This document shows positions 1-64,000 of a stretch of DNA of 64,000 nucleotides, piece by piece. Both the position numbers and the translations under genes were made by a program. The notes under the pieces were generated by a model, which worked only from the letters and a program-made list of their open reading frames with translations, was not told the DNA's origin and did not search any database. The stretch is from a virus, in the IMG/VR virus record IMGVR_UViG_3300021168_000026, positions 5,255 through 69,254 of that record; one strand, given 5' to 3'. The first letter of the stretch is position 1, and each line of letters opens with the position of its first letter.

Positions 1-154
1 CATGGGTTGGACCACATGCCTCACCAACATCTACCCTTACGAGGATTACTGCGCGCGGGTTGATTCAACATGCCAGGGGCAAACGTGTGTCCTCGGCGAC
101 ACACTCTACCAAGTATTGCCTTGCGATATTTGATGGGCCTGCTAGAGGCTTACT

Positions 155-1522
155 ATGTCCCGAGGAGTTGGCCCTAAATGGTTATGGACTGAGAAAGACT
201 TAGACATCCTTCAGCGAGTAATAGATCGCGCTACGACAACCGGCGAGGTTGTCAGAGAGCTGCGTGCTCGGATAGGATTCGATGGGTCGTGGGACGCAAT
301 ACGGGGCGCCCTCATCAAGAGGCTTGGCCATAAGAACATAATTTCTACCCTCAATCAGAACCGACGTCGGAACTGCCTAGATCCAAAGGATCGGGCAGCC
401 TCGCTCGAGGCGCGTATCGACGCCCTCCTAACCGAAGAGACCAGGGAGCCCGAGGAGGCCACTAGGGGGTCTACATCTACCCGGGAGCTAGATCCAATCC
501 AACGTCACGAGAAGCGGGTCCAACAGCGCGATACGCGCAGCGAGATGGAAGATCTCGTCTTGCAGTTGAAGGAGGCCCGCAAGCGCCAGGCATTCCTCGA
601 CGACATGGCGGCTCACCGCGAGCCCCCGCGAATTGCTAGGCATGAGAAGACTAGCCGGGTGCGGGAGGTGGCCGCTGTTGTCTTACTATCTGACCTGCAT
701 GTTGAGTGCGTAGTGCGGCCCGATGCGGTGGCCTTCCGCAACGAGTACAATCTCGAGATCGCCGACCGTAGGCTAGAGAAATTCCTCCAAGGATTGATCT
801 GGCTCATCGAGCACCACCGAGCGAGCGGTAAGGTCGCGCTAAACGAGTTGGTGCTCTGGTTCGGTGGAGATATGATGGAGGGCTTTATCCACGAGGAAAA
901 CCTCCAAAGCAATGAGCTCTCCCCCACCGAGACCATCCGTTGGCTCAAGCCCCGGTTGCGCAACATCCTTCATACATTGCGCAAGGTGCTTGACATCAAT
1001 ATTACCGTTCCCTGCGACTTCGGCAATCACGGAAGATCAACAAAGAAGATGCCCGTAGCGACCGCATACTCTAACAGCTACGAGTGGCTGATGTACCAGG
1101 ACCTTGCCGAGGAGTTCGCGAACGAGCCCCAAATACAGTTCGATGCTGGCCCCAGCGCTCACCACTACGTTGACGTGCTCGGGTGGATGTGCCACTTCCA
1201 CCACGGCCATGAGGTCAAGTACCAGGGGGGCGTCGGGGGGCTGGGTATCCCGCTACTAAAGAGGGTTCCTATGTGGGAGCGCCTGACGCCGTCGCATTAC
1301 CACTTCATCGGCCACCATCATACCTTCCGTCTCTACGGCCGAACATTGGTCAACGGATCACTAAAAGGATATGATGATTTTGCTCAGAGCATCGGGGCCG
1401 ACTACGAGGATCCGCAGCAAGCATTTGCTTTGATCGATGCCCATCGAGGAATGTCAGACGTACGGCCTATCTGGGTCTCTGATGAGGATCCGGATAAGGC
1501 CCAAACAGGTGGGTTAGGCTGA
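155..1522 (+). CDS. Calcineurin-like metallophosphoesterase/nuclease with N-terminal helical/coiled-coil region
   Basis: Motifs SDLH, GGDMMEG, FGNHGR, HHGH, GHHH in canonical order. Confidence 0.85.
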   Translation: MSRGVGPKWLWTEKDLDILQRVIDRATTTGEVVRELRARIGFDGSWDAIRGALIKRLGHKNIISTLNQNRRRNCLDPKDRAASLEARIDALLTEETREPEEATRGSTSTRELDPIQRHEKRVQQRDTRSEMEDLVLQLKEARKRQAFLDDMAAHREPPRIARHEKTSRVREVAAVVLLSDLHVECVVRPDAVAFRNEYNLEIADRRLEKFLQGLIWLIEHHRASGKVALNELVLWFGGDMMEGFIHEENLQSNELSPTETIRWLKPRLRNILHTLRKVLDINITVPCDFGNHGRSTKKMPVATAYSNSYEWLMYQDLAEEFANEPQIQFDAGPSAHHYVDVLGWMCHFHHGHEVKYQGGVGGLGIPLLKRVPMWERLTPSHYHFIGHHHTFRLYGRTLVNGSLKGYDDFAQSIGADYEDPQQAFALIDAHRGMSDVRPIWVSDEDPDKAQTGGLG

Positions 1523-1774
1523 CGTCTCGCTAGCCTTCTGGAGCGCCATCGCTTCCCTACCAAGTGCCGTGACTACCGGGTGTGAGTGGGTAGGGTCCCG
1601 GCGACAAGCCGGCAGCGCCACCAGCCCACGCTCGTGGAGCTTGTAGATCTCATCTTCGATCGGCCCCGGGTATGCGCCGCCGCAGTGGTCTCCCTGGCCG
1701 ATCCCCTCCATCACCCGTAGCTCGCTCGCGGTAAGCCCACGCATGCTGTGGTAAGCTTGTCGCAATGAAGACAC
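1514..1774 (-). CDS. Small hypothetical protein, possibly winged helix
   Basis: L..RGLV...VTALGREA pattern; real start probably at about 1744. Confidence 0.4.
   Translation of the reverse strand: MSSLRQAYHSMRGLTASELRVMEGIGQGDHCGGAYPGPIEDEIYKLHERGLVALPACRRDPTHSHPVVTALGREAMALQKASETSA
1749..1757 (+). promoter_or_regulatory. Extended -10 promoter for a leaderless transcript
   Basis: TGg-TAAGCT 7 nt before ATG 1765, no Shine-Dalgarno. Confidence 0.5.
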
Positions 1775-2220
1775 TCGTCAAGGTCGGGCTCGCTTTGGGG
1801 GCCTTGAGTAGTGCGGGGTTGGCGCTTTACCTCATCGAGTCAGCCAAGAGCCCCGCGCCAACCTTGCCAGGTAAGGGGAAGGCTTGCCCGATCGACCCCA
1901 ACAAGGTTGCAGCCTCGGCGCCGGTGACGCTCCTAGCGAAGCTCGCGCAGAGCGGCACGACCCTCCAGGCCGCGGTCGGCGACACGATCATCACTCGCTT
2001 GGCGCTGCCGGCGGGGGCCAAAGACTGGGCGGTCAGCGTTGACGATGACTCAGTGCTCCGAAAGGAGCGCCATACGACAGGACCTGTTGGAGACGGCCTT
2101 CCCGGAACGGCAGTCGATGATTTCTGGACGGCCATAGGCTCTGGCGTTGCTGTCCTGACGGGGCAGGTAGTCGGCGGGAGCGCGAAATTCACGTTGACCG
2201 TGAAGGTCGTCTGCGGTTGA
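1765..2220 (+). CDS. N-terminally membrane-anchored protein with Ig-like (possibly chagasin/I42-like) domain
   Basis: Hydrophobic helix at about aa 7-24, Pro-rich linker, beta-rich C-terminus. Confidence 0.5.
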   Translation: MKTLVKVGLALGALSSAGLALYLIESAKSPAPTLPGKGKACPIDPNKVAASAPVTLLAKLAQSGTTLQAAVGDTIITRLALPAGAKDWAVSVDDDSVLRKERHTTGPVGDGLPGTAVDDFWTAIGSGVAVLTGQVVGGSAKFTLTVKVVCG

Positions 2221-2388
2221 CCTGGCTTCTATTGGCTTCTTCACTCGGTGCCCAAGAGCCAGCTAGACCGTGGCGCGTCATTGACGCGTCTCATCTACAT
2301 CTCGGCGTCAGGCCAGCTGCCTTCCTTGACGATGAAGATCGAGGCAAGCTTGAATGGGGTCTAGGGGTTACGATACAACTGACCGCAC

Positions 2389-2604
2389 ATGTCGGATAGT
2401 GACTACCCCACTAAACCTGAATTGCCGAGCTTGCCTTGCCCCGCGTGCCGCGATGATGACGGCAACCCGACGGGGAAGGTGCCCATGACCGTCTGGTCGG
2501 GCGCTACGACCTACCAGGGCACTGAGACGGTCTGTACGACTTGTTGGGGTCAACTCATCATTGACAAGGTCAGCTATGACCTCTGGTTAGCTCGGCAGCC
2601 TTAG
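2389..2604 (+). CDS. Small zinc-finger protein
   Basis: CPAC ... CTTCWG. Confidence 0.55.
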   Translation: MSDSDYPTKPELPSLPCPACRDDDGNPTGKVPMTVWSGATTYQGTETVCTTCWGQLIIDKVSYDLWLARQP

Positions 2605-2886
2605 CTACTTGAGCCTAAACAATCCGCGTGGCAGCTTTTTGAGAAAACTAGAATGCTTGAGGACTATCTCCGCGTCCTTCTCTAGGATAGAGAACTCGTC
2701 GCCGCCCAACTCCTTGGCCTGCTCGATGAGCTGCTTAGCCGTGAACGTGCTCTCTGGCATCGGGGTAAGGAAGATCGCTGCTAGTTGCAACAGTGTCACG
2801 ATGCCTTCGAGATCTCGTTGATCCAACATCGGAGCCGACACCGTCGGCCGTTGCCAGGCCTCTACGCCATCAAAATCATAGGCCAT
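2605..2886 (-). CDS. Hypothetical protein
   Basis: 93 aa ORF tiling with its minus-strand neighbours. Confidence 0.5.
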   Translation of the reverse strand: MAYDFDGVEAWQRPTVSAPMLDQRDLEGIVTLLQLAAIFLTPMPESTFTAKQLIEQAKELGGDEFSILEKDAEIVLKHSSFLKKLPRGLFRLK

Positions 2887-2895
2887 AGCCGACTG

Positions 2896-3096
2896 TCACG
2901 GGCAAGAACCGGCGCCGATCACGCTTCCCACCAACATGCCGAGGAGGAGACCGCTGCCAGCGCCCGTCTGGGCTGCTGCCTGGAGGCTCCTGCCGCCACG
3001 GTGCTTCTCCAGGGCGGGGAGGGCCACCGAGCCGCTGACGGCCCCCAACACGGCACCGATCAACCCGCCTACGAATGCTCCAGCTCTAGGACTCAT
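2896..3096 (-). CDS. Small two-helix glycine-zipper membrane protein
   Basis: Two GxxxG-rich hydrophobic segments; TAGACT -10 box 7 nt upstream. Confidence 0.6.
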   Translation of the reverse strand: MSPRAGAFVGGLIGAVLGAVSGSVALPALEKHRGGRSLQAAAQTGAGSGLLLGMLVGSVIGAGSCP

Positions 3097-3106
3097 GGGG
3101 AGGAGT

Positions 3107-3328
3107 CTACAGCTCCTTGGAGGTCACTTCAAGTTCCCACGGCTCGCACTGGAGTTTGACCATCGCCAGGGCTCGGGCCTGGTGCCATGTTTGAGCCTTG
3201 ACGACACAACGTTGAGGCTTTGGCAGAGTACTCTCTACCCACTCTCCTTCAGCGTTGAATCCCTCCCGCTTGATCGAGGTAGCGGCCCATCGAATCTTAC
3301 CCGTCGGCGGTGCTTTGGGGTCCTTCAT
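3107..3328 (-). CDS. Hypothetical protein
   Basis: ORF coupled to the upstream gene by overlap. Confidence 0.45.
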   Translation of the reverse strand: MKDPKAPPTGKIRWAATSIKREGFNAEGEWVESTLPKPQRCVVKAQTWHQARALAMVKLQCEPWELEVTSKEL

Positions 3329-3894
3329 CGGCCAGCCACTTCCTTAGCCGAGGCTGTCTTAGCAAGCTCGCGTGCGAGCCTCACCCGCAAGCGAACCTTA
3401 CCCCGAGCCTTGAAACAGCTCCCCGAGGCCAGGCTCGCGAGCCGCTCATCGGGAGCGTTACGCCAGCACCCCTTGATGTTCCTGTTAGCTAGATCGAGCC
3501 AGTACGAGGCTGCGAAGTAAGGGTCAAACGCCCCGGCGCCGATGCCCTGTATTTGCCAAGCGCCGAGACTCCTACCGCCATCCCCAACGGCTCGGGCAAA
3601 GTTGCCGCTCTCGTAGGAGCTGAACACCGCTAGGAGTGCCGCTTCCTCTCGGCTCTTGGCCACCTGGGAGATTGCCGAGGCGATGAGGCGCGCGTCTCTT
3701 CCTTTCTCGAAGCCGGCTGGCCCGCGGGGGCACCAGTGCGGTGGTCTCCTCATCAAGGAGCACTCCGATGGAACCCTCCCCATCATCTCGAGTACCTCTA
3801 CGCCACTCACAACCTTGGCCGAGACAGAAGTCGGGATGATCGAGGTGAGGGCTACAGCAAAAAGGACACATAGAGCCTTGGTAGAAAAGGGCAT
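3325..3894 (-). CDS. Secreted lysozyme-fold/lytic transglycosylase-like protein
   Basis: Signal peptide; catalytic-type YESG motif followed by GAWQI. Confidence 0.7.
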   Translation of the reverse strand: MPFSTKALCVLFAVALTSIIPTSVSAKVVSGVEVLEMMGRVPSECSLMRRPPHWCPRGPAGFEKGRDARLIASAISQVAKSREEAALLAVFSSYESGNFARAVGDGGRSLGAWQIQGIGAGAFDPYFAASYWLDLANRNIKGCWRNAPDERLASLASGSCFKARGKVRLRVRLARELAKTASAKEVAGR

Positions 3895-3912
3895 CCCTGG
3901 AGGATGGGTTCG

Positions 3913-4158
3913 CTATGACGAGGCGTCAAGGTCACCGGAGAGTCTCTTGATGTAGTGCCTGATGCAGAGCCTTTCGCCGGCCTCGGTAATACGAAAGACC
4001 ACCCTTTTGCAGAGCTCACAGCAGTCGACCGGCCTACCCCCGGAAGCCTTGTAGGCCTTGAGCCTACGCTGACGAGCAAGCTCGGCTCGACGCTGGCGCT
4101 TGTCATGCCCGAGCGCGCGCTGCCAGAGCGGTCTGACGTCTCCCGGCCAATCACTCAT
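3913..4158 (-). CDS. Hypothetical Cys/His-containing protein
   Basis: CELC...CIRH; RBS-like gaggaag upstream. Confidence 0.45.
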   Translation of the reverse strand: MSDWPGDVRPLWQRALGHDKRQRRAELARQRRLKAYKASGGRPVDCCELCKRVVFRITEAGERLCIRHYIKRLSGDLDASS

Positions 4159-4285
4159 ACTTCCTCTTGTATACGACGTCGATCACTCGGCCTCGACCGC
4201 TCGTCGATCGGGGAATGGTTGCTCTTGTGAGGCTTGCAGAGGAGGCAGCCGGCCCGGCGTTTCTTGGGTCGCTTGCGCTTATGAT

Positions 4286-4714
4286 TCACGGCTTGTGTTC
4301 AATAACCGGTGCCGGAGGCTGCGGCAAGCTGAAATGTCTCGAGGCCCACCCGATCCCCCAGAACGCCAAAGCTAGGAGGATGTATCCTAGAGCTTTCTTG
4401 AAGGGGTCTTGCAGAAACCACGGCGGCTTGCTCTTCCTCGAAGTAGGCAACGAGGGTGGCGGGGGGATGATATGGCGGCCGGTACCGTTGGTGAAGGCCC
4501 GATCCTCGGCATCACGCTCGGCATCTTTCTCCAGACGAGATAGACGCTGCAAGGCCTCTGACTGGAACTCCTCATCTTTGCCGAGGTGCTTCTGGAGCAG
4601 GTCATGGGTAGCGCGGGCTGTAATACCCTTGGCCCTGTCGGCATTCCATTCACTGAAGAACCACTCTTGGAGCAGCTCAAGGCTCGGCCGGGAGGGTTGT
4701 CTGTCGTCGGGCAT
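4286..4714 (-). CDS. Single-pass membrane protein with coiled coil, possible lysis accessory
   Basis: C-terminal TM LGYILLALAFWGIGW; ATG overlaps stop of the upstream hydrolase. Confidence 0.55.
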   Translation of the reverse strand: MPDDRQPSRPSLELLQEWFFSEWNADRAKGITARATHDLLQKHLGKDEEFQSEALQRLSRLEKDAERDAEDRAFTNGTGRHIIPPPPSLPTSRKSKPPWFLQDPFKKALGYILLALAFWGIGWASRHFSLPQPPAPVIEHKP

Positions 4715-5358
4715 TAGGCCACCAACATGGTGGGCAGCCTGGAGAGCTTGTCTTCCTGCACGCAATCCAGATCAACATCAAGGAGACCGGTCGGGAGGGT
4801 GAGGGTCAGCGTCGGGTAAAGTTGCAGCATGCAGTAATCGACGTTGGCGACCGGCCCGACATTCGAAAGGGATTTCCAGTAGCGAGTGAAGGGCAGCTGG
4901 TAGAGGCCTTGGGGAGTCAGCGGCACCCCCGAGCCGTTGTAGCCCATCGCAATGAGGTGCGCCGGTTGTATGACTCCACACCATGCCTTCGAGTAGTCGA
5001 TCGTCTCCTGCGGCCCCCCGGACATACCCTCAAGGTCGCACCCGATTGTCATGCCTGGGAGATCGGCGCCTAGTGCTCTCGCCAACCGGAGCTCACGCAT
5101 CCCATCGGCGGCCCCCAAGCCTGCCGAGGGCAGCCACCCATTAGGTCGACTTTCTCCGACGAGCATCAAGCCTAGCCCACTAGCTAAAATATTTGATATC
5201 TCCTGTAGAGACAAATTCTCAGTATATCTCGACAGGAACGTAAATCCAGTCCGGGTGCCAGGTATTGTATAGTCTGCGAGAGCTATAATTTGCGCTTGAC
5301 TAAGCGGCGTCAACATATCGGCTCCCACCGCACCGGTTGGTACAGGCATTACACGCAT
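4714..5358 (-). CDS. DUF1906/GH25-like glycoside hydrolase, putative endolysin
   Basis: F.SRY, G..DG, DLEG, YW, LQ, VDLD motifs of the Rv2525c/DUF1906 TIM barrel. Confidence 0.75.
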   Translation of the reverse strand: MRVMPVPTGAVGADMLTPLSQAQIIALADYTIPGTRTGFTFLSRYTENLSLQEISNILASGLGLMLVGESRPNGWLPSAGLGAADGMRELRLARALGADLPGMTIGCDLEGMSGGPQETIDYSKAWCGVIQPAHLIAMGYNGSGVPLTPQGLYQLPFTRYWKSLSNVGPVANVDYCMLQLYPTLTLTLPTGLLDVDLDCVQEDKLSRLPTMLVA

Positions 5359-5370
5359 CGGAATTTACTC

Positions 5371-6494
<1,124 letters not shown>

Positions 6495-6501
6495 GAGGCC
6501 C

Positions 6502-6530
6502 TTGACTGCCGAGGCTGGCAGCTATAAGTT
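6502..6530 (+). promoter_or_regulatory. Sigma70-like promoter
   Basis: TTGACT-17 nt-TAAGTT, 9 nt before ATG 6540. Confidence 0.55.
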
Positions 6531-6539
6531 GGCTCGCCA

Positions 6540-7316
6540 ATGGCAGCCAAGCCTAAGATCCTCATCTACACGCCGACCGCCGGGGGTGCTGAGAGCGCCT
6601 CGATCAAGAGCGCCTACCACACCGCGGTGCTCGGATTGGCGCGCAACCCCAGCCTCGATTTTCTCGACCTGCGGCTGTTTGTCAACTCAAGTGACCTGCC
6701 GAGAGTACGGAGCCATGCCTCAGCGATATTCCTTCAGAGGAAGGAATTCACCCACCTCCTCGGCTGGGATGAGGATATCGCCGCCTCGGTAGAACAAATC
6801 GCTACCTGTCTTAGGGGCATGCTAGCCAGTGGGTTCGATTGCGTCGGCGCCGCGTATCCGCACAAGGCTATCAACTGGCAACGAGTCGCCGAGGCCGCAG
6901 CTAGGGGGGTTACCGATCCTACTCAACTTGAGGCAGCGGGGGTTGATCTTGTCTACCGCCAGCTCCAGGCCAAATCAGGAACCACCGAAAAGGGCTGCAT
7001 CGAGGTCGATGGGGTAGGGACCGGCTTCTTTCTCACCTCCCGCAGGTGCGTTGAAAAGATGGCCTCTGAGTATGCGGTCAGCCTCACCTTCACTGACGAC
7101 ATCGATCGTGTATCACAGAAGCTGGTCGGTCTTTACCTGGAGACCGTCTCGGGCAAACCTGAAGACCCTCTGCTGATGCACGACTTCAAATTCTGCGAAC
7201 GTTGGCAGAATCTAGGTGAGAGAGTGATGCTCTACGTTGGGCCGGGGGCACCGCTCAACCACATTGGTAGCTACGTCTTCCGGGGGTTCCCCCTCGGCCA
7301 AGGGAGTTCAACATGA
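6540..7316 (+). CDS. GT-A fold glycosyltransferase
   Basis: DxD motif (WDEDI), VGAAYP, GTGF.L, DFKFC.RW. Confidence 0.8.
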   Translation: MAAKPKILIYTPTAGGAESASIKSAYHTAVLGLARNPSLDFLDLRLFVNSSDLPRVRSHASAIFLQRKEFTHLLGWDEDIAASVEQIATCLRGMLASGFDCVGAAYPHKAINWQRVAEAAARGVTDPTQLEAAGVDLVYRQLQAKSGTTEKGCIEVDGVGTGFFLTSRRCVEKMASEYAVSLTFTDDIDRVSQKLVGLYLETVSGKPEDPLLMHDFKFCERWQNLGERVMLYVGPGAPLNHIGSYVFRGFPLGQGSST

Positions 7317-8164
7317 AGAGATTGGTAGCGGTAGCGGTTTGCGCGCTCATTGGGCTACTCTCACTCGCGCAGCCCGCCTGGGCCATACTAACGTCTGACA
7401 GCACTAACATCGGGGCTCATCCTAGCTATGGTACAAGCTGGAGTTCGTTTTGGCGCACAAATTCCGACTACTCGATGCTCACGGACGGAAACGGTACGTT
7501 TATCAACGCACCTGGTACGTCTGGGAACTCTCGGTCTATCATGTTCCGGCTGAACAACAGCTGCCCGTTCCAGCGGTGCGTAACCGACCCCTACGGGTTC
7601 TCATCGATGGCGTACATCGACGCTCATGCCAATTTCAATATCGCGGGGACAATCACGGCAGAGATGGGCAACGGGGGCTCTGGCAAGTTCCTCGCGGACT
7701 CGGTCGAGATCTCGCTCGTCGATTCTCACAGCAATACGGTATTCGATGTGGTCTCGACGGGAGACCTAACCATCTCTGGTACCGGGTCCAAACCGGGCGG
7801 CGGGATGTGGGCCTCTACATCAGACATACGCACTAAGCGCAACGAGGCTCCCTTTACGAGAGGGCTTGAGGTTCTCAATCGGATTCATCCGGTCTCCTAC
7901 GAGTACAACGGCCTCGGCGGCGAGCGTGCTACCGGGGTGCGGTACGTGGGGGTCAACGCCCAAGACCTGGAGCCCTTGGCCCCGTCGATGATATCGACAC
8001 GCAAGGGTAAGCTCCGGCCGACCGACGCCGAGGAGACCGACATCAAGCAGGTAAACCCGAGCGAGTTTGTCTACCTGCTCATCAACGCTGTCAACCAGCA
8101 GCAGCGGCAGATCGAATCGCTGCGCGCCGAAGTCAATCAACTCAAGGCTAGGCCGAATCGATGA
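7313..8164 (+). CDS. Fibre/spike protein with C-terminal intramolecular chaperone (peptidase S74) domain
   Basis: SDIRTK.N, L..I.PVSY.Y, GVNAQDLE, terminal coiled coil; N-terminal signal peptide. Confidence 0.8.
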   Translation: MKRLVAVAVCALIGLLSLAQPAWAILTSDSTNIGAHPSYGTSWSSFWRTNSDYSMLTDGNGTFINAPGTSGNSRSIMFRLNNSCPFQRCVTDPYGFSSMAYIDAHANFNIAGTITAEMGNGGSGKFLADSVEISLVDSHSNTVFDVVSTGDLTISGTGSKPGGGMWASTSDIRTKRNEAPFTRGLEVLNRIHPVSYEYNGLGGERATGVRYVGVNAQDLEPLAPSMISTRKGKLRPTDAEETDIKQVNPSEFVYLLINAVNQQQRQIESLRAEVNQLKARPNR

Positions 8165-9936
8165 AAATCCATGTTCTGGGCATTCCCCACACGCAGACCA
8201 ACGAGCTCTTCACCACATGCGCCTTTACGCAGAAGGCCCTGAACCTCTGCAAGATGATGCACCGCCGGGGCCATGAGGTCTACCACTACGGCGTTGAAGG
8301 CAGCGTCGTTGAATGCACCGAGCACATCTCCGTGGTCAACAAGGAAGAGTGGGAAGCGCTCTACCCCCACCCGGGCACCGGCTACTACAACTTGGAGACT
8401 GGCGGGATCTACGCAGCCTACCATGCCAAGTGGGCTCAGAACTGCCACCTAGAGCTGGCCCAACGAGTGGGCAAGCCGATGACGGAGATCATCGCGCTTA
8501 CCTGGGGCGGCACCCAGCGCACCGCGTGCGAGGGCATACAGCAATTCCTCGTTGAATCGGGGATCGGGTACAAGCACTCGTGGAGTGACTTCCGGGTCTA
8601 CGAGAGTTACGCGTGGCTCCATATGCATATGGGCGCGGCCGGTCATTGGGAAGGAGGCAAGTGGTACTGGGCGGTCATCCCCAATGCTTTTGACTTGAAT
8701 AAATTTACCTTCAACGCAAACCGGGGAGAGGACTTCCTCTATCTCGGCAGGCTGAACGCTGATAAGGGTGTAGGGCTTGCGGTGCATGTAGCCAAGGAGG
8801 TTGGCCGGAAGATCACGATCTGCGGCCAAGGTGACCCTACACCTTTTCTCAACGGCAACCCTCATGCGAGTTACTTACCGCCGGTAGGCGTTGAGGATCG
8901 AAGGAGACTCCTTTCCCAAGCCAGGGCAGTGTTCTGCCCTAGCATCTATGTGGAGCCGTTCTGCGGCACCAACGTGGAAGCGCAGCTAAGTGGAGCGCCG
9001 GTCATCACTAGCGACTTCGGGGTGTTTCCGGAGACAGTGGTCCACGGGAAGACGGGCTTCCGCTGCCGTAGTTTCGAGCAGTTCGTCTGGGCTGCCAAGA
9101 ACATTGACAAGATCAGTCCTGTCGATTGCCGCGAATGGGCCGGGGATAATTTCTCGTTGGAGCGTGTCGCCCTGATGTATGAGGAGTTCTTCCAACAAAT
9201 CCTCAACGTCGGCCGACGCGAGGGGTTCTATCTCCCCAACCCCAATCGGACCCAGCTCGATTGGCTAAACAAGGATTGGGATTCAAACGAATTGAATCTC
9301 GATCGAGCCCATGAGCCTCCGCCTGACGGGCCGACCACCGGTGAGCAGAGCGAATGGGAAGAAGCCCAACATTGGGAACGAGGCTGGTGGGGTCTAGAGT
9401 GGGGCCCTCACTGGGATGAAGAACTGAAAAAGCAGGAGACCTACTTCCGCTTGATGGGGATACCTGAAAACCGAGACTTTGGCGCTAAAGAGATTCTCGA
9501 CGTAGGCTGCGGGCCTGTCTCTCTACTCCAGCGTTCAACGCATGGGCCGAGCCGGGGAGTCGATCCCTTGGCCGTCTCGGCCGAAACCCTCAAGCGCTAC
9601 ACCGACGCCAACGTTGAGTTCCTCAACATCAAAGCTGAGGAGATGCCCGAAGACAAGCAGTTTGATGAAATCTGGATGTATAACTGTTTACAGCACACGG
9701 ATGACCCTGACCTGATCCTCCAGAAAATCGCTCGGCTTGGCAAGACGGTGAGAATATTCGAGTGGGTGGATCTCGGCGTCTGCCCCGGTCATCCGCAAAA
9801 TTTGACCGAGTCTATGTTCCTCCGGGTGTTCGGTGGGCCTGACTGGGAGCGCCACATCTGGAACATAGGTGAGCTCCGGGACTTCGGAGGCACGGTCACC
9901 AACAAGTACCTCGCCATCCACGCGACCCGCCGATGA
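8161..9936 (+). CDS. GT-B (GT4-like) glycosyltransferase fused to class I SAM methyltransferase
   Basis: YLGRL..DKG, EPFCG..VEAQLSG.PVI; C-terminal ILDVGCG and FDEI...NCLQH. Confidence 0.85.
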   Translation: MKIHVLGIPHTQTNELFTTCAFTQKALNLCKMMHRRGHEVYHYGVEGSVVECTEHISVVNKEEWEALYPHPGTGYYNLETGGIYAAYHAKWAQNCHLELAQRVGKPMTEIIALTWGGTQRTACEGIQQFLVESGIGYKHSWSDFRVYESYAWLHMHMGAAGHWEGGKWYWAVIPNAFDLNKFTFNANRGEDFLYLGRLNADKGVGLAVHVAKEVGRKITICGQGDPTPFLNGNPHASYLPPVGVEDRRRLLSQARAVFCPSIYVEPFCGTNVEAQLSGAPVITSDFGVFPETVVHGKTGFRCRSFEQFVWAAKNIDKISPVDCREWAGDNFSLERVALMYEEFFQQILNVGRREGFYLPNPNRTQLDWLNKDWDSNELNLDRAHEPPPDGPTTGEQSEWEEAQHWERGWWGLEWGPHWDEELKKQETYFRLMGIPENRDFGAKEILDVGCGPVSLLQRSTHGPSRGVDPLAVSAETLKRYTDANVEFLNIKAEEMPEDKQFDEIWMYNCLQHTDDPDLILQKIARLGKTVRIFEWVDLGVCPGHPQNLTESMFLRVFGGPDWERHIWNIGELRDFGGTVTNKYLAIHATRR

Positions 9937-10080
9937 AGTTTTTCGACTACCTCCAGATAGTAAATACAGCTCTAGCTATGATCTGCTACATAGTTGGGTG
10001 GTGGGCTTTAGCTCGTGGTGCGTTAGCCTCGGCTGGGTGGTTCTTCGCGCTAGGTGTCGCTCTCGTGTTACCCTTCACGG

Positions 10081-10677
10081 GTGAGCCAAGTTGCAACAGT
10101 CAGGACTGACGCTACGCCGGGGGAAGTGCTCGGAGCCATCAAGGCCGCCCTCCCCGACGCGCCCCAAATGGCGCTCGCGATCATCGCCGCCCAATCGGGA
10201 GTGGAGACAGCAAACTGGTCTCCGGACGGCTTCAAAAATTTCAACCTGGGTAACATCACCGTCGGCCCCAACTCCAGCCAAGATTGGATGGTCCAAGGGT
10301 CCAACCCCCTCCACTTCGCAGCCTACTCAAGCCTCAAGGAGGGGGCCCAGGCGATGGTCGACTGGCTCCGCACCCGCGGTGCGTTGGGGGCGGCCTATGC
10401 TGGGAGTGTAGCGAACTACGTCGGCGCACTTCGCCGTGGGTGTTACCTGGGGTGCGTCGGCCAAGGCTCCACGACTGAGCAGGACTACATCAACTACGAG
10501 GCGGGGATCAACGCTCGGCTCCCTCGGCTGTTGGCAACTACCCCTATCCTTCCACAGAGCCTCCCTAAGCAATTGATCGCAGCGGGGGCCATCCTCGCGG
10601 TAGCCGGGGCAACAGCCTACGCGATCGACGATTCGCTTTTCAGGGCCGCCTGGCGTAAATTGAAGCGCCTTTTATGA
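10081..10677 (+). CDS. GH73/FlgJ-like peptidoglycan hydrolase with C-terminal membrane anchor
   Basis: AQSGVET, NLGNI, FAAYSSL.EG; C-terminal TM and basic tail; GTG start after TACCCT. Confidence 0.7.
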   Translation: MSQVATVRTDATPGEVLGAIKAALPDAPQMALAIIAAQSGVETANWSPDGFKNFNLGNITVGPNSSQDWMVQGSNPLHFAAYSSLKEGAQAMVDWLRTRGALGAAYAGSVANYVGALRRGCYLGCVGQGSTTEQDYINYEAGINARLPRLLATTPILPQSLPKQLIAAGAILAVAGATAYAIDDSLFRAAWRKLKRLL

Positions 10678-10889
10678 GCTCTGAGATCCAAACTCTCATC
10701 TTCCCCAAGCGTTTCGGCTGGACGGTCGCCAAGGCGCTCCGCTGGGCCGACGCGCACGGCCTAGCAACGAGGAAGGTGGATCTGACCTCGAGCTCAATTC
10801 GAGTGCGGCAGCATCCCCCAGGCCGTTTCAAGAGGCTCCGAACGATCTGGCTAGGCCCAAAGGTTCAAGCCGTCGTCGGCTTCTACTAA
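10674..10889 (+). CDS. Small basic hypothetical protein
   Basis: ATGA-coupled ORF. Confidence 0.55.
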   Translation: MSSEIQTLIFPKRFGWTVAKALRWADAHGLATRKVDLTSSSIRVRQHPPGRFKRLRTIWLGPKVQAVVGFY

Positions 10890-10890
10890 C

Positions 10891-11292
10891 ATGCCGCCGC
10901 GGCAGGTCGGCGGGTGGCCTCTCAGCGCCCTCATCCAAGGGATTCAGACGGTTGCGGGCGGGTCACCGGCTAACCATCTCATCGAGTTGCCAGTTTCCTT
11001 TGACATGACCTCGGTGTTGATCCTAGGCCAAGTGGCCGAGGGCTCTAGGGTATTAGGCGTCTACCTGTTGGTAGAATCCCCCTTCGACGACCCCGCTGCT
11101 TTTATCGAGCTAGGAACGAGTCTCAATCACTCGTTACTATTCGGGCTGGGAGACGCCCTCTTGACCAAAGTCGGACAATACGATAAGGACGATATTATCA
11201 TCTTCCCTGCAACCGACGTGCTCGCCCTACGCATGCACCCCGGTGCCTCGACACAAGGCAGCGGCCTGCTGCTGTATGAGGTCCTCGGATGA
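10891..11292 (+). CDS. Small beta-sandwich virion protein (decoration/spike-base-like)
   Basis: Shares the VGGW.L.A.. N-motif with the fibres; beta pattern resembles the C-domain of the next gene. Confidence 0.55.
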   Translation: MPPRQVGGWPLSALIQGIQTVAGGSPANHLIELPVSFDMTSVLILGQVAEGSRVLGVYLLVESPFDDPAAFIELGTSLNHSLLFGLGDALLTKVGQYDKDDIIIFPATDVLALRMHPGASTQGSGLLLYEVLG

Positions 11293-11819
11293 GCCTCTGG
11301 TCAAAGATTCGTGGCACCATCGAGACAATTTTCCAGATTGGGCTGGGAGGGCCACAGCTCAAAAATAACGGCGGTGCCGTCGAAGTCCGCAACGCTGCGG
11401 ACACGGCCTTCGCCATCGCGCGCGGCGCGACACCGGTAGCGGCCAACGACCTCACGACGAAAGCCTACGTTGACTCTGGGGGAGCTTCAGGGGCAGTCGC
11501 GGAGATTCGTTTCGCGATCGGCACCGGCGCTACCCAAAACAGCGCTACCCAGATCCCCGCTGGGGCGTTCATCTCCAGCACCGAAGTCGAGATCACTACC
11601 CCCTACAGCGGTGGAGCGACGATCACGGTAGGCCAGACTGGCACCCCGGCCCTTCTCCAAGCGACGAGCGACAACGCGCCAACGCTTGCGGGGACCTACC
11701 AAGTCAACGGTGATACGGCTTGGGGCGCTTCCCCGTTGACAGTACTGGTCACCGTCGGCGGCGCGCCCGGGGCCGGCGCTGGCTTCGTCATCGTTCGCTA
11801 CAGCGAGACTCTCCCGTGA
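11289..11819 (+). CDS. Virion beta-sandwich protein
   Basis: DLTTKAYVD fibre-type motif; IPAGA.I....V.I...Y...TITVG domain. Confidence 0.6.
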   Translation: MSLWSKIRGTIETIFQIGLGGPQLKNNGGAVEVRNAADTAFAIARGATPVAANDLTTKAYVDSGGASGAVAEIRFAIGTGATQNSATQIPAGAFISSTEVEITTPYSGGATITVGQTGTPALLQATSDNAPTLAGTYQVNGDTAWGASPLTVLVTVGGAPGAGAGFVIVRYSETLP

Positions 11820-12094
11820 GCCTCTGGAGTAAGCTGCGAGGAACGAGCGAGCAAGCTTTTCAGATTGGCCTCGGTGGGCCTCAATTGGCCAACGACCCCG
11901 CGAGCCCTCAGCCGGGGGGAGTTGTCGCCGCGTATGATCCCACTGGGTCTTTCTACATCCCGATGCGGGCAGCTCCCCCGGTCACGCCTGACGATGTGGT
12001 CAACGCGCGGGCGCTCGAAGAAGAGCTCGAGAAGCGCCTCAAACCCATTTTAGCTCGACTGAATAAGCCTAAGAGGAAGGGAGTTTACCGATGA
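11816..12094 (+). CDS. Paralog of the N-terminal part of 11289-11819
   Basis: SLWSKLRGTSEQAFQIGLGGPQL versus SLWSKIRGTIETIFQIGLGGPQL; GTG start. Confidence 0.65.
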   Translation: MSLWSKLRGTSEQAFQIGLGGPQLANDPASPQPGGVVAAYDPTGSFYIPMRAAPPVTPDDVVNARALEEELEKRLKPILARLNKPKRKGVYR

Positions 12095-12828
12095 GCGACG
12101 AGGGTTCGGGCGTCGTCATTGCACGACAGCTCCCACAGCCTTGGAGCGACGGCAACAACACCTCCTATCCGATTCGCGGAGGCCGCTACCGCGAGGCCTA
12201 CTCGGTCAGCGTCTACCCCGACTTCAAGGCCTCGGCGGATGAAGGTAGCTTTTTCACTGGCACCAACCCCACCTTCGGCACTGCGGTAGCTGGCCCCAAC
12301 GCCGCGGCCTTCTCGGCCACCAGCGCGGTCTTGAGCCTCCTCAATAGAGCCGGGGCCAACGGCGTCAGGACCTACCTGAGTTACTTGCGCTTGGTGTTGG
12401 TAACGATCCCCACGGCTGGCACCAGTTTGGAGTGCGCCGTGACCCTCGACAGCATCCCCCGGGGAAGTGCCGGCACCCCGATTACTTTGGCCACGGTCAA
12501 TCTCGACTCGGCGACGCCGGGGCCGGCGACAACAGCGCTTTACAACCCGACGGTAGCCGCGGCTTCCAACGGCGCACGCAACATTGCTCGGGCCAAGGTC
12601 AAAGCTGCTACGCCCGTCACGGGCGACGAGTATCTGCTCATCTTCGGCTCGGTTGAGATGGCCGGGGCTCTCGTAGCCTCGGCAGCTACAGCAGGTCGCT
12701 ACCTAGTCCCTATGCCTCCGGTGATCATCGGGCCGGGTAACACCCAGAGTGCACTGGTTCACCTATGGAGCCCCGGTAGTTCGGCGGCCCCGACGTTCGA
12801 GTTCGAGCTCGGGGTCATCGAGCGCTAA
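12091..12828 (+). CDS. Putative beta-rich virion structural protein
   Basis: Ala/Thr/Gly-rich, lies in the fibre operon. Confidence 0.55.
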   Translation: MSDEGSGVVIARQLPQPWSDGNNTSYPIRGGRYREAYSVSVYPDFKASADEGSFFTGTNPTFGTAVAGPNAAAFSATSAVLSLLNRAGANGVRTYLSYLRLVLVTIPTAGTSLECAVTLDSIPRGSAGTPITLATVNLDSATPGPATTALYNPTVAAASNGARNIARAKVKAATPVTGDEYLLIFGSVEMAGALVASAATAGRYLVPMPPVIIGPGNTQSALVHLWSPGSSAAPTFEFELGVIER

Positions 12829-12944
12829 ATTGAGGCCTCTCAGGCCCAGGTAGCCAAGCGGCCTACATTGCGCTACGCTCTCTCCTAGCTGACAGGCGGG
12901 GCCCCGAAAGCCCCCGACGTCCACCAAGAGAGGCGAGTTCAACC

Positions 12945-13547
12945 ATGGGCAGCAACGCGGGCCGAGGGGCACTAAACCTCGATAGTTGGGATCTTGCAGC
13001 GCTTTTGCAGCGCATGGGGAACATCGTCAGTGGTGGGGCTACCGGCGCAACTGGGCCGACAGGCCCAACCGGACCGACCGGGCCAACGGGAGTCACCGGT
13101 GTAACCGGACCTGCTGGAGTCGGGGCGCCTGTCATCTCGAGCTTCTTCGCACTCATGCCGGGGGACAACGCCGCGACGGTCGCTGTCGGCGCGCCGGTGC
13201 AGTTCCCGCAAAACGGGCCTACGACTGCGCCCCCCGCTGCAACGCGAGCTACCGCATCGACCTTCACCGTTCCCCTCACCGGGATCTACCGAGTCGCTTG
13301 GCAAGTAAGCGTCACGGAGCCTGGCCAGTTGCAGGTTGCCCTCAACGGCACCGGTGTCGCGAACACCGTCGCGGGCCGCGCTACTGGTACGAGCCAGATA
13401 TCCAACAGCGTTCTGGTGAACGTCACGGCCGGGCAGACGGTCAGCATCATCAACCCAGTCGGTAACGCGGCGGCTCTTACGATCACCCCCATCGCCGGTG
13501 GCGCAAGCGCCGTCAGCGCATGGGTTACGATCGAGAAGTTGAGCTAA
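12945..13547 (+). CDS. Collagen-like fibre protein 2 with BclA-CTD/C1q-like head
   Basis: G-X-T repeats; FTVP.TG.Y.V.WQV...ALNG...ITP..GG..V.A.VTIEK head; N-terminus nearly identical to fibre 1. Confidence 0.8.
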   Translation: MGSNAGRGALNLDSWDLAALLQRMGNIVSGGATGATGPTGPTGPTGPTGVTGVTGPAGVGAPVISSFFALMPGDNAATVAVGAPVQFPQNGPTTAPPAATRATASTFTVPLTGIYRVAWQVSVTEPGQLQVALNGTGVANTVAGRATGTSQISNSVLVNVTAGQTVSIINPVGNAAALTITPIAGGASAVSAWVTIEKLS

Positions 13548-13550
13548 GCC

Positions 13551-14928
<1,378 letters not shown>

Positions 14929-14943
14929 GCCAAGAGGTCAGAA

Positions 14944-16422
14944 ATGTTGAAGCGATTGTTACTCGCGGCCCTCGTTATGGGGATCGCGTGCCAGCCGGGG
15001 CCGATCACTCTGCTCGATGCCTCGATTGAGGCCACGTTGAGCGATGTGCAGGTCGCGGCCTGCACCGGGGCCGATGGGTCGTGGCGATGCGCTTTGGCCA
15101 AGCCTCACACCCTCAAGGCTGCCCCCCAACCGCTAGTCCCGGCTTCCTGGAGTGTCGCTACCTGGTTTCTCGACAAGCAAAATGTCAGCGGTACGGCTAG
15201 CGATACCAACGATTGTGCGACTTCTACTACAGCGTGTCTCCATTTCGGGGAGATTGCCCTGCACCGATGGGGTACCTACGCACCCGCATTGCAGCAGACG
15301 ACTACGATCAACACCTTGAGCGGATGGCTGACGGCTGATCTGGCCGACCCATTCAACTGGCTTGGTACTGGCGGTGTCTTGCAGATGTACGCAACTCTAG
15401 GGGCGGCCGATACGGTCGGCAGCGGTGTGCTCGCGGGAACTGTTGCGAAGAACGCGGCCACGAACACTCTCCTCCAGGAGACGCTGATTGCTGGGGCCGC
15501 GGCCGGGCAGATGATTCAGAATACGACTCACCCGAGCATCGGGTTCGTCTTCAACTCGCTTGGCGGTGGCAATTTCGAGATCTCCCAGCCCATGAGTAAC
15601 GGGGGGGCGCCTAACTTTATCGTTGGGGCGGAAAATAACTCTTGGGCTGATGGGGATGCGTATACGCTCTTCAACCTGCCTGGGATCAATATAGGCCAGA
15701 TCAACGCGTCTCGGTCGATTGTAGTCTTCAACTTCCAGAAGAAGGTTCTCGCGAACTCAAGTAACACTATCGGCGCTGTCATCATACGAAATTCGAATAT
15801 ACTCGGGCCCGCAGGATCATCATCAGTCGCTTTCAACCCAACTCCCGGCACCGGGTCGACCCTTGCCAACGTAGACGTTAGTGGGTGTAACGTTAGCCAG
15901 TCCAACCTGAGCCCTATCGTGAGCCAGTCTGGTGTGGCCACGGGGTTCAACATTGTAGCCGGAGACTACCGTAACAATGGGAGCGCGGGGGCCTTCCAGG
16001 GGGAGGTTGCTATCTCCGGAGATTGGATTTGCGGTGGAGGTGCTACTGGGTCGTGTGCCTTGCACGGCGGAAAGGTAACCGCTAATGCGCTTTGGGCGCG
16101 CATACCCATGCGTGTCACGGAAGACACTTTGATCTTCTCAGCTGGTGCCACCTTCGCCGGCAATCAAACCCTCGATATACAGCGGGCAGGTCGAGTAGTG
16201 TGGAATAGCGGTAATACAGCTACCGCCACATTCCTACAGACAGCTGGCACGCCCTTTCTCCTCAATGGAGTCAGTACGGCATGCTCCCTCACAGCGGCTG
16301 CCGTATGGGCGTGCGGTGTCACCGTCAACCAAGCCAACCTGGACGCGGCAGCGGGCGTAGCGGGCTTCGGCGGTAACGCGATCGGTACATTTGGAGCGCG
16401 TCTAAACAACGCCGCAAATTAG
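14944..16422 (+). CDS. Large secreted/lipoprotein-like beta-rich protein, putative receptor binding
   Basis: Signal peptide ending GIAC; G.ASD.N.C......CL motif; Asn/Gly-rich. Confidence 0.55.
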   Translation: MLKRLLLAALVMGIACQPGPITLLDASIEATLSDVQVAACTGADGSWRCALAKPHTLKAAPQPLVPASWSVATWFLDKQNVSGTASDTNDCATSTTACLHFGEIALHRWGTYAPALQQTTTINTLSGWLTADLADPFNWLGTGGVLQMYATLGAADTVGSGVLAGTVAKNAATNTLLQETLIAGAAAGQMIQNTTHPSIGFVFNSLGGGNFEISQPMSNGGAPNFIVGAENNSWADGDAYTLFNLPGINIGQINASRSIVVFNFQKKVLANSSNTIGAVIIRNSNILGPAGSSSVAFNPTPGTGSTLANVDVSGCNVSQSNLSPIVSQSGVATGFNIVAGDYRNNGSAGAFQGEVAISGDWICGGGATGSCALHGGKVTANALWARIPMRVTEDTLIFSAGATFAGNQTLDIQRAGRVVWNSGNTATATFLQTAGTPFLLNGVSTACSLTAAAVWACGVTVNQANLDAAAGVAGFGGNAIGTFGARLNNAAN

Positions 16423-16425
16423 GGT

Positions 16426-16806
16426 TCAACGGGCCGGGGCCCAGCGCTCCCAGTCGCTCCTCAGCATCAACACCCCGACGCCCTCCAGCTGCAAATTGGG
16501 GTTTCTCGTCTCGCACGCGAGCAACACCAAGCTCGAGTTTGACGGCTGAGTCTCGCTGGGGTGGCAGCGCTCCGAGTTGATGTAGACGGGCAACCCCGGC
16601 GGCTCTACCGGGGCGCAGACCGGCCTAGGCTGGCTCGGGGCGCACCCGAATAAGGCTAGTAGCCCCAGGATGACGGCCAGCAGGCCGAGGGCTACTAGGC
16701 CCCACCAGGGCCCTCGGCAAGGTGCTGGAGAAGCCCTACGACCAGGTGGAGGCTTTGGTAGCGGCGGCCCGAGGCGGCGGTAGGGGCTCACTGGCAGGCA
16801 GCCCAT
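16426..16806 (-). CDS. Membrane/lipoprotein
   Basis: Hydrophobic helix ending LFGC. Confidence 0.5.
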   Translation of the reverse strand: MGCLPVSPYRRLGPPLPKPPPGRRASPAPCRGPWWGLVALGLLAVILGLLALFGCAPSQPRPVCAPVEPPGLPVYINSERCHPSETQPSNSSLVLLACETRNPNLQLEGVGVLMLRSDWERWAPAR

Positions 16807-16870
16807 AGACTAGTCACTAGCAGGGTCCCCGCGGCGCTGATGAGGAAGACACCGATGATCTCTAGCACTC

Positions 16871-17104
16871 TCATTTCTCTTTACCTGGAAGGAGAGACTC
16901 GATCGCGGCCCGGCCCTTAGCCGTGAGCAACGCGCGGTCAGCCGAGCGCCATATGTCGTCTTCCACCAGCCCTTCAGCCTTGAGAGCCTTGATGACCCGG
17001 GGGCTGCCTAGGACGACACTACGACCACCCGTCCAAGACTCTAGACACCCCGCCAGGGTATCGCGCATCGCTTTGGTGAGCTTCATTTGAGGGTCACTCG
17101 TCAT
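16871..17104 (-). CDS. Small winged-helix-like protein
   Basis: L..EGLVE...LT.KGR pattern. Confidence 0.5.
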   Translation of the reverse strand: MTSDPQMKLTKAMRDTLAGCLESWTGGRSVVLGSPRVIKALKAEGLVEDDIWRSADRALLTAKGRAAIESLLPGKEK

Positions 17105-17288
17105 CCCAGAGGTCGCCCTCGACGAAGCCCCCCTGGAGCTCTCCGTAGAGGATCACTACACCCTTCGGATGTAGCCATCCGATGACCGATTTGTTGTCAT
17201 CCCAAACAGGTAATAGTTTTACCTGATAGAGATCTTGTTCGGTCAAGACCACAGTGTCGTCAAGCACGCAGTCGCGGAAATGAGGCAT
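17094..17288 (-). CDS. Hypothetical protein
   Basis: Tiled ORF in the minus-strand operon. Confidence 0.45.
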   Translation of the reverse strand: MPHFRDCVLDDTVVLTEQDLYQVKLLPVWDDNKSVIGWLHPKGVVILYGELQGGFVEGDLWDDE

Positions 17289-17594
17289 TTAGTCGATCTG
17301 TGTGACTTCCTGCTCGGCACGGCCGCGGAAGTAGTAGAGATCCCCGCGGGATACGACCTTGAGCACGTCGCCACCGTGACCGAAGGGGCCCTTGCCGGCG
17401 TAGTCAGAGATCGCCTTCACCGCATCGCTCCGGGCTGCGATTGCGGTGTCGACGCCCTTCTTGGCCTCGGCCACGGCCTCGTCAGCGCGGGCGTAGGCCT
17501 TGAAGAGCTCGACGAGCTTCTTCTTGCTCACTTCCCGAACCTCAGTGGGTTGCTCGACCTCGGTAGCACCAGAACCATTCTTCTTGGTCTTCAT
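17289..17594 (-). CDS. Hypothetical protein
   Basis: Strong RBS (gggag), biased codons. Confidence 0.6.
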   Translation of the reverse strand: MKTKKNGSGATEVEQPTEVREVSKKKLVELFKAYARADEAVAEAKKGVDTAIAARSDAVKAISDYAGKGPFGHGGDVLKVVSRGDLYYFRGRAEQEVTQID

Positions 17595-17616
17595 TTGATG
17601 ATCTCCCTATTCAAGG

Positions 17617-18822
17617 TCAGTCCTTGATTGCTCGTAATTCTAATCGCTCCGAGGACTCTACGCAACCCAGTTTTTCGAGTCTAGCGATTTCTCTCCCACC
17701 TTTCACTTCACCTAAAGCCCTCTTGATACTCGCTTGAGACAAATTGGTGTAGCTCCGGGAGACTAACCCTACAAACTGCCCGTCAGGTCTCGGTATGGGC
17801 CCTGATTTCTCTACCAAACTGCGAATCTCTTCCCTCAACATATCGGCCAGCCGATTGAACTGTTTCTCGTAGGCCTGGAGTTTTTGGTGCATGGCCCCGG
17901 CCTTCTCAAGAGTGAGAGCGCCCCGGGGCCGGCCAAGATCATCGAGAGCGGTCGTTTGCGTAGGGCAGATGGCGAAGCCGGGGCATTGGCCGCAATGGCC
18001 GTTGGGGTTGAGGTAGCTGCCGCCAATCTTAGCGTAGGCTTCTTGTAGCTCTCTCGCAAAATACATGAGGGCTTGCTCAGAGAGCTCCAAAGCCAACACC
18101 TCGGGAGGAGTGTCAACTTGGGCGGTGAAGAACCCGATGATGATTCGGTCAGCCTGATAGAGACTCTTCGCAGCCAAGGCCAACGAAAGGAGTTGGCCCG
18201 ACTCAGCAACGCTGGGGATGTCATAGCCCGTCTTATGGTCCAGGACTAGGCAAGCTCTTTGATTGAGCGCTAGACCAGAATTATAGCTAGCTAGACTTAG
18301 AAGATCGACGGTACCGGGGTGTTGCCAACGAGTCACTTGGTAATGGTGGCTCTCGTCGTGCGGCGGTATCGCTATCCCACAGCCTCTCGCGAGGTCATAG
18401 GCCATCGGAACCTCTACCCGCAAATCACGAGTGAAGTCGAGGCCGAACTCATTGGACTTGAGCCACTTCCAGAGAATAGGCGCCGCTTGCCATAATCTAT
18501 TTTGGAGTTTCGTTGGGTCGACTCCCCATTTGGCGGCTAACTTACGAGTGGCTCCATAGGTTTTTTTCGTCAAAGACGCCGCTATCCCCTCGTGGAAGGC
18601 GCTCCCGAAGAGAGCCGGTTCACCGACTTCCTCAGCTGGAACCTCTTTGCCTACCCACCACTGGCAGCGTAAGAGCAGATCAGTCTTAGAAGCTGTAGCT
18701 TGCAATACCCGCAGCTTGGGCTTCTCCGGCTTAGCTAACTCTTTGGATAGCTCTTTGGACAACGAGGCTATGCGTGCCTTCTTGTCGGGCAGTAGCCGCA
18801 GATGTCTCTTAGCCACGGCCAA
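17617..18822 (-). CDS. PD-(D/E)XK (RecB/Cas4-like) phage exonuclease
   Basis: GSAFH, E, GTVD, DHKTG, QL, C..C.....C. Confidence 0.8.
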   Translation of the reverse strand: MAVAKRHLRLLPDKKARIASLSKELSKELAKPEKPKLRVLQATASKTDLLLRCQWWVGKEVPAEEVGEPALFGSAFHEGIAASLTKKTYGATRKLAAKWGVDPTKLQNRLWQAAPILWKWLKSNEFGLDFTRDLRVEVPMAYDLARGCGIAIPPHDESHHYQVTRWQHPGTVDLLSLASYNSGLALNQRACLVLDHKTGYDIPSVAESGQLLSLALAAKSLYQADRIIIGFFTAQVDTPPEVLALELSEQALMYFARELQEAYAKIGGSYLNPNGHCGQCPGFAICPTQTTALDDLGRPRGALTLEKAGAMHQKLQAYEKQFNRLADMLREEIRSLVEKSGPIPRPDGQFVGLVSRSYTNLSQASIKRALGEVKGGREIARLEKLGCVESSERLELRAIKD

Positions 18823-19305
18823 CTATATTCCAGAGCCTTTGAGCCGCCCGGCGCGCCCGCCTGACGAGCCTGCGGATCCTTCTTCGTCTCCACCTCATAG
18901 CTTTATCTCCCTGCCTATGATCATTTGACTGGTAAGTGCCTCAAATAGCCCTTGCCTGTTCGCTCGGCGTAGAACTCTTCCCCCGAATCCTCATCGAGGA
19001 GGAGCGCTCCACCGTTCTCTAGCGCCCGAAGAAAAGTTGCGTTAGTCGTTCCCACAAATTGGGCGGCATCAGCCCCCCGCTTTCGCCTGAAGATGTCGAC
19101 TTTGACGAGTGGCCTGTAGAGTCGAGGCATTCGAGGAATCTCTCTCCCGCAGAGGTTATCTCAAACCATACCGCGCCCTCGGCGGCGCGCTGAAAAACCC
19201 GAATGAGGCCGGCTCGTGCGAGCTCTTCGCCGAAAGAGGGGGCCATCGTTGCTCGGCCTTCCCGAAAGGCTGCTTTCAGGGCTAGTATTGCTTTGGCCGA
19301 GATCA

Positions 19306-19497
19306 TCAGGCAGCCTTCTTGACCTTGCGCGGGCTATTCATGTGGCATTGCAGCGCAGCGCGGAGGTAAGCGCTGAAGGTCAACCCCGCGGCCTTGGCTG
19401 CCTTGCGGGCCTCGGCTTCGATGGGCTGGGGGAGCCTGATGCAAATCGGGGAGGGCTGCTTCTTGGGGGTATGGGGGGATTTCTTGGGCTTGGCCAT
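19306..19497 (-). CDS. Ribbon-helix-helix DNA-binding protein
   Basis: ICIRLP..IE....KAA...GLTFSAYLR.AL. Confidence 0.75.
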   Translation of the reverse strand: MAKPKKSPHTPKKQPSPICIRLPQPIEAEARKAAKAAGLTFSAYLRAALQCHMNSPRKVKKAA

Positions 19498-19570
19498 GGC
19501 TTAGCTCTGCTGGGGAGGTTAGGGTCTAGCTGCAAGGGGCTACCAGAATCGCGCCAGCGCCCTTGGCCAC

Positions 19571-19617
19571 TTGCAGCCAGGCCTAGAGAGTAATACGATG
19601 TCTGTCCTTGCGCAAGG
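19571..19617 (+). promoter_or_regulatory. Sigma70-like promoter with downstream palindrome (possible operator)
   Basis: TTGCAG-17 nt-TACGAT; perfect palindrome CCTTGCGCAAGG at 19606-19617. Confidence 0.5.
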
Positions 19618-19654
19618 GGCGCGCAACCTCCATCAAGGGCCAAAGGGAGATTGA

Positions 19655-21028
19655 ATGGCGAAACCTGAACGATCAGGGTGGTACCGTCTGCTCTTGCGTG
19701 GACCCAAGGGTGGGCTCAAGCAGTGCTTAGCGAACGCCGTCACAATCCTGTCTCATGATGTGGTCTGGAGTGGGGTGCTCGCCTACGATGAGTTTGCGAA
19801 CGGTCCCATCACCCTCAAGGAGCCGCGGTGGCACCCGGACGACAAGCCTGAGGGGTGCAAGCCGGGGCCCTGGACCGATGCCGATGACCTAAGGCTCTGT
19901 ACGTGGTTCGCTCGGAGCCACAAGCTGACGATTACCCCCCGGACGGCCGGGGAAGCCGTCTGCATAGTAGCTGGTAAGAAAAGAGTACACCCAGTCAGAG
20001 ACTGGCTCAAGTCACTCAAATGGGATGGTAAGAAAAGACTTGACGATTGGCTCATTCGTCTAGGCGGCGCCGAAGATTCATCTTACACCCGCGCTGTCTC
20101 AGCGAATTGGATGATTTCAGCTGTAGCTAGAATATTTGAGCCTGGGTGTCAGGCCGACCACGCGTTGATTTTGGAGGGAGCCCAAGGCGTAGGTAAATCC
20201 TCTTTACTTAGAATACTTGGAGGGGATGAGTGGTTCCTCGAGATGAGTGCCGATCTCTCTAACAAGGATGCGGAGCAAGACCTGTGGTGCAAGTGGATCG
20301 TCGAGCTCTCTGAGTTAGATTCTCTGAGCAGATCAGAGGTCACTCAAGCCAAGGGCTTCATCACCAAGCGTACCCCCCGATTTAGGGCCAGCTATGACCG
20401 GCGCTCCGGCAATTACCTGAGGCAGTGCGTCTTCGGGGGGACCACCAACGCGCGCCAGTACCTGAAGGACGACTCCGGAGCGAGAAGGTTCTGGCCGATC
20501 TTGATCCCCCGGGCCGTCAACCTCGCTGCACTGAGGAAGGAACGAGACCAACTCTGGGCCGAGTCCACCCATCGGTATCAGGCCGGTGAGGAGTGGCACT
20601 TCAAGGACCCGGCTCTCATCAAGGCCGCCGCGGAAGTTGCCGAGGAGCGGAGGCAGCAGGATCCGTGGGAAGAACCGGTACGGCGATGGCTCACGAACCC
20701 GAATCGAGTACGGACGGGGGTGACGACGCACCAATGTTTGGTGGACTGTCTCGGCTTCGAAACGAACCGCCTCGACAGGCGCGAAGAGATAAGAATCGGC
20801 TCGGTTTTGCGTGTTCTCAATTGGGAGCGGAGAAGGGAACGGCTCCCCTCAGGGGGCCTCGGCTACATTTACCGTCCCAAAGAAGACAGGCCGAACATCG
20901 GGAACAGTAGGGTACAGAAGGGAACACGGGACCTCGGGAAATTGGCTCTTGTTCCTAATGTTCCTAATGTTCCCATGCCTACGGGTGTATATAGAAAGCG
21001 TAAGCCCAAGGGGCCTAGGGGTGCATGA
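19655..21028 (+). CDS. VapE/VirE-like P-loop replicative helicase
   Basis: HPVRDWL..L.WDG, Walker A GAQGVGKS, ELSEL, GTTN..YL.D.SG.RRFWP. Confidence 0.88.
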   Translation: MAKPERSGWYRLLLRGPKGGLKQCLANAVTILSHDVVWSGVLAYDEFANGPITLKEPRWHPDDKPEGCKPGPWTDADDLRLCTWFARSHKLTITPRTAGEAVCIVAGKKRVHPVRDWLKSLKWDGKKRLDDWLIRLGGAEDSSYTRAVSANWMISAVARIFEPGCQADHALILEGAQGVGKSSLLRILGGDEWFLEMSADLSNKDAEQDLWCKWIVELSELDSLSRSEVTQAKGFITKRTPRFRASYDRRSGNYLRQCVFGGTTNARQYLKDDSGARRFWPILIPRAVNLAALRKERDQLWAESTHRYQAGEEWHFKDPALIKAAAEVAEERRQQDPWEEPVRRWLTNPNRVRTGVTTHQCLVDCLGFETNRLDRREEIRIGSVLRVLNWERRRERLPSGGLGYIYRPKEDRPNIGNSRVQKGTRDLGKLALVPNVPNVPMPTGVYRKRKPKGPRGA

Positions 21029-21112
21029 TCTATGTTTCTGGCGGGAGGTCGATTTAGATGGGTACAATAGGAACAATTCAAAAACGCCGAGAAAAACGGG
21101 GGTCGTGTTCCT
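20900..21112. repeat. GG(A/T)ACA iteron-like direct and inverted repeats, candidate origin
   Basis: Forward copies at 20900, 20910, 20920, 21060, 21069; inverted copies at 20950, 20959, 20968, 21106. Confidence 0.6.
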
Positions 21113-21405
21113 ATCATGGCAGCCTCAACAGGCAGTGTCGGGTAGGTTCTAGCCCGATCCACGGCGTGGGTGTCTTCGCAATACGCTTGATTTACGCAGG
21201 AGAACGGATTTCTCCGCCTCCGGGATGGCGCGGCTTCAATCACTCGTGCGATAGGAACGTCCGTCGACGTAGCCGGTGGCAACAAATGCCAACAGCGATG
21301 CGTGATGTCCAGGTTGGTGAAGAGCTGACAGTTTCTTACTGTGAGTTTGATCCTGACCCCGATCTTTGGATCTTGAAGATATGCAATTGTGAGGTGTGTC
21401 GATGA
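21058..21405 (+). CDS. Minimal SET-domain protein-lysine methyltransferase
   Basis: S.IHG.GVFA, FNHSC..N, RD...GEELTVSY, post-SET CNC..C; start uncertain. Confidence 0.8.
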   Translation: MGTIGTIQKRREKRGSCSYHGSLNRQCRVGSSPIHGVGVFAIRLIYAGERISPPPGWRGFNHSCDRNVRRRSRWQQMPTAMRDVQVGEELTVSYCEFDPDPDLWILKICNCEVCR

Positions 21406-21671
21406 TCATGAGGTGTACCGTGTGCGGAGACCCGGTCGAAAAAGGTCGGTTCTGTGCTCTACATTGGAGGCGCGTCATCAAAGCTTTCAAACGCGGGCTC
21501 CACCTAGCGGCGCGAGAAGCCATCGCTCGAGAAACAGATAGTTGGGGCGTCCACTGGCTATGCGAGCCTTTAGACCCCAGGTATGAGCTCACGCGATGGA
21601 ACTGCGGCGTCTATCACCAGCGGTATCTGAATGCGAAGGGTAGAGGCCGTTACAGGAGGCGGGAATCATGA
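21402..21671 (+). CDS. Hypothetical Cys/His protein
   Basis: C.VC...FC..H; start approximate. Confidence 0.45.
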   Translation: MIMRCTVCGDPVEKGRFCALHWRRVIKAFKRGLHLAAREAIARETDSWGVHWLCEPLDPRYELTRWNCGVYHQRYLNAKGRGRYRRRES

Positions 21672-21926
21672 GCCCCTATCGAAGCTCTGCGCGCCCCGCG
21701 CTCTCCAGCCGCGCCCCCCGCGCGTCGGTGTGGCGGCTCCTAGACGCCTGGAGCCGTGGTGTTTTTTCTCGGATGGCCCGTCATCGGCTATGGAAACAGC
21801 ACCGTAAGCTATGCTGTCCTCTGTGCCTTCGGGGCTACAGCCGTAGCCTCTTCCCTTGACGCACCCCCAGCACTGTGCCAAGCTACCGCTCGTACCGACA
21901 ATCTCCCTTGTTTGGTGCGCCCCGCT

Positions 21927-21967
21927 ACCGGCTGCCCCGACTCCACTCCGGGCAGCCGGTTTTTTTT
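21927..21967 (+). terminator. Intrinsic terminator
   Basis: ACCGGCTGCCC...GGGCAGCCGGT stem followed by a T-run. Confidence 0.85.
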
Positions 21968-22003
21968 GGCGAAGCAGCAAGGGGTAAAAAGAGCGTCTCA
22001 GAC

Positions 22004-22032
22004 TTGCAAAAGTTTTCTAGCGCGCTTAGGCT
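22004..22032 (+). promoter_or_regulatory. Sigma70-like promoter of the replication operon
   Basis: TTGCAA-17 nt-TAGGCT just after the terminator. Confidence 0.6.
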
Positions 22033-22107
22033 CTCCTTTCCGCTGGCCGACACGTCTCGTCTCCGCCAAGCGATGTCTCGGGCGCAACCCCAAACAAGAG
22101 GTAGAGG

Positions 22108-22896
22108 ATGCCGTTACCCGCAAGTCAGCTAGAGCGTGACCCTTTCCTGCGGCTGCTTTTGCTAGGGGCCCCGAAGGCCGGCAAAAGCACCGCGGCCATC
22201 GCAACTTCACCTGGGCCAGTGAGGGTACTGCTCTGCGAAGATCAGTCAGCTCTTCGTGGAGCTAAGCGTCTGACGAGCAACTTCGACTTCGAGCCGATCG
22301 GCGGCTGGAACTCAATGCAGTCGGCGATGGCCGAGGCTCGCAAAGACGCCGAGGCTGGGAAGATTCGCACAGTAGTCATCGACCCGCTGAGCGACTTTGC
22401 CGATCGCGTCTTGCGGGAGGCCTTCAAGAACAACCTTACCAAGGACGGCAATGAAGACGGCCGCAAGGCCTACCCTGAGTGCACCAAGCGCCTGAAGCAT
22501 CTTGCCGAACAGATTTTCATGCTCCCCTGCCACGCGGTAGTGATCTGCCACTACATGGAGCTCGGTGGCGAGACTGGAGAGGGGATCGAGAAGACTGGGA
22601 AGGGGATTGTACCTTTGCTCCCCGGTCAGGCGCGGGCCGTTATGGCGGCCAAGTTTGTCGACGTCATTTGGATGGATGTCAGGCAGGTCAATGGTAAGTC
22701 AGAGCGGGTGTTCGTGACCGGTCCTGAAGGCGCCTGGGGCCCCGGCTGCCGCTCGCTGAGTGGAACCCACGTACTGCCCGCGGATGTGGGGGAGCTCATC
22801 AAGCTGTTTGAGGAAGACTGGAAGCCCGCCAAGAAGCCTGCGTTGGTGAGACCAAACAACTCAAGGCCGAGCCCTCAACCCCCGGTGCGCCGATGA
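22108..22896 (+). CDS. Sak4-like (AAA_24) ATPase/recombinase
   Basis: GAPKAGKS, TVVID.LS, V.ICH; next to an SSB-like gene. Confidence 0.75.
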   Translation: MPLPASQLERDPFLRLLLLGAPKAGKSTAAIATSPGPVRVLLCEDQSALRGAKRLTSNFDFEPIGGWNSMQSAMAEARKDAEAGKIRTVVIDPLSDFADRVLREAFKNNLTKDGNEDGRKAYPECTKRLKHLAEQIFMLPCHAVVICHYMELGGETGEGIEKTGKGIVPLLPGQARAVMAAKFVDVIWMDVRQVNGKSERVFVTGPEGAWGPGCRSLSGTHVLPADVGELIKLFEEDWKPAKKPALVRPNNSRPSPQPPVRR

Positions 22897-23258
22897 GCAT
22901 CGGTAAGAACCTACCTCTTGATGAGAAGCTGTCTAAACTCTTGGAGCAAGCCCGCAACTTGCCTCCAATGACTGAGGAACAGCTCTGGGAGCAGCGAATC
23001 TCATTCGCGTACGGCAATCTATCGCTCGATAAGGCTGAAGACGTAGATCGGCCCGAGTTTGAGGCCAACGCGTGGAAGTTCGCCTGGCGCAAATCTCAGG
23101 AGCGCATCTCCACTCTTAGAAATGGGCTGATGGAACTCGAAATGGTGTTCCGCACTATAGGTGAGCGTCATCCTCCCCATGCGGGGGACCACAACGCTTA
23201 TCTAGGTGAAGCGAATAGTATCAAACGCCTTCTTGAAGAAGATTCCAAGCTCCGGTAG
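22893..23258 (+). CDS. Hypothetical protein
   Basis: ATGA-coupled ORF. Confidence 0.55.
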   Translation: MSIGKNLPLDEKLSKLLEQARNLPPMTEEQLWEQRISFAYGNLSLDKAEDVDRPEFEANAWKFAWRKSQERISTLRNGLMELEMVFRTIGERHPPHAGDHNAYLGEANSIKRLLEEDSKLR

Positions 23259-23314
23259 CGGGGCTTGTTGCAACCGAAACAACTGAAACATCCAAACAAG
23301 CAGAGAACAAGCAC

Positions 23315-23914
23315 ATGCCGAGCAATCATCAGCAGACCAATCAAGAACGCGTCATGGACTTTCAGCCGGTCGATTTCGACGGCGGTGAAGTGGAAGCCGA
23401 TGCAGCCCCCGGCTGCTACGAGGCCATTATCGAAGAGGTCAAGATCTCCAAGACGAGCAAGGACTCCTTCCCGATGGCCATCCTGGAGTGGAAGCTCAAC
23501 TCCTCTGTCGAGGAGGAGCCCACGGCCGAGCAAGAGAAGAGTGTGGGTGCGACTGTCGCCGACTTTCTCGTCTTCTTCCCCAAGGGCGACAAGCGCGGCA
23601 AGATGGGCATCATCCGCCGCAACAAGCTTTTTGAGATGCTCGGGATTGATACCGACGTCATCCCGCAGCGCATCCAGAGCAAGGCCGACTTCAAGGACTT
23701 CGCTGGGGCGCTCAAGGGCCAGAGCATGCAGTTGTGGGTCACCAGCAAGACCGACCAGGACAGCGGTGAGGTTCGTACCGGTGTGCAGTACACGGCACCC
23801 AAGGGTTCGAATGGAGCTAATACGAGTGAGGCTGATGAGCCGGCGCCTACTCCGATGAAGAGGAGCGCGGCACCGGCCAAGAACGGCAACGGGAAGAAGC
23901 CCGCGCGCCGCTAA
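23315..23914 (+). CDS. DUF669-like single-stranded DNA-binding protein
   Basis: PG.Y.A.I.EV...SK...PM..L.W pattern; strong codon bias. Confidence 0.65.
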   Translation: MPSNHQQTNQERVMDFQPVDFDGGEVEADAAPGCYEAIIEEVKISKTSKDSFPMAILEWKLNSSVEEEPTAEQEKSVGATVADFLVFFPKGDKRGKMGIIRRNKLFEMLGIDTDVIPQRIQSKADFKDFAGALKGQSMQLWVTSKTDQDSGEVRTGVQYTAPKGSNGANTSEADEPAPTPMKRSAAPAKNGNGKKPARR

Positions 23915-24192
23915 GACCCGAATTGGCCTAGGGGTGAGAGCCTCTATGTCAACTCAAGCCGCGCTGGCCGGTCCGGGAAAGCCAGCCCTAATTTTGAGGC
24001 AGTTCCCACAGATACAAGAGTGAGAGTCTGAAAGTGCGAATTGACGCAGATAGCAGTGCCTCCTGATAGGGGCCGATAAAAACTCGCGACAGCTATCAAG
24101 GCCGCCGTGTAAGCGGGAGGGCAAGATTTATCACTGCGCGGGGATAACAGGCCCGCCTCCACGTCGGTTGGAGCTCAAAGACACCGACACTT

Positions 24193-24246
24193 GGGGAGTA
24201 GGTATAAACAGGCCTGCCCGGAGTTCGATCCTCTGGCTCTCCTCTA
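24193..24246 (+). ncRNA. Truncated tRNA-like element
   Basis: GGGGAGT/GCTCTCC acceptor-like stem, CGGAG-TTCGATC-CTCTG T-arm, only 19 nt between them. Confidence 0.4.
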
Positions 24247-24248
24247 CT

Positions 24249-24368
24249 ATGATTGACTTTGATCCAAAGAGCCTGGGGGCTAGGTGCAATGAATGCCCGC
24301 TCCGAGGCTCTAAGCCTGTTCCCCCGGCACCCGCTGAAGGCAAACCCAAATTCATCACCTCGACATGA
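24249..24368 (+). pseudogene. Orphaned 5' end of the UDG gene
   Basis: DPKSLGARCNECPLRGSKPVPP..AEGK.KF duplicates the N-terminus of 24880-25893. Confidence 0.75.
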
Positions 24369-24898
24369 ACAACTATAAACCTCGACAAAAGTCGCCTGCA
24401 TACTGGCGCGATATGCCTTTCGAAGACCGATTCTGGGGTCGTGTTCGTAAGGGGCCAGGGTGTTGGGTTTGGTTAGGATCATGCTCCGGAAGAGGGTACG
24501 GTAGTTTATCGTTCGAAGGTAAAAGGAGCGCTAGGGCCCACAGAGTATCGTGGGTACTAGCCAACGGCCCTATACCTGATGGCTTGTTCGTATGCCATAA
24601 GTGCGATAATCCTCCCTGTGTGCGGCTCGACCATCTTTTTTTAGGGACGCACGATGAAAACATGACCGATATGACCGATAAGGGTCGTCGGTTCAATAAT
24701 TTTGCGGTAAACGTCTACCCTCATCCGGGGGAATCGAACGGTTTTGCCAAACTAACAGAGGTTGAGGTTCGTACGATACGGCAGATGTATAGTGGTAGAG
24801 GGGGTTGGACGTTTCAAAAACTAGCCGACAAATTCCACGTTAGCAAAAAACTCATTCTACTTATCGTGCACCGGAGAGCATGGACGCACGTGGAGTAG
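24365..24898 (+). mobile_element. Free-standing HNH homing endonuclease
   Basis: CW.W.G, AHRVSW, VCHKCDNPPCV..HL..GT..EN..D...KGR, C-terminal HTH; AT-richer than flanks. Confidence 0.88.
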
Positions 24899-25893
24899 AC
24901 CCCCGAGAGCTCGGGGCTAAATGTAATGAGTGTCCACTTCGTGGAGCTAAGCCAGTACCGCCATCGTCAGCCGAAGGCAAAACTAGATTCGTGATTATAG
25001 GAGAAAGCCCAGGTAGATTAGAGGTCACTAAGCAAATGCCATTTGTTGGACCTAGCGGCCGGTTGTTGAATAGAGCTCTAGAAAAGGCAGGCCTAGATCG
25101 ATCTGAGGCATTTGTAACTAACGCATTTATTTGCAGACCAGACGATGACAGGCCCGACATCAAGCTCGCCGCCACGTCGTGCTGCGCACCTCGGCTGGCC
25201 AACGAGCTAGCCGCGCTTGGCAAAAAGAAACTGCCCGTCTTAGCTCTAGGCCAGTGGGCAGCGCGGTCCGTCCTGGGCGTCAAGACGATCATGAAGACGC
25301 GCGGGTTCGTCTGGGAGACACCGGCTATTGAGGAGGCCAAGCTCCTCTCGGTGAGGAAGAACATCGCTAAGCTCAGGGCCTCGGTGCGAGCCAAACCGAC
25401 CGCCAAGGCCAAGGATAACCTCACCAAGGCCAAGCGCGCTCTTTATTTGCTAGAGGCTAGGGCTACCTACGCCGGTAGGACCGTCATCCCGAGCATCCAC
25501 CCGGCCTTCATCCTGCGCGGCGCTGATGGGTGGTATCCGGTGATGATCACCGACTTCAAGCGGTTTCGTCACTTGCTTGACGGCAAGTTGAAGTTGGAGG
25601 ATGACGTCTCCTACATTGTCGTATCCTCGGTAAAAGATATCAAGCGGGAACTGGCCAAGCTTGATCGGGAGGTGGTCGTAGACGTCGAGACAGGTGGTCC
25701 TGATGCGCTCAACGATGAGTTGAAGTGCGTGGGGGTCGGAGACCATATCTCCGGGCGCCCGGTTGTGATGATCTGGCCCTGGAAAAGAAGTCTAGGGCCC
25801 GCGCTTCGCCAGGCGTTGAGGAAGCATGTTGTCATCACACACTTTGGGCCGCAATTCGATCACATTGTACTTCACCGAGAGGGAGCTTGGTGA
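24880..25893 (+). CDS. Family 4-like uracil-DNA glycosylase fused to the N-terminal half of a 3'-5' exonuclease
   Basis: C..C, IGESPG..E, PFVGPSG, TNA..CRP, HPAFILR; then ExoI DVET and ExoII-like H..QFD. Confidence 0.85.
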   Translation: MDARGVDPRELGAKCNECPLRGAKPVPPSSAEGKTRFVIIGESPGRLEVTKQMPFVGPSGRLLNRALEKAGLDRSEAFVTNAFICRPDDDRPDIKLAATSCCAPRLANELAALGKKKLPVLALGQWAARSVLGVKTIMKTRGFVWETPAIEEAKLLSVRKNIAKLRASVRAKPTAKAKDNLTKAKRALYLLEARATYAGRTVIPSIHPAFILRGADGWYPVMITDFKRFRHLLDGKLKLEDDVSYIVVSSVKDIKRELAKLDREVVVDVETGGPDALNDELKCVGVGDHISGRPVVMIWPWKRSLGPALRQALRKHVVITHFGPQFDHIVLHREGAW

Positions 25894-27461
25894 TGGACCA
25901 GTTATGGGAGGACACACTATTAGCGCACCACTGTTTTGCTTCGCATCTACCAAAGTCTCTCTCACATGTAGCTTCAGTCTATTGTAACGCGGAACCCTGG
26001 AAGATACTTCACGGCAAGAGTGCAGGTGAAGAGAAGGGCGAGGCTCCCTGGGATAGCGACGACGTCTCCAATCTTCTTCTTTATTGTAGCAAAGATGTAA
26101 AATTGGATGCGCTTGCGTGGCAGCGCATGAAGCCAGACTTGGCTCCAGAGCGCAAAGTCTATGAGTCTGACAAACGGATGGCCCTTCTCTGCCGCGGTAT
26201 GACCGAGGTCGGCATCGGTTTCGATACCGCCAAGCGCGATGAGCTCGCGAGTCACCTTAGAGCCCGTAAGAGGGGTCTGCTTGGGGAGATGCGCCAGCTC
26301 GTTGGCCCGAACTTTCACCCAGCCCGGCTGGGGGATGTGCGGCGGGCCTTGTTCGTCACCTTCCGCGGGCCGATGCTCTACCCCACCAAGACGGGCCTGG
26401 CTTCAACTTCAAATCTGACCTTGGAGGCCGTGAAGGTCCTCGATACCCGCGCTGGCCACCTCGCTGACCTTCTTCTCCGATGGCGCGCGTGCGCCAAGAC
26501 GCTCGGCTCCTACGTCGAGAACTACGAGCCGGGGAGGGATGGCCGGATCCACGCGCAGTGGAAGCTCGGGCCTGTGACGGGCAGGTTGGCGGGGCCACTC
26601 ATGACCCTGCCTCGATATGGGGATGATTGGGAGACGCACGTCCGAGGGATGTACGTCGCCGACAAGAGCAAGCGTAGATCCAAGCGCCCTCGGATTGTGG
26701 CGCAGATTCATGACGCTGCGATCATCGAGTTCGACGGCCAGCTTTTCTACTACGACCTCTCGCAGTGCGAGGCCCGGTTGGCGGCCTACTTCTCCGGCGA
26801 CGAGAACCTCATCAAGGCGTGCGAGAAAGACATCCATACCGAGAACGCCAAGGTCGTATTTGCTGACATACCCGAGGCGATGGCCAAACTCAATAAGGCC
26901 TACGAGCTTTCCCCGTTTCTCGATAACCACGGTAAGCCTCTGAAGTGGAAGGCCGTCACCGGCAAAAATGGTGGCTGCAAAGACGAGCGCGACATCACGA
27001 AGAACTGCGGATTTTGTGTCTGGTATGAAGGTACGGCGGAGCGCGCTCTAGCTACCCTCAAGGCTGCGGGCAAACGGGCCACCCTGGCCGCGTGCGAGGA
27101 GTTCGTCCGCCGCTTCCACTCCCGGTACACTCGTTACTACGAGTTTATCGATGAGAATGAGGCTTTCTGCAAGCAGCACGGCTACCTGCGGAGCGTCATC
27201 TTGGGTAGGATCAGCTGGCTCGGGTGGCATGCCAAGCGAACTGACATTTCCAACCGGCCTATCCAGGGTGGTATCGCGGATATACACAACGATCGCCTAC
27301 CGCGGATCGAGGACCGGCTGAAGGGATGTAAGAGCGTTGACCGGCTTGAAAAACTGGTCAGGGATGTCTGGGCCGAACCTATCAAAGTGCCGCACAACGG
27401 CCTTGAATTCGTGATGCCGATTGACTTCAAGACTGGAGAAAGGTGGAGTGACTTCGGATGA
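25893..27461 (+). CDS. polA: Family A DNA polymerase (C-terminal exo half plus polymerase) with relocated motif C
   Basis: DTLL..H, ExoIII YCSKD, TGRL, motif A DLSQCEAR, DIH, motif B R...K...F...Y, N.PIQG..AD, G..W; QIHD precedes motif A. Confidence 0.9.
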   Translation: MDQLWEDTLLAHHCFASHLPKSLSHVASVYCNAEPWKILHGKSAGEEKGEAPWDSDDVSNLLLYCSKDVKLDALAWQRMKPDLAPERKVYESDKRMALLCRGMTEVGIGFDTAKRDELASHLRARKRGLLGEMRQLVGPNFHPARLGDVRRALFVTFRGPMLYPTKTGLASTSNLTLEAVKVLDTRAGHLADLLLRWRACAKTLGSYVENYEPGRDGRIHAQWKLGPVTGRLAGPLMTLPRYGDDWETHVRGMYVADKSKRRSKRPRIVAQIHDAAIIEFDGQLFYYDLSQCEARLAAYFSGDENLIKACEKDIHTENAKVVFADIPEAMAKLNKAYELSPFLDNHGKPLKWKAVTGKNGGCKDERDITKNCGFCVWYEGTAERALATLKAAGKRATLAACEEFVRRFHSRYTRYYEFIDENEAFCKQHGYLRSVILGRISWLGWHAKRTDISNRPIQGGIADIHNDRLPRIEDRLKGCKSVDRLEKLVRDVWAEPIKVPHNGLEFVMPIDFKTGERWSDFG

Positions 27462-27670
27462 GTAGGGTGCGCATCTGGCATATATGGGTCGATGAGTGGG
27501 CGGCGACCGGCGAGCGAGGCGGTAAGATGTTTGTAGCCAGCGTCCGGGCGACTACCTTCAGAGCCGCGTGCCGGAAGCACTACGCGGGTAACCTAGACTA
27601 CAACGTCAAGCACAACACTTACTGGGGGATCAGGCTGTACAGCGGAAGGGCTCCAGAATGGGCAAGCTAA
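27458..27670 (+). CDS. Hypothetical protein
   Basis: ATGA-coupled ORF. Confidence 0.5.
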   Translation: MSRVRIWHIWVDEWAATGERGGKMFVASVRATTFRAACRKHYAGNLDYNVKHNTYWGIRLYSGRAPEWAS

Positions 27671-27957
27671 CACCAGAAGAAAAGACGATGCTCGAAGAGC
27701 TCCTAGGCTTCTCCCTAGAGAAGGAAGACGCGCGCATCGACGAGAAGGCATTCCAACAGATGCTCGACCGAGGCTTCGCGCTGACTGAGAAGCAGGCCAA
27801 GTGGGTCAGGGGCGTCTACGATCGGGTATTCGATAAACCAAGCTATGAGAACCTATTCAGTGCGGGGAAGGTGCCTCTCGGCAAGCCGGTAGAGACCCCA
27901 GCGGTCCTTAGAAACCTGCCCAAGAAGCCGCCCAGCCGACCCCCGGGGGCGCTATGA
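27658..27957 (+). CDS. Hypothetical protein
   Basis: LTEKQ..W motif, tiled ORF. Confidence 0.55.
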   Translation: MGKLTPEEKTMLEELLGFSLEKEDARIDEKAFQQMLDRGFALTEKQAKWVRGVYDRVFDKPSYENLFSAGKVPLGKPVETPAVLRNLPKKPPSRPPGAL

Positions 27958-28212
27958 GTCTCTGGCAAGACCTTCTTCACAAGTGGAAGCGCCTAGTCTG
28001 CGCCTATGTAGGTCACCATGCGATAGAAGGTACAACAAGGATCGGAAGCCTCCACTTTCACGTTGCGGTCTGCCTTCGGTGTGGTAATACGTTTCCCCGT
28101 GGAAGATAGCATGGCCGCCGCCGGGTGGGATCCTAGGTTTGTGTGGTTTCTAGTCTTCTGCTTCGCGTTCACCGGGGTGTCGCTACTACTAGCGGGTTGG
28201 AAGGAGTAGCCG

Positions 28213-28470
28213 ATGAATAAAAAGCCAATGGCACTAGATGACAGGTACCCTGGAGAGAACGAACAAGGGGAGTTTTTGTACTCCAATCCAGATCTCTGTC
28301 GTGTATGTGGCGGTATGCTCCTGCCAGAGAATCGACGCATTGCCGATGGCTGTCCGTGCAACTCCCCTCGTGGCATCAATCACGGGCTTGTGCCCAAAAA
28401 CACGTGCACGTGCATCGAATGTGATCCGTTGCAAACTGGGTCGACGCGCTATCCATTTGAGAGTGTATAA
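28213..28470 (+). CDS. Cys-rich small protein
   Basis: C..C, CPC, CTC..C; RBS aaggag. Confidence 0.55.
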   Translation: MNKKPMALDDRYPGENEQGEFLYSNPDLCRVCGGMLLPENRRIADGCPCNSPRGINHGLVPKNTCTCIECDPLQTGSTRYPFESV

Positions 28471-28494
28471 GTCGGGCAAGTATAGGAGTGAGTC

Positions 28495-28884
28495 ATGGGA
28501 GACACTGTTGAAGTTTTGCAGAGTCGAGAGCGAGCTTCATTCGTAGCCTGGTGGGAGGCCTACAAGCTCGTCTTGGAGTCGTGCGCCGCGCGAGGGCTTA
28601 CCGCCGTTGAGGCCGCGGAGTACGCCCACCAAGCCGCGACCGCCGCGGAGATCGACTACCGCGAGAAGGTCCGGCAGATGAATGAGCGGTGCGAGAAGAT
28701 CGGCAAGAGCGGCCGGGCTAGCCCGTTGCCTCCACCGCCGGGCCCCCGGACCTATCCCGGTGTAGGCTCAAGCTCGGGCCTGGGAGCGTTGATCCCGAGT
28801 AAGGTGAAAACGGTGGGGCCGATCGCGGGTCAAGGCCCAGAGACGCCGATGCCGTTTCCCTTGACCAAACCGAAGAGCAAGTAG
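28495..28884 (+). CDS. Hypothetical protein
   Basis: RBS aggag; helical N-half, Pro-rich tail. Confidence 0.55.
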   Translation: MGDTVEVLQSRERASFVAWWEAYKLVLESCAARGLTAVEAAEYAHQAATAAEIDYREKVRQMNERCEKIGKSGRASPLPPPPGPRTYPGVGSSSGLGALIPSKVKTVGPIAGQGPETPMPFPLTKPKSK

Positions 28885-29073
28885 ATGGCTGGGCCTATCA
28901 TCAGCCCTAATGCCTGTGCTGTTCTCGAGTGCACGGCTGACGGCCGTACGGTTGGCCGCTGTTGGTTCAATGTCGTCGACGGCAAGTGCCCTCGGCACGG
29001 AGATGTTACTGCTGTGCAGGCCAACTATCGAGCGACAGGGCGGCTTACTCACGAGAGTGAGTTAGATCGATGA
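28885..29073 (+). CDS. Small Cys/His protein
   Basis: Tiled ORF, CPRHG. Confidence 0.45.
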   Translation: MAGPIISPNACAVLECTADGRTVGRCWFNVVDGKCPRHGDVTAVQANYRATGRLTHESELDR

Positions 29074-30458
29074 GTGCCTCGACTGACAAGAAGATTTCCG
29101 AGAAGGACCTCTCCCCCGATCAACTAGAGGTGTTTGAGGCGATACAAGACTGGGTATCTTCGCCTCACTCTGATTTTATAGCTCCGGGCGGCGCGTCCTC
29201 TGGAGAGCTAGGTTTTCGCGATTCGCAGGTCCAGAGCGGGCTACTGACAGTCGGGGGCTACGCAGGCACTGGAAAATCAACCCTGCTCGGGGTCCTTGCA
29301 GCCTCAACCGACCTCCTCGTCGCGTATGTTACCTACACCGGTCGTGCAGCGAGTGTACTCAATCGAAAGCTCCGAGCTTCAGGTGTAGAGACGACGACTC
29401 TCCTCCGCCGCGCCGATGAAGACGCTGAGCGGGGCCTGGAGAGTTACTTCGACCCGAGCCTGAAGGCCTCCAGCGGCCCCCCGTTATGCACGACGATCCA
29501 CCGGCTGCTGTACCGGCCGGTGATTGACCCCAAGACCGAGGAGCTACGGGGTTGGGTCAAGCGCTCTAGGTTGGATCGAGACTACGACCTCATCGTGATC
29601 GACGAAGGATCCATGGTGGGTGATGAGATCTTGCAAGACCTACAGCGATGGGGGGTGCCGATTCTAGCGGTTGGCGACCATGGCCAGCTCCCCCCGGTCA
29701 TGGCCTCGGGGGATTTGATGCAGAACCCTGATCTAAAGCTCGAGAAGATTCATCGGCAAGCAGAAAAATCGCCTATCATCGCACTATCAAGGCACATCCG
29801 TGAGGGCGGCAAGATCCGAGACTTCAAGGGCCACCTCTTGATCCCCGGGGCACCGGAGGCCGCCATCGACTTCCGAGCCAAGCAAGACCTGCCCGAAGCT
29901 CTCATCGATGCCTATATCACGTCGTGCCCGCTCTCGATACTCGACGTCGGGGTGCTCTGTTGGACCAACCGAACTAGATGCAAACTCAATGGCGCGGCTC
30001 GCAAAGCCTTGGAGTACGCGGGGCCCCCGCGCAAAGAGGAACCGGTCATCTGCCTCAAGAACAAGCCTCCAGTCTACAACGGCATGCGCGGCCTTCTAAC
30101 CGAGGACTCCAAGCTGAGAGAAGGCCAGCCCTGGCTTCTTGATGCCTCGGTGGCGTTTCCCGATGAAGGGCTGCCGGCCAGCCCCAAGACGCTCTGCGCA
30201 CCCCAGTTCTTCCGAGAGAAGACGTTTGCCTCGGTGGAGGAGCTCCAAGAGCGGGGAGTTTCGGTCTATTCAATGTCGAGCGCCGGGGAAATGTACGATA
30301 TGGGCTATGCGATGACTGTTCACAAATCGCAGGGGTCTCAGTTTTCTCATGTCTTGTTATATGTAGACCGAGCTGAGAACCCCTGGGAAGAGGAATCAAG
30401 GAGATATTTTTACACGGCCGTAACCCGAGCAAGCGAGAGGCTGACAATCCTACAATGA
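29070..30458 (+). CDS. SF1 RecD/Dda-like helicase
   Basis: GYAGTGKS, TIHRLLY, VIDEGSMV, GDHGQLPPV, HRQA, TVHKSQGS, YTAVTRA. Confidence 0.92.
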   Translation: MSASTDKKISEKDLSPDQLEVFEAIQDWVSSPHSDFIAPGGASSGELGFRDSQVQSGLLTVGGYAGTGKSTLLGVLAASTDLLVAYVTYTGRAASVLNRKLRASGVETTTLLRRADEDAERGLESYFDPSLKASSGPPLCTTIHRLLYRPVIDPKTEELRGWVKRSRLDRDYDLIVIDEGSMVGDEILQDLQRWGVPILAVGDHGQLPPVMASGDLMQNPDLKLEKIHRQAEKSPIIALSRHIREGGKIRDFKGHLLIPGAPEAAIDFRAKQDLPEALIDAYITSCPLSILDVGVLCWTNRTRCKLNGAARKALEYAGPPRKEEPVICLKNKPPVYNGMRGLLTEDSKLREGQPWLLDASVAFPDEGLPASPKTLCAPQFFREKTFASVEELQERGVSVYSMSSAGEMYDMGYAMTVHKSQGSQFSHVLLYVDRAENPWEEESRRYFYTAVTRASERLTILQ

Positions 30459-30561
30459 CTCTACTAGAATTCATAGATAAGCATTGGCTGGGGGTAGGCC
30501 TCCTGGTGTTCTTCACCCTAGCTGTCGTCGAAAGTGTTCTACTCACGTGGGTGAGGCGCAA

Positions 30562-30852
30562 ATGAGTCAGTGGCTACAAGAAGCGTCCGATGATCGTCTC
30601 TGGGAAGCCATCTCTCAGGGCGGCCCTAACGCAGTCACCGCGGCGAAGATTCTGCTCTCCCGTAGCCTCTTGGCCGGCAAGCCGATCTGCTACGTGGTGA
30701 AGAGCGCCGACGGGGAATGGTGCTTGACGAAAGACGGTCTAGCCTCTGGGGCCCGTATTCCGTTCAAGTTCAAGGCGCGTGAGGAAGCCGAGGAGGCGCG
30801 GGCGAAGTTGAAGAACGTTCTGCCGCTCGTCGTGGAAGTGTGGGTAGATTGA
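30562..30852 (+). CDS. Hypothetical protein
   Basis: ATG after gagg RBS. Confidence 0.5.
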   Translation: MSQWLQEASDDRLWEAISQGGPNAVTAAKILLSRSLLAGKPICYVVKSADGEWCLTKDGLASGARIPFKFKAREEAEEARAKLKNVLPLVVEVWVD

Positions 30853-31025
30853 TGGCCAGACCGCTTCTCAAGTGGGTGGGTGGGAAGCGGCAGCTATCGA
30901 ACGCTGATTTACCGCAGGTAAGAAAGATGTATAGCGACTTCTCGTTTAGAACAGTCAAGGCGAGGAGAGCTATCAATAGCAACGCCTCCAAACGAGGTAA
31001 CGTCGGGGAGCTGCTCATATGGTAA
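30852..31025 (+). pseudogene. dam: Internally deleted Dam-family adenine methyltransferase remnant
   Basis: P.LKWVGGKRQL (N-terminus) joined directly to LSNAD...ARR.INS..KRG.V.ELLI (C-terminus); no DPPY. Confidence 0.7.
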
Positions 31026-31621
31026 AGGGAAAACTAATCGGATTGACCGGCCTGGCCGGGGCCGGGAAATCGACCGCCGCTAAAATTCTCGTTGAGCGCC
31101 ACGGCTTCGTCGAGGTCGCCTTCGCCGACAGGCTCAAAAAGCTAGTTGGTGAACTGTTTGGGTTCACTAAAGACCAGCTCTGGGGGCCCTCTTCGATAAG
31201 AAATGAGCCCGACAAGCGCTACCCGCGCGCTGACGGCTCCTACCTCACGCCGCGTGAGGCTCTCCAGAAGTTTGGCACCGAGGCTGGCCGTAGCTGCTAT
31301 GAGAACATCTGGGTCGATGAAGCGATCAAGACAGCCAGGTGGCACCTATCAGGAGAGATAGACATCGGCGGAGGTAATACCGCGCGGGGTGTCGTCATCA
31401 GCGATGTTCGCTTTCCGGGAGAGGTTCGAGCCATCAAAGCCGAGGGCGGCCAAGTCTGGTCGATCGAGCGCTCCGGAGCCTCAGGTCTCGCTGGGGAAGC
31501 TGGCCGTCACCTCAGCGAGAACGCGCTATCGGGGTGGGTGTTCAACAAGGTCTTGCGAAATGAGGGGCCGCTTGAGGAGCTACCCCGATTGGTTGCCGAG
31601 GCATTGGAGGAGTCGCTATGA
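31019..31621 (+). CDS. Deoxynucleoside monophosphate kinase
   Basis: GLAGAGKST, FAD.LK, PR..LQ.FGTE.GR, VISDVRF..E. Confidence 0.9.
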   Translation: MVKGKLIGLTGLAGAGKSTAAKILVERHGFVEVAFADRLKKLVGELFGFTKDQLWGPSSIRNEPDKRYPRADGSYLTPREALQKFGTEAGRSCYENIWVDEAIKTARWHLSGEIDIGGGNTARGVVISDVRFPGEVRAIKAEGGQVWSIERSGASGLAGEAGRHLSENALSGWVFNKVLRNEGPLEELPRLVAEALEESL

Positions 31622-31725
31622 AGGCCGAGCTAGAGAGCATCATCCGGTGGTGGAGGAATAGCGTGCGGTGGCGTCTCTTTTGGCATAACTGGGATGGCAT
31701 CGAGCGCTCCAATTGGAGGGCCTAA

Positions 31726-32241
31726 ATGCGCCCCTCATTTGACGAGATCTTTCTCGATCTAGCTGTCTCCCTCGCACGGCGCTCCACCTGCCGCCGCCTG
31801 CAAGTCGGCTGTGTCATCACGAGCGTCGACCACCGCCAGGTCTTTGCGGTCGGCTATAACGGTAACGCTACCGGTGAAGCCAACGATTGCGATCGTCATG
31901 GAGAGGAAGCTGTAGGGAACTGCGGCTGCATCCACTCGGAGGCGAACGCCGCGGTCAATTGTGTTGCCCCTCGGAGGGAGCGGAAGTTCGTCTACTGCAC
32001 CCACCTGCCTTGTGTGGCATGCACCAAGCTCCTCATCAACTTGGGAGGCGTCCAGCTCGTAGTCTTCAAGGACTGGTACCGTAAGACAGACTCACTCGAT
32101 CTGCTCGGCCGCAATGGAATTCAAACACTCCACATGCAAAAGACCGATCGCGATCAGCTCGAAGAAAACTTGCGGGTGACGCAGGAGAGATGCACCGAGC
32201 TGCTTGAAGAAGCACGGCGTTTGAGGGGAGACGGGGCATGA
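31726..32241 (+). CDS. dCMP deaminase family protein
   Basis: RSTC.R.QVG, GYNG, HSEANA, PC..C. Confidence 0.9.
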   Translation: MRPSFDEIFLDLAVSLARRSTCRRLQVGCVITSVDHRQVFAVGYNGNATGEANDCDRHGEEAVGNCGCIHSEANAAVNCVAPRRERKFVYCTHLPCVACTKLLINLGGVQLVVFKDWYRKTDSLDLLGRNGIQTLHMQKTDRDQLEENLRVTQERCTELLEEARRLRGDGA

Positions 32242-32987
32242 GGGTATCGTTGTTGGATCACGGCTACCTTGAAGCGGTGACCTTCTGGGGCAGCGAGGAG
32301 GAGATCATCTCCGCTGCTAGAATGTCGACGGGCAAAGGCTTCCTCGGCTGGAGAAAATGTGAGGCTTGTGGGGCCTACGATTCTCAGACCGGTTGCTCAG
32401 AGAATGGCGGCGTGCACCATTGGGTGTCGGCTGACGAGAAGCTGCTCCGGTATCTCTACACGAACGGCCACATGACGCCGTTCGAGATGGCCGGCGCGAC
32501 GTTCGAAGTACAAGCGCCTATCTTCGTCTTCCGGGAATGGCATCGTCATAGGGTACCGTTCAGCTACAATGAAATGTCAGCAAGATATGCCCCGTTGCCC
32601 GATCTGAACTACGTACCATCTCTAGAGAGATTGGCTATAGGCGGTGGGCCAAGTAAGCAGGATCAATCTCTCGGCGGTAAGGTTTTAGACCGTGAGGCCG
32701 CGAAAGAATTTCGAGAGGTGCTTGCCAGCACCAATCTTATTATTGAGGGCATTTATCAGAAAGCTCTACGCACCGGAGTGCCGAAGGAGCTCGCCCGCCT
32801 CGTCCTGCCCGTCGGCCGGTATTCGAAGATGCGCGTCAGCTCGAATCTCCGTGGGTGGCTAAACTTCCTGAAGCTCCGCGAGGCCCCCAACGCTCAATAC
32901 GAAATTCGCGTTTATGCCGAGGCACTCCACAAGATGCTGGCCGAGAAGTTCCCCCGGACCCTCGGCCTGTTTGAGGAAGGTAGATGA
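32238..32987 (+). CDS. thyX: Flavin-dependent thymidylate synthase
   Basis: H.TPFE, REWHRHR...SYNEMSARY, E.AR.VLP, AQYEIR. Confidence 0.93.
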   Translation: MRVSLLDHGYLEAVTFWGSEEEIISAARMSTGKGFLGWRKCEACGAYDSQTGCSENGGVHHWVSADEKLLRYLYTNGHMTPFEMAGATFEVQAPIFVFREWHRHRVPFSYNEMSARYAPLPDLNYVPSLERLAIGGGPSKQDQSLGGKVLDREAAKEFREVLASTNLIIEGIYQKALRTGVPKELARLVLPVGRYSKMRVSSNLRGWLNFLKLREAPNAQYEIRVYAEALHKMLAEKFPRTLGLFEEGR

Positions 32988-33310
32988 CCAACCTTCAACT
33001 TGAGGTCTTGCAGGAGTTCGCTGAGGCGCAATACAAAGGTCTCCCTCCCCGATTGAAGCAGAAGTGGCCCGGCCTCTCTAGGATTGAGAACTCCCGCAAA
33101 GAAGTCTACAGACGAGCCTCGACTAAAAAAGAGAAAGCCAAGCGTCAGCCGAACAACTACCAGCCTAGCATCATCGTTGTTGAGGTTTGCCCCTCGTGCG
33201 GGCAACTCGCTGAGAGAAGAGAAGGCCTCCGAGGGCTGGTGCATAAGAACGGCAGCAGTGGTAAGGGTTGCGCTCCACTTTGGTCAACACACTGGAAGGA
33301 AGCACAATGA
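32984..33310 (+). CDS. Hypothetical basic protein
   Basis: Coupled ORF with CPSC. Confidence 0.5.
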   Translation: MTNLQLEVLQEFAEAQYKGLPPRLKQKWPGLSRIENSRKEVYRRASTKKEKAKRQPNNYQPSIIVVEVCPSCGQLAERREGLRGLVHKNGSSGKGCAPLWSTHWKEAQ

Positions 33311-33732
33311 GAGTCTTCGTATCAGGCGCGAGCGCAGAGCGAACGATGATCAAATCGTTCATGGATTCTTTGAGAGCCGTGGGGGTTGAGATCACCGTCG
33401 ACTGGATCAAGGCTATCGAGGAAGAGGGCACGGCCAACGTCGGCCTTACCGCAGCCAAGATGCTCCACTACGCGCAGATGGATCTTAGCGGCGTCGATCA
33501 AGCCGATGTCGTCTGGACTCTCATCCCGAACAACAACTCCAAGGGCTGCTGGGTGGAGCTCGGCTACGCCTTCGGCAAGGGCAAGCTCGTCGTGACGAGC
33601 GGCAATGAGGAGGCCTCGATCTTCACGGCGATGTCGCACGCTCACTTCAAGACCCACGGGGAGGCACTCGCCGCGGTCATCGAGAAACACCATCAGAGAC
33701 GCTCGCTGGAGGCATTGAACGCCCATGGCTGA
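33307..33732 (+). CDS. Nucleoside 2-deoxyribosyltransferase-like protein
   Basis: VFVSG, DL..V.QAD, S.GCWVELGYA. Confidence 0.75.
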   Translation: MRVFVSGASAERTMIKSFMDSLRAVGVEITVDWIKAIEEEGTANVGLTAAKMLHYAQMDLSGVDQADVVWTLIPNNNSKGCWVELGYAFGKGKLVVTSGNEEASIFTAMSHAHFKTHGEALAAVIEKHHQRRSLEALNAHG

Positions 33733-33904
33733 TTTCGAGGCTTTCATCTGCCGCGGATGCGTTACGCTCACAACGAGGCCGTTTGTCTTAGGTAAACTCG
33801 AACCCAAACCTGCCTGCCCTACTTGCTCGAAGCCCATGCTCCAAGTTGGGCCGGAGACCATACGGGAGATGCTCGAAGCCCAAGAAAAGGCTAAGCTTCC
33901 CTGA
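33725..33904 (+). CDS. Small zinc-ribbon protein (59 aa, absent from ORF track)
   Basis: MADFEAFICRGC...CPTC...; TGATG overlap with the next gene. Confidence 0.55.
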   Translation: MADFEAFICRGCVTLTTRPFVLGKLEPKPACPTCSKPMLQVGPETIREMLEAQEKAKLP

Positions 33905-35481
33905 TGCTGATCACCGAGGCGGGCCTTTCGTGGAGGGAGCGGCACGACGGCGTATGGGTAGCCGACGGCGCGGGAGGCCGCTACGAGCTCAAACCTGGCA
34001 AGGGTGGCTATGCAGTTTGGTGGATCACTTTCACCCCCGGCGTTGAAGACAAGCACATCGGCCGGGCCGCCAACCTCACCGAAGCCATGGCCAAGGCTCG
34101 TGACTACTACCCCGGCCTCCACCAACAAGCCGCCGAGAAAATTGAGCCGGCCACACAGCCTTACGCGGTGCCTGCTCGTCCAGGCATGGGGGCATCGATT
34201 CAAGACTTTGCCGAGCGCTTCATCTTCGAAGCCGAGGGTGAGCAGCATAGAGAAGGCGACACTCGGCCGCAGCTTATCGCCGAGACCCTCGAAGCGGCTC
34301 TCAACATCACCTCAATAAGCGAGATACTAGGCAGCGGTAGCTACGGGCTCGCGGGCCTCCTACCAAACGGGAAGGTTATCAAGCTGACGCGCGACGAGAC
34401 TGAAGTGAAGGCGGGGTCGGTCCTCATCGGTAAGCACTTGCCCCACGTAGTCGACGTCTACGGTAGCTACTTTCTCCGGGGGGTCCACGTCGAGGGCGAC
34501 TCCGGGGAGGGCGAGCGTGAAGGCTCCAAGGTTGGAGTCTTGCTGATGGAGAAACTCGATCACGATCCTGACGTACCCGGTGCCCGTCGAATCCGCGAGA
34601 TTGTAGTCCGGGTCAAAAACTCCTATGAAGTCTGGCCTTATGCCTTGAGCAAGCTGACCTACGGCAAAGCTCGCAAGCGTCTTGAGAAGGCCTCGACCGA
34701 ATTGGAAGCCGAGCTACGCGGCCTTGGGCAGCGGTTGGAGGAAGAACAACAGGCGAAGCTCCTTGTTGATGTTGCCGAGGGCATCAAGGAGCTCAGACAG
34801 CTTGGGGTCTACGCGATCGACACCCATCCGGGAAATGTCGGCAAGAGCCTCACTACACGCAATTTCAAGCTGTTTGACGTCGGCTCGAGTAGCCCTCCTC
34901 CGAGCGCCAAGCCTAAGATATTGGCCGCAAGAGAGTGCCCCGCCATGGCCGGGGAGAGCGTCTTCACGATGGAGATAGGCTCGGGCACCTGCCAGCACAC
35001 GCACCCGCCGGAGGTTCCAAGCCTCCCTTGTCCGCCCGCTGTAGCTGCCGAGGCAGTGCCGGTCATCCACGAGAAGCCAGTAATCGGCAAGATCGTCTCC
35101 CCCAAAGAGGTCTACGCGCTCTGCCACAAACAGCTACTCGCCGAGACCCAAGAGATATTTCTAGTCATACCTCTCAACATTCATGGAGAAGTTTGCTCCA
35201 AGGATGGAAAGCCGGTCTTGGTGGCGAAGGGGCAGCGCGATCGGGTCCATGTCGATAACGCCGATATCCTCCGGCCGGTGATTGAGACCAACGCCGCGGG
35301 CTTCCTTGTTGTGCACCAACACCCGAGTGGTCATTGCAAGCCCTCGGAGGCTGACCGAGCCCTCACCGTAAGCATCAAGAAGGCATGCGAGCCCCACACT
35401 TTCCGGATGCTTGACCATGTAGTTATTGGTAGGAGCCAAGCCTACAGCATCGAGGAAGACAGGCTTTACAAGATTCGTTGA
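33904..35481 (+). CDS. Protein-kinase-like domain fused to RadC/JAB domain
   Basis: LGSGSYG, VIK, E, MEKL, DTHPGNV, FDVG; then QE.F, HQHPSG..PS.AD, LDHVVIG. Confidence 0.8.
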   Translation: MLITEAGLSWRERHDGVWVADGAGGRYELKPGKGGYAVWWITFTPGVEDKHIGRAANLTEAMAKARDYYPGLHQQAAEKIEPATQPYAVPARPGMGASIQDFAERFIFEAEGEQHREGDTRPQLIAETLEAALNITSISEILGSGSYGLAGLLPNGKVIKLTRDETEVKAGSVLIGKHLPHVVDVYGSYFLRGVHVEGDSGEGEREGSKVGVLLMEKLDHDPDVPGARRIREIVVRVKNSYEVWPYALSKLTYGKARKRLEKASTELEAELRGLGQRLEEEQQAKLLVDVAEGIKELRQLGVYAIDTHPGNVGKSLTTRNFKLFDVGSSSPPPSAKPKILAARECPAMAGESVFTMEIGSGTCQHTHPPEVPSLPCPPAVAAEAVPVIHEKPVIGKIVSPKEVYALCHKQLLAETQEIFLVIPLNIHGEVCSKDGKPVLVAKGQRDRVHVDNADILRPVIETNAAGFLVVHQHPSGHCKPSEADRALTVSIKKACEPHTFRMLDHVVIGRSQAYSIEEDRLYKIR

Positions 35482-35542
35482 AGCCTTAGCTTGGGGCAAC
35501 CCCAAACCTTGGGGTCATCCAACCTTTTTGATGGAGATCTGC

Positions 35543-36127
35543 ATGCCGTCATTGTCCGACGTGTACAAGGAAATTGAGGAGCTCTCCGGGCTCGAGGTAG
35601 CGTCGCTGCCGCTATTGCTGGTGGCTACCTGGCTCCCTCGAACGAGCGCCGTCGAGGGCCTGGCTCTCCTCAAAGACAACATAGGCACCCAGATCCCGGA
35701 TATATTGGCCGCGATGAAGCCGACCATGTTCGTGCTCGGGCAGCCTTCCCCCCTACGGTCGAGAGTATTCGATTCGGAGAAGAAGGCCAAGCTCTCCGCT
35801 GAGCTGACCGTCTTCGCTATCTTCGAGGATGACTCCGAGTTTCGGGTCTACGCGCTCCCTACCTCTGAGTCAGGCGGCGAGACACCCCCGCCCACCCGTT
35901 TCCGGCTCTGCAAGACCGCCGCGGTCTACTCGATCGCCGCGATGAACATCGAGGTCTTCAAGGCCGAGATCGCCGATGAGTGGACCGCCGTCGCCGAGGG
36001 TGTCGCTATCGGCGACGATGAGGGCCTCGATGAAGAGCCTGAAGAGGAGCCCAGCAAGGAAACACTAGCGGTTGAAGAAAGCGCCCCCCAGCCAGTAAGC
36101 TTGCCGGCCACCCCGGTGGTAAGCTGA
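35543..36127 (+). CDS. Acidic hypothetical protein
   Basis: RBS ggag, biased codons. Confidence 0.6.
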   Translation: MPSLSDVYKEIEELSGLEVASLPLLLVATWLPRTSAVEGLALLKDNIGTQIPDILAAMKPTMFVLGQPSPLRSRVFDSEKKAKLSAELTVFAIFEDDSEFRVYALPTSESGGETPPPTRFRLCKTAAVYSIAAMNIEVFKAEIADEWTAVAEGVAIGDDEGLDEEPEEEPSKETLAVEESAPQPVSLPATPVVS

Positions 36128-36131
36128 GCCT

Positions 36132-37250
36132 ATGCCTTTCACCACCGCAACGCTCGTCTACACCGTCATCCAAGGGGGCGGCGCTTCCCTCAACGATCTC
36201 AACACGCTGATGGCCTTACCGCAGGTCCCTCAAGATGTGCTGGCCCAGATCGGGGCCCGGTTGAATTCAGATGTGACCGTCAGCGGCCTGACGGGCGTGA
36301 CTCGTACGATCGGGCTGTCACTCGCCCCCAGCCCTACCGGCGCCGCAACGGCGATACGGCAACCTAACGGGGGAGCGATCATAGCGGCTATCGTGACAGC
36401 CCCCGGCAAGGGGTACAGCGCCATTCCTCTCATCACTACGCCTCCCCCGGACAAGACCGAGCCCGGAGAGCCGAGAGGCTTCCGAGGGGCTAAGTTCCTC
36501 GGCAGGCTTGATGTCCAAGACGTCGCCGTGGTCAACGCGGGAGACGGGTATGGCGGATCAGTCCAAGCTCGGTTTGTTGGAGGGTTGCAGCCGCCCCGGG
36601 TGGACCCAGCGACCGGTGTCTTGAATGCGCAGTCGTGCGTTCAGGGTATGACGATCGTCGCCCAAGGCCGAGGCTACTCCTCGTTTGCGCAAGTGCAGTT
36701 TGAGGGCTCTACTGTTGTGGGGGGAAGATTACCTCGAGCAGGGTTGGTGCTCGATAGCAAGGGCCGAGTCATAAAGCTCAACATCGTTGACTCCGGTCAG
36801 GGGATGCTCGAAGTGCCGAGCGCGTTCGTTTGGGACCCCGGCCCGGCCAAGGACGGCAAAAACGGTGGCAAGGGTGCCGTCTTGTCAGTGCAGATGGGCA
36901 TCGGTACCGTAGCTACGGCAACCGTCGGAGTGGCAGCGGGTAGTATTACCGGTCTGACTATCGTCAACGCTGGGGGCCCTTACACCGCGATGCCCCAGAT
37001 CATCCTGAGTGATACGAGTGGAACACCCGCGGTTGTAGTGCCGCTGATGGGCCTCCACTCGATCGAAGTGCTCGACCCCGGTGAAGGCTACGCCATTGAC
37101 CCGGCTATTACCGTGACGAGCGCCTTCAATGACTACTACGCCGGGTCGACTGCGGCCCAAGCGGCCCTCGCGTTCGGTGACTTGATGAAGACGTTGCTGG
37201 AGGTTTCGGTGAAATCCCCGGTTGCCGCCGCGACTCCTATCGTCACTTGA
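36132..37250 (+). CDS. Putative virion protein with repeated (I/V)xxxGxGY beta modules
   Basis: About six G.GY-type units. Confidence 0.6.
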   Translation: MPFTTATLVYTVIQGGGASLNDLNTLMALPQVPQDVLAQIGARLNSDVTVSGLTGVTRTIGLSLAPSPTGAATAIRQPNGGAIIAAIVTAPGKGYSAIPLITTPPPDKTEPGEPRGFRGAKFLGRLDVQDVAVVNAGDGYGGSVQARFVGGLQPPRVDPATGVLNAQSCVQGMTIVAQGRGYSSFAQVQFEGSTVVGGRLPRAGLVLDSKGRVIKLNIVDSGQGMLEVPSAFVWDPGPAKDGKNGGKGAVLSVQMGIGTVATATVGVAAGSITGLTIVNAGGPYTAMPQIILSDTSGTPAVVVPLMGLHSIEVLDPGEGYAIDPAITVTSAFNDYYAGSTAAQAALAFGDLMKTLLEVSVKSPVAAATPIVT

Positions 37251-37261
37251 GAGGAGACTCT

Positions 37262-38746
37262 ATGGCTCGAAAGCCCCAAGAGCTCGACGAGCTCGATGAT
37301 GATCTCGATGAGGATGAGTCTGAGGAAGAGGAGCTTGAAGAGGAAAATGAGCCGCAGGCCCAGATAGCTCCTCAGCCGGCCCCCGCGGTATTACCTCAGG
37401 TCAGCGCGCCGACGCAGCGGCCTGCCCAAGCCCACCCTCGGCGGAAGACCCGAGCCAAGGCCAACGGTCTAGGCGCAGTGGTTGGGGATGTTGCCTGGAA
37501 AAATAAAGATGCAGACCTCATGCTGGGCGAAATGCTTGAGCGTCTGAATCGCGATGGTCACTCCCCCTATGAGCTCTCAATTGGAGTCCTCGACCTCAAT
37601 CCGTCTGGCGGGGGGCAAGCTGTCAAATTGGGCTCGTTCGAGATGGCCTCGGTGGTCGGCGACCAATCTCTCTCCCCCGGTGATGCTCTGACAAGAAAGG
37701 TGGAGGACGACTTCCATCTCGCGTCGGGCAAGCTTGGCGGAGGTCTCTACGAGCTGCGGTTCATGTGGAAGGTGAACTCCCAGGTCTACGGTCGAGGGCG
37801 ACTCAGCGTACCGCCGCGAGACCAGCTTCTGCGGATGCGTGCGAGCGCGATGCAGCAAGGCCAGCCCCAGCCTGGGTTTGGTCAACCTTTTGATCCATGG
37901 GGTAGACCAGCACAACCCCCGCAGGGATTCGGCAGCCCGCCTCCAGGGTGGGGTTATGGTCCTCCCCCTACTTGGGGCCAGCCTCCTCCTTACTACTCCC
38001 CGCAGCAGATGCCTCAGGCCCCCCAGGGGATGAATCCTGACACCAAGCACCTCGTCGATACGCTGATCAATCAGCTCAACGAGACGCGCAACGAGCTCGC
38101 GCAGATGCGCAAGGAGCCACCCCCGGCACCCGTTGTAGCGCCACCCTCGGTGGGAGTTGGTGCTCCACCCCAGGCTAGCTTGGAGGAGACGGTGACACGC
38201 GCGGTCTCAGCGGCGATGGGCGCACTCCTACCTCACCTGAGGCCCCAGCAATCCCAAAGCAGCTTGGAGGGTGACCTCACCAAGGCAACGAGCGCGATGC
38301 TGGGAGGATTGATGCAGGCCGCGGTCAAGCGGCTCGGCCAAAACCTCCAGCAAGGTATCTCCCAAGGTCTAGGGGCCCCGGTAGAGATGCCGGCACCCGA
38401 AGACCCCGAAACAGAGCTAGTACCTCCCCCCGATCCTTCCGACGATCTTCCGTTCAAGCAAGTGAAGCTCGAAGCCACATGGCCCGACGGCCGCAACGTG
38501 TATTACCCAGCGAAAAAAGAAGACGGGTCCACCGATTGGCTAGGGGCGCTCTTCACTAACCCTTGGGTGACTGAGAAGCTCGTCGACAATGTCAACAACA
38601 TGGTGGGCAGCGTCGCCGACGCGGTCAAGCGCGTGGGGGTTGCCGGCCCGCACATCGTGCACCACACGCCCAAGGCGGCTCAGGATGCGACTCCTCAGCC
38701 CGAGGCACCCAAGCCGGGGCTAGGATCAGGCGGCTGGGATGAGTAG
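37262..38746 (+). CDS. Acidic, Pro/Gln-rich protein, possible scaffold/assembly factor
   Basis: Poly-acidic N-terminus, PQ-rich middle, repeated G[LFV]G motifs. Confidence 0.6.
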   Translation: MARKPQELDELDDDLDEDESEEEELEEENEPQAQIAPQPAPAVLPQVSAPTQRPAQAHPRRKTRAKANGLGAVVGDVAWKNKDADLMLGEMLERLNRDGHSPYELSIGVLDLNPSGGGQAVKLGSFEMASVVGDQSLSPGDALTRKVEDDFHLASGKLGGGLYELRFMWKVNSQVYGRGRLSVPPRDQLLRMRASAMQQGQPQPGFGQPFDPWGRPAQPPQGFGSPPPGWGYGPPPTWGQPPPYYSPQQMPQAPQGMNPDTKHLVDTLINQLNETRNELAQMRKEPPPAPVVAPPSVGVGAPPQASLEETVTRAVSAAMGALLPHLRPQQSQSSLEGDLTKATSAMLGGLMQAAVKRLGQNLQQGISQGLGAPVEMPAPEDPETELVPPPDPSDDLPFKQVKLEATWPDGRNVYYPAKKEDGSTDWLGALFTNPWVTEKLVDNVNNMVGSVADAVKRVGVAGPHIVHHTPKAAQDATPQPEAPKPGLGSGGWDE

Positions 38747-38776
38747 AAGCTAGCCTTTCATGCTAGGCTTCATCGC

Positions 38777-40249
38777 GTGGCTCAGCTCAACTGGCAGCTC
38801 TCCCCTCGGCCAAGAAGGAAGCTAGGGCTCGGAGAGGGTATCCCATTCGAGCAGTGGGTCCAAGATCCATCCTCACAGGCTGCCCAGGCGTGGGATCAAG
38901 TCCAGGCTCAGCTAGTCGCTGAAGGAGCCCCCTCGGATGCACTGACTGCTGCCAAGGGCGCGTTTGCCGATGCGATCAATCAGGCGACCATCGGCCTCAA
39001 TATCCCCGTCGAGGAGGCGATCAACAACGCCAAGTCGTACGTACTGACGGGCCAGACGATCTTGGGGTACGTCAAGACGGTTCAGGGGTTGGTCAATGAG
39101 GCCCAGGGTATCCACGACGCTCAGACAGCCCTAGCCTTCACCGGGACCCTCATCGGCACTACAGCGACCATCGCCACAGCTGCTGGCGCCGTCTCGGCGG
39201 GTGTCGGGGCCGCGATCGTCGCCGCCGCGGGTGCGATCATTGCGGTACTCGAGGAGCTCCTCGGCCCGGGTAAGCCCCCCGCCGGCACCCAAGTGTGCGG
39301 TGGGTTCTACTGCCAGAACGCCGACTTTACCGTGGGTCCTGTTGGGTTAGGTGGGTGCGTCTGCGGTTGGGGGACCGCCATCGCGCCGGGCAGCGCCGAT
39401 TGGCGGAGCTTCCCCGACTACTCCAAGGCCGAGGACAAAATCTGGTTCACGTGGAGCGCCTCGGATGTTGACTTCGACTGGGGCAAGTCGGCGAACGTCG
39501 CTCACTACAAGAGCCGAGCTGGGTATCGACCGATCGATGCAGCCTTCCAAGCTTACAATCACCTGGAAGCTGACTTCGGCTTCCCGTTTGGTGGGAAGTT
39601 CCAACCGCTGCCCTACATCCTGAACGAGTTCAACATGGCGTGGATCAGTGCGTGGAAGGCCAACGCTGCCTACGCGCTGAACGGCCTCAAGCCCCAAGAC
39701 GATGGGGCTGTTCTCATGCGGCTACTCCGAACGTGGAACCAGGCCCACGAGGACTCCTCGGTTTTTCTCTTAGCCCCAGTGCCGGTGACACCGATCCAGG
39801 CCGCGTTGCCCGTCGTCAACCCATACAACCCCGCGACGACTACCTTCCGGCCGCCATTCACGACCTACTTGGAGATGATCGCGAACAAGATCACCGCGAG
39901 CACTAATGATCCCTCCCTCGTCAGAGATGGGAAGCTACTGATCCATACTGGCGCTAGGAAGACCCCGCCGGTGGCCTCGGTGGGTGGCGGCGGCACACAG
40001 CCGTATTACGGGGGCGGCGGTGACAAGGGCAGCACTACACCAACAGCGAGTGGCTCGGGAAGTAGCGCTGCGGCGACGGTAGCCAAGACTGCCGGGGGAG
40101 TGGGGCTAGTCACGGTGCTCGGTATCGGCGCCTTCGCGCTCGTCAAGCACGTAGCCTTCGCCAAGGCCGCCGAGAAGCTCTACGATCTCTCAATCGGCCG
40201 AGGGGTAAAGGTAGCCGCTAAGGCCTATCGCAAAGCGCGGCGCAAGTGA
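38777..40249 (+). CDS. Membrane-associated putative virion protein
   Basis: Internal Ala/Gly hydrophobic hairpin, C-terminal TM and basic tail. Confidence 0.6.
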   Translation: MAQLNWQLSPRPRRKLGLGEGIPFEQWVQDPSSQAAQAWDQVQAQLVAEGAPSDALTAAKGAFADAINQATIGLNIPVEEAINNAKSYVLTGQTILGYVKTVQGLVNEAQGIHDAQTALAFTGTLIGTTATIATAAGAVSAGVGAAIVAAAGAIIAVLEELLGPGKPPAGTQVCGGFYCQNADFTVGPVGLGGCVCGWGTAIAPGSADWRSFPDYSKAEDKIWFTWSASDVDFDWGKSANVAHYKSRAGYRPIDAAFQAYNHLEADFGFPFGGKFQPLPYILNEFNMAWISAWKANAAYALNGLKPQDDGAVLMRLLRTWNQAHEDSSVFLLAPVPVTPIQAALPVVNPYNPATTTFRPPFTTYLEMIANKITASTNDPSLVRDGKLLIHTGARKTPPVASVGGGGTQPYYGGGGDKGSTTPTASGSGSSAAATVAKTAGGVGLVTVLGIGAFALVKHVAFAKAAEKLYDLSIGRGVKVAAKAYRKARRK

Positions 40250-40659
40250 GCTGGCAAGAGCTCCCGCAAGGCCAGACTTTCACACTGCAACCGGGGATGC
40301 TCTACTCGGTTACGGCCAGCGTGAAGCAAACCCATACCCGAGCCGATCTGGTCAACTTCATCCAAGACCAGGGGCTGGTATTACACGAGCTCCAGGACCC
40401 CGCGGCTGGTCAAGCAGCACCAGGGTATCGAGTAGTGGCCATGCAGGCACAAGCTACTCGAGCCACTCAGATTCCCTGGGCCGTGCCCTGGTACTTGCCC
40501 GGAGATAGCTCGACTTTGCTCCACGTCTGGGCCTCACCCCCAGAAAACGGCAACTTGCAGGTCAACACTCAGCCCGGGCCAACCGTCTGGCCGTGGCTCG
40601 TTGCCGTACCTGCTTTGGCCGGCCTAGGCTACCTCTGGTGGAAACGCCGAGGGAGATAG
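40246..40659 (+). CDS. C-terminally anchored membrane protein
   Basis: WPWLVAVPALAGLGYLWW followed by KRRGR. Confidence 0.65.
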   Translation: MSWQELPQGQTFTLQPGMLYSVTASVKQTHTRADLVNFIQDQGLVLHELQDPAAGQAAPGYRVVAMQAQATRATQIPWAVPWYLPGDSSTLLHVWASPPENGNLQVNTQPGPTVWPWLVAVPALAGLGYLWWKRRGR

Positions 40660-40675
40660 TGTAAGATCCTGTCGC

Positions 40676-41098
40676 ATGGCACTTTCTGTCAAGGCCAAGA
40701 AGCGACTCGGCATCGCCGGGGCCGTCACCACGGGGGTAGCGGCCATTTCCGCGGTGCTGTTTTGGCCCAAGAAGGCCTCGGCTGCCCCAGGAGGGTCAAC
40801 ACCGACTTCAGGTCAGCCTCCTCAAGTAACTCCACCTGAGCCACCGCCAGCTCCGCCAATAGTGCCAAGCTCTGGTAATCAGCCCCCGGCCGATTGCCAA
40901 TGGGTGCCCTCGACGAGCGATCCGGCGGCGGTAACGCTCGCGATGGATATCTCCTACCACGACGATCCGATAGCTTGGGTCGATGGCCACACGTATGGCC
41001 CTGTCCAGATCAACGGAAACTGGTGGAGATTCATCATGGGCTGGGGCATCAACACCGGGAAACGTACCAAGGACGTTAGAGCGGAGAAGTGTCAGTGA
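40676..41098 (+). CDS. N-anchored membrane protein (paralog array)
   Basis: Basic N-terminus, TM, Pro linker. Confidence 0.65.
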   Translation: MALSVKAKKRLGIAGAVTTGVAAISAVLFWPKKASAAPGGSTPTSGQPPQVTPPEPPPAPPIVPSSGNQPPADCQWVPSTSDPAAVTLAMDISYHDDPIAWVDGHTYGPVQINGNWWRFIMGWGINTGKRTKDVRAEKCQ

Positions 41099-41472
41099 AA
41101 AAGTCCAGTGAGAGAGCTTTCTGGATCGGTGGGCTGATCGCCGCCGCGGGAGCTACTGGTGTAGCTGTCTACTTCATCGCCAAGCCCAAAGCCCCGGCAC
41201 CACCTCCGACGACCCCGGTAATACCGCCATCACCTCTGATGGTACAGCTCCCTAACACCTCAGACGTGACTCTTCCTAGCGGTCAGACGCTAATTATCGC
41301 GTCGCCGAACGGCACGCTCATCACAAATCTTCAGGTAGATACCAAACCGCAGGTGCCTGTGATCGTCGGGGGCCAAGGCAACGCGACGGTGGGGCAGCAC
41401 CGGGTGTTTGTTACCTGGACTGACACCAGCGGCGCGTCGACCACGAACACGTTTCTCCTGACGGTGACCTGA
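41089..41472 (+). CDS. N-anchored membrane protein (paralog array)
   Basis: KK....FWIGG...G...Y...KPK; start may be 41095. Confidence 0.7.
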   Translation: MSVKKSSERAFWIGGLIAAAGATGVAVYFIAKPKAPAPPPTTPVIPPSPLMVQLPNTSDVTLPSGQTLIIASPNGTLITNLQVDTKPQVPVIVGGQGNATVGQHRVFVTWTDTSGASTTNTFLLTVT

Positions 41473-41831
41473 TGAAAAAGACAACGAAGCGGGTGCTCTG
41501 GATCGGTGGTCTCGCCGCTGGCGCCGTCGGTGTTGGGGTAGCGGTGCATTACCTCTCCAAGCCCAAGCCACCGTCACTGGCCGGGACCAACGTCAACCTC
41601 CAGATGCCGCCCATCGCAAACAACGCGAGCATCCCTCGCGGGACTAGCCTTACCCTCTTGCCTCCCAGCGGCGGCAAAATCACCGCTATGGCAGTCAATG
41701 GTTCTCCGCAGCCTGGACCCGTCATCGTTGGCGGCCAGAACGCCCCGGTTGGTAGCAACCCGGTTGTCGTAAATTGGACCGACGCCAACGGCGCGCCGGG
41801 GGTCGGTAACTTCAACCTCCAGGTGACGTGA
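41472..41831 (+). CDS. N-anchored membrane protein, paralog of the preceding gene
   Basis: Shared PVIVGGQ, V.WTD..GA, F.L.VT. Confidence 0.7.
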   Translation: MKKTTKRVLWIGGLAAGAVGVGVAVHYLSKPKPPSLAGTNVNLQMPPIANNASIPRGTSLTLLPPSGGKITAMAVNGSPQPGPVIVGGQNAPVGSNPVVVNWTDANGAPGVGNFNLQVT

Positions 41832-42184
41832 TGAAGAAGTCGACCAAAGAGCTTCTCTGTATTACTGGGGCTGTTGCCGGTGTCGGGGCTGTCGCTGGCC
41901 TCATCATCTACCTCGTCAACAAGCCCAAAACCCCAGCAACCGTGGGAACAGGCGCCCTCCAACCGCAGTACGCGGCTCGACAAGCGCAGGTGTTCGCGAC
42001 CATCACGCCGACCGGAGCAAGGTCTCAAGCGACACAGGCTACCCAGGCTGCACCGCATCTCTACAACCCATGGTGGGCCCCACCCTCAGTCCCACAGGTT
42101 CCTTGGGTAGGCCGAGGTGGTGGCGCGGCGAGTGGAAGCTTGAATCCGGCAGCGCCTCCCGGGCCTATCCGTAGTCGACTCTGA
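41828..42184 (+). CDS. N-anchored membrane protein (paralog array)
   Basis: KKSTK..TM..Y..KPK. Confidence 0.65.
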   Translation: MMKKSTKELLCITGAVAGVGAVAGLIIYLVNKPKTPATVGTGALQPQYAARQAQVFATITPTGARSQATQATQAAPHLYNPWWAPPSVPQVPWVGRGGGAASGSLNPAAPPGPIRSRL

Positions 42185-42185
42185 C

Positions 42186-42884
42186 GTGAAGCCTGAGGTC
42201 CTCTGGCTGGGCGGGCTAGTCGTAGGAGCCGGAGCCGTAGTCGGCGCGGTAGCCTTGGCCAGCAAACCGGTCGGGGCTAAACCAAGCTCCCCGGTAGCAG
42301 CCTCCCTGCCAAAAGCCCCGCTGCCGAACCTTGCACCAGCGGTTGCTTTCACGAGACCCACGAACTTCATAACGAGGGCCGCGCCCTCATTCTATCGAGG
42401 CGGGCTATTGCCTCCCCCGCAATCCCAACCGATAACTCCAGCGCCGGTTCCCTTAGCTGGAGACTCGCTCCAGCAACATAACCTCCAAGTGGTCAACGCC
42501 TACCGCTCTCGGCTAGGAGTGGCACCGCTGATATTAGATATAAGACTTAGCTCTTTCGCCATGGCTGGCTCCCAGCAGCTCTCTCAAGACCACATACCTC
42601 ACCAGCATATTCGCTCAGCCGTAGCCGCGGGGACCCTATTCAACCCAGAAAACGGTTTCGCTCAAGAAGCCGGGGAAAATCAAGGCAGCCCCGTCGGATG
42701 GCCGCCGGAAGACGAGACCCAACAAATCGATGAAGCTCTCGCGATGATGTTTGCCGAGGGCCCCGGCCAAGGGGAAGAGCACGGTCACTACATGAACATC
42801 GTCAACCCCAGATTTACCCGGCTTGGGGTAGGCTTGCTGCTTGTTGGTGGTAGGTTGTACATGACCAACGATTTCTCGAGCTAA
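42186..42884 (+). CDS. Membrane-anchored CAP/SCP-domain protein
   Basis: VN.YR...G..PL, GEN, GH..NI......LGVG, Y.T.DF. Confidence 0.8.
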   Translation: MKPEVLWLGGLVVGAGAVVGAVALASKPVGAKPSSPVAASLPKAPLPNLAPAVAFTRPTNFITRAAPSFYRGGLLPPPQSQPITPAPVPLAGDSLQQHNLQVVNAYRSRLGVAPLILDIRLSSFAMAGSQQLSQDHIPHQHIRSAVAAGTLFNPENGFAQEAGENQGSPVGWPPEDETQQIDEALAMMFAEGPGQGEEHGHYMNIVNPRFTRLGVGLLLVGGRLYMTNDFSS

Positions 42885-42886
42885 CG

Positions 42887-43480
42887 ATGAAGCAATCCAC
42901 CAAAGATGCTCTCTGGCTCGGCGGGGTTGTCACGGGCGTTGGCGCTCTCGCTGGAACCATCGTCTATATGGCCGGCAAACCTGCCTCGGCTCCAACAAGC
43001 ACTGGCGACAGCGCTGGGGCCAAGAACCCCAATGCCTCAGCGCTAGCCCCAACATCAACCCCATCAACGAACCCACCTGCCGCCAACCTCGTCGCGCCCG
43101 GGCCTCCGCCAAGCCAGGTGCCGACTAGTATTCCGAGCCCCCAGGGGCCATCGTTCCCAACGGCAGGCTTCTTCCCCGCCGATCAGTCGGCCATCACTGA
43201 GCCAACTGTCGCTCTCGTTGGAGGCCGTCGCTACAACGTCACTTACTCGGCGACCAACCCCAACAACCCCTTCGAGACGTCTTGGCTAGATAGCTACTCG
43301 AGCTGGAGGGGCCCCGATGGCGGTATCGTCAAGGGGGTTAGCGGGGGTTCCAGGAGCTTCAGCTACCAGTTCATCGCATCTAGGTCGATCAACCTGCCGT
43401 TGAGCGCTTTTCTCACCCCCATCGCGGCTCATGTCAACGGCCTCGGTATCCAAGGGAGCCCCTCCGTAGTGCCGCTTTGA
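42887..43480 (+). CDS. N-anchored membrane protein (paralog array)
   Basis: KQSTK.ALWLGG...Y...KP. Confidence 0.65.
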   Translation: MKQSTKDALWLGGVVTGVGALAGTIVYMAGKPASAPTSTGDSAGAKNPNASALAPTSTPSTNPPAANLVAPGPPPSQVPTSIPSPQGPSFPTAGFFPADQSAITEPTVALVGGRRYNVTYSATNPNNPFETSWLDSYSSWRGPDGGIVKGVSGGSRSFSYQFIASRSINLPLSAFLTPIAAHVNGLGIQGSPSVVPL

Positions 43481-43506
43481 GCCACTGTGGTAGGATGTAA
43501 GCCACG

Positions 43507-44919
43507 ATGGCCAAGGCTGGGTACAACGTCGAGGCCTATCCCCCCGGGCCGGCTGGTATCAGGCGGAGCGTCGATGAGGTCGCGAAAGCGATGCGAGATG
43601 GTCGCATCGATGAGGCTGTGCGCGGCTGGGCGATCGATCAACTCACCAAGCGGGGGATCGATGGCCGTAATCATCCTTCGATCAAAGCAAGGACCCAAGC
43701 GCTTCTTGACGCTGTGCGGGCTCAAACGATCTACGTGCCCGACCCTCAGGGCGCGGAATGGATCCAGAAGCCACATGTCACTCTTTGCCTCCGCGATCGG
43801 TGCATCCCCGGCGAGGACTGTGACGGCGTCACGGCCGCGCTTGGTGCAGCTCTCCTGAGCATTGGCCTACCCGCCTATGCAGTGAAGGTCACCTACGGGC
43901 AAGATCACCAAGAGCATATTCTCGTCGGGATCATTGATGAAAACGGCACCAAGCTCTACGCCGACCCCTCGACCAACGCGGCGGTCATGGTGAGGGTCCC
44001 CAACGCCGTCGATGAGGTATGGATCGACCCTCTTGATTCTTCATCGGTTCACATCGGAACTAGTGGAGCAGAGTTTGTAACTCTTGGCAGCCCCCTCGGT
44101 AGCCCTTGCGGCCGACAGCTTTTCTTCAAGGCCGGCCACTGGTTCGAGATGTACAAGGGCCAGTGGTGGATGCACGTTGGTGGGAAGTGGATACCGGGGC
44201 CGGTCGACTACCCCGAAAAAGCCGGCTTGATGGGGCCTTACCTCAACAGGCAGCGGCAACTTTGCGTGGCGCGCGATGGCGTTGAGATTGAAGTCACGCC
44301 ACAACAAGCTGGCCTCGGCACGATCGGCATCCCGAGGCTCGTTCAGTGGCACACGGTCCACGAGCTCTCCGATCTGCTCAACGCGCTGACGAGGCAGGTT
44401 CAGCATATCGACGCTGCCTTCAACGGCCCCGGCGGCCAAGCGTGGTTTCAAGCCGACCCCACGGCATACGGCGCTTGGGCGAGCAAGTACGTGTCAGCCC
44501 GCAGCGCCTGGGATCCCACCGTCGCCAAGGCTACCCTCGTTGTTCACCCGGTAACACCCAACACGCTCAGCTGGGATTGGGTCGTGTCGACGGCACCTGA
44601 TGGCACCGACATGTTCGATGCCGTCGCGAAGGCGTTCATGCCCTTCGAAGACTTGGATCGCGAGCTGCGCGGCTCGGCAACCTTCCCTCCCTCGGAGCTG
44701 CCCAATTACTCAGACACACCCCAGCCTACCGCACCGGACTTCGAGCTCACCGAGTATCAGATCGCCGACAGCGGGTGGCAGGCAGCCAAGCAGTTGGGGC
44801 AGAAGGCCAACGATGTATTGCAGCAAGCCGCGCCTTACCTCGCGCTGGCTGCCGCGGGCGTCGCGCTCTATGCGACGTATCGGATCGCTGACGCTCTCCC
44901 TCGGCCAAGGCGGGCCTAA
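43507..44919 (+). CDS. Transglutaminase-like cysteine protease domain protein with C-terminal TM
   Basis: Y..DP...E, EDCDG (Cys), EHI (His), ADPS (Asp). Confidence 0.75.
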   Translation: MAKAGYNVEAYPPGPAGIRRSVDEVAKAMRDGRIDEAVRGWAIDQLTKRGIDGRNHPSIKARTQALLDAVRAQTIYVPDPQGAEWIQKPHVTLCLRDRCIPGEDCDGVTAALGAALLSIGLPAYAVKVTYGQDHQEHILVGIIDENGTKLYADPSTNAAVMVRVPNAVDEVWIDPLDSSSVHIGTSGAEFVTLGSPLGSPCGRQLFFKAGHWFEMYKGQWWMHVGGKWIPGPVDYPEKAGLMGPYLNRQRQLCVARDGVEIEVTPQQAGLGTIGIPRLVQWHTVHELSDLLNALTRQVQHIDAAFNGPGGQAWFQADPTAYGAWASKYVSARSAWDPTVAKATLVVHPVTPNTLSWDWVVSTAPDGTDMFDAVAKAFMPFEDLDRELRGSATFPPSELPNYSDTPQPTAPDFELTEYQIADSGWQAAKQLGQKANDVLQQAAPYLALAAAGVALYATYRIADALPRPRRA

Positions 44920-45389
44920 TGTTGATCTGCAAGGGTAATACAGTTTCCTGCCTCGTCGAGGGCCGACGAGTGCGTTGCGCTGGGTCGATGCTGCACGATC
45001 CGACAGGCCGGCATTGGCCCAAACACTCACTGCTCATCGGGAAGTTCCAGAAGGGTTCTGAGGAGCCTACGGAAGAGCAATATCGCGGTGCGCCAAGAGA
45101 CTACCTCGGCCGAGGCTATCGTGCGCGGGTGGGGTCAGTTGACCTACCGCCGAAAAGACTCTCTGAGTGGGAAGAAATCGGGCCTGTAGCGGAGATCTTC
45201 TACACCCGGCCGGGTACGAGCAACCCGGGGAGGTTCAGGCATGCGTTCAATAAGCCACACGGCGTTTCTCTCGTTGTTTTCCCGTTCAAAGGTAAGGGGA
45301 AGGCGACTTTGAGGAAGTGCGGGCGGTTTCATCGGCTCGACATGTCACGCGGTGCCTTGATCGATTCGAGAGGATTGGTCTGGCCCTAG
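44919..45389 (+). CDS. Basic hypothetical protein
   Basis: TAATG-coupled ORF in the virion module. Confidence 0.55.
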   Translation: MLICKGNTVSCLVEGRRVRCAGSMLHDPTGRHWPKHSLLIGKFQKGSEEPTEEQYRGAPRDYLGRGYRARVGSVDLPPKRLSEWEEIGPVAEIFYTRPGTSNPGRFRHAFNKPHGVSLVVFPFKGKGKATLRKCGRFHRLDMSRGALIDSRGLVWP

Positions 45390-45398
45390 GAGGCTCAG

Positions 45399-46958
45399 AT
45401 GAATTATCTAGAGCTTTTGCAGCAAAATAGAGGTGACTCAGGCCACGCCGCGGCTGCTGGCCAGTTGCCAAAAAAGACCAAGACCGTGCCCGTGTTGCAT
45501 TCTGTCAAGGGGCATGCTTCACTACATGCGCGGGCGGCTCGTGGGTCAAAGGGAGACAAGCTCCCACCGAAGACGAAAAGGAACTCCCATCCTATGGCAG
45601 GCAAAAATAAGAAGAAGAAGAGCGGGGCGAAGGGCCGGCCTTCGAAGGCTGACATCAAAGCAGCCCACGGGAACCTGAAACAGGCATGGGCTCTTCATCG
45701 CGCCAAGCATGGCGGCAAGGCGTCGAAAAAGACGACCTCCAGCAAGGGCGGCAAGAAAAAGGCTGCCAAGCGGAAGAGCGCCAAGCGGAAGAGCGCCAAG
45801 CGTGGTGGGAGCCGGAAGGGCTCCAGCCATCGATCGACGTCTCGAACGAGCGTGACCCGCACGGTCATACAGAAACTCCCTGGCCATACGACCAAGATCG
45901 CGGTCGTTCCGATCCACGCAGCGGCCCGCCGAAGCAAGTCTTCGAAAAAGCGCAAGTCGAGCAAGAAAAAGGCTGCTAAGCGAGCGGCCCCGCGAAAGAG
46001 CTCCAAGAAAAAGGGCAAGGGCAAGAAGCTCACCGCTGAGCAGAAGGCTCACCGCAAGGCGATGCGACAAGCAAAGAAAGCCTTTGCGCCGATGGAGAAC
46101 CCGCTCGGCGGGATGGAGCTCGTCGTCGGGCTCTTTACTGGGGTCCTCGGGTTCGCGACGGCCGACCTCCTCGACCGATTCGTTGCAACCCACGCGCTGA
46201 CGGCCAAGAGTGACGGCTCGTTTGCTGACACTCCCCCGGCTGACGGCAACTACCCCGGCTTGTACAACGCGACCGCGGTCCTCGCTCCGATGGATTGGAA
46301 GCGATGGCTCGTCGGTGTACTTGGCCCAACAGCCACCCCGCTCGTCGCCGCGCAGTTCGTCTCTTCCAAGGTTGGCCGAAGTGCGTTGCAGATGTTCGGC
46401 TTTGGATCAGGGATGAGGGTGCTCGGTAAGGGCCTCGTTGACCTCGGGGCGATGCTCGCCAAGAAGTACAGCTTCACTCAGCGGCTGTATGATGGCGAAC
46501 TCCGCGCCGGTGCACTCAAGGCCAAGGACGGCTCCGAGGCTGCGCTCCCCAGCGCGGGTTTGGGTTCGCCCTGCGGCTGCGCAAACTGCACTACGGGTGT
46601 AGGTTCTTGCTGCGGTCGACTCAATACCTCGTCACCGCCGGCAAGCCCGCCGATCTACGCGCCTCCGGCGACTCCGCCGCAGCAGCCGACCACAACCCCG
46701 CCGACGAACACCAATTACGTCCCGCCGGCACCTCCGCCTCCTCCCCCACCGCCCCCGGCCAACCACCCGGCCGAGCCGCCTTCGCCTCCCCTGGCGAACA
46801 TGCTCCCCCCCGGGCGCATGAACGCCTTCACGCCGACCGCTCCCCCGGTCTACCAGAATCAGGTGAGCCCGCTGCCGAAGCCGGCTTACATCCAAGGTAC
46901 CCCCGAACAACAGCACCGCAGCAAGTACAGCTGGGGTCACAACGACGACAATCAGTAA
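45399..46958 (+). CDS. Histone H1-like Lys/Arg/Ser-rich protein with hydrophobic core and Pro-rich tail (candidate core protein)
   Basis: KRKSAKRKSAKR and KKKAAKR tracts, hydrophobic helices after ENP, poly-Pro. Confidence 0.7.
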   Translation: MNYLELLQQNRGDSGHAAAAGQLPKKTKTVPVLHSVKGHASLHARAARGSKGDKLPPKTKRNSHPMAGKNKKKKSGAKGRPSKADIKAAHGNLKQAWALHRAKHGGKASKKTTSSKGGKKKAAKRKSAKRKSAKRGGSRKGSSHRSTSRTSVTRTVIQKLPGHTTKIAVVPIHAAARRSKSSKKRKSSKKKAAKRAAPRKSSKKKGKGKKLTAEQKAHRKAMRQAKKAFAPMENPLGGMELVVGLFTGVLGFATADLLDRFVATHALTAKSDGSFADTPPADGNYPGLYNATAVLAPMDWKRWLVGVLGPTATPLVAAQFVSSKVGRSALQMFGFGSGMRVLGKGLVDLGAMLAKKYSFTQRLYDGELRAGALKAKDGSEAALPSAGLGSPCGCANCTTGVGSCCGRLNTSSPPASPPIYAPPATPPQQPTTTPPTNTNYVPPAPPPPPPPPPANHPAEPPSPPLANMLPPGRMNAFTPTAPPVYQNQVSPLPKPAYIQGTPEQQHRSKYSWGHNDDNQ

Positions 46959-47011
46959 CGAGCCTGCCGGATAGGGCCTGAGAGGCTACCCGGTAAAAAG
47001 AAAGAAAAACC

Positions 47012-48409
47012 ATGTTGAAGCAAGCAGATCTCCTCAAGCAACACATGAGCGTCGCCCGGAAGGACTTCAAGCCGCAGGGCAAGTTCCTCCCCAAGGCGCC
47101 GCCCGACCAGCGCCGAATCCTCGGCCTGGGCGCTCCCCCGATCAACGCCGAACGCCTCAAGATGGCCGCGAATCCGCGTGAAGGCATCGGCGCGATCATC
47201 GACGCGATCAAGGACAGCGTCGACTGCCCCGTCTGGAACATGGACGTCATCGAGCAGGTGCGCTGGAACCTCCAGGGCCCCATCGATGACCAGGCAGTCA
47301 CCGCGAGCTTCGGTGCCGAGATCGACCTCTTCGGATCGGGCCGTCAGGTTGATGGTGTCGACTACGTCGAGACTACGATGGCGCAGACGGGCCAGACCCA
47401 GACGTACATGGTGGCCTGCTACATCGGCTTCCACCTCGAGCCCGAGCCCTTGTGCTGGACGGCCCAGGGCAACGCGTGGAGCCACCCGGTGGTCGGAGTT
47501 GCGACCGGTGCGGTTCCGATCTCGCCGGATGTCTTCACCCAGAACGACCGTTTCAACGGCGCGCTTGGTGCGGCGATGTCCGGCGCTACCCCCACGCAAG
47601 TGTTCGTTCCGGCGGTCCTCGAGTGGGGCTGGTGGGCGAACTACGTCGCGTGGATGATGGCCCGCGCATACAACCTGCGTTGGAAGATCGGCCAGCACAC
47701 GAACATCATGGATGAGGTGTTGCGACACACCGCGTACATGCCCCCCTCGGCGCAAGAGGGCTCTGCCTCTAGCTCTGAAGTTGACATCGTCGACTTCGTG
47801 CGGCGCCTCAACGACCGCTACGACTCGCTGGGAACGGCGCTCAACTTCCTCAAGATCAACCGATTGAGGATCGGGTCGGTTCTTGGAACCGCGGCGACGA
47901 ACCTCGGCATCTTCAAGCCGGATCGCTCGCACGAGTTGGTCGGTGCAACCTACGGCGGTATGGATCTCCGGTCGATGTTGAGAGGCAACAGCGAGTTCCG
48001 CAAGCTCGTACTGCCCTACGTCATCAAGCCGGGCGTCCCCATCGGGCTCATCCTCCAGGAGAACGACCAGGTCCAGGGCGACATCATGCGCCGGTACCTG
48101 TCCGTGACCGAGCGGTTCGGCACCACGCCCCCGCTCATCACCGACCAGGTCAACATCCCCGCCGAGGAAGACGGCACCAACGCAACCCCGGTTGGTCTCG
48201 AGCGCACGGTCGACGGCTTCAACGTCGCGCAGCAGATGGACACGGATCGTGCCCTCTTCAAGGGCGGTGAGCTCAAGATCAGCCTCATGGTCAAGGGCTT
48301 CGAGGTCACGGAGAACTGGTACGACGTTCTGAAGAGCAACCCGGATCTCATGGCGGCCGTTACGGACGCTTGCGGTATCCGGTTCGCGATGCAGGGCGCC
48401 GCAGCCTAA
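47012..48409 (+). CDS. Candidate major capsid protein (fold not determinable by eye)
   Basis: Very strong C/G-ending codon bias, 465 aa beta-rich, followed by a hairpin, centre of the virion module. Confidence 0.5.
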   Translation: MLKQADLLKQHMSVARKDFKPQGKFLPKAPPDQRRILGLGAPPINAERLKMAANPREGIGAIIDAIKDSVDCPVWNMDVIEQVRWNLQGPIDDQAVTASFGAEIDLFGSGRQVDGVDYVETTMAQTGQTQTYMVACYIGFHLEPEPLCWTAQGNAWSHPVVGVATGAVPISPDVFTQNDRFNGALGAAMSGATPTQVFVPAVLEWGWWANYVAWMMARAYNLRWKIGQHTNIMDEVLRHTAYMPPSAQEGSASSSEVDIVDFVRRLNDRYDSLGTALNFLKINRLRIGSVLGTAATNLGIFKPDRSHELVGATYGGMDLRSMLRGNSEFRKLVLPYVIKPGVPIGLILQENDQVQGDIMRRYLSVTERFGTTPPLITDQVNIPAEEDGTNATPVGLERTVDGFNVAQQMDTDRALFKGGELKISLMVKGFEVTENWYDVLKSNPDLMAAVTDACGIRFAMQGAAA

Positions 48410-48426
48410 TTCCCGGCGAGAAGGGT

Positions 48427-48475
48427 GAAGCCCCCGACTGCGCGGCCCATGCTAGGCTAGCGTGGCGGGGGCTTC
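48427..48475 (+). terminator. Stem-loop after the candidate capsid gene
   Basis: GAAGCCCCCG...CGGGGGCTTC inverted repeat, no U-tract. Confidence 0.55.
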
Positions 48476-48517
48476 GGCCTATCAGAGGCGCTGAAACACA
48501 AATTTAGAGGCAGCCAA

Positions 48518-49267
48518 ATGTCTGAGATTGTGACGTTTACCCCCGAGCAATTCAACGAATTCCTCAAAGCGTTTGGCAAAGCGCCTGGCTTGGCGGCCCC
48601 CCAAGGCCCCCAGCATGTGAAGGTGCTTGGTCTCGGCTGCGGTGAAGGGGGGCCGCTTTACTCAGGCGTCTACGAGATGCTTGCGTTGGGAAGCCCCCGG
48701 CTGGCTTTGGCTAAGGCCCTCGGTTACCGGTTTGTGCCCTACTACATGAACATCCGGGCGACGTTCTCCAACGTCGATACCGTTGACGTTCCGACGGTCG
48801 GCTCCGACGTCAAGATTGACCAGGATACGCTCGTTGACCAGATGACGTTCGTCATCATCAACAAGAGCGACACCGCGAACAAAAACATCCAGCAAACGCT
48901 GAGCGATTTTTTCTTCAATTTCCAAAGTGGCATTGAGGCTACGTTGGATGTTCAAGGTGCGCCTCGGCCGACCCTCGCGCCGAAATTCACACCACTCAAG
49001 AACCTGGCCGATGTCACCAACTGTACTCGGTGGCCTTACGGGTTTGTACTCACCTACCAGCAACAGTTGGAAGCTAGCTTTCGGGCCAGTGTGACTCTCC
49101 CCTATGCGCCGATTGAGGTCGTGTTGACCTTTCGATCTTGGGTGCCCGACACCGAGGCTTTCGTTGGCATGACCAACAAGCAGGCTTTTGAGGGCTTGAG
49201 CCAGCAATGCGGTATCACCTGCGATCCGGCTTACATCGATCGTACCTACGCTCAAGCAACCCGGTAA
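48518..49267 (+). CDS. Candidate minor/second capsid protein
   Basis: Beta-rich; LGLG at about the same position as in 47012. Confidence 0.45.
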   Translation: MSEIVTFTPEQFNEFLKAFGKAPGLAAPQGPQHVKVLGLGCGEGGPLYSGVYEMLALGSPRLALAKALGYRFVPYYMNIRATFSNVDTVDVPTVGSDVKIDQDTLVDQMTFVIINKSDTANKNIQQTLSDFFFNFQSGIEATLDVQGAPRPTLAPKFTPLKNLADVTNCTRWPYGFVLTYQQQLEASFRASVTLPYAPIEVVLTFRSWVPDTEAFVGMTNKQAFEGLSQQCGITCDPAYIDRTYAQATR

Positions 49268-49271
49268 ACGT

Positions 49272-50072
49272 GTGGCTAGAAAGATCGAAATCGCCTCAGT
49301 TGGGTTCGATGAAGGCCTCCAAGGGATAGGGGGAGACGCCTTCGGGGGAACCTCCGCGGTCGGTCTCCGGGTCCCGACTCTAGCTAGCGGCAGCCCTACT
49401 ACGCCGAAGCGGTATCTCTTCATGCTAGCCGCGTTTAGCGTCTCTGAGAACGCTCAGGCTCGGATTGTCGGGATGCGGCAAATGACCCGCATAGGCTTCC
49501 GGCAACCGCCTGGGGGAGAGGTCCCCGCGGCCTCGGCACCTTATACAGTCACTCAGCTCGTCGAGGACCCGGCCTGGCGCTTTCAGGATGGGAACGTCAG
49601 CTACCACTTGCAGAGACTCGGGCCGCCCAACAGCCAGGGGTTTCCCTCAGTACCATCGGCAACTGACCTTCGGAACCTCGTCAATGGGTTTTCGATGACC
49701 CCGGCCTTGCTCTACAGCAAGATAACTGTGGTCGGCCCCCAGTACGTCAACCTGACGGAATACTTGCCGCCCAACGGAGGCAAACCGTGGGGTACCCCTC
49801 TTGGCTCGGGGCATCAAAACACCATCCTAGACATTCGCGCGCCCTGGGCCGAGTCGACGGGTTGGATCTCGCTCGACATGGAGCTTGAGGGGCCCGATAC
49901 GGTTGCCCTCTTCGCAAGTGTTTTCCAAACTGACCCCCTCGTCAGGCCCACACTAGTAACCCCAACCCCGTTCTTCCCCGAGGGGCTCTCTCGTGAAGAG
50001 CAGTTCCTCAAAAACTTCCCCAACGCGATCTACTGGAGCGTCGCTGGGTCTCTCATCGTGGAGCTGCCATGA
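49272..50072 (+). CDS. Putative virion protein
   Basis: Beta-rich ORF in the same operon. Confidence 0.45.
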   Translation: MARKIEIASVGFDEGLQGIGGDAFGGTSAVGLRVPTLASGSPTTPKRYLFMLAAFSVSENAQARIVGMRQMTRIGFRQPPGGEVPAASAPYTVTQLVEDPAWRFQDGNVSYHLQRLGPPNSQGFPSVPSATDLRNLVNGFSMTPALLYSKITVVGPQYVNLTEYLPPNGGKPWGTPLGSGHQNTILDIRAPWAESTGWISLDMELEGPDTVALFASVFQTDPLVRPTLVTPTPFFPEGLSREEQFLKNFPNAIYWSVAGSLIVELP

Positions 50073-50497
50073 CCGACGATCCTCGTTGGGGTGAAATTGC
50101 GTTTGCCCTCGATACTCCGACTCGGCCTAGAACGCCAGAGCAGATCGCTGCGCTGTTGAAGTCTCTCGATGAGCTCAAGAACACATACAATAGTCTCATC
50201 AGCGCGCAGCAGCAGAATCGAAATACTATCGATTCGTTGAAGGCCCAACTAGCTTCAGCGCAAGCTACAGCTCCCTCGGCTCCGCCGACTGGCTCTGATA
50301 AGGCAGGCGCCCCCGGCCCGAACAATACCCCCGCGCCTGGCCAGGTGTATATCTCAGCCCCCGCAGCCGGGGCTGTAGCGCTCATCGCGGCCATCGTTGG
50401 AGGCGGCGCCGGCTACGCAATCCGTGGCCATCTCGACAAGGGCAAGCATAAGAAGCTCGCCGCCAAGGAAACCCCCCAGATCGAGGAAGAGGAGTAG
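50069..50497 (+). CDS. Coiled-coil membrane protein
   Basis: Heptad region and C-terminal TM. Confidence 0.6.
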   Translation: MTDDPRWGEIAFALDTPTRPRTPEQIAALLKSLDELKNTYNSLISAQQQNRNTIDSLKAQLASAQATAPSAPPTGSDKAGAPGPNNTPAPGQVYISAPAAGAVALIAAIVGGGAGYAIRGHLDKGKHKKLAAKETPQIEEEE

Positions 50498-50502
50498 TTG
50501 TC

Positions 50503-51827
<1,325 letters not shown>

Positions 51828-51832
51828 GTTCT

Positions 51833-52306
51833 ATGCCTTTCCCTAAAGCCTCTCGCGCAAGCGTCAACAGGCTCAATGCGCAAACTGCTATCGTCCAGGG
51901 AGAGGCTTCGGACACAACGAGGATATTTGCCAACTCCGTCGCCCTGGTCAACTCGGCTCCGATCACCTCCCCTGGCAATATCACGCTCGCAGCTCCCGCA
52001 GTGGCCCCTATCGGCACTGGCCAAGGGTTTCGCATTACGGGGTCGATGTACGGTCTATGCAACATCGTCGGCGCCACCGTGACCTTGCGTTTGTTCCGCG
52101 ATCTCACTAGCGTGGGGCCGATCGCTGTCAGTGTAGCTGTCTCAGCAGCGGTGACCTCGAACAACATCGCTGGCGGCTCGATTCAGTGGATCGATGTGCC
52201 TGGGGATAGCGCTCCACATGTCTACTCGATCCACGCCACGGTCGATACGGGAACCTTCCAAGTCCCGACCGGTGAAGCCTCCATCACCGTTGAGCAACGC
52301 GGTTAG
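51833..52306 (+). CDS. Fibre-head paralog without collagen stalk
   Basis: WIDVP...HVYS...G.A.I.VE matches the head of 51099. Confidence 0.6.
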   Translation: MPFPKASRASVNRLNAQTAIVQGEASDTTRIFANSVALVNSAPITSPGNITLAAPAVAPIGTGQGFRITGSMYGLCNIVGATVTLRLFRDLTSVGPIAVSVAVSAAVTSNNIAGGSIQWIDVPGDSAPHVYSIHATVDTGTFQVPTGEASITVEQRG

Positions 52307-52322
52307 AAAGCAGGTTTTCTAG

Positions 52323-55046
52323 ATGGGCCTCAATCGCATTCGGGCCGAGCTCCGGAGGCTTGAGGAGCTCATCGAACTACTGCTTGGCGGTGCCGGTGGT
52401 GGATCAGGCGGGTCATCGCAGCTTTCGGCGGCTAGCGTAGCTGCGCTTTCTACCCTCACTCCTACGGGATCAACGACGAGCGTAGAGCTACTTGGATTCT
52501 CGACGCCTGGCGATGGAGGCGGCGGTACTCTCGCCCTGGCGACTAGTGCGAGGCCGGTTGACGGAGGAACGGTATTCGCCGTTGCGGGCGATGTTACCAA
52601 ACGGTGGCTTCGCATTTTCTCGGGCCCCTACGATATTCGGTGGTTCGGGGGCAACGCTAGCAGTCCAGACAATACCGGAGCCATTCTCGCCGCTCAAACA
52701 GCAATCACCAGCGCTGGTACGACTACCAAGACGGTATATTTCGCGCCAGGGACCTTTTCAACTACTGGGGTTATCGCTGTTCCTCGAAATATCACTTGGC
52801 AGTTTGAAGAAGGAGCGATGATTAGCCCATCAGCCGCGGTCACAATCGGCGGAGTTATCATTGCCAGCTCAATACAACAGATTTTTACTGGGGCGCTAGG
52901 GAATATCTCGTTTACCCCTGGCATCCAACGATTTATTGGCACTGACTGGTTTGGTGCCAAGGGCGACAACATAACGAATAGCGTTGTTGCCTTACAGGCC
53001 TCGGCCGATGCTACCCCTCAACACGAGACGTTACTACTAGGAGGGGGCTCATATCGAACAGGGTTTCCGTGGAGGCCTTGCCGCAATAAGCCTATTAGTG
53101 TCATAGGGCCCACCTTCCAAGACGGTTCTGGTAATCAGGGTACAGCCCGCATCTTCCCCGACCCAACGATCGGGCCTCTTTGGTCAGGTCCGGTTATCAC
53201 TGTAGTCGGAGAGCAGTTTCAACAGGGTGGTCCGGCGGGGCTCTATCCGATTACTCCGAGCGGCAATTTCTTCTGCATCAATTTCGATAATAGTGGAAAC
53301 CCGAATCATTGTATTATCCCTAGCGAGGCTGATCTGGGTGAGATCAATGGTCTAGGGGCTGGCGTCGGCCCAGGATCTGGCTTCACGTTCGAATTGATGT
53401 TTGACCCTCAAGGCAATCATGGGGTCAACGGGTCTGTTATAGCGGCTAGTAGCGGCATCGAACATGGCGGGGCTGTCTCTGCGGATGTGGCCTTTCGGCT
53501 AGTGATGACAGATACCTTCCACATCAATGTTATGATGACATTGACGGGAGGAGTTGTCAGCTTCAATAGCGCGGCAACAGTTCCAGCTAACATCCTCCAG
53601 CACATCGCAGTGACTTACGATCAGTCGGCTGTAAAGCTATGGCTCAACGGCAACCTCGATACCTCGGTGCCGGCCAGTGGAACTATCGTACAACAACCGT
53701 GGGAGACATTCTGTATCGGTTACTCTAACGGGTTCTGGCCTCTATCCAATCTAGACCTAGGGCATGTGTACGGTCCCGTTTTGATGGATTCAATCCGGTG
53801 CCGAACTAGCGCGGTATACACGGCAAACTTCACGCCTCCGACGAGTGAGCTCGATACGGGCGGCGATGATTGCCTCTTTCTACTCAACTTCAACCCGAGT
53901 AATATTGTTATGGGTGGAGGGTGGGTCGCTGCGGCATCGACGGTTAGACGCATGAACCTTCCCGCTGGCTGCCCCGTCTATCTCTATTTGGCGAGAGGGT
54001 GTAATACCAATACTCTCGGCCAGGTCTTGATCCAAGACGTTGCTGTACAAAATGGCGGTGGAGTATTTGGTGCTAGGGCTATCTTCTCAGATGCCGCCAA
54101 CTCCTGCACCTTCCGCCGAGTGACCACGGCCGCAGTATTCTCAGGGATCACCTACACCGGGTACGGCCATCTGATCGACGACTGTATCCTGGAGGCGACG
54201 ACGGGTATGACGGGCTTCTCGTTCTGCGCTGGTTCCTACGCCCAGGCCAATGGTGGTAGCGCAAATACGCATCGTGGAGGTATCTGGAACGGCGGCTGGG
54301 TAACTGCGGCTTGTATCAGTGGTGGGTACTTCGCCAACATATTCGTCAACGGCCCCCCATCATTCTCAGGGCTCTATTGTGCGGCAAGCATCTCTGACAA
54401 CGGCTCGTTGACGGTGATCAACGTCATCTGGGATGATGAGCAAGCTCCGCCAGGGACCATTGACTCCGGCATGCACATTGACGGCATGGCTACGGTCATC
54501 CTCATGAACAATTCACCGTGTGGATTGGGCGCTAGTCAATGCCCTGTCTATCGGATTGGTAACTATAATAGCTTCCAGGTGACCGACGATATACTAGGCA
54601 TCAATCCCTCGTCACCAGGGATATTTAGTTTCTTCAATACGGTGAATGCGTTCGGCCCACTACCTCCACTCGTTTTCAACTCACCGCCCCCGTTGGCCGG
54701 TACAGCGATCATAGACCCCGATAATCCCGGGCCGGTTATAGTGCCTCAACGGATGGTGAACAGTCAACACGTGTTGAACTTCACAGTCGATGCCAATTTC
54801 TCGATGACTTTGAACGATGAGACATTTGGCCTCATAAAGATGACTGATACTGGGGCGGTGCTAACGGGCTCTAAGATTGTCTTCTTGCCGTTTCTAGGTA
54901 ACGGGTATCGCCGTACGGTAGTCAATGCGACCCTTCAGGCCCTGACGTTCAAGAGCCCAACTGGCACCGGCGTCCTCGTTGCTGCGGGTGCTGCGGCAGA
55001 TATCGTCTGCGACGGCACCAACTGGGTACTGGTGCCTGTCAGCTGA
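52323..55046 (+). CDS. Tailspike-like receptor-binding protein (pectate-lyase-like beta-helix with LamG/ConA insert)
   Basis: GF.TPGDGGGG, WFG...DN..A twice, HIAVTYD...LWLNG. Confidence 0.75.
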   Translation: MGLNRIRAELRRLEELIELLLGGAGGGSGGSSQLSAASVAALSTLTPTGSTTSVELLGFSTPGDGGGGTLALATSARPVDGGTVFAVAGDVTKRWLRIFSGPYDIRWFGGNASSPDNTGAILAAQTAITSAGTTTKTVYFAPGTFSTTGVIAVPRNITWQFEEGAMISPSAAVTIGGVIIASSIQQIFTGALGNISFTPGIQRFIGTDWFGAKGDNITNSVVALQASADATPQHETLLLGGGSYRTGFPWRPCRNKPISVIGPTFQDGSGNQGTARIFPDPTIGPLWSGPVITVVGEQFQQGGPAGLYPITPSGNFFCINFDNSGNPNHCIIPSEADLGEINGLGAGVGPGSGFTFELMFDPQGNHGVNGSVIAASSGIEHGGAVSADVAFRLVMTDTFHINVMMTLTGGVVSFNSAATVPANILQHIAVTYDQSAVKLWLNGNLDTSVPASGTIVQQPWETFCIGYSNGFWPLSNLDLGHVYGPVLMDSIRCRTSAVYTANFTPPTSELDTGGDDCLFLLNFNPSNIVMGGGWVAAASTVRRMNLPAGCPVYLYLARGCNTNTLGQVLIQDVAVQNGGGVFGARAIFSDAANSCTFRRVTTAAVFSGITYTGYGHLIDDCILEATTGMTGFSFCAGSYAQANGGSANTHRGGIWNGGWVTAACISGGYFANIFVNGPPSFSGLYCAASISDNGSLTVINVIWDDEQAPPGTIDSGMHIDGMATVILMNNSPCGLGASQCPVYRIGNYNSFQVTDDILGINPSSPGIFSFFNTVNAFGPLPPLVFNSPPPLAGTAIIDPDNPGPVIVPQRMVNSQHVLNFTVDANFSMTLNDETFGLIKMTDTGAVLTGSKIVFLPFLGNGYRRTVVNATLQALTFKSPTGTGVLVAAGAAADIVCDGTNWVLVPVS

Positions 55047-55096
55047 ACCCTAGCCAGCCTCTTGCAATTCCTGTAGCAGGCGCTACGTTGCTCCCC

Positions 55097-55345
55097 GTGG
55101 CCAAACGAGGCTTCGGAAGCATGGATCCCGACAAGCAGGCTGAGATAGCCCGCAAGGGCGGTAAATCAGCTCATGCTCTTGGCAGAGCGCATGAGTTCAC
55201 GCCTGAGGAAGCCCGCAAGGCCGGCAGTAAGGGCGGCAAGGCTGTCTCGGCCGACATCAGCCATATGGCTGAGATAGGCCGGCTGGGTGGGTTGGCTCGA
55301 AGCAAAAAGAGAGCTGCTGCAAAAGCTGAGGAGGAAGACAAATGA
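55097..55345 (+). CDS. KGG-repeat stress-induced (GsiB/YciG-like) protein
   Basis: RGFGSMDP....IARKGG, AHEF..EEAR.AG.KGG; promoter TTGCAA-16 nt-TACGTT. Confidence 0.85.
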   Translation: MAKRGFGSMDPDKQAEIARKGGKSAHALGRAHEFTPEEARKAGSKGGKAVSADISHMAEIGRLGGLARSKKRAAAKAEEEDK

Positions 55346-55608
55346 CGGGCTGGAAATGGGACTACCAACACGTTCTCATACTCGCCGGGTATGCGCTTGG
55401 CGCGGGGGCTGCGGGCGGCCCGCTCGTCGCCGAGATGTTCGTCGGAGGTCACCCTAACCCGATGGTAGTCTTGATGGGGGTTGGAACGCTCCTGACTTCA
55501 GCGGTGTTTGGCTTCATCAAGCATCCCCCCTCAAGTATTGAGGAGGCAGTTGTTGAGGGTGAGCAGAACGTCAAGCCGCTCAACCCACCGGAGCCTCCCC
55601 TCCAATGA
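55342..55608 (+). CDS. Small two-TM protein, holin-like
   Basis: Two hydrophobic helices, charged tail. Confidence 0.5.
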   Translation: MTGWKWDYQHVLILAGYALGAGAAGGPLVAEMFVGGHPNPMVVLMGVGTLLTSAVFGFIKHPPSSIEEAVVEGEQNVKPLNPPEPPLQ

Positions 55609-55895
55609 GCTTCAAGTGTCTCGGGGACCATATCCTCATCCGCCCCCTCGAAGAGAAATACCGAGGGGTACTCGTCATCCCCGCTACCGCGAAAAAAGAC
55701 CAACCGCAGATGGGCGTAGTCATCGCGATGGGCCCAGGGATGCTCATGAAGAACGGCAAACGATGGCCGATGCCCGATTGTCGTCCTGGTGACACGATCA
55801 TCTTCAACAAGCACGGCGGTACCTCCATCGAGCTTGCTGGCGAGAAGCTCCGCGTCATCCGTGACGAGAACGTCGACGCCGTCCTGGAGATGTAG
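55605..55895 (+). CDS. groES: Co-chaperonin GroES
   Basis: L.D.ILI, G.L.IP.TA, G.VIA.GPG, GD.I.F.K..G..I..G.K. Confidence 0.92.
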   Translation: MSFKCLGDHILIRPLEEKYRGVLVIPATAKKDQPQMGVVIAMGPGMLMKNGKRWPMPDCRPGDTIIFNKHGGTSIELAGEKLRVIRDENVDAVLEM

Positions 55896-56726
55896 ATGCG
55901 AGGCCTAGGCTGCAAACGAGACACGAAGCGCCGGCAGCTCAACGCGGCTCTCTATCATCCTCATATCGTCAGACGCTTGATAGCAGGGGCTATCCCGCTT
56001 GAGTATGACCTAGCTCCCTGGCAGCCGCCTCGGCCTGATCAGGGTCAGACAGGATCATGTACGGCGCATGCAGCCGGGGGTAGCTTCTCTACAGCCCTAC
56101 GTTATGAAAACCAAACGCTTCCGTGGGAGCCGAGCGAAGACCTGATCTACAAGGCTACCCGCCGCTATGCGATCTCACTCAACGCTCGGCCGGGTATTAC
56201 CCTCCCCCCACTACAAGATGATGGCGCCGAGCCCTCGAACGTGATGGCCGCAGTCGGGTTGCTCGGGGTAGCTTCTCGACGAGCCCTTCAAGATGGCCGA
56301 GTCAGCGATGTATCCCCAAGCGATGTCAATGAGGAGCCTGATTTCGATAAACTCGAGGAGGCCGAGACTTACCTCATCGCTGGAAGTCATCGTATCCAAG
56401 AGAACCTGAGCACTACTTCGGATGTGTGTGCGGCAGCCATCGCCTCGGGGTTCCCGGTGTTCGTCGGCTTCTTCGTTGATAGCGCGTTCGAGCAGCTCTC
56501 CCCCGGCCAGGTGGCCCCGGCACCCAACGAGAATGATCCTAACGGTGGCGGTCACGCTGTCTACCTCAGCGCGTTCAAGCGGGTCAACGGCAAGCGGCTC
56601 TTCACGCTGACCAATAGTTGGGGCAACTGGTGCGACAACGGCCAGTGCCTCGTCGGAGACGAGTGGCTCGCCAAGGTATGGGACCTTCTCGTCATGGATG
56701 TGGGTGTGGTACAGGGGGCAGCATGA
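55896..56726 (+). CDS. Papain-like (C1) cysteine peptidase
   Basis: DQG.TGSC, GGHAV, NSWG..W.D.G. Confidence 0.88.
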   Translation: MRGLGCKRDTKRRQLNAALYHPHIVRRLIAGAIPLEYDLAPWQPPRPDQGQTGSCTAHAAGGSFSTALRYENQTLPWEPSEDLIYKATRRYAISLNARPGITLPPLQDDGAEPSNVMAAVGLLGVASRRALQDGRVSDVSPSDVNEEPDFDKLEEAETYLIAGSHRIQENLSTTSDVCAAAIASGFPVFVGFFVDSAFEQLSPGQVAPAPNENDPNGGGHAVYLSAFKRVNGKRLFTLTNSWGNWCDNGQCLVGDEWLAKVWDLLVMDVGVVQGAA

Positions 56727-57106
56727 AAATTCTAGCTGTCGCGATTCTGCTGTCCGTCGCGAGCTTGCTCCTTCAAGCATGCCCGCCCCCGGCACCACCG
56801 CTGCCCCCTACCCCGGATGCCGACGCTGCCCCCCAGGATGTTCCTGAGGCCTCCCCGGTTGAAGAGACTACGCCTAGCCCTCGGCCAAACGTTGACCCCG
56901 CGTGCGCCTACGCGTGCCTAACGTGGAAGCACTTAGGTTGCGCCGAGGGCGCCGATGGGAATTGTGGAGCCACCCTCACCAAGTTGAGCGCGCACCAGTT
57001 GAGGCCCAACCCCGCCAACGGCAACAAGCCTCTGACGTGTGATGACATCGGCCGGGCCAAGACTGTCGATCAAGTTCATGCAATGGGCCTCCCCTGCCAC
57101 CCATGA
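56723..57106 (+). CDS. Cys-rich lipoprotein
   Basis: Signal peptide with LQAC lipobox-like site. Confidence 0.65.
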   Translation: MKILAVAILLSVASLLLQACPPPAPPLPPTPDADAAPQDVPEASPVEETTPSPRPNVDPACAYACLTWKHLGCAEGADGNCGATLTKLSAHQLRPNPANGNKPLTCDDIGRAKTVDQVHAMGLPCHP

Positions 57107-57216
57107 TCCCCTTCCTCGACAGACTGACGTACTACCTTTTCTACCCCGGTCCGATTACCTGGAAGCAGGTACCGCGGACCTACTACTGATCTACTGACCT
57201 CCTGAAGGGAGCCCTC

Positions 57217-57501
57217 GTGAAAAACCTACTGCTAGTCTCGTTGATTCTTCTGGCTACTTCTAGCTGTAGCCCCGCAGCGAAGACGATCGCCGATACGATC
57301 GTCAACGTCGCCGTAGACGCTTGCCAAGAGGCGAAGGCTATCGCCCCCGGAGACACAACTGTCAGCCTCGTCTGTGCGATCGTAGATGGCGGAGCGCCAA
57401 TCGCGCACGTGGTCATCGACTCCAACGTCTGGAACCAGATGAAGGTCCAGTATAAGAAAGAGCATGGCAAACTGCCCGAGGGCGTCAGCGAGCCTAAGTA
57501 A
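57217..57501 (+). CDS. Lipoprotein
   Basis: Signal peptide ending TSSC. Confidence 0.6.
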   Translation: MKNLLLVSLILLATSSCSPAAKTIADTIVNVAVDACQEAKAIAPGDTTVSLVCAIVDGGAPIAHVVIDSNVWNQMKVQYKKEHGKLPEGVSEPK

Positions 57502-57667
57502 TGAGCCGGCTCGCGCGATACCTGGAGCTCGAGGCGATGGCCTCCCACCTGGAGGAGTCCACCAGCTCTAAGCTATTCCCGATCTGGGAGGAGCTCGACA
57601 AGCTTTGGATCGAGCTCTCCCCGTTTGAGCGCAAGATGCTCAACGAGCGCGATGAGTCGAGGCCCTC

Positions 57668-57865
57668 ATGAACGCGCTAGAGCAAGCAATCGGTGACCGG
57701 CTTGAGGCCCTCTGTCTTCACTGGAAGGTGGCCATCAAAGAGAGAGGTAGGGTCCAGCTAACCCGCCGAGGCAATTGCCTCATCATCGACTGGGATCTGG
57801 CCAGACGAGATGACAAGGATTTGTTCCAGCAGCTTGCTGAGCAGGCTCGTAGGGAAACCTTATGA
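57668..57865 (+). CDS. Hypothetical protein
   Basis: Coupled small ORF. Confidence 0.45.
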   Translation: MNALEQAIGDRLEALCLHWKVAIKERGRVQLTRRGNCLIIDWDLARRDDKDLFQQLAEQARRETL

Positions 57866-58068
57866 TCTGGACTACCCGCCTCAAGAGGCATGGGGGCCTA
57901 CAGAACCTCATGGCCAAGCGTCTGCGGCAAATGAGTAGCCTACAAGCCCTGATCAGCCCCCTCAAAGAGCCCGACCCCATGATCCAGCTCGCGTTCGATT
58001 TCTTGCAGGACAACCCGCTGAGGGTGCTCGGTGCCGACGCGGAGAGGTATTTCGGATGGAGAAGCTAA
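57862..58068 (+). CDS. Hypothetical protein
   Basis: Coupled small ORF. Confidence 0.4.
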   Translation: MIWTTRLKRHGGLQNLMAKRLRQMSSLQALISPLKEPDPMIQLAFDFLQDNPLRVLGADAERYFGWRS

Positions 58069-58367
58069 CGCCTTTTGAGATCGGCCGACGGGTCGGTGAG
58101 GAGCAGTGTGCCGCTGGAGACCGTGCGATGCACGCCCTCAACCTCTACATCCAAGCCGGCGACCGCACTGCTCTTCCCGACGCCTTCGCCGGCTACATCA
58201 TCGGCATCGGAGACTCGGTGCCTAGAGCAGTGATGTTCAGCACGCTCCAAGTTGCTCTACGAGACGGAATGTGCGAGGAGCACATCCAGGAAACCCTCGC
58301 GCTGACGAGACTGGCGATTGAGCGCTATGAGTCTCAGCGAGAGAAGGGCGCCAATGCCGGCTCGTAA
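58056..58367 (+). CDS. Hypothetical protein
   Basis: RBS gagg, tiled ORF. Confidence 0.5.
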   Translation: MEKLTPFEIGRRVGEEQCAAGDRAMHALNLYIQAGDRTALPDAFAGYIIGIGDSVPRAVMFSTLQVALRDGMCEEHIQETLALTRLAIERYESQREKGANAGS

Positions 58368-58590
58368 AATCCACCCACTCGTCAATGAGCTCCTAGGTGA
58401 AGCGCTGAGGGTCGGGGCCAAGGCCGCGGCACGGGCCTTCGACTCCGTGCTAGAAGATGCCGCGGGCGGCCTCGCCGGGGCCGAGAAGAAAGTCTCCCGC
58501 GCTAGGAAGAGTCTCTTGCGCAAAGTCAAAGAAAGCCTCGAAGGCCTCGACGGCCCCGAGGAAGCCGAGGTAGTTGACGATGATGAGTAG
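58354..58590 (+). CDS. Hypothetical protein
   Basis: Helical protein with acidic tail. Confidence 0.5.
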   Translation: MPARKIHPLVNELLGEALRVGAKAAARAFDSVLEDAAGGLAGAEKKVSRARKSLLRKVKESLEGLDGPEEAEVVDDDE

Positions 58591-59030
58591 AACACGCGGT
58601 ATCAAGTCTGCGCAGCCCCAGAACCGCACCGACCAAAGGCGGATCTCGACCGAGCCCCCGAAGGCATGCCCCAATCAAGACGGGCGTAGGGCCGCCGCGG
58701 GCCGCGACGATGGCCTCTGCTCGAATTGCGGCCAGATCAAAGACACCAAGGCCCCGAAGAAGAAGTAGCCAGGGTGGAAGGCCAAGCGCGGTCACCACAG
58801 ACGGTTCTGGAGCTCGTCAAGCTGCTTCAGACGCGCGACCCCGGGGATACGCTCATCGTGTCGGTCGGGCTCCTGCAAACGCTCGTCTTGAACGCAGCCG
58901 ACGCTGAGCGAGACGCACTGCTGGGGCTGGCCGCCGAGCGAATGTGCGCCCCGGTTGGCGGTGAACTCCTCAGGATGATTGAGGAAGCTTGCCAGCTGCA
59001 TGCCGGCGCGGATTGAGCTACACTCCAGCT

Positions 59031-59195
59031 ATGGCCAACGTCACCAACCGCAACTACCCGCCCCCGCCCCTGCAAGTGTACAAGAACCGCCGTGGAGGGT
59101 TTCGCGCCAAGGTCGAGTACGACAAGTCGGTCGCGTACGCCCAGGATGAGAGCTTGCAGAAGGCTGCTGTCACGGCGCTTGAAGAAGCCCCGTAG
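59031..59195 (+). CDS. Small hypothetical protein (leaderless)
   Basis: TACACT 6 nt before ATG. Confidence 0.45.
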   Translation: MANVTNRNYPPPPLQVYKNRRGGFRAKVEYDKSVAYAQDESLQKAAVTALEEAP

Positions 59196-59204
59196 CGCGA
59201 CCTC

Positions 59205-60251
59205 TCACGGCCGTTTGCCCCACACATACAAGCTCCGCGCTGCCTTGCGGGCAGCTTTCTCTCCCCGCCGATCGTAGATCATCGTCGTCGATGGCTCCTC
59301 GTGGCCCATGAGCCCCTGCACCGTCGGCACGTCAGTGTGCTCGAGAAGTCGGCTCGCGTAGGTCCGACGTAGATCGTGGGGGGCTACGTGCTGCTGGAGG
59401 CCGGCGGCCGTGCAGATGCTCGAGACGCGCCGCCATACCCCCGCTGGTGAGAGCGGTCGATCTAGACATCGGCCATCGGCGGTCAAGGCAATGAACATCG
59501 TCGGAGAGCTCAGATCGAGTAGCCGGCGAGCCGCAAGCCACGCCTGGACGTCGATCTCGGCCCCCTCCAGGAGGGGATTTTCTCGTTCCTTCTGGCCCTT
59601 GCCAAGGACCGTCAGCGTGTCCGTTTCGGGGTTGTACGCATCGGCCTTCAGGTTGGCGATTTCCTCTCGGCGAAGGCCTCCACCGAAGCCGACAGCGAGT
59701 AGAGCCGTCATCATCGTTCCGTAGGGGGCCGGCAAATCGATCGCGTAGGCGTGGAGCTGCGCGAGCTCTTCGTCGTTGAGAGCCCGACCCTTCTTCTTTC
59801 GCTTCGCGCGGAGCTTAGGCCAATCGGTGGCCTGGTAGAACGCTTCAAGCGTCATGTACTTGGCGCGCGCTGCGCAGTGCAGAACGCCCGTCAGCATAGA
59901 GAGCGTGAGGCGGACCGTTGTAGGGGAGTGGTCTTTGAGCAGAAGGCTGCGAATGAGCATCGTCCGTTCGTAGTCGAGCTCTTCCCAGGGGAGGTAGATC
60001 CACGCGTCCTTGGCCGCGAAGCCGATCAGGCGCGTGATGCGCTGGAGGGCTTCCCTGGCCGTCTGGCGGCTCTTCTCGGTGAGGAGGGTAGCCAGGTAGA
60101 TGGCAGCGGGGCTCTGACGCGCGCCGCGGCTTGACGGAGGCACCAAGCGCCCTTCTCTTGGCACCCCGGCGAAGACGATCGCAGTGGACGTTTCGCTGTT
60201 AGGCGGGCCCTCGGCGGTCATCGCACGCCTGGCGGTAAGGCGTCGAGCCAT
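59205..60251 (-). CDS. Tyrosine recombinase/integrase
   Basis: GLRREEI, GKG.K.R, HDLRRT, MGH....TT.IY. Confidence 0.92.
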   Translation of the reverse strand: MARRLTARRAMTAEGPPNSETSTAIVFAGVPREGRLVPPSSRGARQSPAAIYLATLLTEKSRQTAREALQRITRLIGFAAKDAWIYLPWEELDYERTMLIRSLLLKDHSPTTVRLTLSMLTGVLHCAARAKYMTLEAFYQATDWPKLRAKRKKKGRALNDEELAQLHAYAIDLPAPYGTMMTALLAVGFGGGLRREEIANLKADAYNPETDTLTVLGKGQKERENPLLEGAEIDVQAWLAARRLLDLSSPTMFIALTADGRCLDRPLSPAGVWRRVSSICTAAGLQQHVAPHDLRRTYASRLLEHTDVPTVQGLMGHEEPSTTMIYDRRGEKAARKAARSLYVWGKRP

Positions 60252-61189
60252 AGGCCAAGGGCCATAGCTGCATGTTTTCGCGCCCTTGGCCCAGTCATCC
60301 GTTCGCGAAGAATGGCCTCCAGGGCGTGGGCTAGTAGCGCCTCACGTTCATAGAGCGGCTCGGGGCCTGGCGTCTCCTTCTGACGATGGTAAGTAGCCAG
60401 CGAGGCACCTAACAAGCGGACCATCAGTACCTCAGGGCTGCTGGAGACTGCCGACCCATCCTCGTTTTTCACGAGGCAAACATAGGTCCGACCCCTAACC
60501 CCCACAAGGGTCGTGCGGGATGCGTTTGGGGTAGCCTAACAGCCGTTTAGGCGAATTCCCTAATGATTACGCCACTTTAGCTCATAGCACCGCTCGCTAG
60601 AAAGCCTGCTTAGGAGCTTATCCGCCCTCAATCAGGGGTGCCGGGGTAGCTGCTAGGGGCAGGCTCTAGGCTAGGGTCTCACCAGCCCAGGACCGCCCAG
60701 AACCTAGGATCAAGCCCTAGCTCGGAGTCTCGGCCAGGAGAAACAGGGAGCTCGTTGGGGTCGTTTTAGGGCCGTTTCTCAGGGTTGCCTAGGCCGATGA
60801 GCTCGGCTACACTCGGGGCATGCTGAGCACTTTCGGTGTCTGTTTGCCTAACGGCGGCCAACATACCCTCGTCATGAGCTTGGATGTAAGTTCTTTGACG
60901 CAGTTCTTTGATGATATATGTCAACATGTGGTATCAAGAGGCACCACCATAGGTGAATGTAGCTGGTGTGGTGAAAGTGGAGCTGGTGAGCGACACTTGA
61001 GTACATCAGGGAGGGAGGAGCACTTATTCCACCCTATATGCTGGGTGGAACACCTACAGTGGATCGGAGGCAGGTAGTTATTAGACCTACATCTAGCCTA
61101 CATATAGGTGGAGCGGATATCCTACCTATTTTTGGGCTCAAGTGAAGAATTCGGAGGCTCGACCGTCTATCTCTTTGGAGGCAGAAACG

Positions 61190-61402
61190 ATGAGCCAATT
61201 CAAAAAAGGGGACCGTGTAGTTTGGTCCGCCAACTTCCTGGCTAACGGGAAAAAGATTGACCCACGCTGGTACCTCGAACAACTTGGCCGTGTGGGTACC
61301 GTCGACTGGGTCCAGCGTGACGGGGATATCCTAGTCATGTGGGACGACGCGAAACACGAGACGACGATTCACCCACCCGACCGATTGTCTCTCTACATCT
61401 GA
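61190..61402 (+). CDS. Small SH3/KOW-like protein
   Basis: FKKGDRV...G.V......V.WD; RBS ggagg. Confidence 0.55.
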   Translation: MSQFKKGDRVVWSANFLANGKKIDPRWYLEQLGRVGTVDWVQRDGDILVMWDDAKHETTIHPPDRLSLYI

Positions 61403-61607
61403 CTCGCGAGTCTCGACCATGCCCCGGAAGCAATCGCAGACGCGCGCGAGCAAGCTAGCGACTTTTGAGGGCTGCGCGTAGCCTCGGCGGTTTCGCCGGG
61501 GTTTAGCGGAGGATTCAAGATGGCTGCTTCTACGAATTGGCCGCGTACCTCTGAATTCTCGGCCGAGTAGGCCGTCTAACAATAACAAGCAGATAAGGGA
61601 GACTTCA

Positions 61608-62072
61608 ATGGCAACCGAGACGAGAATGATAGAGGCCGAATGGGACTGCACGAAAGGGCCTTCCGACAAGCAAGTCGAGTTTGCGCGACAAGTACTCCGG
61701 GCTGATTACTACAGCAGCATTAGGAGTTACGCTGAGGAGATCGTAGACATGCTCAAAAAGGGCGAGCTCGATTCCTCGGAAGCGGTAACTGACTACATCC
61801 ACGAGACGGCGGACGGCTCGGAATGGGTGATATACACTGGCCGTAATTATCAAGTGCTTTTCGCGAGTGACCATGACCCGAGCGAGGACCTTGAAGAAAC
61901 GGAGTCTACGTTCAAGCCCGAAGTGGCCGCGTTCTTCTGCGTACGGGCCGACTTGGACTCGCAGGTAATCTCGGAGCTTGGCCAGTCCGTTGACGACTGG
62001 CTCACCGAAAAAGAGGAAGCCGAGGAGGCAGCAAAGGAGGCAGCCGCGGAGGAGGCATCAGACAAGGGCTAA
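61608..62072 (+). CDS. Acidic Ocr-like DNA-mimic candidate
   Basis: DYIHETAD...Y....V.AS resembles T7 gp0.3 DAIHMAAD...Y...V.AS (recalled sequence); very D/E-rich. Confidence 0.55.
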   Translation: MATETRMIEAEWDCTKGPSDKQVEFARQVLRADYYSSIRSYAEEIVDMLKKGELDSSEAVTDYIHETADGSEWVIYTGRNYQVLFASDHDPSEDLEETESTFKPEVAAFFCVRADLDSQVISELGQSVDDWLTEKEEAEEAAKEAAAEEASDKG

Positions 62073-62150
62073 TGTCGAGGGTTTCGGGTTTCGCGCGCAT
62101 GCCTCTCAGAGGAGGCAATGGTCTAGGAGGCATGCCGCGGAGGACGAATC

Positions 62151-62423
62151 ATGGCTCTCATCGGTTTCGCAACGTGGAAGGAAGTTCTAGAGTACGCACG
62201 CACCGGTGCGCCACTCCACTACCAGGCCCCACTAGACTACGTGTCGGCACGGCTGTACCCATGCCTTGCACGCCCTTTTCCCCTCGCGTACAAGGTGCGC
62301 CCACGCACGATCAGGATCTGGCCATGCGGTTCGATCGGTCGAGGCAAGCAACGAACGAGCGACCCATTCACAGCCAACGCTGATCATCTGCCTCGATTCT
62401 TCCGGCCTATGGTGTCGCCGTGA
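62151..62423 (+). CDS. Hypothetical protein
   Basis: RBS ggagg. Confidence 0.5.
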   Translation: MALIGFATWKEVLEYARTGAPLHYQAPLDYVSARLYPCLARPFPLAYKVRPRTIRIWPCGSIGRGKQRTSDPFTANADHLPRFFRPMVSP

Positions 62424-62669
62424 ATCCGGCACTCAAGCTGCTACTCTGGGCACTCCTGCCCTGGCTCGCGTGGAGCCTTTTCATTCTGACGAGGGGCCAA
62501 TGATTCGCTACCACATTCTCGGTCAACAAGGGTTCCGCCAGGTCAAGCTTGTCAGAGAGTCTTCCGAGGCGGCGGTTCAGACAGTGAGGTACTTGCTCGA
62601 CTACGGATGGCAAGTCACCATCACCAGCAAGCTCGTTGGGATGAAAGCCTCTATCAAGGAGATTCGATC

Positions 62670-62861
62670 ATGAGCGCCACCAAGACCTTTGAGGGAGTGA
62701 CCTATTACCCCTACGTAGTCAGCTACGGCGACTGCCAGGGCAAGCGGCGGCAGAAGACACTATGGAGCCCCGGCTGCCCGTGGCTAGGCTCTGAGGTTCG
62801 ACGGTTTCTCGAGGCGGTCGACGCCGACGAGAAGATCAACGTCTATGTGAGGGCAAAATGA
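62670..62861 (+). CDS. Hypothetical protein
   Basis: RBS aaggag before MSATKT. Confidence 0.45.
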   Translation: MSATKTFEGVTYYPYVVSYGDCQGKRRQKTLWSPGCPWLGSEVRRFLEAVDADEKINVYVRAK

Positions 62862-63342
62862 GCCTACCCCTCGACCCATCCAAGCCACTAGAAGGCAATG
62901 CGGTCGCGTATTTCACGGTTGGCGGGGGTGAGCACGAAACGAGCGGAGCTCAAAGACTGTCTCAAGGTCTTGTTGCCTCTCTTGAGGCTTACCGATTGGT
63001 CCAAAGCTTTTGAACCTACCCCTGAGGGGGATCATCGACCCACGGACCCCTATCTGTCTCGAGACATCAAGGCTGCTGCTGGTGGGGGCAAGCTGTGGCC
63101 CCTCTCGTGAAAGCGCCCATGAGGCGCAAAGGAGACTTGCGGCTCATCGTAGGCGGCCTCAACATCACTTGGGTCGCACGAGCCGACGATGAGGAGCTTC
63201 ACGCGGTGATCGATTGCCAGATCATGACGATGCAAGATGCCTACTGCGGCGCGGCCCCTAGGCCAGGCGACTGGTGGGATTCTGAAGTGAGCCGAGGGAG
63301 ACGACGGTGCTCACGGTGTGTGGAACAACTGAGGAGGGAAGG

Positions 63343-63993
<651 letters not shown>

Positions 63994-64000
63994 CCCGAGC

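Follow-up and report, generated by a model that had tools for sequence, protein, structure and literature searches.

A family A DNA polymerase gene of an uncultured soil virus with palm motifs in the order C-A-B and an apparently relocated motif C hairpin

An uncultured soil virus (about 69 kb; record 92% complete according to CheckV) carries a family A DNA polymerase gene in which the palm motifs are encoded in the linear order C-A-B: the catalytic Asp of motif C (D274) precedes that of motif A (D288), motif B follows (residues 366–378) and no hairpin remains at the canonical motif C site. For DNA-dependent DNA polymerases the order A-B-C passes for an unchanging hallmark, and the profiles by which these enzymes are searched for and classified have it built in. 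The window analyzed here is the whole stretch of 64,000 nucleotides (positions 5,255 to 69,254 of IMG/VR record IMGVR_UViG_3300021168_000026), and all nucleotide positions given below refer to it. We consider it probable (roughly 80%) that the protein (P0001) is the replicative family A polymerase of this virus, a member of a large uncharacterized UDG-exonuclease-PolA clade, in which the motif C hairpin has been relocated and the active site has kept its shape; its activity and the geometry of the two Asp residues are inferred.

The polymerase ORF (25893..27461, + strand) is intact and encodes 522 amino acids, which comprise the C-terminal part of an exonuclease (with the strings EDTLLAHH and YCSKD) followed by a family A DNA polymerase region with thumb, palm and fingers. 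It matched the Pfam profile PF00476 (DNA_pol_A) with 84.5 bits (cut-off 34.3; E-value 9.3e-24), and a genome-wide profile search agreed. This was the only family above the cut-off, and no RdRP family was among those listed for the protein up to E = 1. The AlphaFold2 model (pLDDT 94.1, pTM 0.90) had the large-fragment fold of Pol I (Foldseek E-value 1.5e-17 and TMq 0.73 to Bst Pol I). Comparison by VIA gave Z 25.4 and an rmsd of 2.5 Å over 425 residues with the Taq large fragment 3po4_A, and Z values of 24–25 over 425–447 residues for Taq, Bst and Klenow; the nearest solved structures were all DNA Pol I, theta or apicoplast enzymes. Nine residues (R231, D288, D313, R366, K370, Y378, R439, N454 and Q458) were invariant among 93 aligned sequences, and F374 was conserved in at least 90% of them. 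The protein meets the family A tests of profile score, fold, motif A Asp, R-K-F-Y of motif B, N..Q helix and motif C hairpin, and fails that of A-B-C order, in which motif C separates the two final palm helices.

Ahead of motif A, the first element is the pre-A strand HVRGMYVA (26637..26660, +; residues 249–256; DSSP strand 254–255), which aligns with the R.R..Y(V/I) of all family members and which in canonical relatives is followed by a turn of three to four residues and then directly by the motif A strand. In the viral protein it leads into a cross-over linker, DKSKRRSKRP (26661..26690, +; residues 257–266), whose length and sequence vary among permuted members and around which model confidence is lower than in neighboring blocks (pLDDT 86 for block 261–270). 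Next comes the motif C segment RIVAQIHDAAIIE (residues 267–279; nt 26691–26729), situated 14 residues ahead of the motif A Asp; it belongs to the putatively relocated β-hairpin RIVAQIHDAAIIEF (26691..26732, +; residues 267–280), with DSSP strands at 267–272 and 275–280 and the catalytic D274 (nt 26712–26714) in its HD turn. After a turn of two residues (D281 G282), QLFYYDLSQCEAR (residues 283–295; 26733..26777, + with the turn included; DSSP strand 283–289, helix 292–301) supplies the motif A strand and the first residues of the motif A helix, and the catalytic D288 (nt 26754–26756) is found within the YDLSQCEAR part of this segment (residues 287–295; nt 26751–26777). Motif B, the O-helix RDITKNCGFCVWY (26988..27026, +; residues 366–378), contains R366, K370, F374 and Y378. 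The NRPIQGGIAD helix (27252..27281, +; residues 454–463), with N454 and Q458, precedes the canonical motif C site, where RIEDRLKG (471–478) is joined directly to CKSVDRLEKLV (479–489) over 27303..27359 (+). Family alignments have a gap here against the LP.GA..VAQIHDAAI.EVP of canonical relatives, and the PF00476 alignment ends at HMM position 323 of 381, that is, at residue 479, exactly the vacated site. An earlier note, made from the sequence alone, had located motifs C, A and B and the NRPIQGGIAD helix, had called the ORF intact and the canonical site cleanly empty, and had proposed alignment to the DNA_pol_A profile as a check; its positions are reproduced by retranslation of 25893–27461, the site is a clean gap, and the profile match stops there.

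DSSP assignment of the model at the vacated site gave helices 449–478 and 482–494 with only three residues linking them. The canonical sibling P0011, when modeled in the same way (pLDDT 94.5), had the same elements in canonical order; at this site they were a helix (441–466), two strands (473–478 and 481–487) and a second helix (488–502). In the viral protein AlphaFold2 built a three-strand meander (267–272, 275–280 and 283–289) followed by the motif A helix, as well as the helix-helix junction at the old site. It should be noted that the meander is not fully independent evidence, because AlphaFold2 was trained on Pol I structures and canonical relatives were included in its input alignment. 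The position of D274 beside D288 is inferred from the strand register in the predicted model; no distance was measured.

The moved segment could be matched to hairpins at the canonical site of relatives: that of P0110, ARIVAQIHDAAIIECP, is identical to the 13-mer at 13 of 13 positions, and that of P0015 reads VRIVAQIHDAAIFEAP. The gaps were reciprocal in three family alignments, canonical relatives lacking the insert and the viral protein lacking the C-site hairpin, and the 20–24 extra residues ahead of motif A occurred only in proteins without a C-site hairpin. Judged by this resemblance, which is far beyond chance, the segment is the relocated hairpin and not a chance look-alike. It might be argued that the segment is merely the ordinary pre-A strand of all Pol I enzymes and that motif C was simply deleted, since phmmer pairs residues 268–290 with the Taq segment directly before motif A at equal spacing. 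However, the ordinary pre-A strand is already represented by HVRGMYVA, which lines up with the corresponding strand of every canonical member, and neither the extra residues, nor their identity with canonical-site hairpins, nor the two additional strands built by AlphaFold2 are in keeping with such a deletion, which we regard as very improbable.

The C-A-B order was identified in 15 of the 163 classifiable proteins and also in locus L003, another IMG/VR record with 88% identical DNA. None of the 163 had hairpins at both sites. The permuted proteins came from several repositories; beyond the viral protein and L003, another 13 were found in JGI, ENA and Logan assemblies. All 15 had an invariant AQ[IV]HDA and a spacing of 14 residues between the motif C and motif A Asp, while being otherwise 46–67% identical to the viral protein. 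The permuted form is rare in IMG/VR (1 of 27 family loci), and a regex search found no hairpin upstream of motif A in 53 distant PolA loci (L030–L082) from that database. Two fragments (P0192 and P0193) also had no C-site hairpin, but they are truncated at the N terminus and their pre-A region is missing.

As the sequence derives from a metagenome assembly, a chimeric contig, a local rearrangement or a gene-calling artefact could be suspected. A separately assembled Logan contig (23,969 nt, depth 36.8) had 0 differences over the region, although it possibly comes from the same sample (run X1), and the upstream junction is bridged by a further contig (251 nt; nt 26471–26721), which stems from a second study. 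The vacated C-site (nt 27303–27359) was covered only by run X1, possibly the source sample; the X2 and X3 contigs do not reach it. Among the data sets listed as containing the sequence, none was of RNA. Misassembly can nevertheless be excluded, because the same order is shared by 15 proteins from several repositories and by the 88%-identical virus of L003, so that the chance of an artefact is negligible. The earlier note would have been refuted by a misassembly, or by close homologs that were all A-B-C together with a model placing QIHD away from the active site; the independent contigs support the assembly (that of the second study over the upstream junction only), and the C-A-B order which it had read from this one gene recurs in other members of the family. 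It had further remarked that motif C reads HDA and not HDE. This is so, yet it does not distinguish the protein: the residue after the motif C Asp at the canonical position (n=148 hairpins) was A in 102 cases, S in 29 and E in 14, and the E-type cases inspected were all bacterial Pol I matches. HDA in place of HDE is, as far as these hairpins indicate, a family-wide trait that is unlinked to the permutation.

Comparison with the L003 gene revealed 184 nucleotide and 16 amino acid differences (dS 0.64; dN/dS 0.039), and the 8 nucleotide differences within the 24 codons of the hairpin and the motif A strand were all synonymous. By these values, the gene is under strong purifying selection. DNA-templated DNA synthesis is inferred only, from this dN/dS and from residue conservation. 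In the absence of activity data, an empty canonical site and an HDA motif would also be expected of a protein that became catalytically dead or was repurposed as a scaffold, an exonuclease partner or a DNA-binding factor after motif C had left its place. We think this unlikely: AQ[IV]HDA and its fixed spacing are kept in all 15 diverged proteins, all other catalytic residues are invariant, the hairpin has undergone synonymous changes only, HDA is common to canonical members, and profile searches for family B and DnaE polymerases found none in the 92%-complete record. (A PF03175 search of this record was also blank, but its control did not match any genome either, and it is hence uninformative.) A functional, topologically rewired polymerase is the best reading, because of the purifying selection, the invariant catalytic residues and the placement of the hairpin by AlphaFold2; its activity is inferred. 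There is no biochemical evidence for this reading, and the second motif C carboxylate is absent, though equally so in canonical members. Our observations extend to the motif order and its conservation, the signature of selection, the secondary structure as predicted and a fold that is, overall, that of Pol I.

In the rearrangement that we propose, one sub-lineage would have lost a motif C hairpin of about 17 residues from its place between the two final palm helices, which would then have been joined directly, and would have gained it in the turn before the motif A strand. The chain would then run from the pre-A strand through a flexible cross-over linker into the first hairpin strand, the HD turn, the second strand, a turn of two residues and the motif A strand, and by this new path the catalytic strands would form a simple three-strand meander. 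D274 and D288 may be expected to lie next to each other, the arrangement of canonical Pol I. Because the same three-dimensional shape of the active site is expected in spite of the different connectivity, a normal two-metal polymerase would be expected too. The trait has been shuffled among viruses by intragenic recombination, and its state has probably changed more than once.

Immediately upstream lies a second ORF (P0002; 24880..25893, +), whose stop overlaps the start of the polymerase by one base (TGATG). Its 337 amino acids comprise a family-4 UDG domain (Pfam PF03167, 74 bits) and the N-terminal part of the 3'-5' exonuclease (DVETGG, HFGPQFD). The split between the two chains thus falls inside the exonuclease domain, whereas the UDG-exonuclease parts are fused to the polymerase in a single chain in P0008, P0013 and P0014; assembly of the viral polymerase with the separately encoded UDG/exonuclease chain is inferred. 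The gene is located within a replication module together with a VapE-like primase/helicase, AAA_24 and a Dda-like helicase. The relative L003 carries an insert of 353 amino acids at the NRPIQGGIAD helix, which matched no Pfam family at E ≤ 0.01 and was not similar to the intein-bearing P0083. The only grounds for calling it intein-like are where it sits, the Cys with which it begins, the Asn-Thr with which it ends and two LAGLIDADG-like strings recognized by eye.

With Taq, Bst and Klenow the viral enzyme shares the fold (Foldseek TM about 0.73), the motif A Asp, the R/K/F/Y of motif B, the N..Q helix and the H-D hairpin. Their order is A-B-C, in contrast with C-A-B here, with a two-residue turn from hairpin to motif A and a helix-helix link at the old site; they also have Glu after the motif C Asp where the viral protein has Ala, and identity is only 20–23%. 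The canonical clade members (P0011, P0015, P0110 and about 145 more) are closer, with 35–63% identity and the same hairpin sequence, HDA and domain set. They differ in that their hairpin separates the two final palm helices, flanked by LP.GA ... EVP, and that the turn before motif A has only three to four residues. A tblastn search of 50,697 GenBank phage records with the viral protein returned no close match, the best matches being 21–27% identical. The listing held no N4-like record at E ≤ 1e-5; the N4 sequence was not directly compared. As far as the accessible part of the source goes, the UDG-PolAs described previously (N4-like cluster 17, SPO1-type) likewise have a family-4 UDG N-terminal to exonuclease and polymerase, whereas the chain is split inside the exonuclease domain in our virus; no change of motif order is reported there, and 'permut' has no match in that 2023 PolA reclassification, supplements aside (Czernecki et al., 2023; PMC10201439).

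Literature searches likewise agreed with the earlier note, which knew of no described example: permuted palms were found in the literature only among RNA-dependent polymerases. In the RdRP of TaV (Permutotetraviridae), motif C lies upstream of motif A, with the β6-β7 hairpin followed by β8 and a canonical active-site geometry, according to the portion of the article available (PMC4666646). The RdRPs of Birnaviridae and Permutotetraviridae resemble the viral enzyme in that the motif C hairpin immediately precedes the motif A strand (here 267–272/275–280/283–289), and differ in that they are unrelated in sequence, RNA-dependent and contain GDD in contrast with HD. By this comparison, the likeness is a topological analogy and not membership.

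How often the order switched was examined in trees for which 37 of the 148 canonical proteins had been selected manually; the truncated P0012 was in no tree, and P0016 (partial) and P0107 (long branch) were excluded from the half-gene trees. Several genes are mosaic: in the N-half tree P0013, P0014 and P0104 fell among canonical sequences (97*), in the C-half tree they fell within the permuted group (100*), and P0004, P0005 and P0006 switched partners between the two. On the basis of these trees, at least two to four switches of motif order are indicated. It remains possible, though we lean against it, that the order arose only once and that recombination among canonical and permuted alleles in co-circulation explains every discordance. 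Such a history would fit the mosaic genes, the rejection of the 16 rows held together in the N-half (p-AU 0.0009) and the fact that 'permuted plus P0011' as one C-half clade was not rejected (p 0.33). It is harder to reconcile with canonical P0011, which is close to permuted P0008 in both half-gene trees (75–78% identity there, 72% across the full alignment) and has the fingers insertion of that protein, or with permuted P0103, which groups with canonical P0015 and P0017 in both halves and is without that insertion; these cases would still call for two or more local switches or two-patch conversions. The permuted rows alone as one clade were rejected (p-AU 0.001). A single origin of the permuted order is not resolved once recombination is allowed. 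We give about even odds to a further-reaching reading, namely that palm motif order is labile and has changed at least two to four times in one viral PolA family, by hairpin jump or two-patch recombination, that both topologies are fully active and interchangeable, and that the rewiring has arisen independently in RNA-virus RdRPs. If this is true, nature would already have supplied, in sibling pairs like permuted P0008 and canonical P0011, an experiment on how connectivity bears on polymerase folding, fidelity and speed.

A conserved and selected C-A-B enzyme of family A would indicate that the two-metal site tolerates a non-circular permutation of the central sheet in DNA polymerases too, and that such tolerance is not confined to RdRPs of the birnavirus type. 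Motif-order filters in virome surveys would miscall such enzymes as truncated or inactive. Canonical and permuted siblings that are 72–76% identical would provide a natural system for the effects of connectivity on folding, catalysis and fidelity, and could inform the engineering of polymerases, such as split or permuted designs.

The window polymerase, P0001 (522 aa; 25893-27461, plus strand), matched the Pfam DNA_pol_A profile with 84.5 bits (cut-off 34.3). By translation and string location, the motif C hairpin RIVAQIHDAAIIE, which bears the catalytic Asp D274, lies at residues 267-279 (nt 26691-26729), ahead of motif A YDLSQCEAR (287-295), motif B (366-378) and NRPIQGGIAD (454-463), and RIEDRLKG (471-478) is directly joined to CKSVDRLEKLV (479-489) at the vacated canonical motif C site; all strings and coordinates in the earlier note were correct. 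A homologue search among 5.8 billion proteins gave about 85 close homologues, and 113 proteins reached E <= 1e-30 when 1.84 billion representatives were also searched. In family alignments, canonical (A-B-C) members pass from the ordinary strand before motif A (pre-A strand) through a turn of 3-4 residues into motif A, and their last two palm helices are separated by 'LP.GA..VAQIHDAAI.EVP'; in P0001 and its nearest relatives, motif A is preceded by 20-24 additional residues and the alignment is gapped at the canonical motif C site. The DNA_pol_A match of P0001 stops at HMM position 323 of 381, that is, at residue 479, exactly the vacated site. The relocated segment is the canonical hairpin itself: a 13-mer identical to that of P0001 was found at the canonical site in the homologue P0110. 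A pairwise HMMER alignment to Taq paired the P0001 hairpin with the ordinary strand preceding motif A, as if it were merely that strand; this possibility was ruled out by the family alignments, in which the pre-A strand of P0001 is HVRGMYVA (249-256). The claimed C-A-B order, with the hairpin missing from its canonical site, was confirmed by the same alignments.

Motif order could be classified with regular expressions for 163 of the 238 collected proteins: 148 were A-B-C and 15 were C-A-B (P0001, P0003-P0010, P0012-P0014, P0016, P0103 and P0104), and none of the 163 had the hairpin at both sites. Permuted proteins from the first search originated from JGI, ENA and Logan assemblies, and the permuted set includes both fused (P0008, P0013 and P0014) and split forms. 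Only one of 27 family loci in IMG/VR was permuted, namely L003, whose polymerase shares 97% protein identity and 88.2% DNA identity with P0001. A separately assembled 23,969-nt contig from one sequencing run, possibly the source sample, showed no differences over 25500-27800 (depth 36.8), and a 251-nt contig from a run of another study spans 26471-26721, bridging the upstream junction of the insert. Misassembly, which would have refuted the earlier reading, is excluded, and homologues with the same order exist in several assemblies.

An AlphaFold2 model of P0001 built with a 93-sequence alignment (mean pLDDT 94.1, pTM 0.90) matched the Pol I fold in Foldseek (E 1.5e-17) and could be superposed on the Taq, Bst and Klenow large fragments over 412-447 residues (VIA Z 24-25, rmsd 2.4-3.4 A). 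DSSP assigned two strands, 267-272 and 275-280, that flank a turn holding H273-D274; these are followed by a two-residue turn (D281-G282), a strand (283-289) bearing the motif A Asp D288, and the motif A helix (292-301); at the old motif C site, helix 449-478 is linked by three residues to helix 482-494. In the canonical sibling P0011, modelled in the same way (pLDDT 94.5), the motif A strand (274-281) comes immediately after the pre-A strand, and the hairpin (473-478 and 481-487) lies between helices 441-466 and 488-502. The two predicted structures share one set of elements and differ in how these are ordered. Given the two-residue turn and strand register, D288 is predicted to lie opposite A275 and adjacent to D274, an inference from DSSP without coordinates. 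A fingers insertion, ELSPFLD..GK.LKWKAV...GGCK (window 26880-26978, residues about 330-362), was modelled with two short strands (339-343 and 349-351).

Between the window and L003 polymerases, 184 nucleotide differences led to just 16 amino-acid differences (dS 0.64, dN 0.025, dN/dS 0.039), and all 8 differences within the 24 codons of the hairpin and motif A strand were synonymous. The string A-Q-[IV]-H-D-A was unchanged in 15 of 15 permuted proteins, which are elsewhere 46-67% identical to P0001, and the spacing from motif C Asp to motif A Asp was exactly 14 residues in all 15; the linker ahead of the hairpin varied in length and sequence. R231, D288, D313, R366, K370, Y378, R439, N454 and Q458 were invariant in the 93-sequence alignment, bacterial Pol I included. 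P0001 is a genuine family A DNA polymerase, conserved and under strong selection, with its motif C hairpin relocated to a position before motif A. The functional, topologically rewired enzyme inferred in the earlier note is supported by conservation, dN/dS and the modelled fold, with activity and exact active-site geometry not shown. P0001 does read HDA rather than HDE, as had been remarked, but this is not peculiar to the permutation: the residue after the motif C Asp in 148 canonical hairpins was A in 102, S in 29 and E in 14. HDA is the rule across the whole clade, unconnected with permutation. In some canonical-order members (P0018, P0021, P0106, P0107, P0131, P0135 and others), Q-I-H-D of motif C is replaced by Y-A-Y-D or Y-H-Y-D, and a Cys-rich insert precedes motif A, a second kind of active-site variation.

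The virus record (69,254 bases), of which the window covers bases 5255-69254, is linear and 92% complete according to CheckV, and the sequencing runs holding it are labelled soil metagenome. The replication module around the polymerase comprises a VapE-like primase/helicase (19655-21028), an AAA_24 ATPase (22108-22896), a homing-type HNH_3 endonuclease (24365-24898), the UDG/exonuclease ORF (24880-25893), whose start overlaps the endonuclease by 19 bases, and a Dda-like helicase (29070-30458); an integrase (59205-60251) is present in the same window. Profile searches of the record with the family B (PF00136) and DnaE (PF07733) models gave no match. The presumed structural region (37247-48409) was essentially unrecognisable, five large ORFs (37247-38746, 38777-40249, 43507-44919, 45399-46958 and 47012-48409) having no PHROG family at E <= 0.001, and a 591-aa ORF (8161-9936) combines group-1 glycosyltransferase and class I methyltransferase domains.

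Two ORFs, overlapping at TGATG, together encode the UDG-exo-Pol protein, the break falling within the exonuclease domain (24880-25931). A 140-aa ORF without a Pfam family separates the two halves in L003 (2680-3995). Among family members of ~500-550 aa, many start shortly ahead of one and the same EDTL motif, suggesting that the split site is recurrent or inherited; perhaps it was left by a mobile gene. The L003 polymerase gene also carries a 353-residue insert (5351-6409) inside the conserved S-N|x-P-I-Q-G-G helix, with Cys at its start, Asn at its end followed by Thr, and two LAGLIDADG-like strings recognised by eye. It had no Pfam match and no similarity to the intein-bearing P0083; it is probably an intein.

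At least four changes of motif-order state were required on a tree built, without either hairpin region, from 14 permuted sequences and 37 canonical ones picked by hand. In the N-terminal-half tree, permuted P0013, P0014 and P0104 fell within a 21-row group that was otherwise canonical (support 97), and in the C-terminal-half tree all 13 permuted rows formed one group with canonical P0011, P0015 and P0017 (support 100); P0004, P0005 and P0006 had different partners in the two trees. Forcing the 16-row C-half group on the N-half was rejected (p-AU 0.0009). The polymerase genes in this clade of viruses are thus mosaics, and the permuted C-terminal half has passed between lineages by recombination. 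A clade of permuted rows alone was rejected in the C-half (p-AU 0.001), and 'permuted plus P0011' was not (p 0.33). Canonical P0011 and permuted P0008 share 75-78% identity in both half-gene trees and 72% when the full alignment is counted, and permuted P0103 groups with P0015 and P0017 in both halves; the fingers insertion is present in most permuted proteins and P0011, and absent from P0103, P0015 and P0017. The hairpin flanks of P0011 are typically canonical (LPRGA ... EVP), which argues that it kept or re-acquired the canonical allele without the hairpin jumping back. It remains unresolved whether the P0011 and P0103 contrasts are true switches or two-patch conversions. A route via a two-copy intermediate is plausible, with no two-copy form seen.

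P0001 is of the UDG-PolA type, a subject of Czernecki et al. 2023 (PMC10201439); in the portions available, that paper describes just the UDG fusion and the T7-like phage exo/pol split, and 'permut' is absent from its text. No close relative was present among 50,697 GenBank phage records (best identity 27%). The earlier remark that no described example was known held in a full-text literature search, which gave permuted palms only for RNA-dependent polymerases. The passage from hairpin to motif A strand in P0001 mirrors the arrangement in the permutotetravirus RdRP crystal structure, as far as the available part of that source (PMC4666646) describes it. Phylogenies of these viruses that rest on PolA alone are unreliable, because the trees of the N- and C-terminal halves strongly conflict. 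As judged by profile, fold and catalytic residues, P0001 is a family A DNA polymerase in which A-B-C order, usually taken for granted, is the one feature that failed.

Follow-up and report, generated by a model that had tools for sequence, protein, structure and literature searches.

A large closed viral genome that probably represents a new tailless jelly-roll virus lineage in which no packaging motor is recognisable

The virus genome analysed here probably represents a new, large lineage of tailless jelly-roll viruses without a recognisable packaging motor. We favour, with moderate confidence, a temperate non-tailed bacterial virus with a jelly-roll, probably membrane-containing particle, whose DNA would be packaged without an ATPase motor. 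The DNA studied is a 64,000-base window out of a 69,254-base IMG/VR virus contig (IMGVR_UViG_3300021168_000026). An earlier sequence-only reading of this window had proposed a large temperate non-tailed lineage, and our analysis supports it; the two outcomes it had named against itself, tailed-phage genes just beyond the window and an HK97 fold of the 465 aa protein, did not occur. The features discussed below are collected in Table 1.

The contig ends overlap by 121 bases. The overlap marks a closed genome, circular or terminally redundant, of about 69 kb; little or nothing is therefore missing, and nearly the whole genome was covered by the window. The 5,254 bases outside it carry small ORFs besides genes for an SNF2 helicase and a metallopeptidase-like protein. 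Neither a terminase nor a portal gene was found in these flanking bases, nor an A32/FtsK-type ATPase, which speaks against the option, named in the sequence-only reading, of a packaging ATPase beyond the window. The ORFs are tightly packed and overlapping. Relatives are metagenomic contigs of 62-99 kb, and relatives occur in MAG bins of Polyangiaceae and Chloroflexota; those with direct terminal repeats measure 76.0 and 77.3 kb (CheckV 100%). No relatives were found among 50,697 deposited phage records and no match among 72,556 plasmid records. Set against the 7-18 kb of double jelly-roll viruses of prokaryotes in the survey of PMC5894146 (in excerpt) and the 43.8 kb of phage SSIP-1, these sizes justify the description of the genome as unusually large.

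Table 1 Features of the genome, in window positions.
Position	Strand	Feature	Evidence
22108..22896	+	Sak4-like / AAA_24 ATPase, replication block	PHROG 124 E 5e-18; PF13479 E 3.8e-10
35426..36127	+	Acidic protein, 233 aa, pI 4.5	First conserved gene past replication block; relatives in 3/3 genomes
36132..37250	+	Repeat-domain virion protein, 372 aa, recurring GxGY motifs	PHROG; conserved in 3/3 relatives
37247..38746	+	499 aa protein, acidic N-terminus, P/Q-rich middle	Partly conserved in 3/3 relatives; no family match
38777..40249	+	490 aa candidate virion membrane protein	Hydrophobic segments 132-150, 329-347, 438-456; relatives in 2/3 genomes
40246..43480	+	Seven small ORFs; six with similar N-terminal membrane anchor, varied outer domains	TM scan
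43507..44919	+	Transglutaminase-like (papain-fold) Cys-His-Asp protein, 470 aa, hydrophobic C-terminal tail	Core gene
44919..45389	+	Basic protein, 156 aa, pI 10.2, core gene	No family match
45399..46958	+	519 aa protein: histone-H1-like K/A/S-rich N-terminal half, hydrophobic middle, proline-rich C-terminus	Composition
47012..48409	+	Candidate major capsid protein, 465 aa, two eight-strand-like beta blocks	AF2 model, codon bias
48518..49267	+	Single jelly-roll protein, 249 aa; candidate vertex (penton) or second capsid protein	AF2, Foldseek
49272..50072	+	Conserved core protein, 266 aa; candidate further capsid/vertex protein	180 homologs
50069..51099	+	Two proteins (142, 198 aa) with C-terminal membrane anchors	First: segment 93-111; second: sequence
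51099..52306	+	Collagen-like fibre protein (242 aa) and adjacent 157 aa protein	PF01391 E 1.7e-10
52323..55046	+	Spike/fibre protein, 907 aa, LamG-type lectin domain	PF13385 E 2.5e-9
55088..56726	+	Late accessory cluster	KGG-repeat basic, 2-TM holin-like, GroES and papain-family (C1) peptidase-like proteins
59205..60251	-	Tyrosine integrase	PF00589 E 1.6e-24; conserved in 3/3 relatives
63880..64000	.	Terminal overlap	Identical to contig bases 21-141; adjoins 9-base tandem array

When about 60 ORFs of the contig were scanned against Pfam and PHROG, no family of terminases, portals, HK97 capsids, tape measures or baseplates was identified. Virion-type matches in these scans were limited to generic repeat-domain ones of the 372 aa protein, which resembles the repeat parts of giant proteins labelled 'virion structural protein', 'head closure Hc2' and 'baseplate wedge' (best E 3.1e-13). 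In addition, the present genome and three complete relatives were searched in six frames with the profiles Terminase_6N, TerL_ATPase, Phage_portal, Phage_capsid and FtsK_SpoIIIE, together with 14 control genomes, of which each profile matched 3 to 14. The four genomes gave no match to the TerL families PF03237 and PF03354 (0/4), to the portal family PF04860 (0/4; other portal families were covered by the ORF scans, where none matched), to Phage_capsid PF05065 (0/4; the sole HK97 Pfam family in this search) or to the FtsK-HerA (A32-like) ATPase PF01580 (0/4). The sequence-only reading, which had recognised neither tailed-phage hallmark genes nor an FtsK/A32-like packaging ATPase, is thus borne out by the ORF scans and the six-frame search, and for the ATPase also by Walker A scans.

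A strict Walker A motif was found only in VapE, the Sak4-like protein, the UvrD-like helicase and a dNMP kinase. Relaxing the motif to GK[ST] revealed no additional plausible P-loop within the virion module, and the virion modules of the relatives contain none except a chance match in a small KGG-type protein of one of them (G004). These scans left no P-loop ORF without an assignment to act as terminase ATPase. Being the sole small P-loop protein, the Sak4-like ATPase is the sole candidate for packaging, yet an unlikely one. FLiP, an accepted member of the Bamfordvirae, is likewise described as having no FtsK-HerA ATPase (PMC8812541, in excerpt).

It is very unlikely, in our view, that the genome belongs to a highly divergent tailed phage in which the genes for terminase, portal, HK97 capsid and tail lie beyond the reach of profiles. 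The two TerL, the portal and the HK97 families were missing from all four genomes with positive controls, there is no spare P-loop ORF for a terminase ATPase and no long tape-measure-like ORF among the listed ORFs, and the gene with the strongest codon bias yields a confident model with no HK97 match among those listed (see below). What a tailed phage would explain is the resemblance of the fibre genes to tailed-phage types, the head closure and baseplate wedge labels of the families matched by the 372 aa protein, the weak language-model leads to HK97-type families, and the many core ORFs without an assigned function. Collagen-like fibres, S74 chaperone domains and LamG spikes are frequent in tailed phages too.

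The candidate major capsid protein is the 465 aa protein. Its gene, already singled out as highly biased in the sequence-only reading, has the strongest codon bias of 31 genes (ENC 34.9 and GC3 0.86, against 42.4-61.0 and 0.57-0.77 in the 30 others). The AF2 model (pLDDT 87.6, pTM 0.85) includes a first block of five strands, a helix (207-219) and three strands, followed by a second block of five strands, one short strand, a helix (353-363) and four strands. According to PMC8812541 (in excerpt), capsid proteins of the double jelly-roll type typically have helices after strands F and F'. All fold matches were below significance (best E 0.023 in PDB and 0.046 in BFVD), with TM-scores mostly of 0.05-0.15 and a maximum of 0.25; neither STIV (Foldseek E 0.15) nor faustovirus (E 0.68) was a significant match. 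Thirty of the 40 PDB matches listed are capsid proteins of icosahedral viruses, among them STIV, faustovirus, SPV1, HPV L1, tetraviruses and a microvirus, and we take these 30 to be jelly-roll based. No HK97-fold protein occurs among the 40, nor among the BFVD matches listed, and by its confident model the protein does not show the HK97 fold that the earlier reading had named against itself. As no fold match is significant, the double jelly-roll reading rests on the order of secondary structure elements and not on superposition; at the level of the predicted model, the protein is probably a double jelly roll.

In a language-model feature search, the nearest neighbours of the 465 aa protein were short viral clusters. 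Two of these, with scores of 0.88-0.90 and few shared features, have HK97-type Pfam families in 15% and 100% of their members. None of 76 members of the 465 aa family matched Pfam. The protein is represented in 152 representative clusters, and its two halves show no sequence similarity to each other.

The next gene encodes the 249 aa protein (207 homologs), whose AF2 model has eight strands (pLDDT 84.8). Its best Foldseek match is the SPV1 capsid reconstruction chain 6oj0_A (E 3.8e-4, prob 1.00), a modest one by TM (0.33/0.41), and SH1 chain 6qt9_a was matched with E 0.018. Also on the match list are a decoration chain from a tailed cyanophage and beta-sandwich proteins of cellular origin (nucleoplasmin, Ena pili, FlhE). 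A predicted single jelly-roll minor capsid protein is thus encoded beside the candidate major capsid gene, and it may have a vertex role. For the 266 aa protein, an Atlas model (pTM 0.54) is nearest to a 154 aa CRESS-DNA virus cluster (TM 0.62), which is a lead only. The candidate shell proteins share no sequence similarity with one another. The gene order 470-156-519-465-249-266 aa is kept in four viral contigs and three complete genomes. A 67.7% GC contig from a Polyangiaceae MAG shares this order too, with identities of about 30%.

The extreme codon bias lies in the 465 aa gene and not in those of the 249 and 266 aa proteins, and its strand and helix order fits two jelly rolls; both points make it rather unlikely that the shell consists of two single jelly-roll proteins (249 and 266 aa), an arrangement known from sphaerolipoviruses and SSIP-1. 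In that case another role would fall to the 465 aa protein, for example that of a vertex complex, of a sub-capsomer lattice or of an outer protein present in abundance. Such a shell would agree with the single jelly roll of the 249 aa protein and its matches to SPV1 and SH1 capsid chains, with the small CRESS-virus protein cluster nearest to the 266 aa model, with the adjacency of the two genes, both core, and with the two capsid protein types reported for SSIP-1, P23-77 and IN93 (PMC6356626, in excerpt). Unlike in sphaerolipoviruses, no ATPase gene precedes the 249/266 aa pair. In Bamfordvirae the penton gene, which encodes a single jelly roll, usually comes directly after the double jelly-roll gene, and this also counts against a shell of this type.

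A Kyte-Doolittle scan identified nine ORFs with at least one hydrophobic helix between 38777 and 50497, including six consecutive N-terminal anchors (40676-43480). By eye, the ORFs at 40246, 43507 and 50503 have C-terminal anchors slightly below the scan threshold; the more than a dozen single-pass membrane proteins counted previously are thus roughly recovered, nine by scan and three by eye. One anchored ORF (42186-42884) carries a CAP/SCP domain (PF00188, E 1.7e-8). The block 40246-43480 varies among relatives, and only 40246-40659 has a BLAST relative, in one of three genomes.

Residues C105, H137 and D153 are invariant in 23/23 members of the 470 aa family, and PF01841 matches three of the 23 (best E 3.8e-4). 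The window protein itself has no Pfam match, so that its previous description as transglutaminase-like holds in part, through the invariant residues and these relatives. It is a candidate maturation protease or wall-degrading enzyme. The 156 aa basic protein is a candidate DNA-associated protein. The H1-like character noted before for the 519 aa protein was confirmed by composition (pI 10.8; residues 1-225 with 31% K+R and 66% K/R/A/S/G); it has a hydrophobic segment at 240-258 and a middle part conserved in 3/3 relatives, and is a candidate DNA-membrane link. The 499 aa protein may be a scaffold or internal protein, and the 233 aa acidic protein has no Pfam or PHROG match.

Replication, fibre and integrase genes described in the sequence-only reading were recovered by Pfam and PHROG matches. 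The lysis genes correspond to a lysis-like cluster (a 2-TM protein from the TM scan and a C1 peptidase-like protein). The replication genes include VapE, PolA, a UvrD-like helicase, UDG and ThyX, among others. Fibre genes encode collagen repeats, an S74 chaperone domain and a LamG/pectate-lyase-like protein; tandem repeats lie at 51306-51364 in the collagen-like gene region, and the pectate-lyase-like region of the 907 aa protein is weak (PF12708 E 5e-4, below its cut-off). The accessory cluster matched KGG (PF10685 E 1.3e-14), Cpn10 (PF00166 E 1.6e-17; also PHROG GroES) and Peptidase_C1 (E 1.7e-5). The tyrosine integrase suggests a temperate life style.

We give hardly any credence to the idea that this is not a bacterial virus but a non-viral mobile element (plasmid or integrative element) with surface-protein genes, or a eukaryotic virus. 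The genome shows no sequence-level hallmark of any established bacterial virus group, it encodes many secreted or membrane proteins and collagen-like repeats, and double jelly-roll viruses of 35-45 kb occur in eukaryotes (PMC11253617, in excerpt); yet its genes are of bacterial type (tyrosine integrase, PolA, VapE, Sak4, RadC, HNH, GroES, holin-like) and conjugation genes are absent save one sub-threshold TrbI match. The capsid-like jelly-roll models, the tight packing of ORFs, the MAG bins of the relatives and the absence of matches in plasmid records also argue for a bacterial virus.

In the particle that we propose for this temperate virus, the 36-55 kb block would be the virion module of an icosahedral, probably membrane-containing jelly-roll virion. 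In it the 465 aa protein, most likely of the double jelly-roll type, would serve as major capsid protein, with the 249 aa single jelly-roll and 266 aa proteins as vertex or additional shell proteins. About a dozen small membrane-anchored proteins would sit in the inner membrane, and the collagen-like and 907 aa LamG proteins would form vertex spikes or fibres. With no known type of packaging ATPase encoded, we propose that the membrane-anchored H1-like protein condenses the DNA, perhaps assisted by the 156 aa basic protein and the KGG protein. Membrane and shell would then form around the condensed genome, as described for the archaeal SPV1, and no preformed shell would have to be filled by pumping. 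The Cys-His-Asp protein may process flexible N-terminal arms of shell proteins, and the viral GroES may aid their folding. More tentatively, these genomes could form an undescribed, widespread lineage of high rank (family to class, possibly outside the current Varidnaviria kingdoms) of temperate bacterial viruses with 62-99 kb genomes, jelly-roll capsids enclosing a membrane, no motor at all and DNA condensation by the membrane-anchored H1-like protein.

Among known systems, sphaerolipoviruses (SH1, P23-77; Helvetiavirae) share the adjacent small shell-protein genes and the match of an SH1 capsid chain to the 249 aa protein, as well as an internal membrane, which is inferred here. Their genomes are of 16-31 kb, with an ATPase gene beside two capsid genes. 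The present order differs, as the 249/266 aa pair follows the gene of the 465 aa protein, and that protein lacks a P-loop.

PRD1, PM2 and other bacterial Bamfordvirae (Tectiviridae, Corticoviridae, Autolykiviridae) have the same gene layout, a two-barrel capsid gene (here a candidate) and a single jelly-roll gene with many small membrane-protein genes and spike genes around them, and members of the PM2 group are temperate, as the integrase suggests for the virus studied here. The fold similarity of the 465 aa protein to Bamfordvirae capsid proteins is not significant. Bacterial double jelly-roll viruses surveyed typically encode an FtsK-HerA packaging ATPase (PMC5894146, in excerpt), whereas the present genome is 4-10x larger and this ATPase was found in 0/4 genomes.

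SSIP-1 (43,788 bp, circular) is the largest characterised tailless membrane-containing phage that we found in the literature, and demonstrates that genomes above 40 kb fit into this architecture. It has almost no database similarity, and none of the present proteins resembles any SSIP-1 protein by BLAST or profile. It was reported with two capsid protein types (PMC6356626, in excerpt), and the present genomes are 1.6-2.3x larger.

In structure, the 249 aa protein is matched best by SPV1 (Sulfolobus polyhedral virus 1, Portogloboviridae). That virus combines a shell of single jelly-roll proteins with an inner lipid layer and numerous small membrane proteins, its circular dsDNA forms a nucleoprotein core, and it lacks a packaging ATPase (PMC8459092; PMC8812541, the latter in excerpt). 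The likeness consists of the fold match and the missing packaging ATPase, with no sequence similarity to SPV1. SPV1 differs in its archaeal host, 20 kb genome and lack of its own polymerase (PMC8459092), and the present family in its 62-99 kb, full replication set, integrase and additional 465 aa protein, probably with two barrels. If the more tentative reading of a high-rank lineage without any motor is correct, these viruses would be a bacterial counterpart of SPV1 with more than three times its genome size, and a prokaryotic example of how jelly-roll viruses can become large without a packaging ATPase.

The window is part of an IMG/VR virus record of 69,254 bases (window, bases 5255-69254) with a CheckV completeness of 92%. 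Contig bases 21-141 are identical to the final 121 contig bases, and each copy adjoins a 9-base tandem array. Such identical ends are the signature of a self-closed assembly, so the genome, whose circularity the sequence-only reading had left to be checked, is either a circle or terminally redundant; this closure explains why a complete record carries the label 'linear'. The array is built of GGCGGGGGC and GGCGAGGGC units in about 13 copies (window 63795-63917 and contig bases 1-57, at the closure point). The contig start falls within it, its copy number is unequal at the two contig ends, and it is contained in an ORF that spans the contig junction. The window leaves out just 5,254 bases, in which an SNF2-family helicase, a weakly metallopeptidase-like protein, a KGG-repeat protein and small ORFs are encoded, with neither a terminase nor a packaging ATPase. 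The window has no tRNA genes.

The left half of the window carries a replication and nucleotide gene set of the bacterial-virus type. Also identified were five fibre genes with collagen repeats, a protein with an S74 chaperone domain and a fusion of a glycosyltransferase with a methyltransferase; the composition of the second fibre locus hints at glycosylated fibres. The ORF at 33904-35481 (525 aa) fuses a RadC-like JAB domain (residues 398-519) to a long N-terminal region with no family match, and its conservation in relatives is limited to the RadC part.

Features of the element and of the 465 aa protein model (window coordinates unless marked contig or residues)
Feature	Position	Strand	Remarks
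Second fibre locus	5619-16422		distant from virion block; includes a 492 aa secreted protein
Collagen-repeat proteins of second fibre locus (four)	5619-6494, 12945-13547, 13551-14138, 14131-14928		
S74 chaperone-domain protein	7313-8164		second fibre locus
GT1 glycosyltransferase fused to methyltransferase	8161-9936		second fibre locus
Replication/recombination set	left half		Mre11-like exonuclease, PD-(D/E)XK exonuclease, VapE primase-helicase, Sak4-like ATPase, HNH endonuclease
Replication/nucleotide set	left half		UDG, family A polymerase, UvrD-like helicase, dNMP kinase, dCMP deaminase, ThyX
RadC-domain protein	left half		
Cys-His-Asp protein	43507-44919		470 aa
Basic protein	44919-45389		156 aa
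H1-like membrane protein	45399-46958		519 aa
465 aa protein	47012-48409		candidate major capsid protein
Block 1 of 465 aa model	residues 78-258		strands 78-87, 118-121, 132-144, 147-157, 198-205; helix 207-219; strands 220-226, 230-236, 254-258
Block 2 of 465 aa model, before helix	residues 277-350		strands 277-281, 284-291, 297-303, 309-314, 330-338; short strand 346-350
Block 2 of 465 aa model, from helix on	residues 353-432		helix 353-363; four strands, last ending at 432
249 aa protein	48518-49267		single jelly roll in model
266 aa protein	49272-50072		
KGG 'stress-induced' repeat protein, small, basic	55088-55345		PF10685, E 1.3e-14; paralog at contig 670-1065, E 2.3e-13
GroES/Cpn10 co-chaperonin, virus-encoded	55605-55895		PF00166, E 1.6e-17
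Tyrosine integrase	59205-60251	minus	

The sequence-only reading had recognised no terminase, portal, HK97 capsid, tape measure or baseplate gene and no FtsK-type packaging ATPase, and both claims were borne out. About 60 ORFs were scanned with Pfam and/or PHROGs, and none belonged to any of those five tailed-phage families; the sole virion-type exception in the PHROG scan was 36132-37250, with generic repeat-domain matches. Between 33904 and 51099, 17 of the 20 ORFs had no PHROG match at E 0.01, and Pfam cut-offs were passed only by the RadC and CAP domains. Six-frame searches, which are independent of ORF calls, were run on this genome and on three metagenomic relatives rated 100% complete. 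Terminase_6N, TerL_ATPase, Phage_portal, Phage_capsid and FtsK_SpoIIIE were found in none of the four genomes, while every search matched 3 to 14 of the 14 control genomes. A strict Walker A scan recovered only VapE, the Sak4-like protein, the UvrD-like helicase and the dNMP kinase. With the looser GK[ST] pattern, the SNF2 helicase and a few implausible sites were added, with no credible P-loop in the virion block, and the relatives gave the same picture. BLAST of all ORFs against the three complete relatives disclosed no further conserved large ORF able to hide a terminase or portal. None of the tailed-phage features looked for was found in this element. A packaging role for the Sak4-like ATPase was weighed and discounted, as this protein matches Sak4/AAA_24 profiles along their length and sits in the replication block.

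The 465 aa protein was modelled with AlphaFold2 from a 76-sequence alignment (mean pLDDT 87.6, pTM 0.85). A poorly ordered N-terminal arm (residues 1-60) is followed by two beta blocks joined by a linker helix (260-272), and two further helices follow block 2. In PMC8812541 a double jelly-roll capsid protein is described as a pair of eight-stranded barrels, with a helix behind each of strands F and F' and, in some cases, terminal helices on either side. Matched by element order, and not by superposition, the predicted model makes a double jelly-roll fold plausible. Foldseek searches of the PDB and BFVD returned nothing at E 0.001 or better. Among the PDB matches listed, all below significance, 30 of 40 are icosahedral-virus capsid proteins, which are jelly-roll based. 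They include papillomavirus L1, STIV (E 0.15), tetraviruses, SPV1 (Sulfolobus polyhedral virus 1), the microvirus PJNS002 (PMC12328618), Pariacoto virus, Lake Sinai virus and faustovirus. An HK97 fold for this protein, which would have counted against a tailless virus, found no counterpart, as HK97 proteins are absent from the PDB matches listed. The BFVD matches listed, also non-significant, are headed by astrovirus, hepevirus and CRESS-virus capsid proteins, with a top probability of 0.57 for a 211 aa viral protein. Pfam gave no recurrent family across all 76 family members, and a two-copy complex prediction (score 0.02, mark 0.42) was uninformative either way. A structure search in Atlas, a protein-cluster resource with its own models, was disregarded since the underlying model is poor (pTM 0.16). 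The gene, which had been noted as highly biased, has the strongest codon bias of the element, with an ENC of 34.9 against at least 42.4 in other genes.

The 249 aa protein was modelled from 59 sequences (pLDDT 84.8) as eight strands flanked by N- and C-terminal helices. A single match, to chain A of the SPV1 reconstruction, reaches E 0.001 or better (E 3.8e-4, probability 1.00, TM 0.33/0.41); it is followed by a cyanophage decoration chain, nucleoplasmin cores, Ena pilins, picornavirus VP chains and an SH1 chain (E 0.018). Both SPV1 outer-shell proteins have a single jelly-roll fold (PMC8459092). For the 266 aa protein a fold lead comes only from Atlas's own moderate model. Profile comparison among the 465, 249 and 266 aa families gave no match (best E 0.12 over all family and half comparisons); the two halves of the 465 aa family match neither each other nor the 249 and 266 aa families. 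Profile searches of four families (A1, A3, A4 and A5) against PDB sequences gave nothing below E 0.79.

A hydrophobic-G-hydrophobic-G motif is conserved in the low-confidence N-terminal arms (residues 24-40) of both the 465 and the 249 aa families. Of the 76 sequences of the former, 72 have G38 and 72 have G40; in the latter G38 is found in 59/59 and G40 in 55/59. The motif resembles the Gly-rich cleavage sites of adenovirus-type capsid proteases. Judged from sequence, it may serve in processing or in contact with a membrane or lattice, and, more speculatively, it could be the target of the Cys-His-Asp protein. That protein had been called transglutaminase-like: the Cys, His and Asp residues are indeed invariant in its family, but the window protein itself has no Pfam match. 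The H1-like assignment of the 519 aa protein stands, and the single-pass membrane proteins, of which more than a dozen had been noticed, come to about twelve anchored ones. Seven small proteins (40676-43480 and 1765-2220) have in common a near-identical N-terminal anchor, a K/R-rich start followed by a G/A/V-rich helix, and unrelated outer domains; 41089-41472 and 41472-41831 are paralogs. BLAST against the three complete genomes showed that the block of small anchored proteins (40246-43480) is variable among relatives, and lacking conservation it looks like a fast-changing cassette.

The same BLAST comparison of all ORFs defined two cores. The replication core consists of SNF2, the exonuclease, VapE, the Sak4-like protein, a 199 aa ORF, UDG, PolA, the UvrD-like helicase and RadC. 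The virion core consists of the ORFs at 35426, 36132, 37247, 43507, 44919, 45399, 47012, 48518, 49272, 55088 (KGG) and 55605 (GroES), and the integrase. The KGG protein is 60-69% identical in the three relatives; such repeat proteins are uncommon in a virus and might bind DNA. The GroES gene, kept in all three relatives, has a holin-like 2-TM gene on one side and a papain-family peptidase-like gene on the other, and its core status suggests assisted folding of an abundant shell protein.

A search of 1.84 billion proteins with the 465 aa protein gave 152 representative clusters at a threshold of E 0.001; most are 410-480 aa long, and 70 reach 1e-30 or better. It occurs on four IMG/VR contigs (73.4, 37.8, 76.0 and 77.3 kb), two of which have direct terminal repeats. 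For the 249 and 266 aa proteins, 207 and 180 homologs were found, respectively, all unnamed or 'hypothetical'; for the former, 16 of the 120 homologs listed are on contigs of 62-99 kb. Contigs of 132 and 148 kb among the matches of the 266 aa protein are candidates for integrated copies. The 470-156-519-465-249-266 aa gene order recurs at about 30% identity on a contig of a Polyangiaceae MAG (C825; 17,017 bases, 67.7% GC). On another contig of this MAG lies a copy with 57% identity to the 465 aa protein, and the two differing copies indicate two distinct family members in one bin. The genome-collection scan gave two short MAG contigs in all, one from the Polyangiaceae MAG and one labelled Chloroflexota; among 401 genomes of the phylum of the Polyangiaceae MAG only that same MAG matched. 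By tblastn, three core proteins had no match in 50,697 deposited phage records, nor had the 465 aa protein any in 72,556 plasmid records, and a literature search, covering few subscription journals, gave no account of such a virus family. The family is large enough for seeking a host and a culturable member.

The element has a genome that closes on itself at about 69 kb. It encodes an integrase and its own replication set and has a conserved late block, and no packaging enzyme is recognisable in it. We propose the 465 aa protein as the probable major shell protein, because its gene has the strongest codon bias, its model shows two barrels and its conserved family is large. The 249 aa jelly roll encoded immediately downstream would be a vertex protein or second shell protein, and vertex fibres would be formed by the collagen-like protein and the LamG protein of 907 aa, both encoded at the block end. 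By analogy with PRD1-type, PM2-type and SPV1 virions, the approximately twelve anchored proteins would be located in an inner membrane. With no packaging ATPase recognised, we suggest that the H1-like half of the 519 aa membrane protein, perhaps with the basic 156 aa and KGG proteins, condenses the DNA, which would be enclosed in condensed form during assembly. SPV1 and FLiP are listed in PMC8812541 as accepted jelly-roll viruses without packaging ATPases, and in SPV1 a nucleoprotein core is packed within the lipid layer (PMC8459092). If the proposal is true, the family is a test case for packaging a long genome without a motor.

Large jelly-roll viruses are regarded as eukaryotic, and in bacteria and archaea the tailless viruses with a membrane that have been characterised are small. 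Prokaryotic double jelly-roll viruses span 7-18 kb in the survey of PMC5894146, and tailless Vibrio prophages are under 16 kb (PMC11630473). The nearest size precedent is SSIP-1 (43,788 bp), the largest characterised tailless membrane-containing phage retrieved. BLAST and hhalign gave no credible match between SSIP-1 proteins and this family, the best comparison being ORF35 with the 266 aa family (hhalign probability 17.6% over 25 columns). We would not file the element in any existing family, because it shows none of the tailed-phage features looked for and no FtsK-type ATPase of the kind typical of bacterial double jelly-roll viruses, its double jelly-roll fold is plausible but below significance in the fold matches, and its sequence similarity to SSIP-1 is nil. 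If this reading is true, bacterial viruses of 62-99 kb with jelly-roll shells, their own polymerase and nucleotide metabolism and no recognisable packaging ATPase form a common family in the environment, and the prokaryotic size range of the jelly-roll tailless architecture grows about two- to ten-fold. Mining pipelines based on terminase, portal and HK97 markers would then misplace or miss such genomes; the Atlas taxon labels of the nearest clusters read Uroviricota. Should it be shown that assembly is based on nucleoprotein and needs no motor, and that the shell proteins arose separately, the family would come close to a new kind of virus. As known here from its genes and predicted folds, the element would work like an internal-membrane virus of the PRD1, PM2 or SPV1 type.
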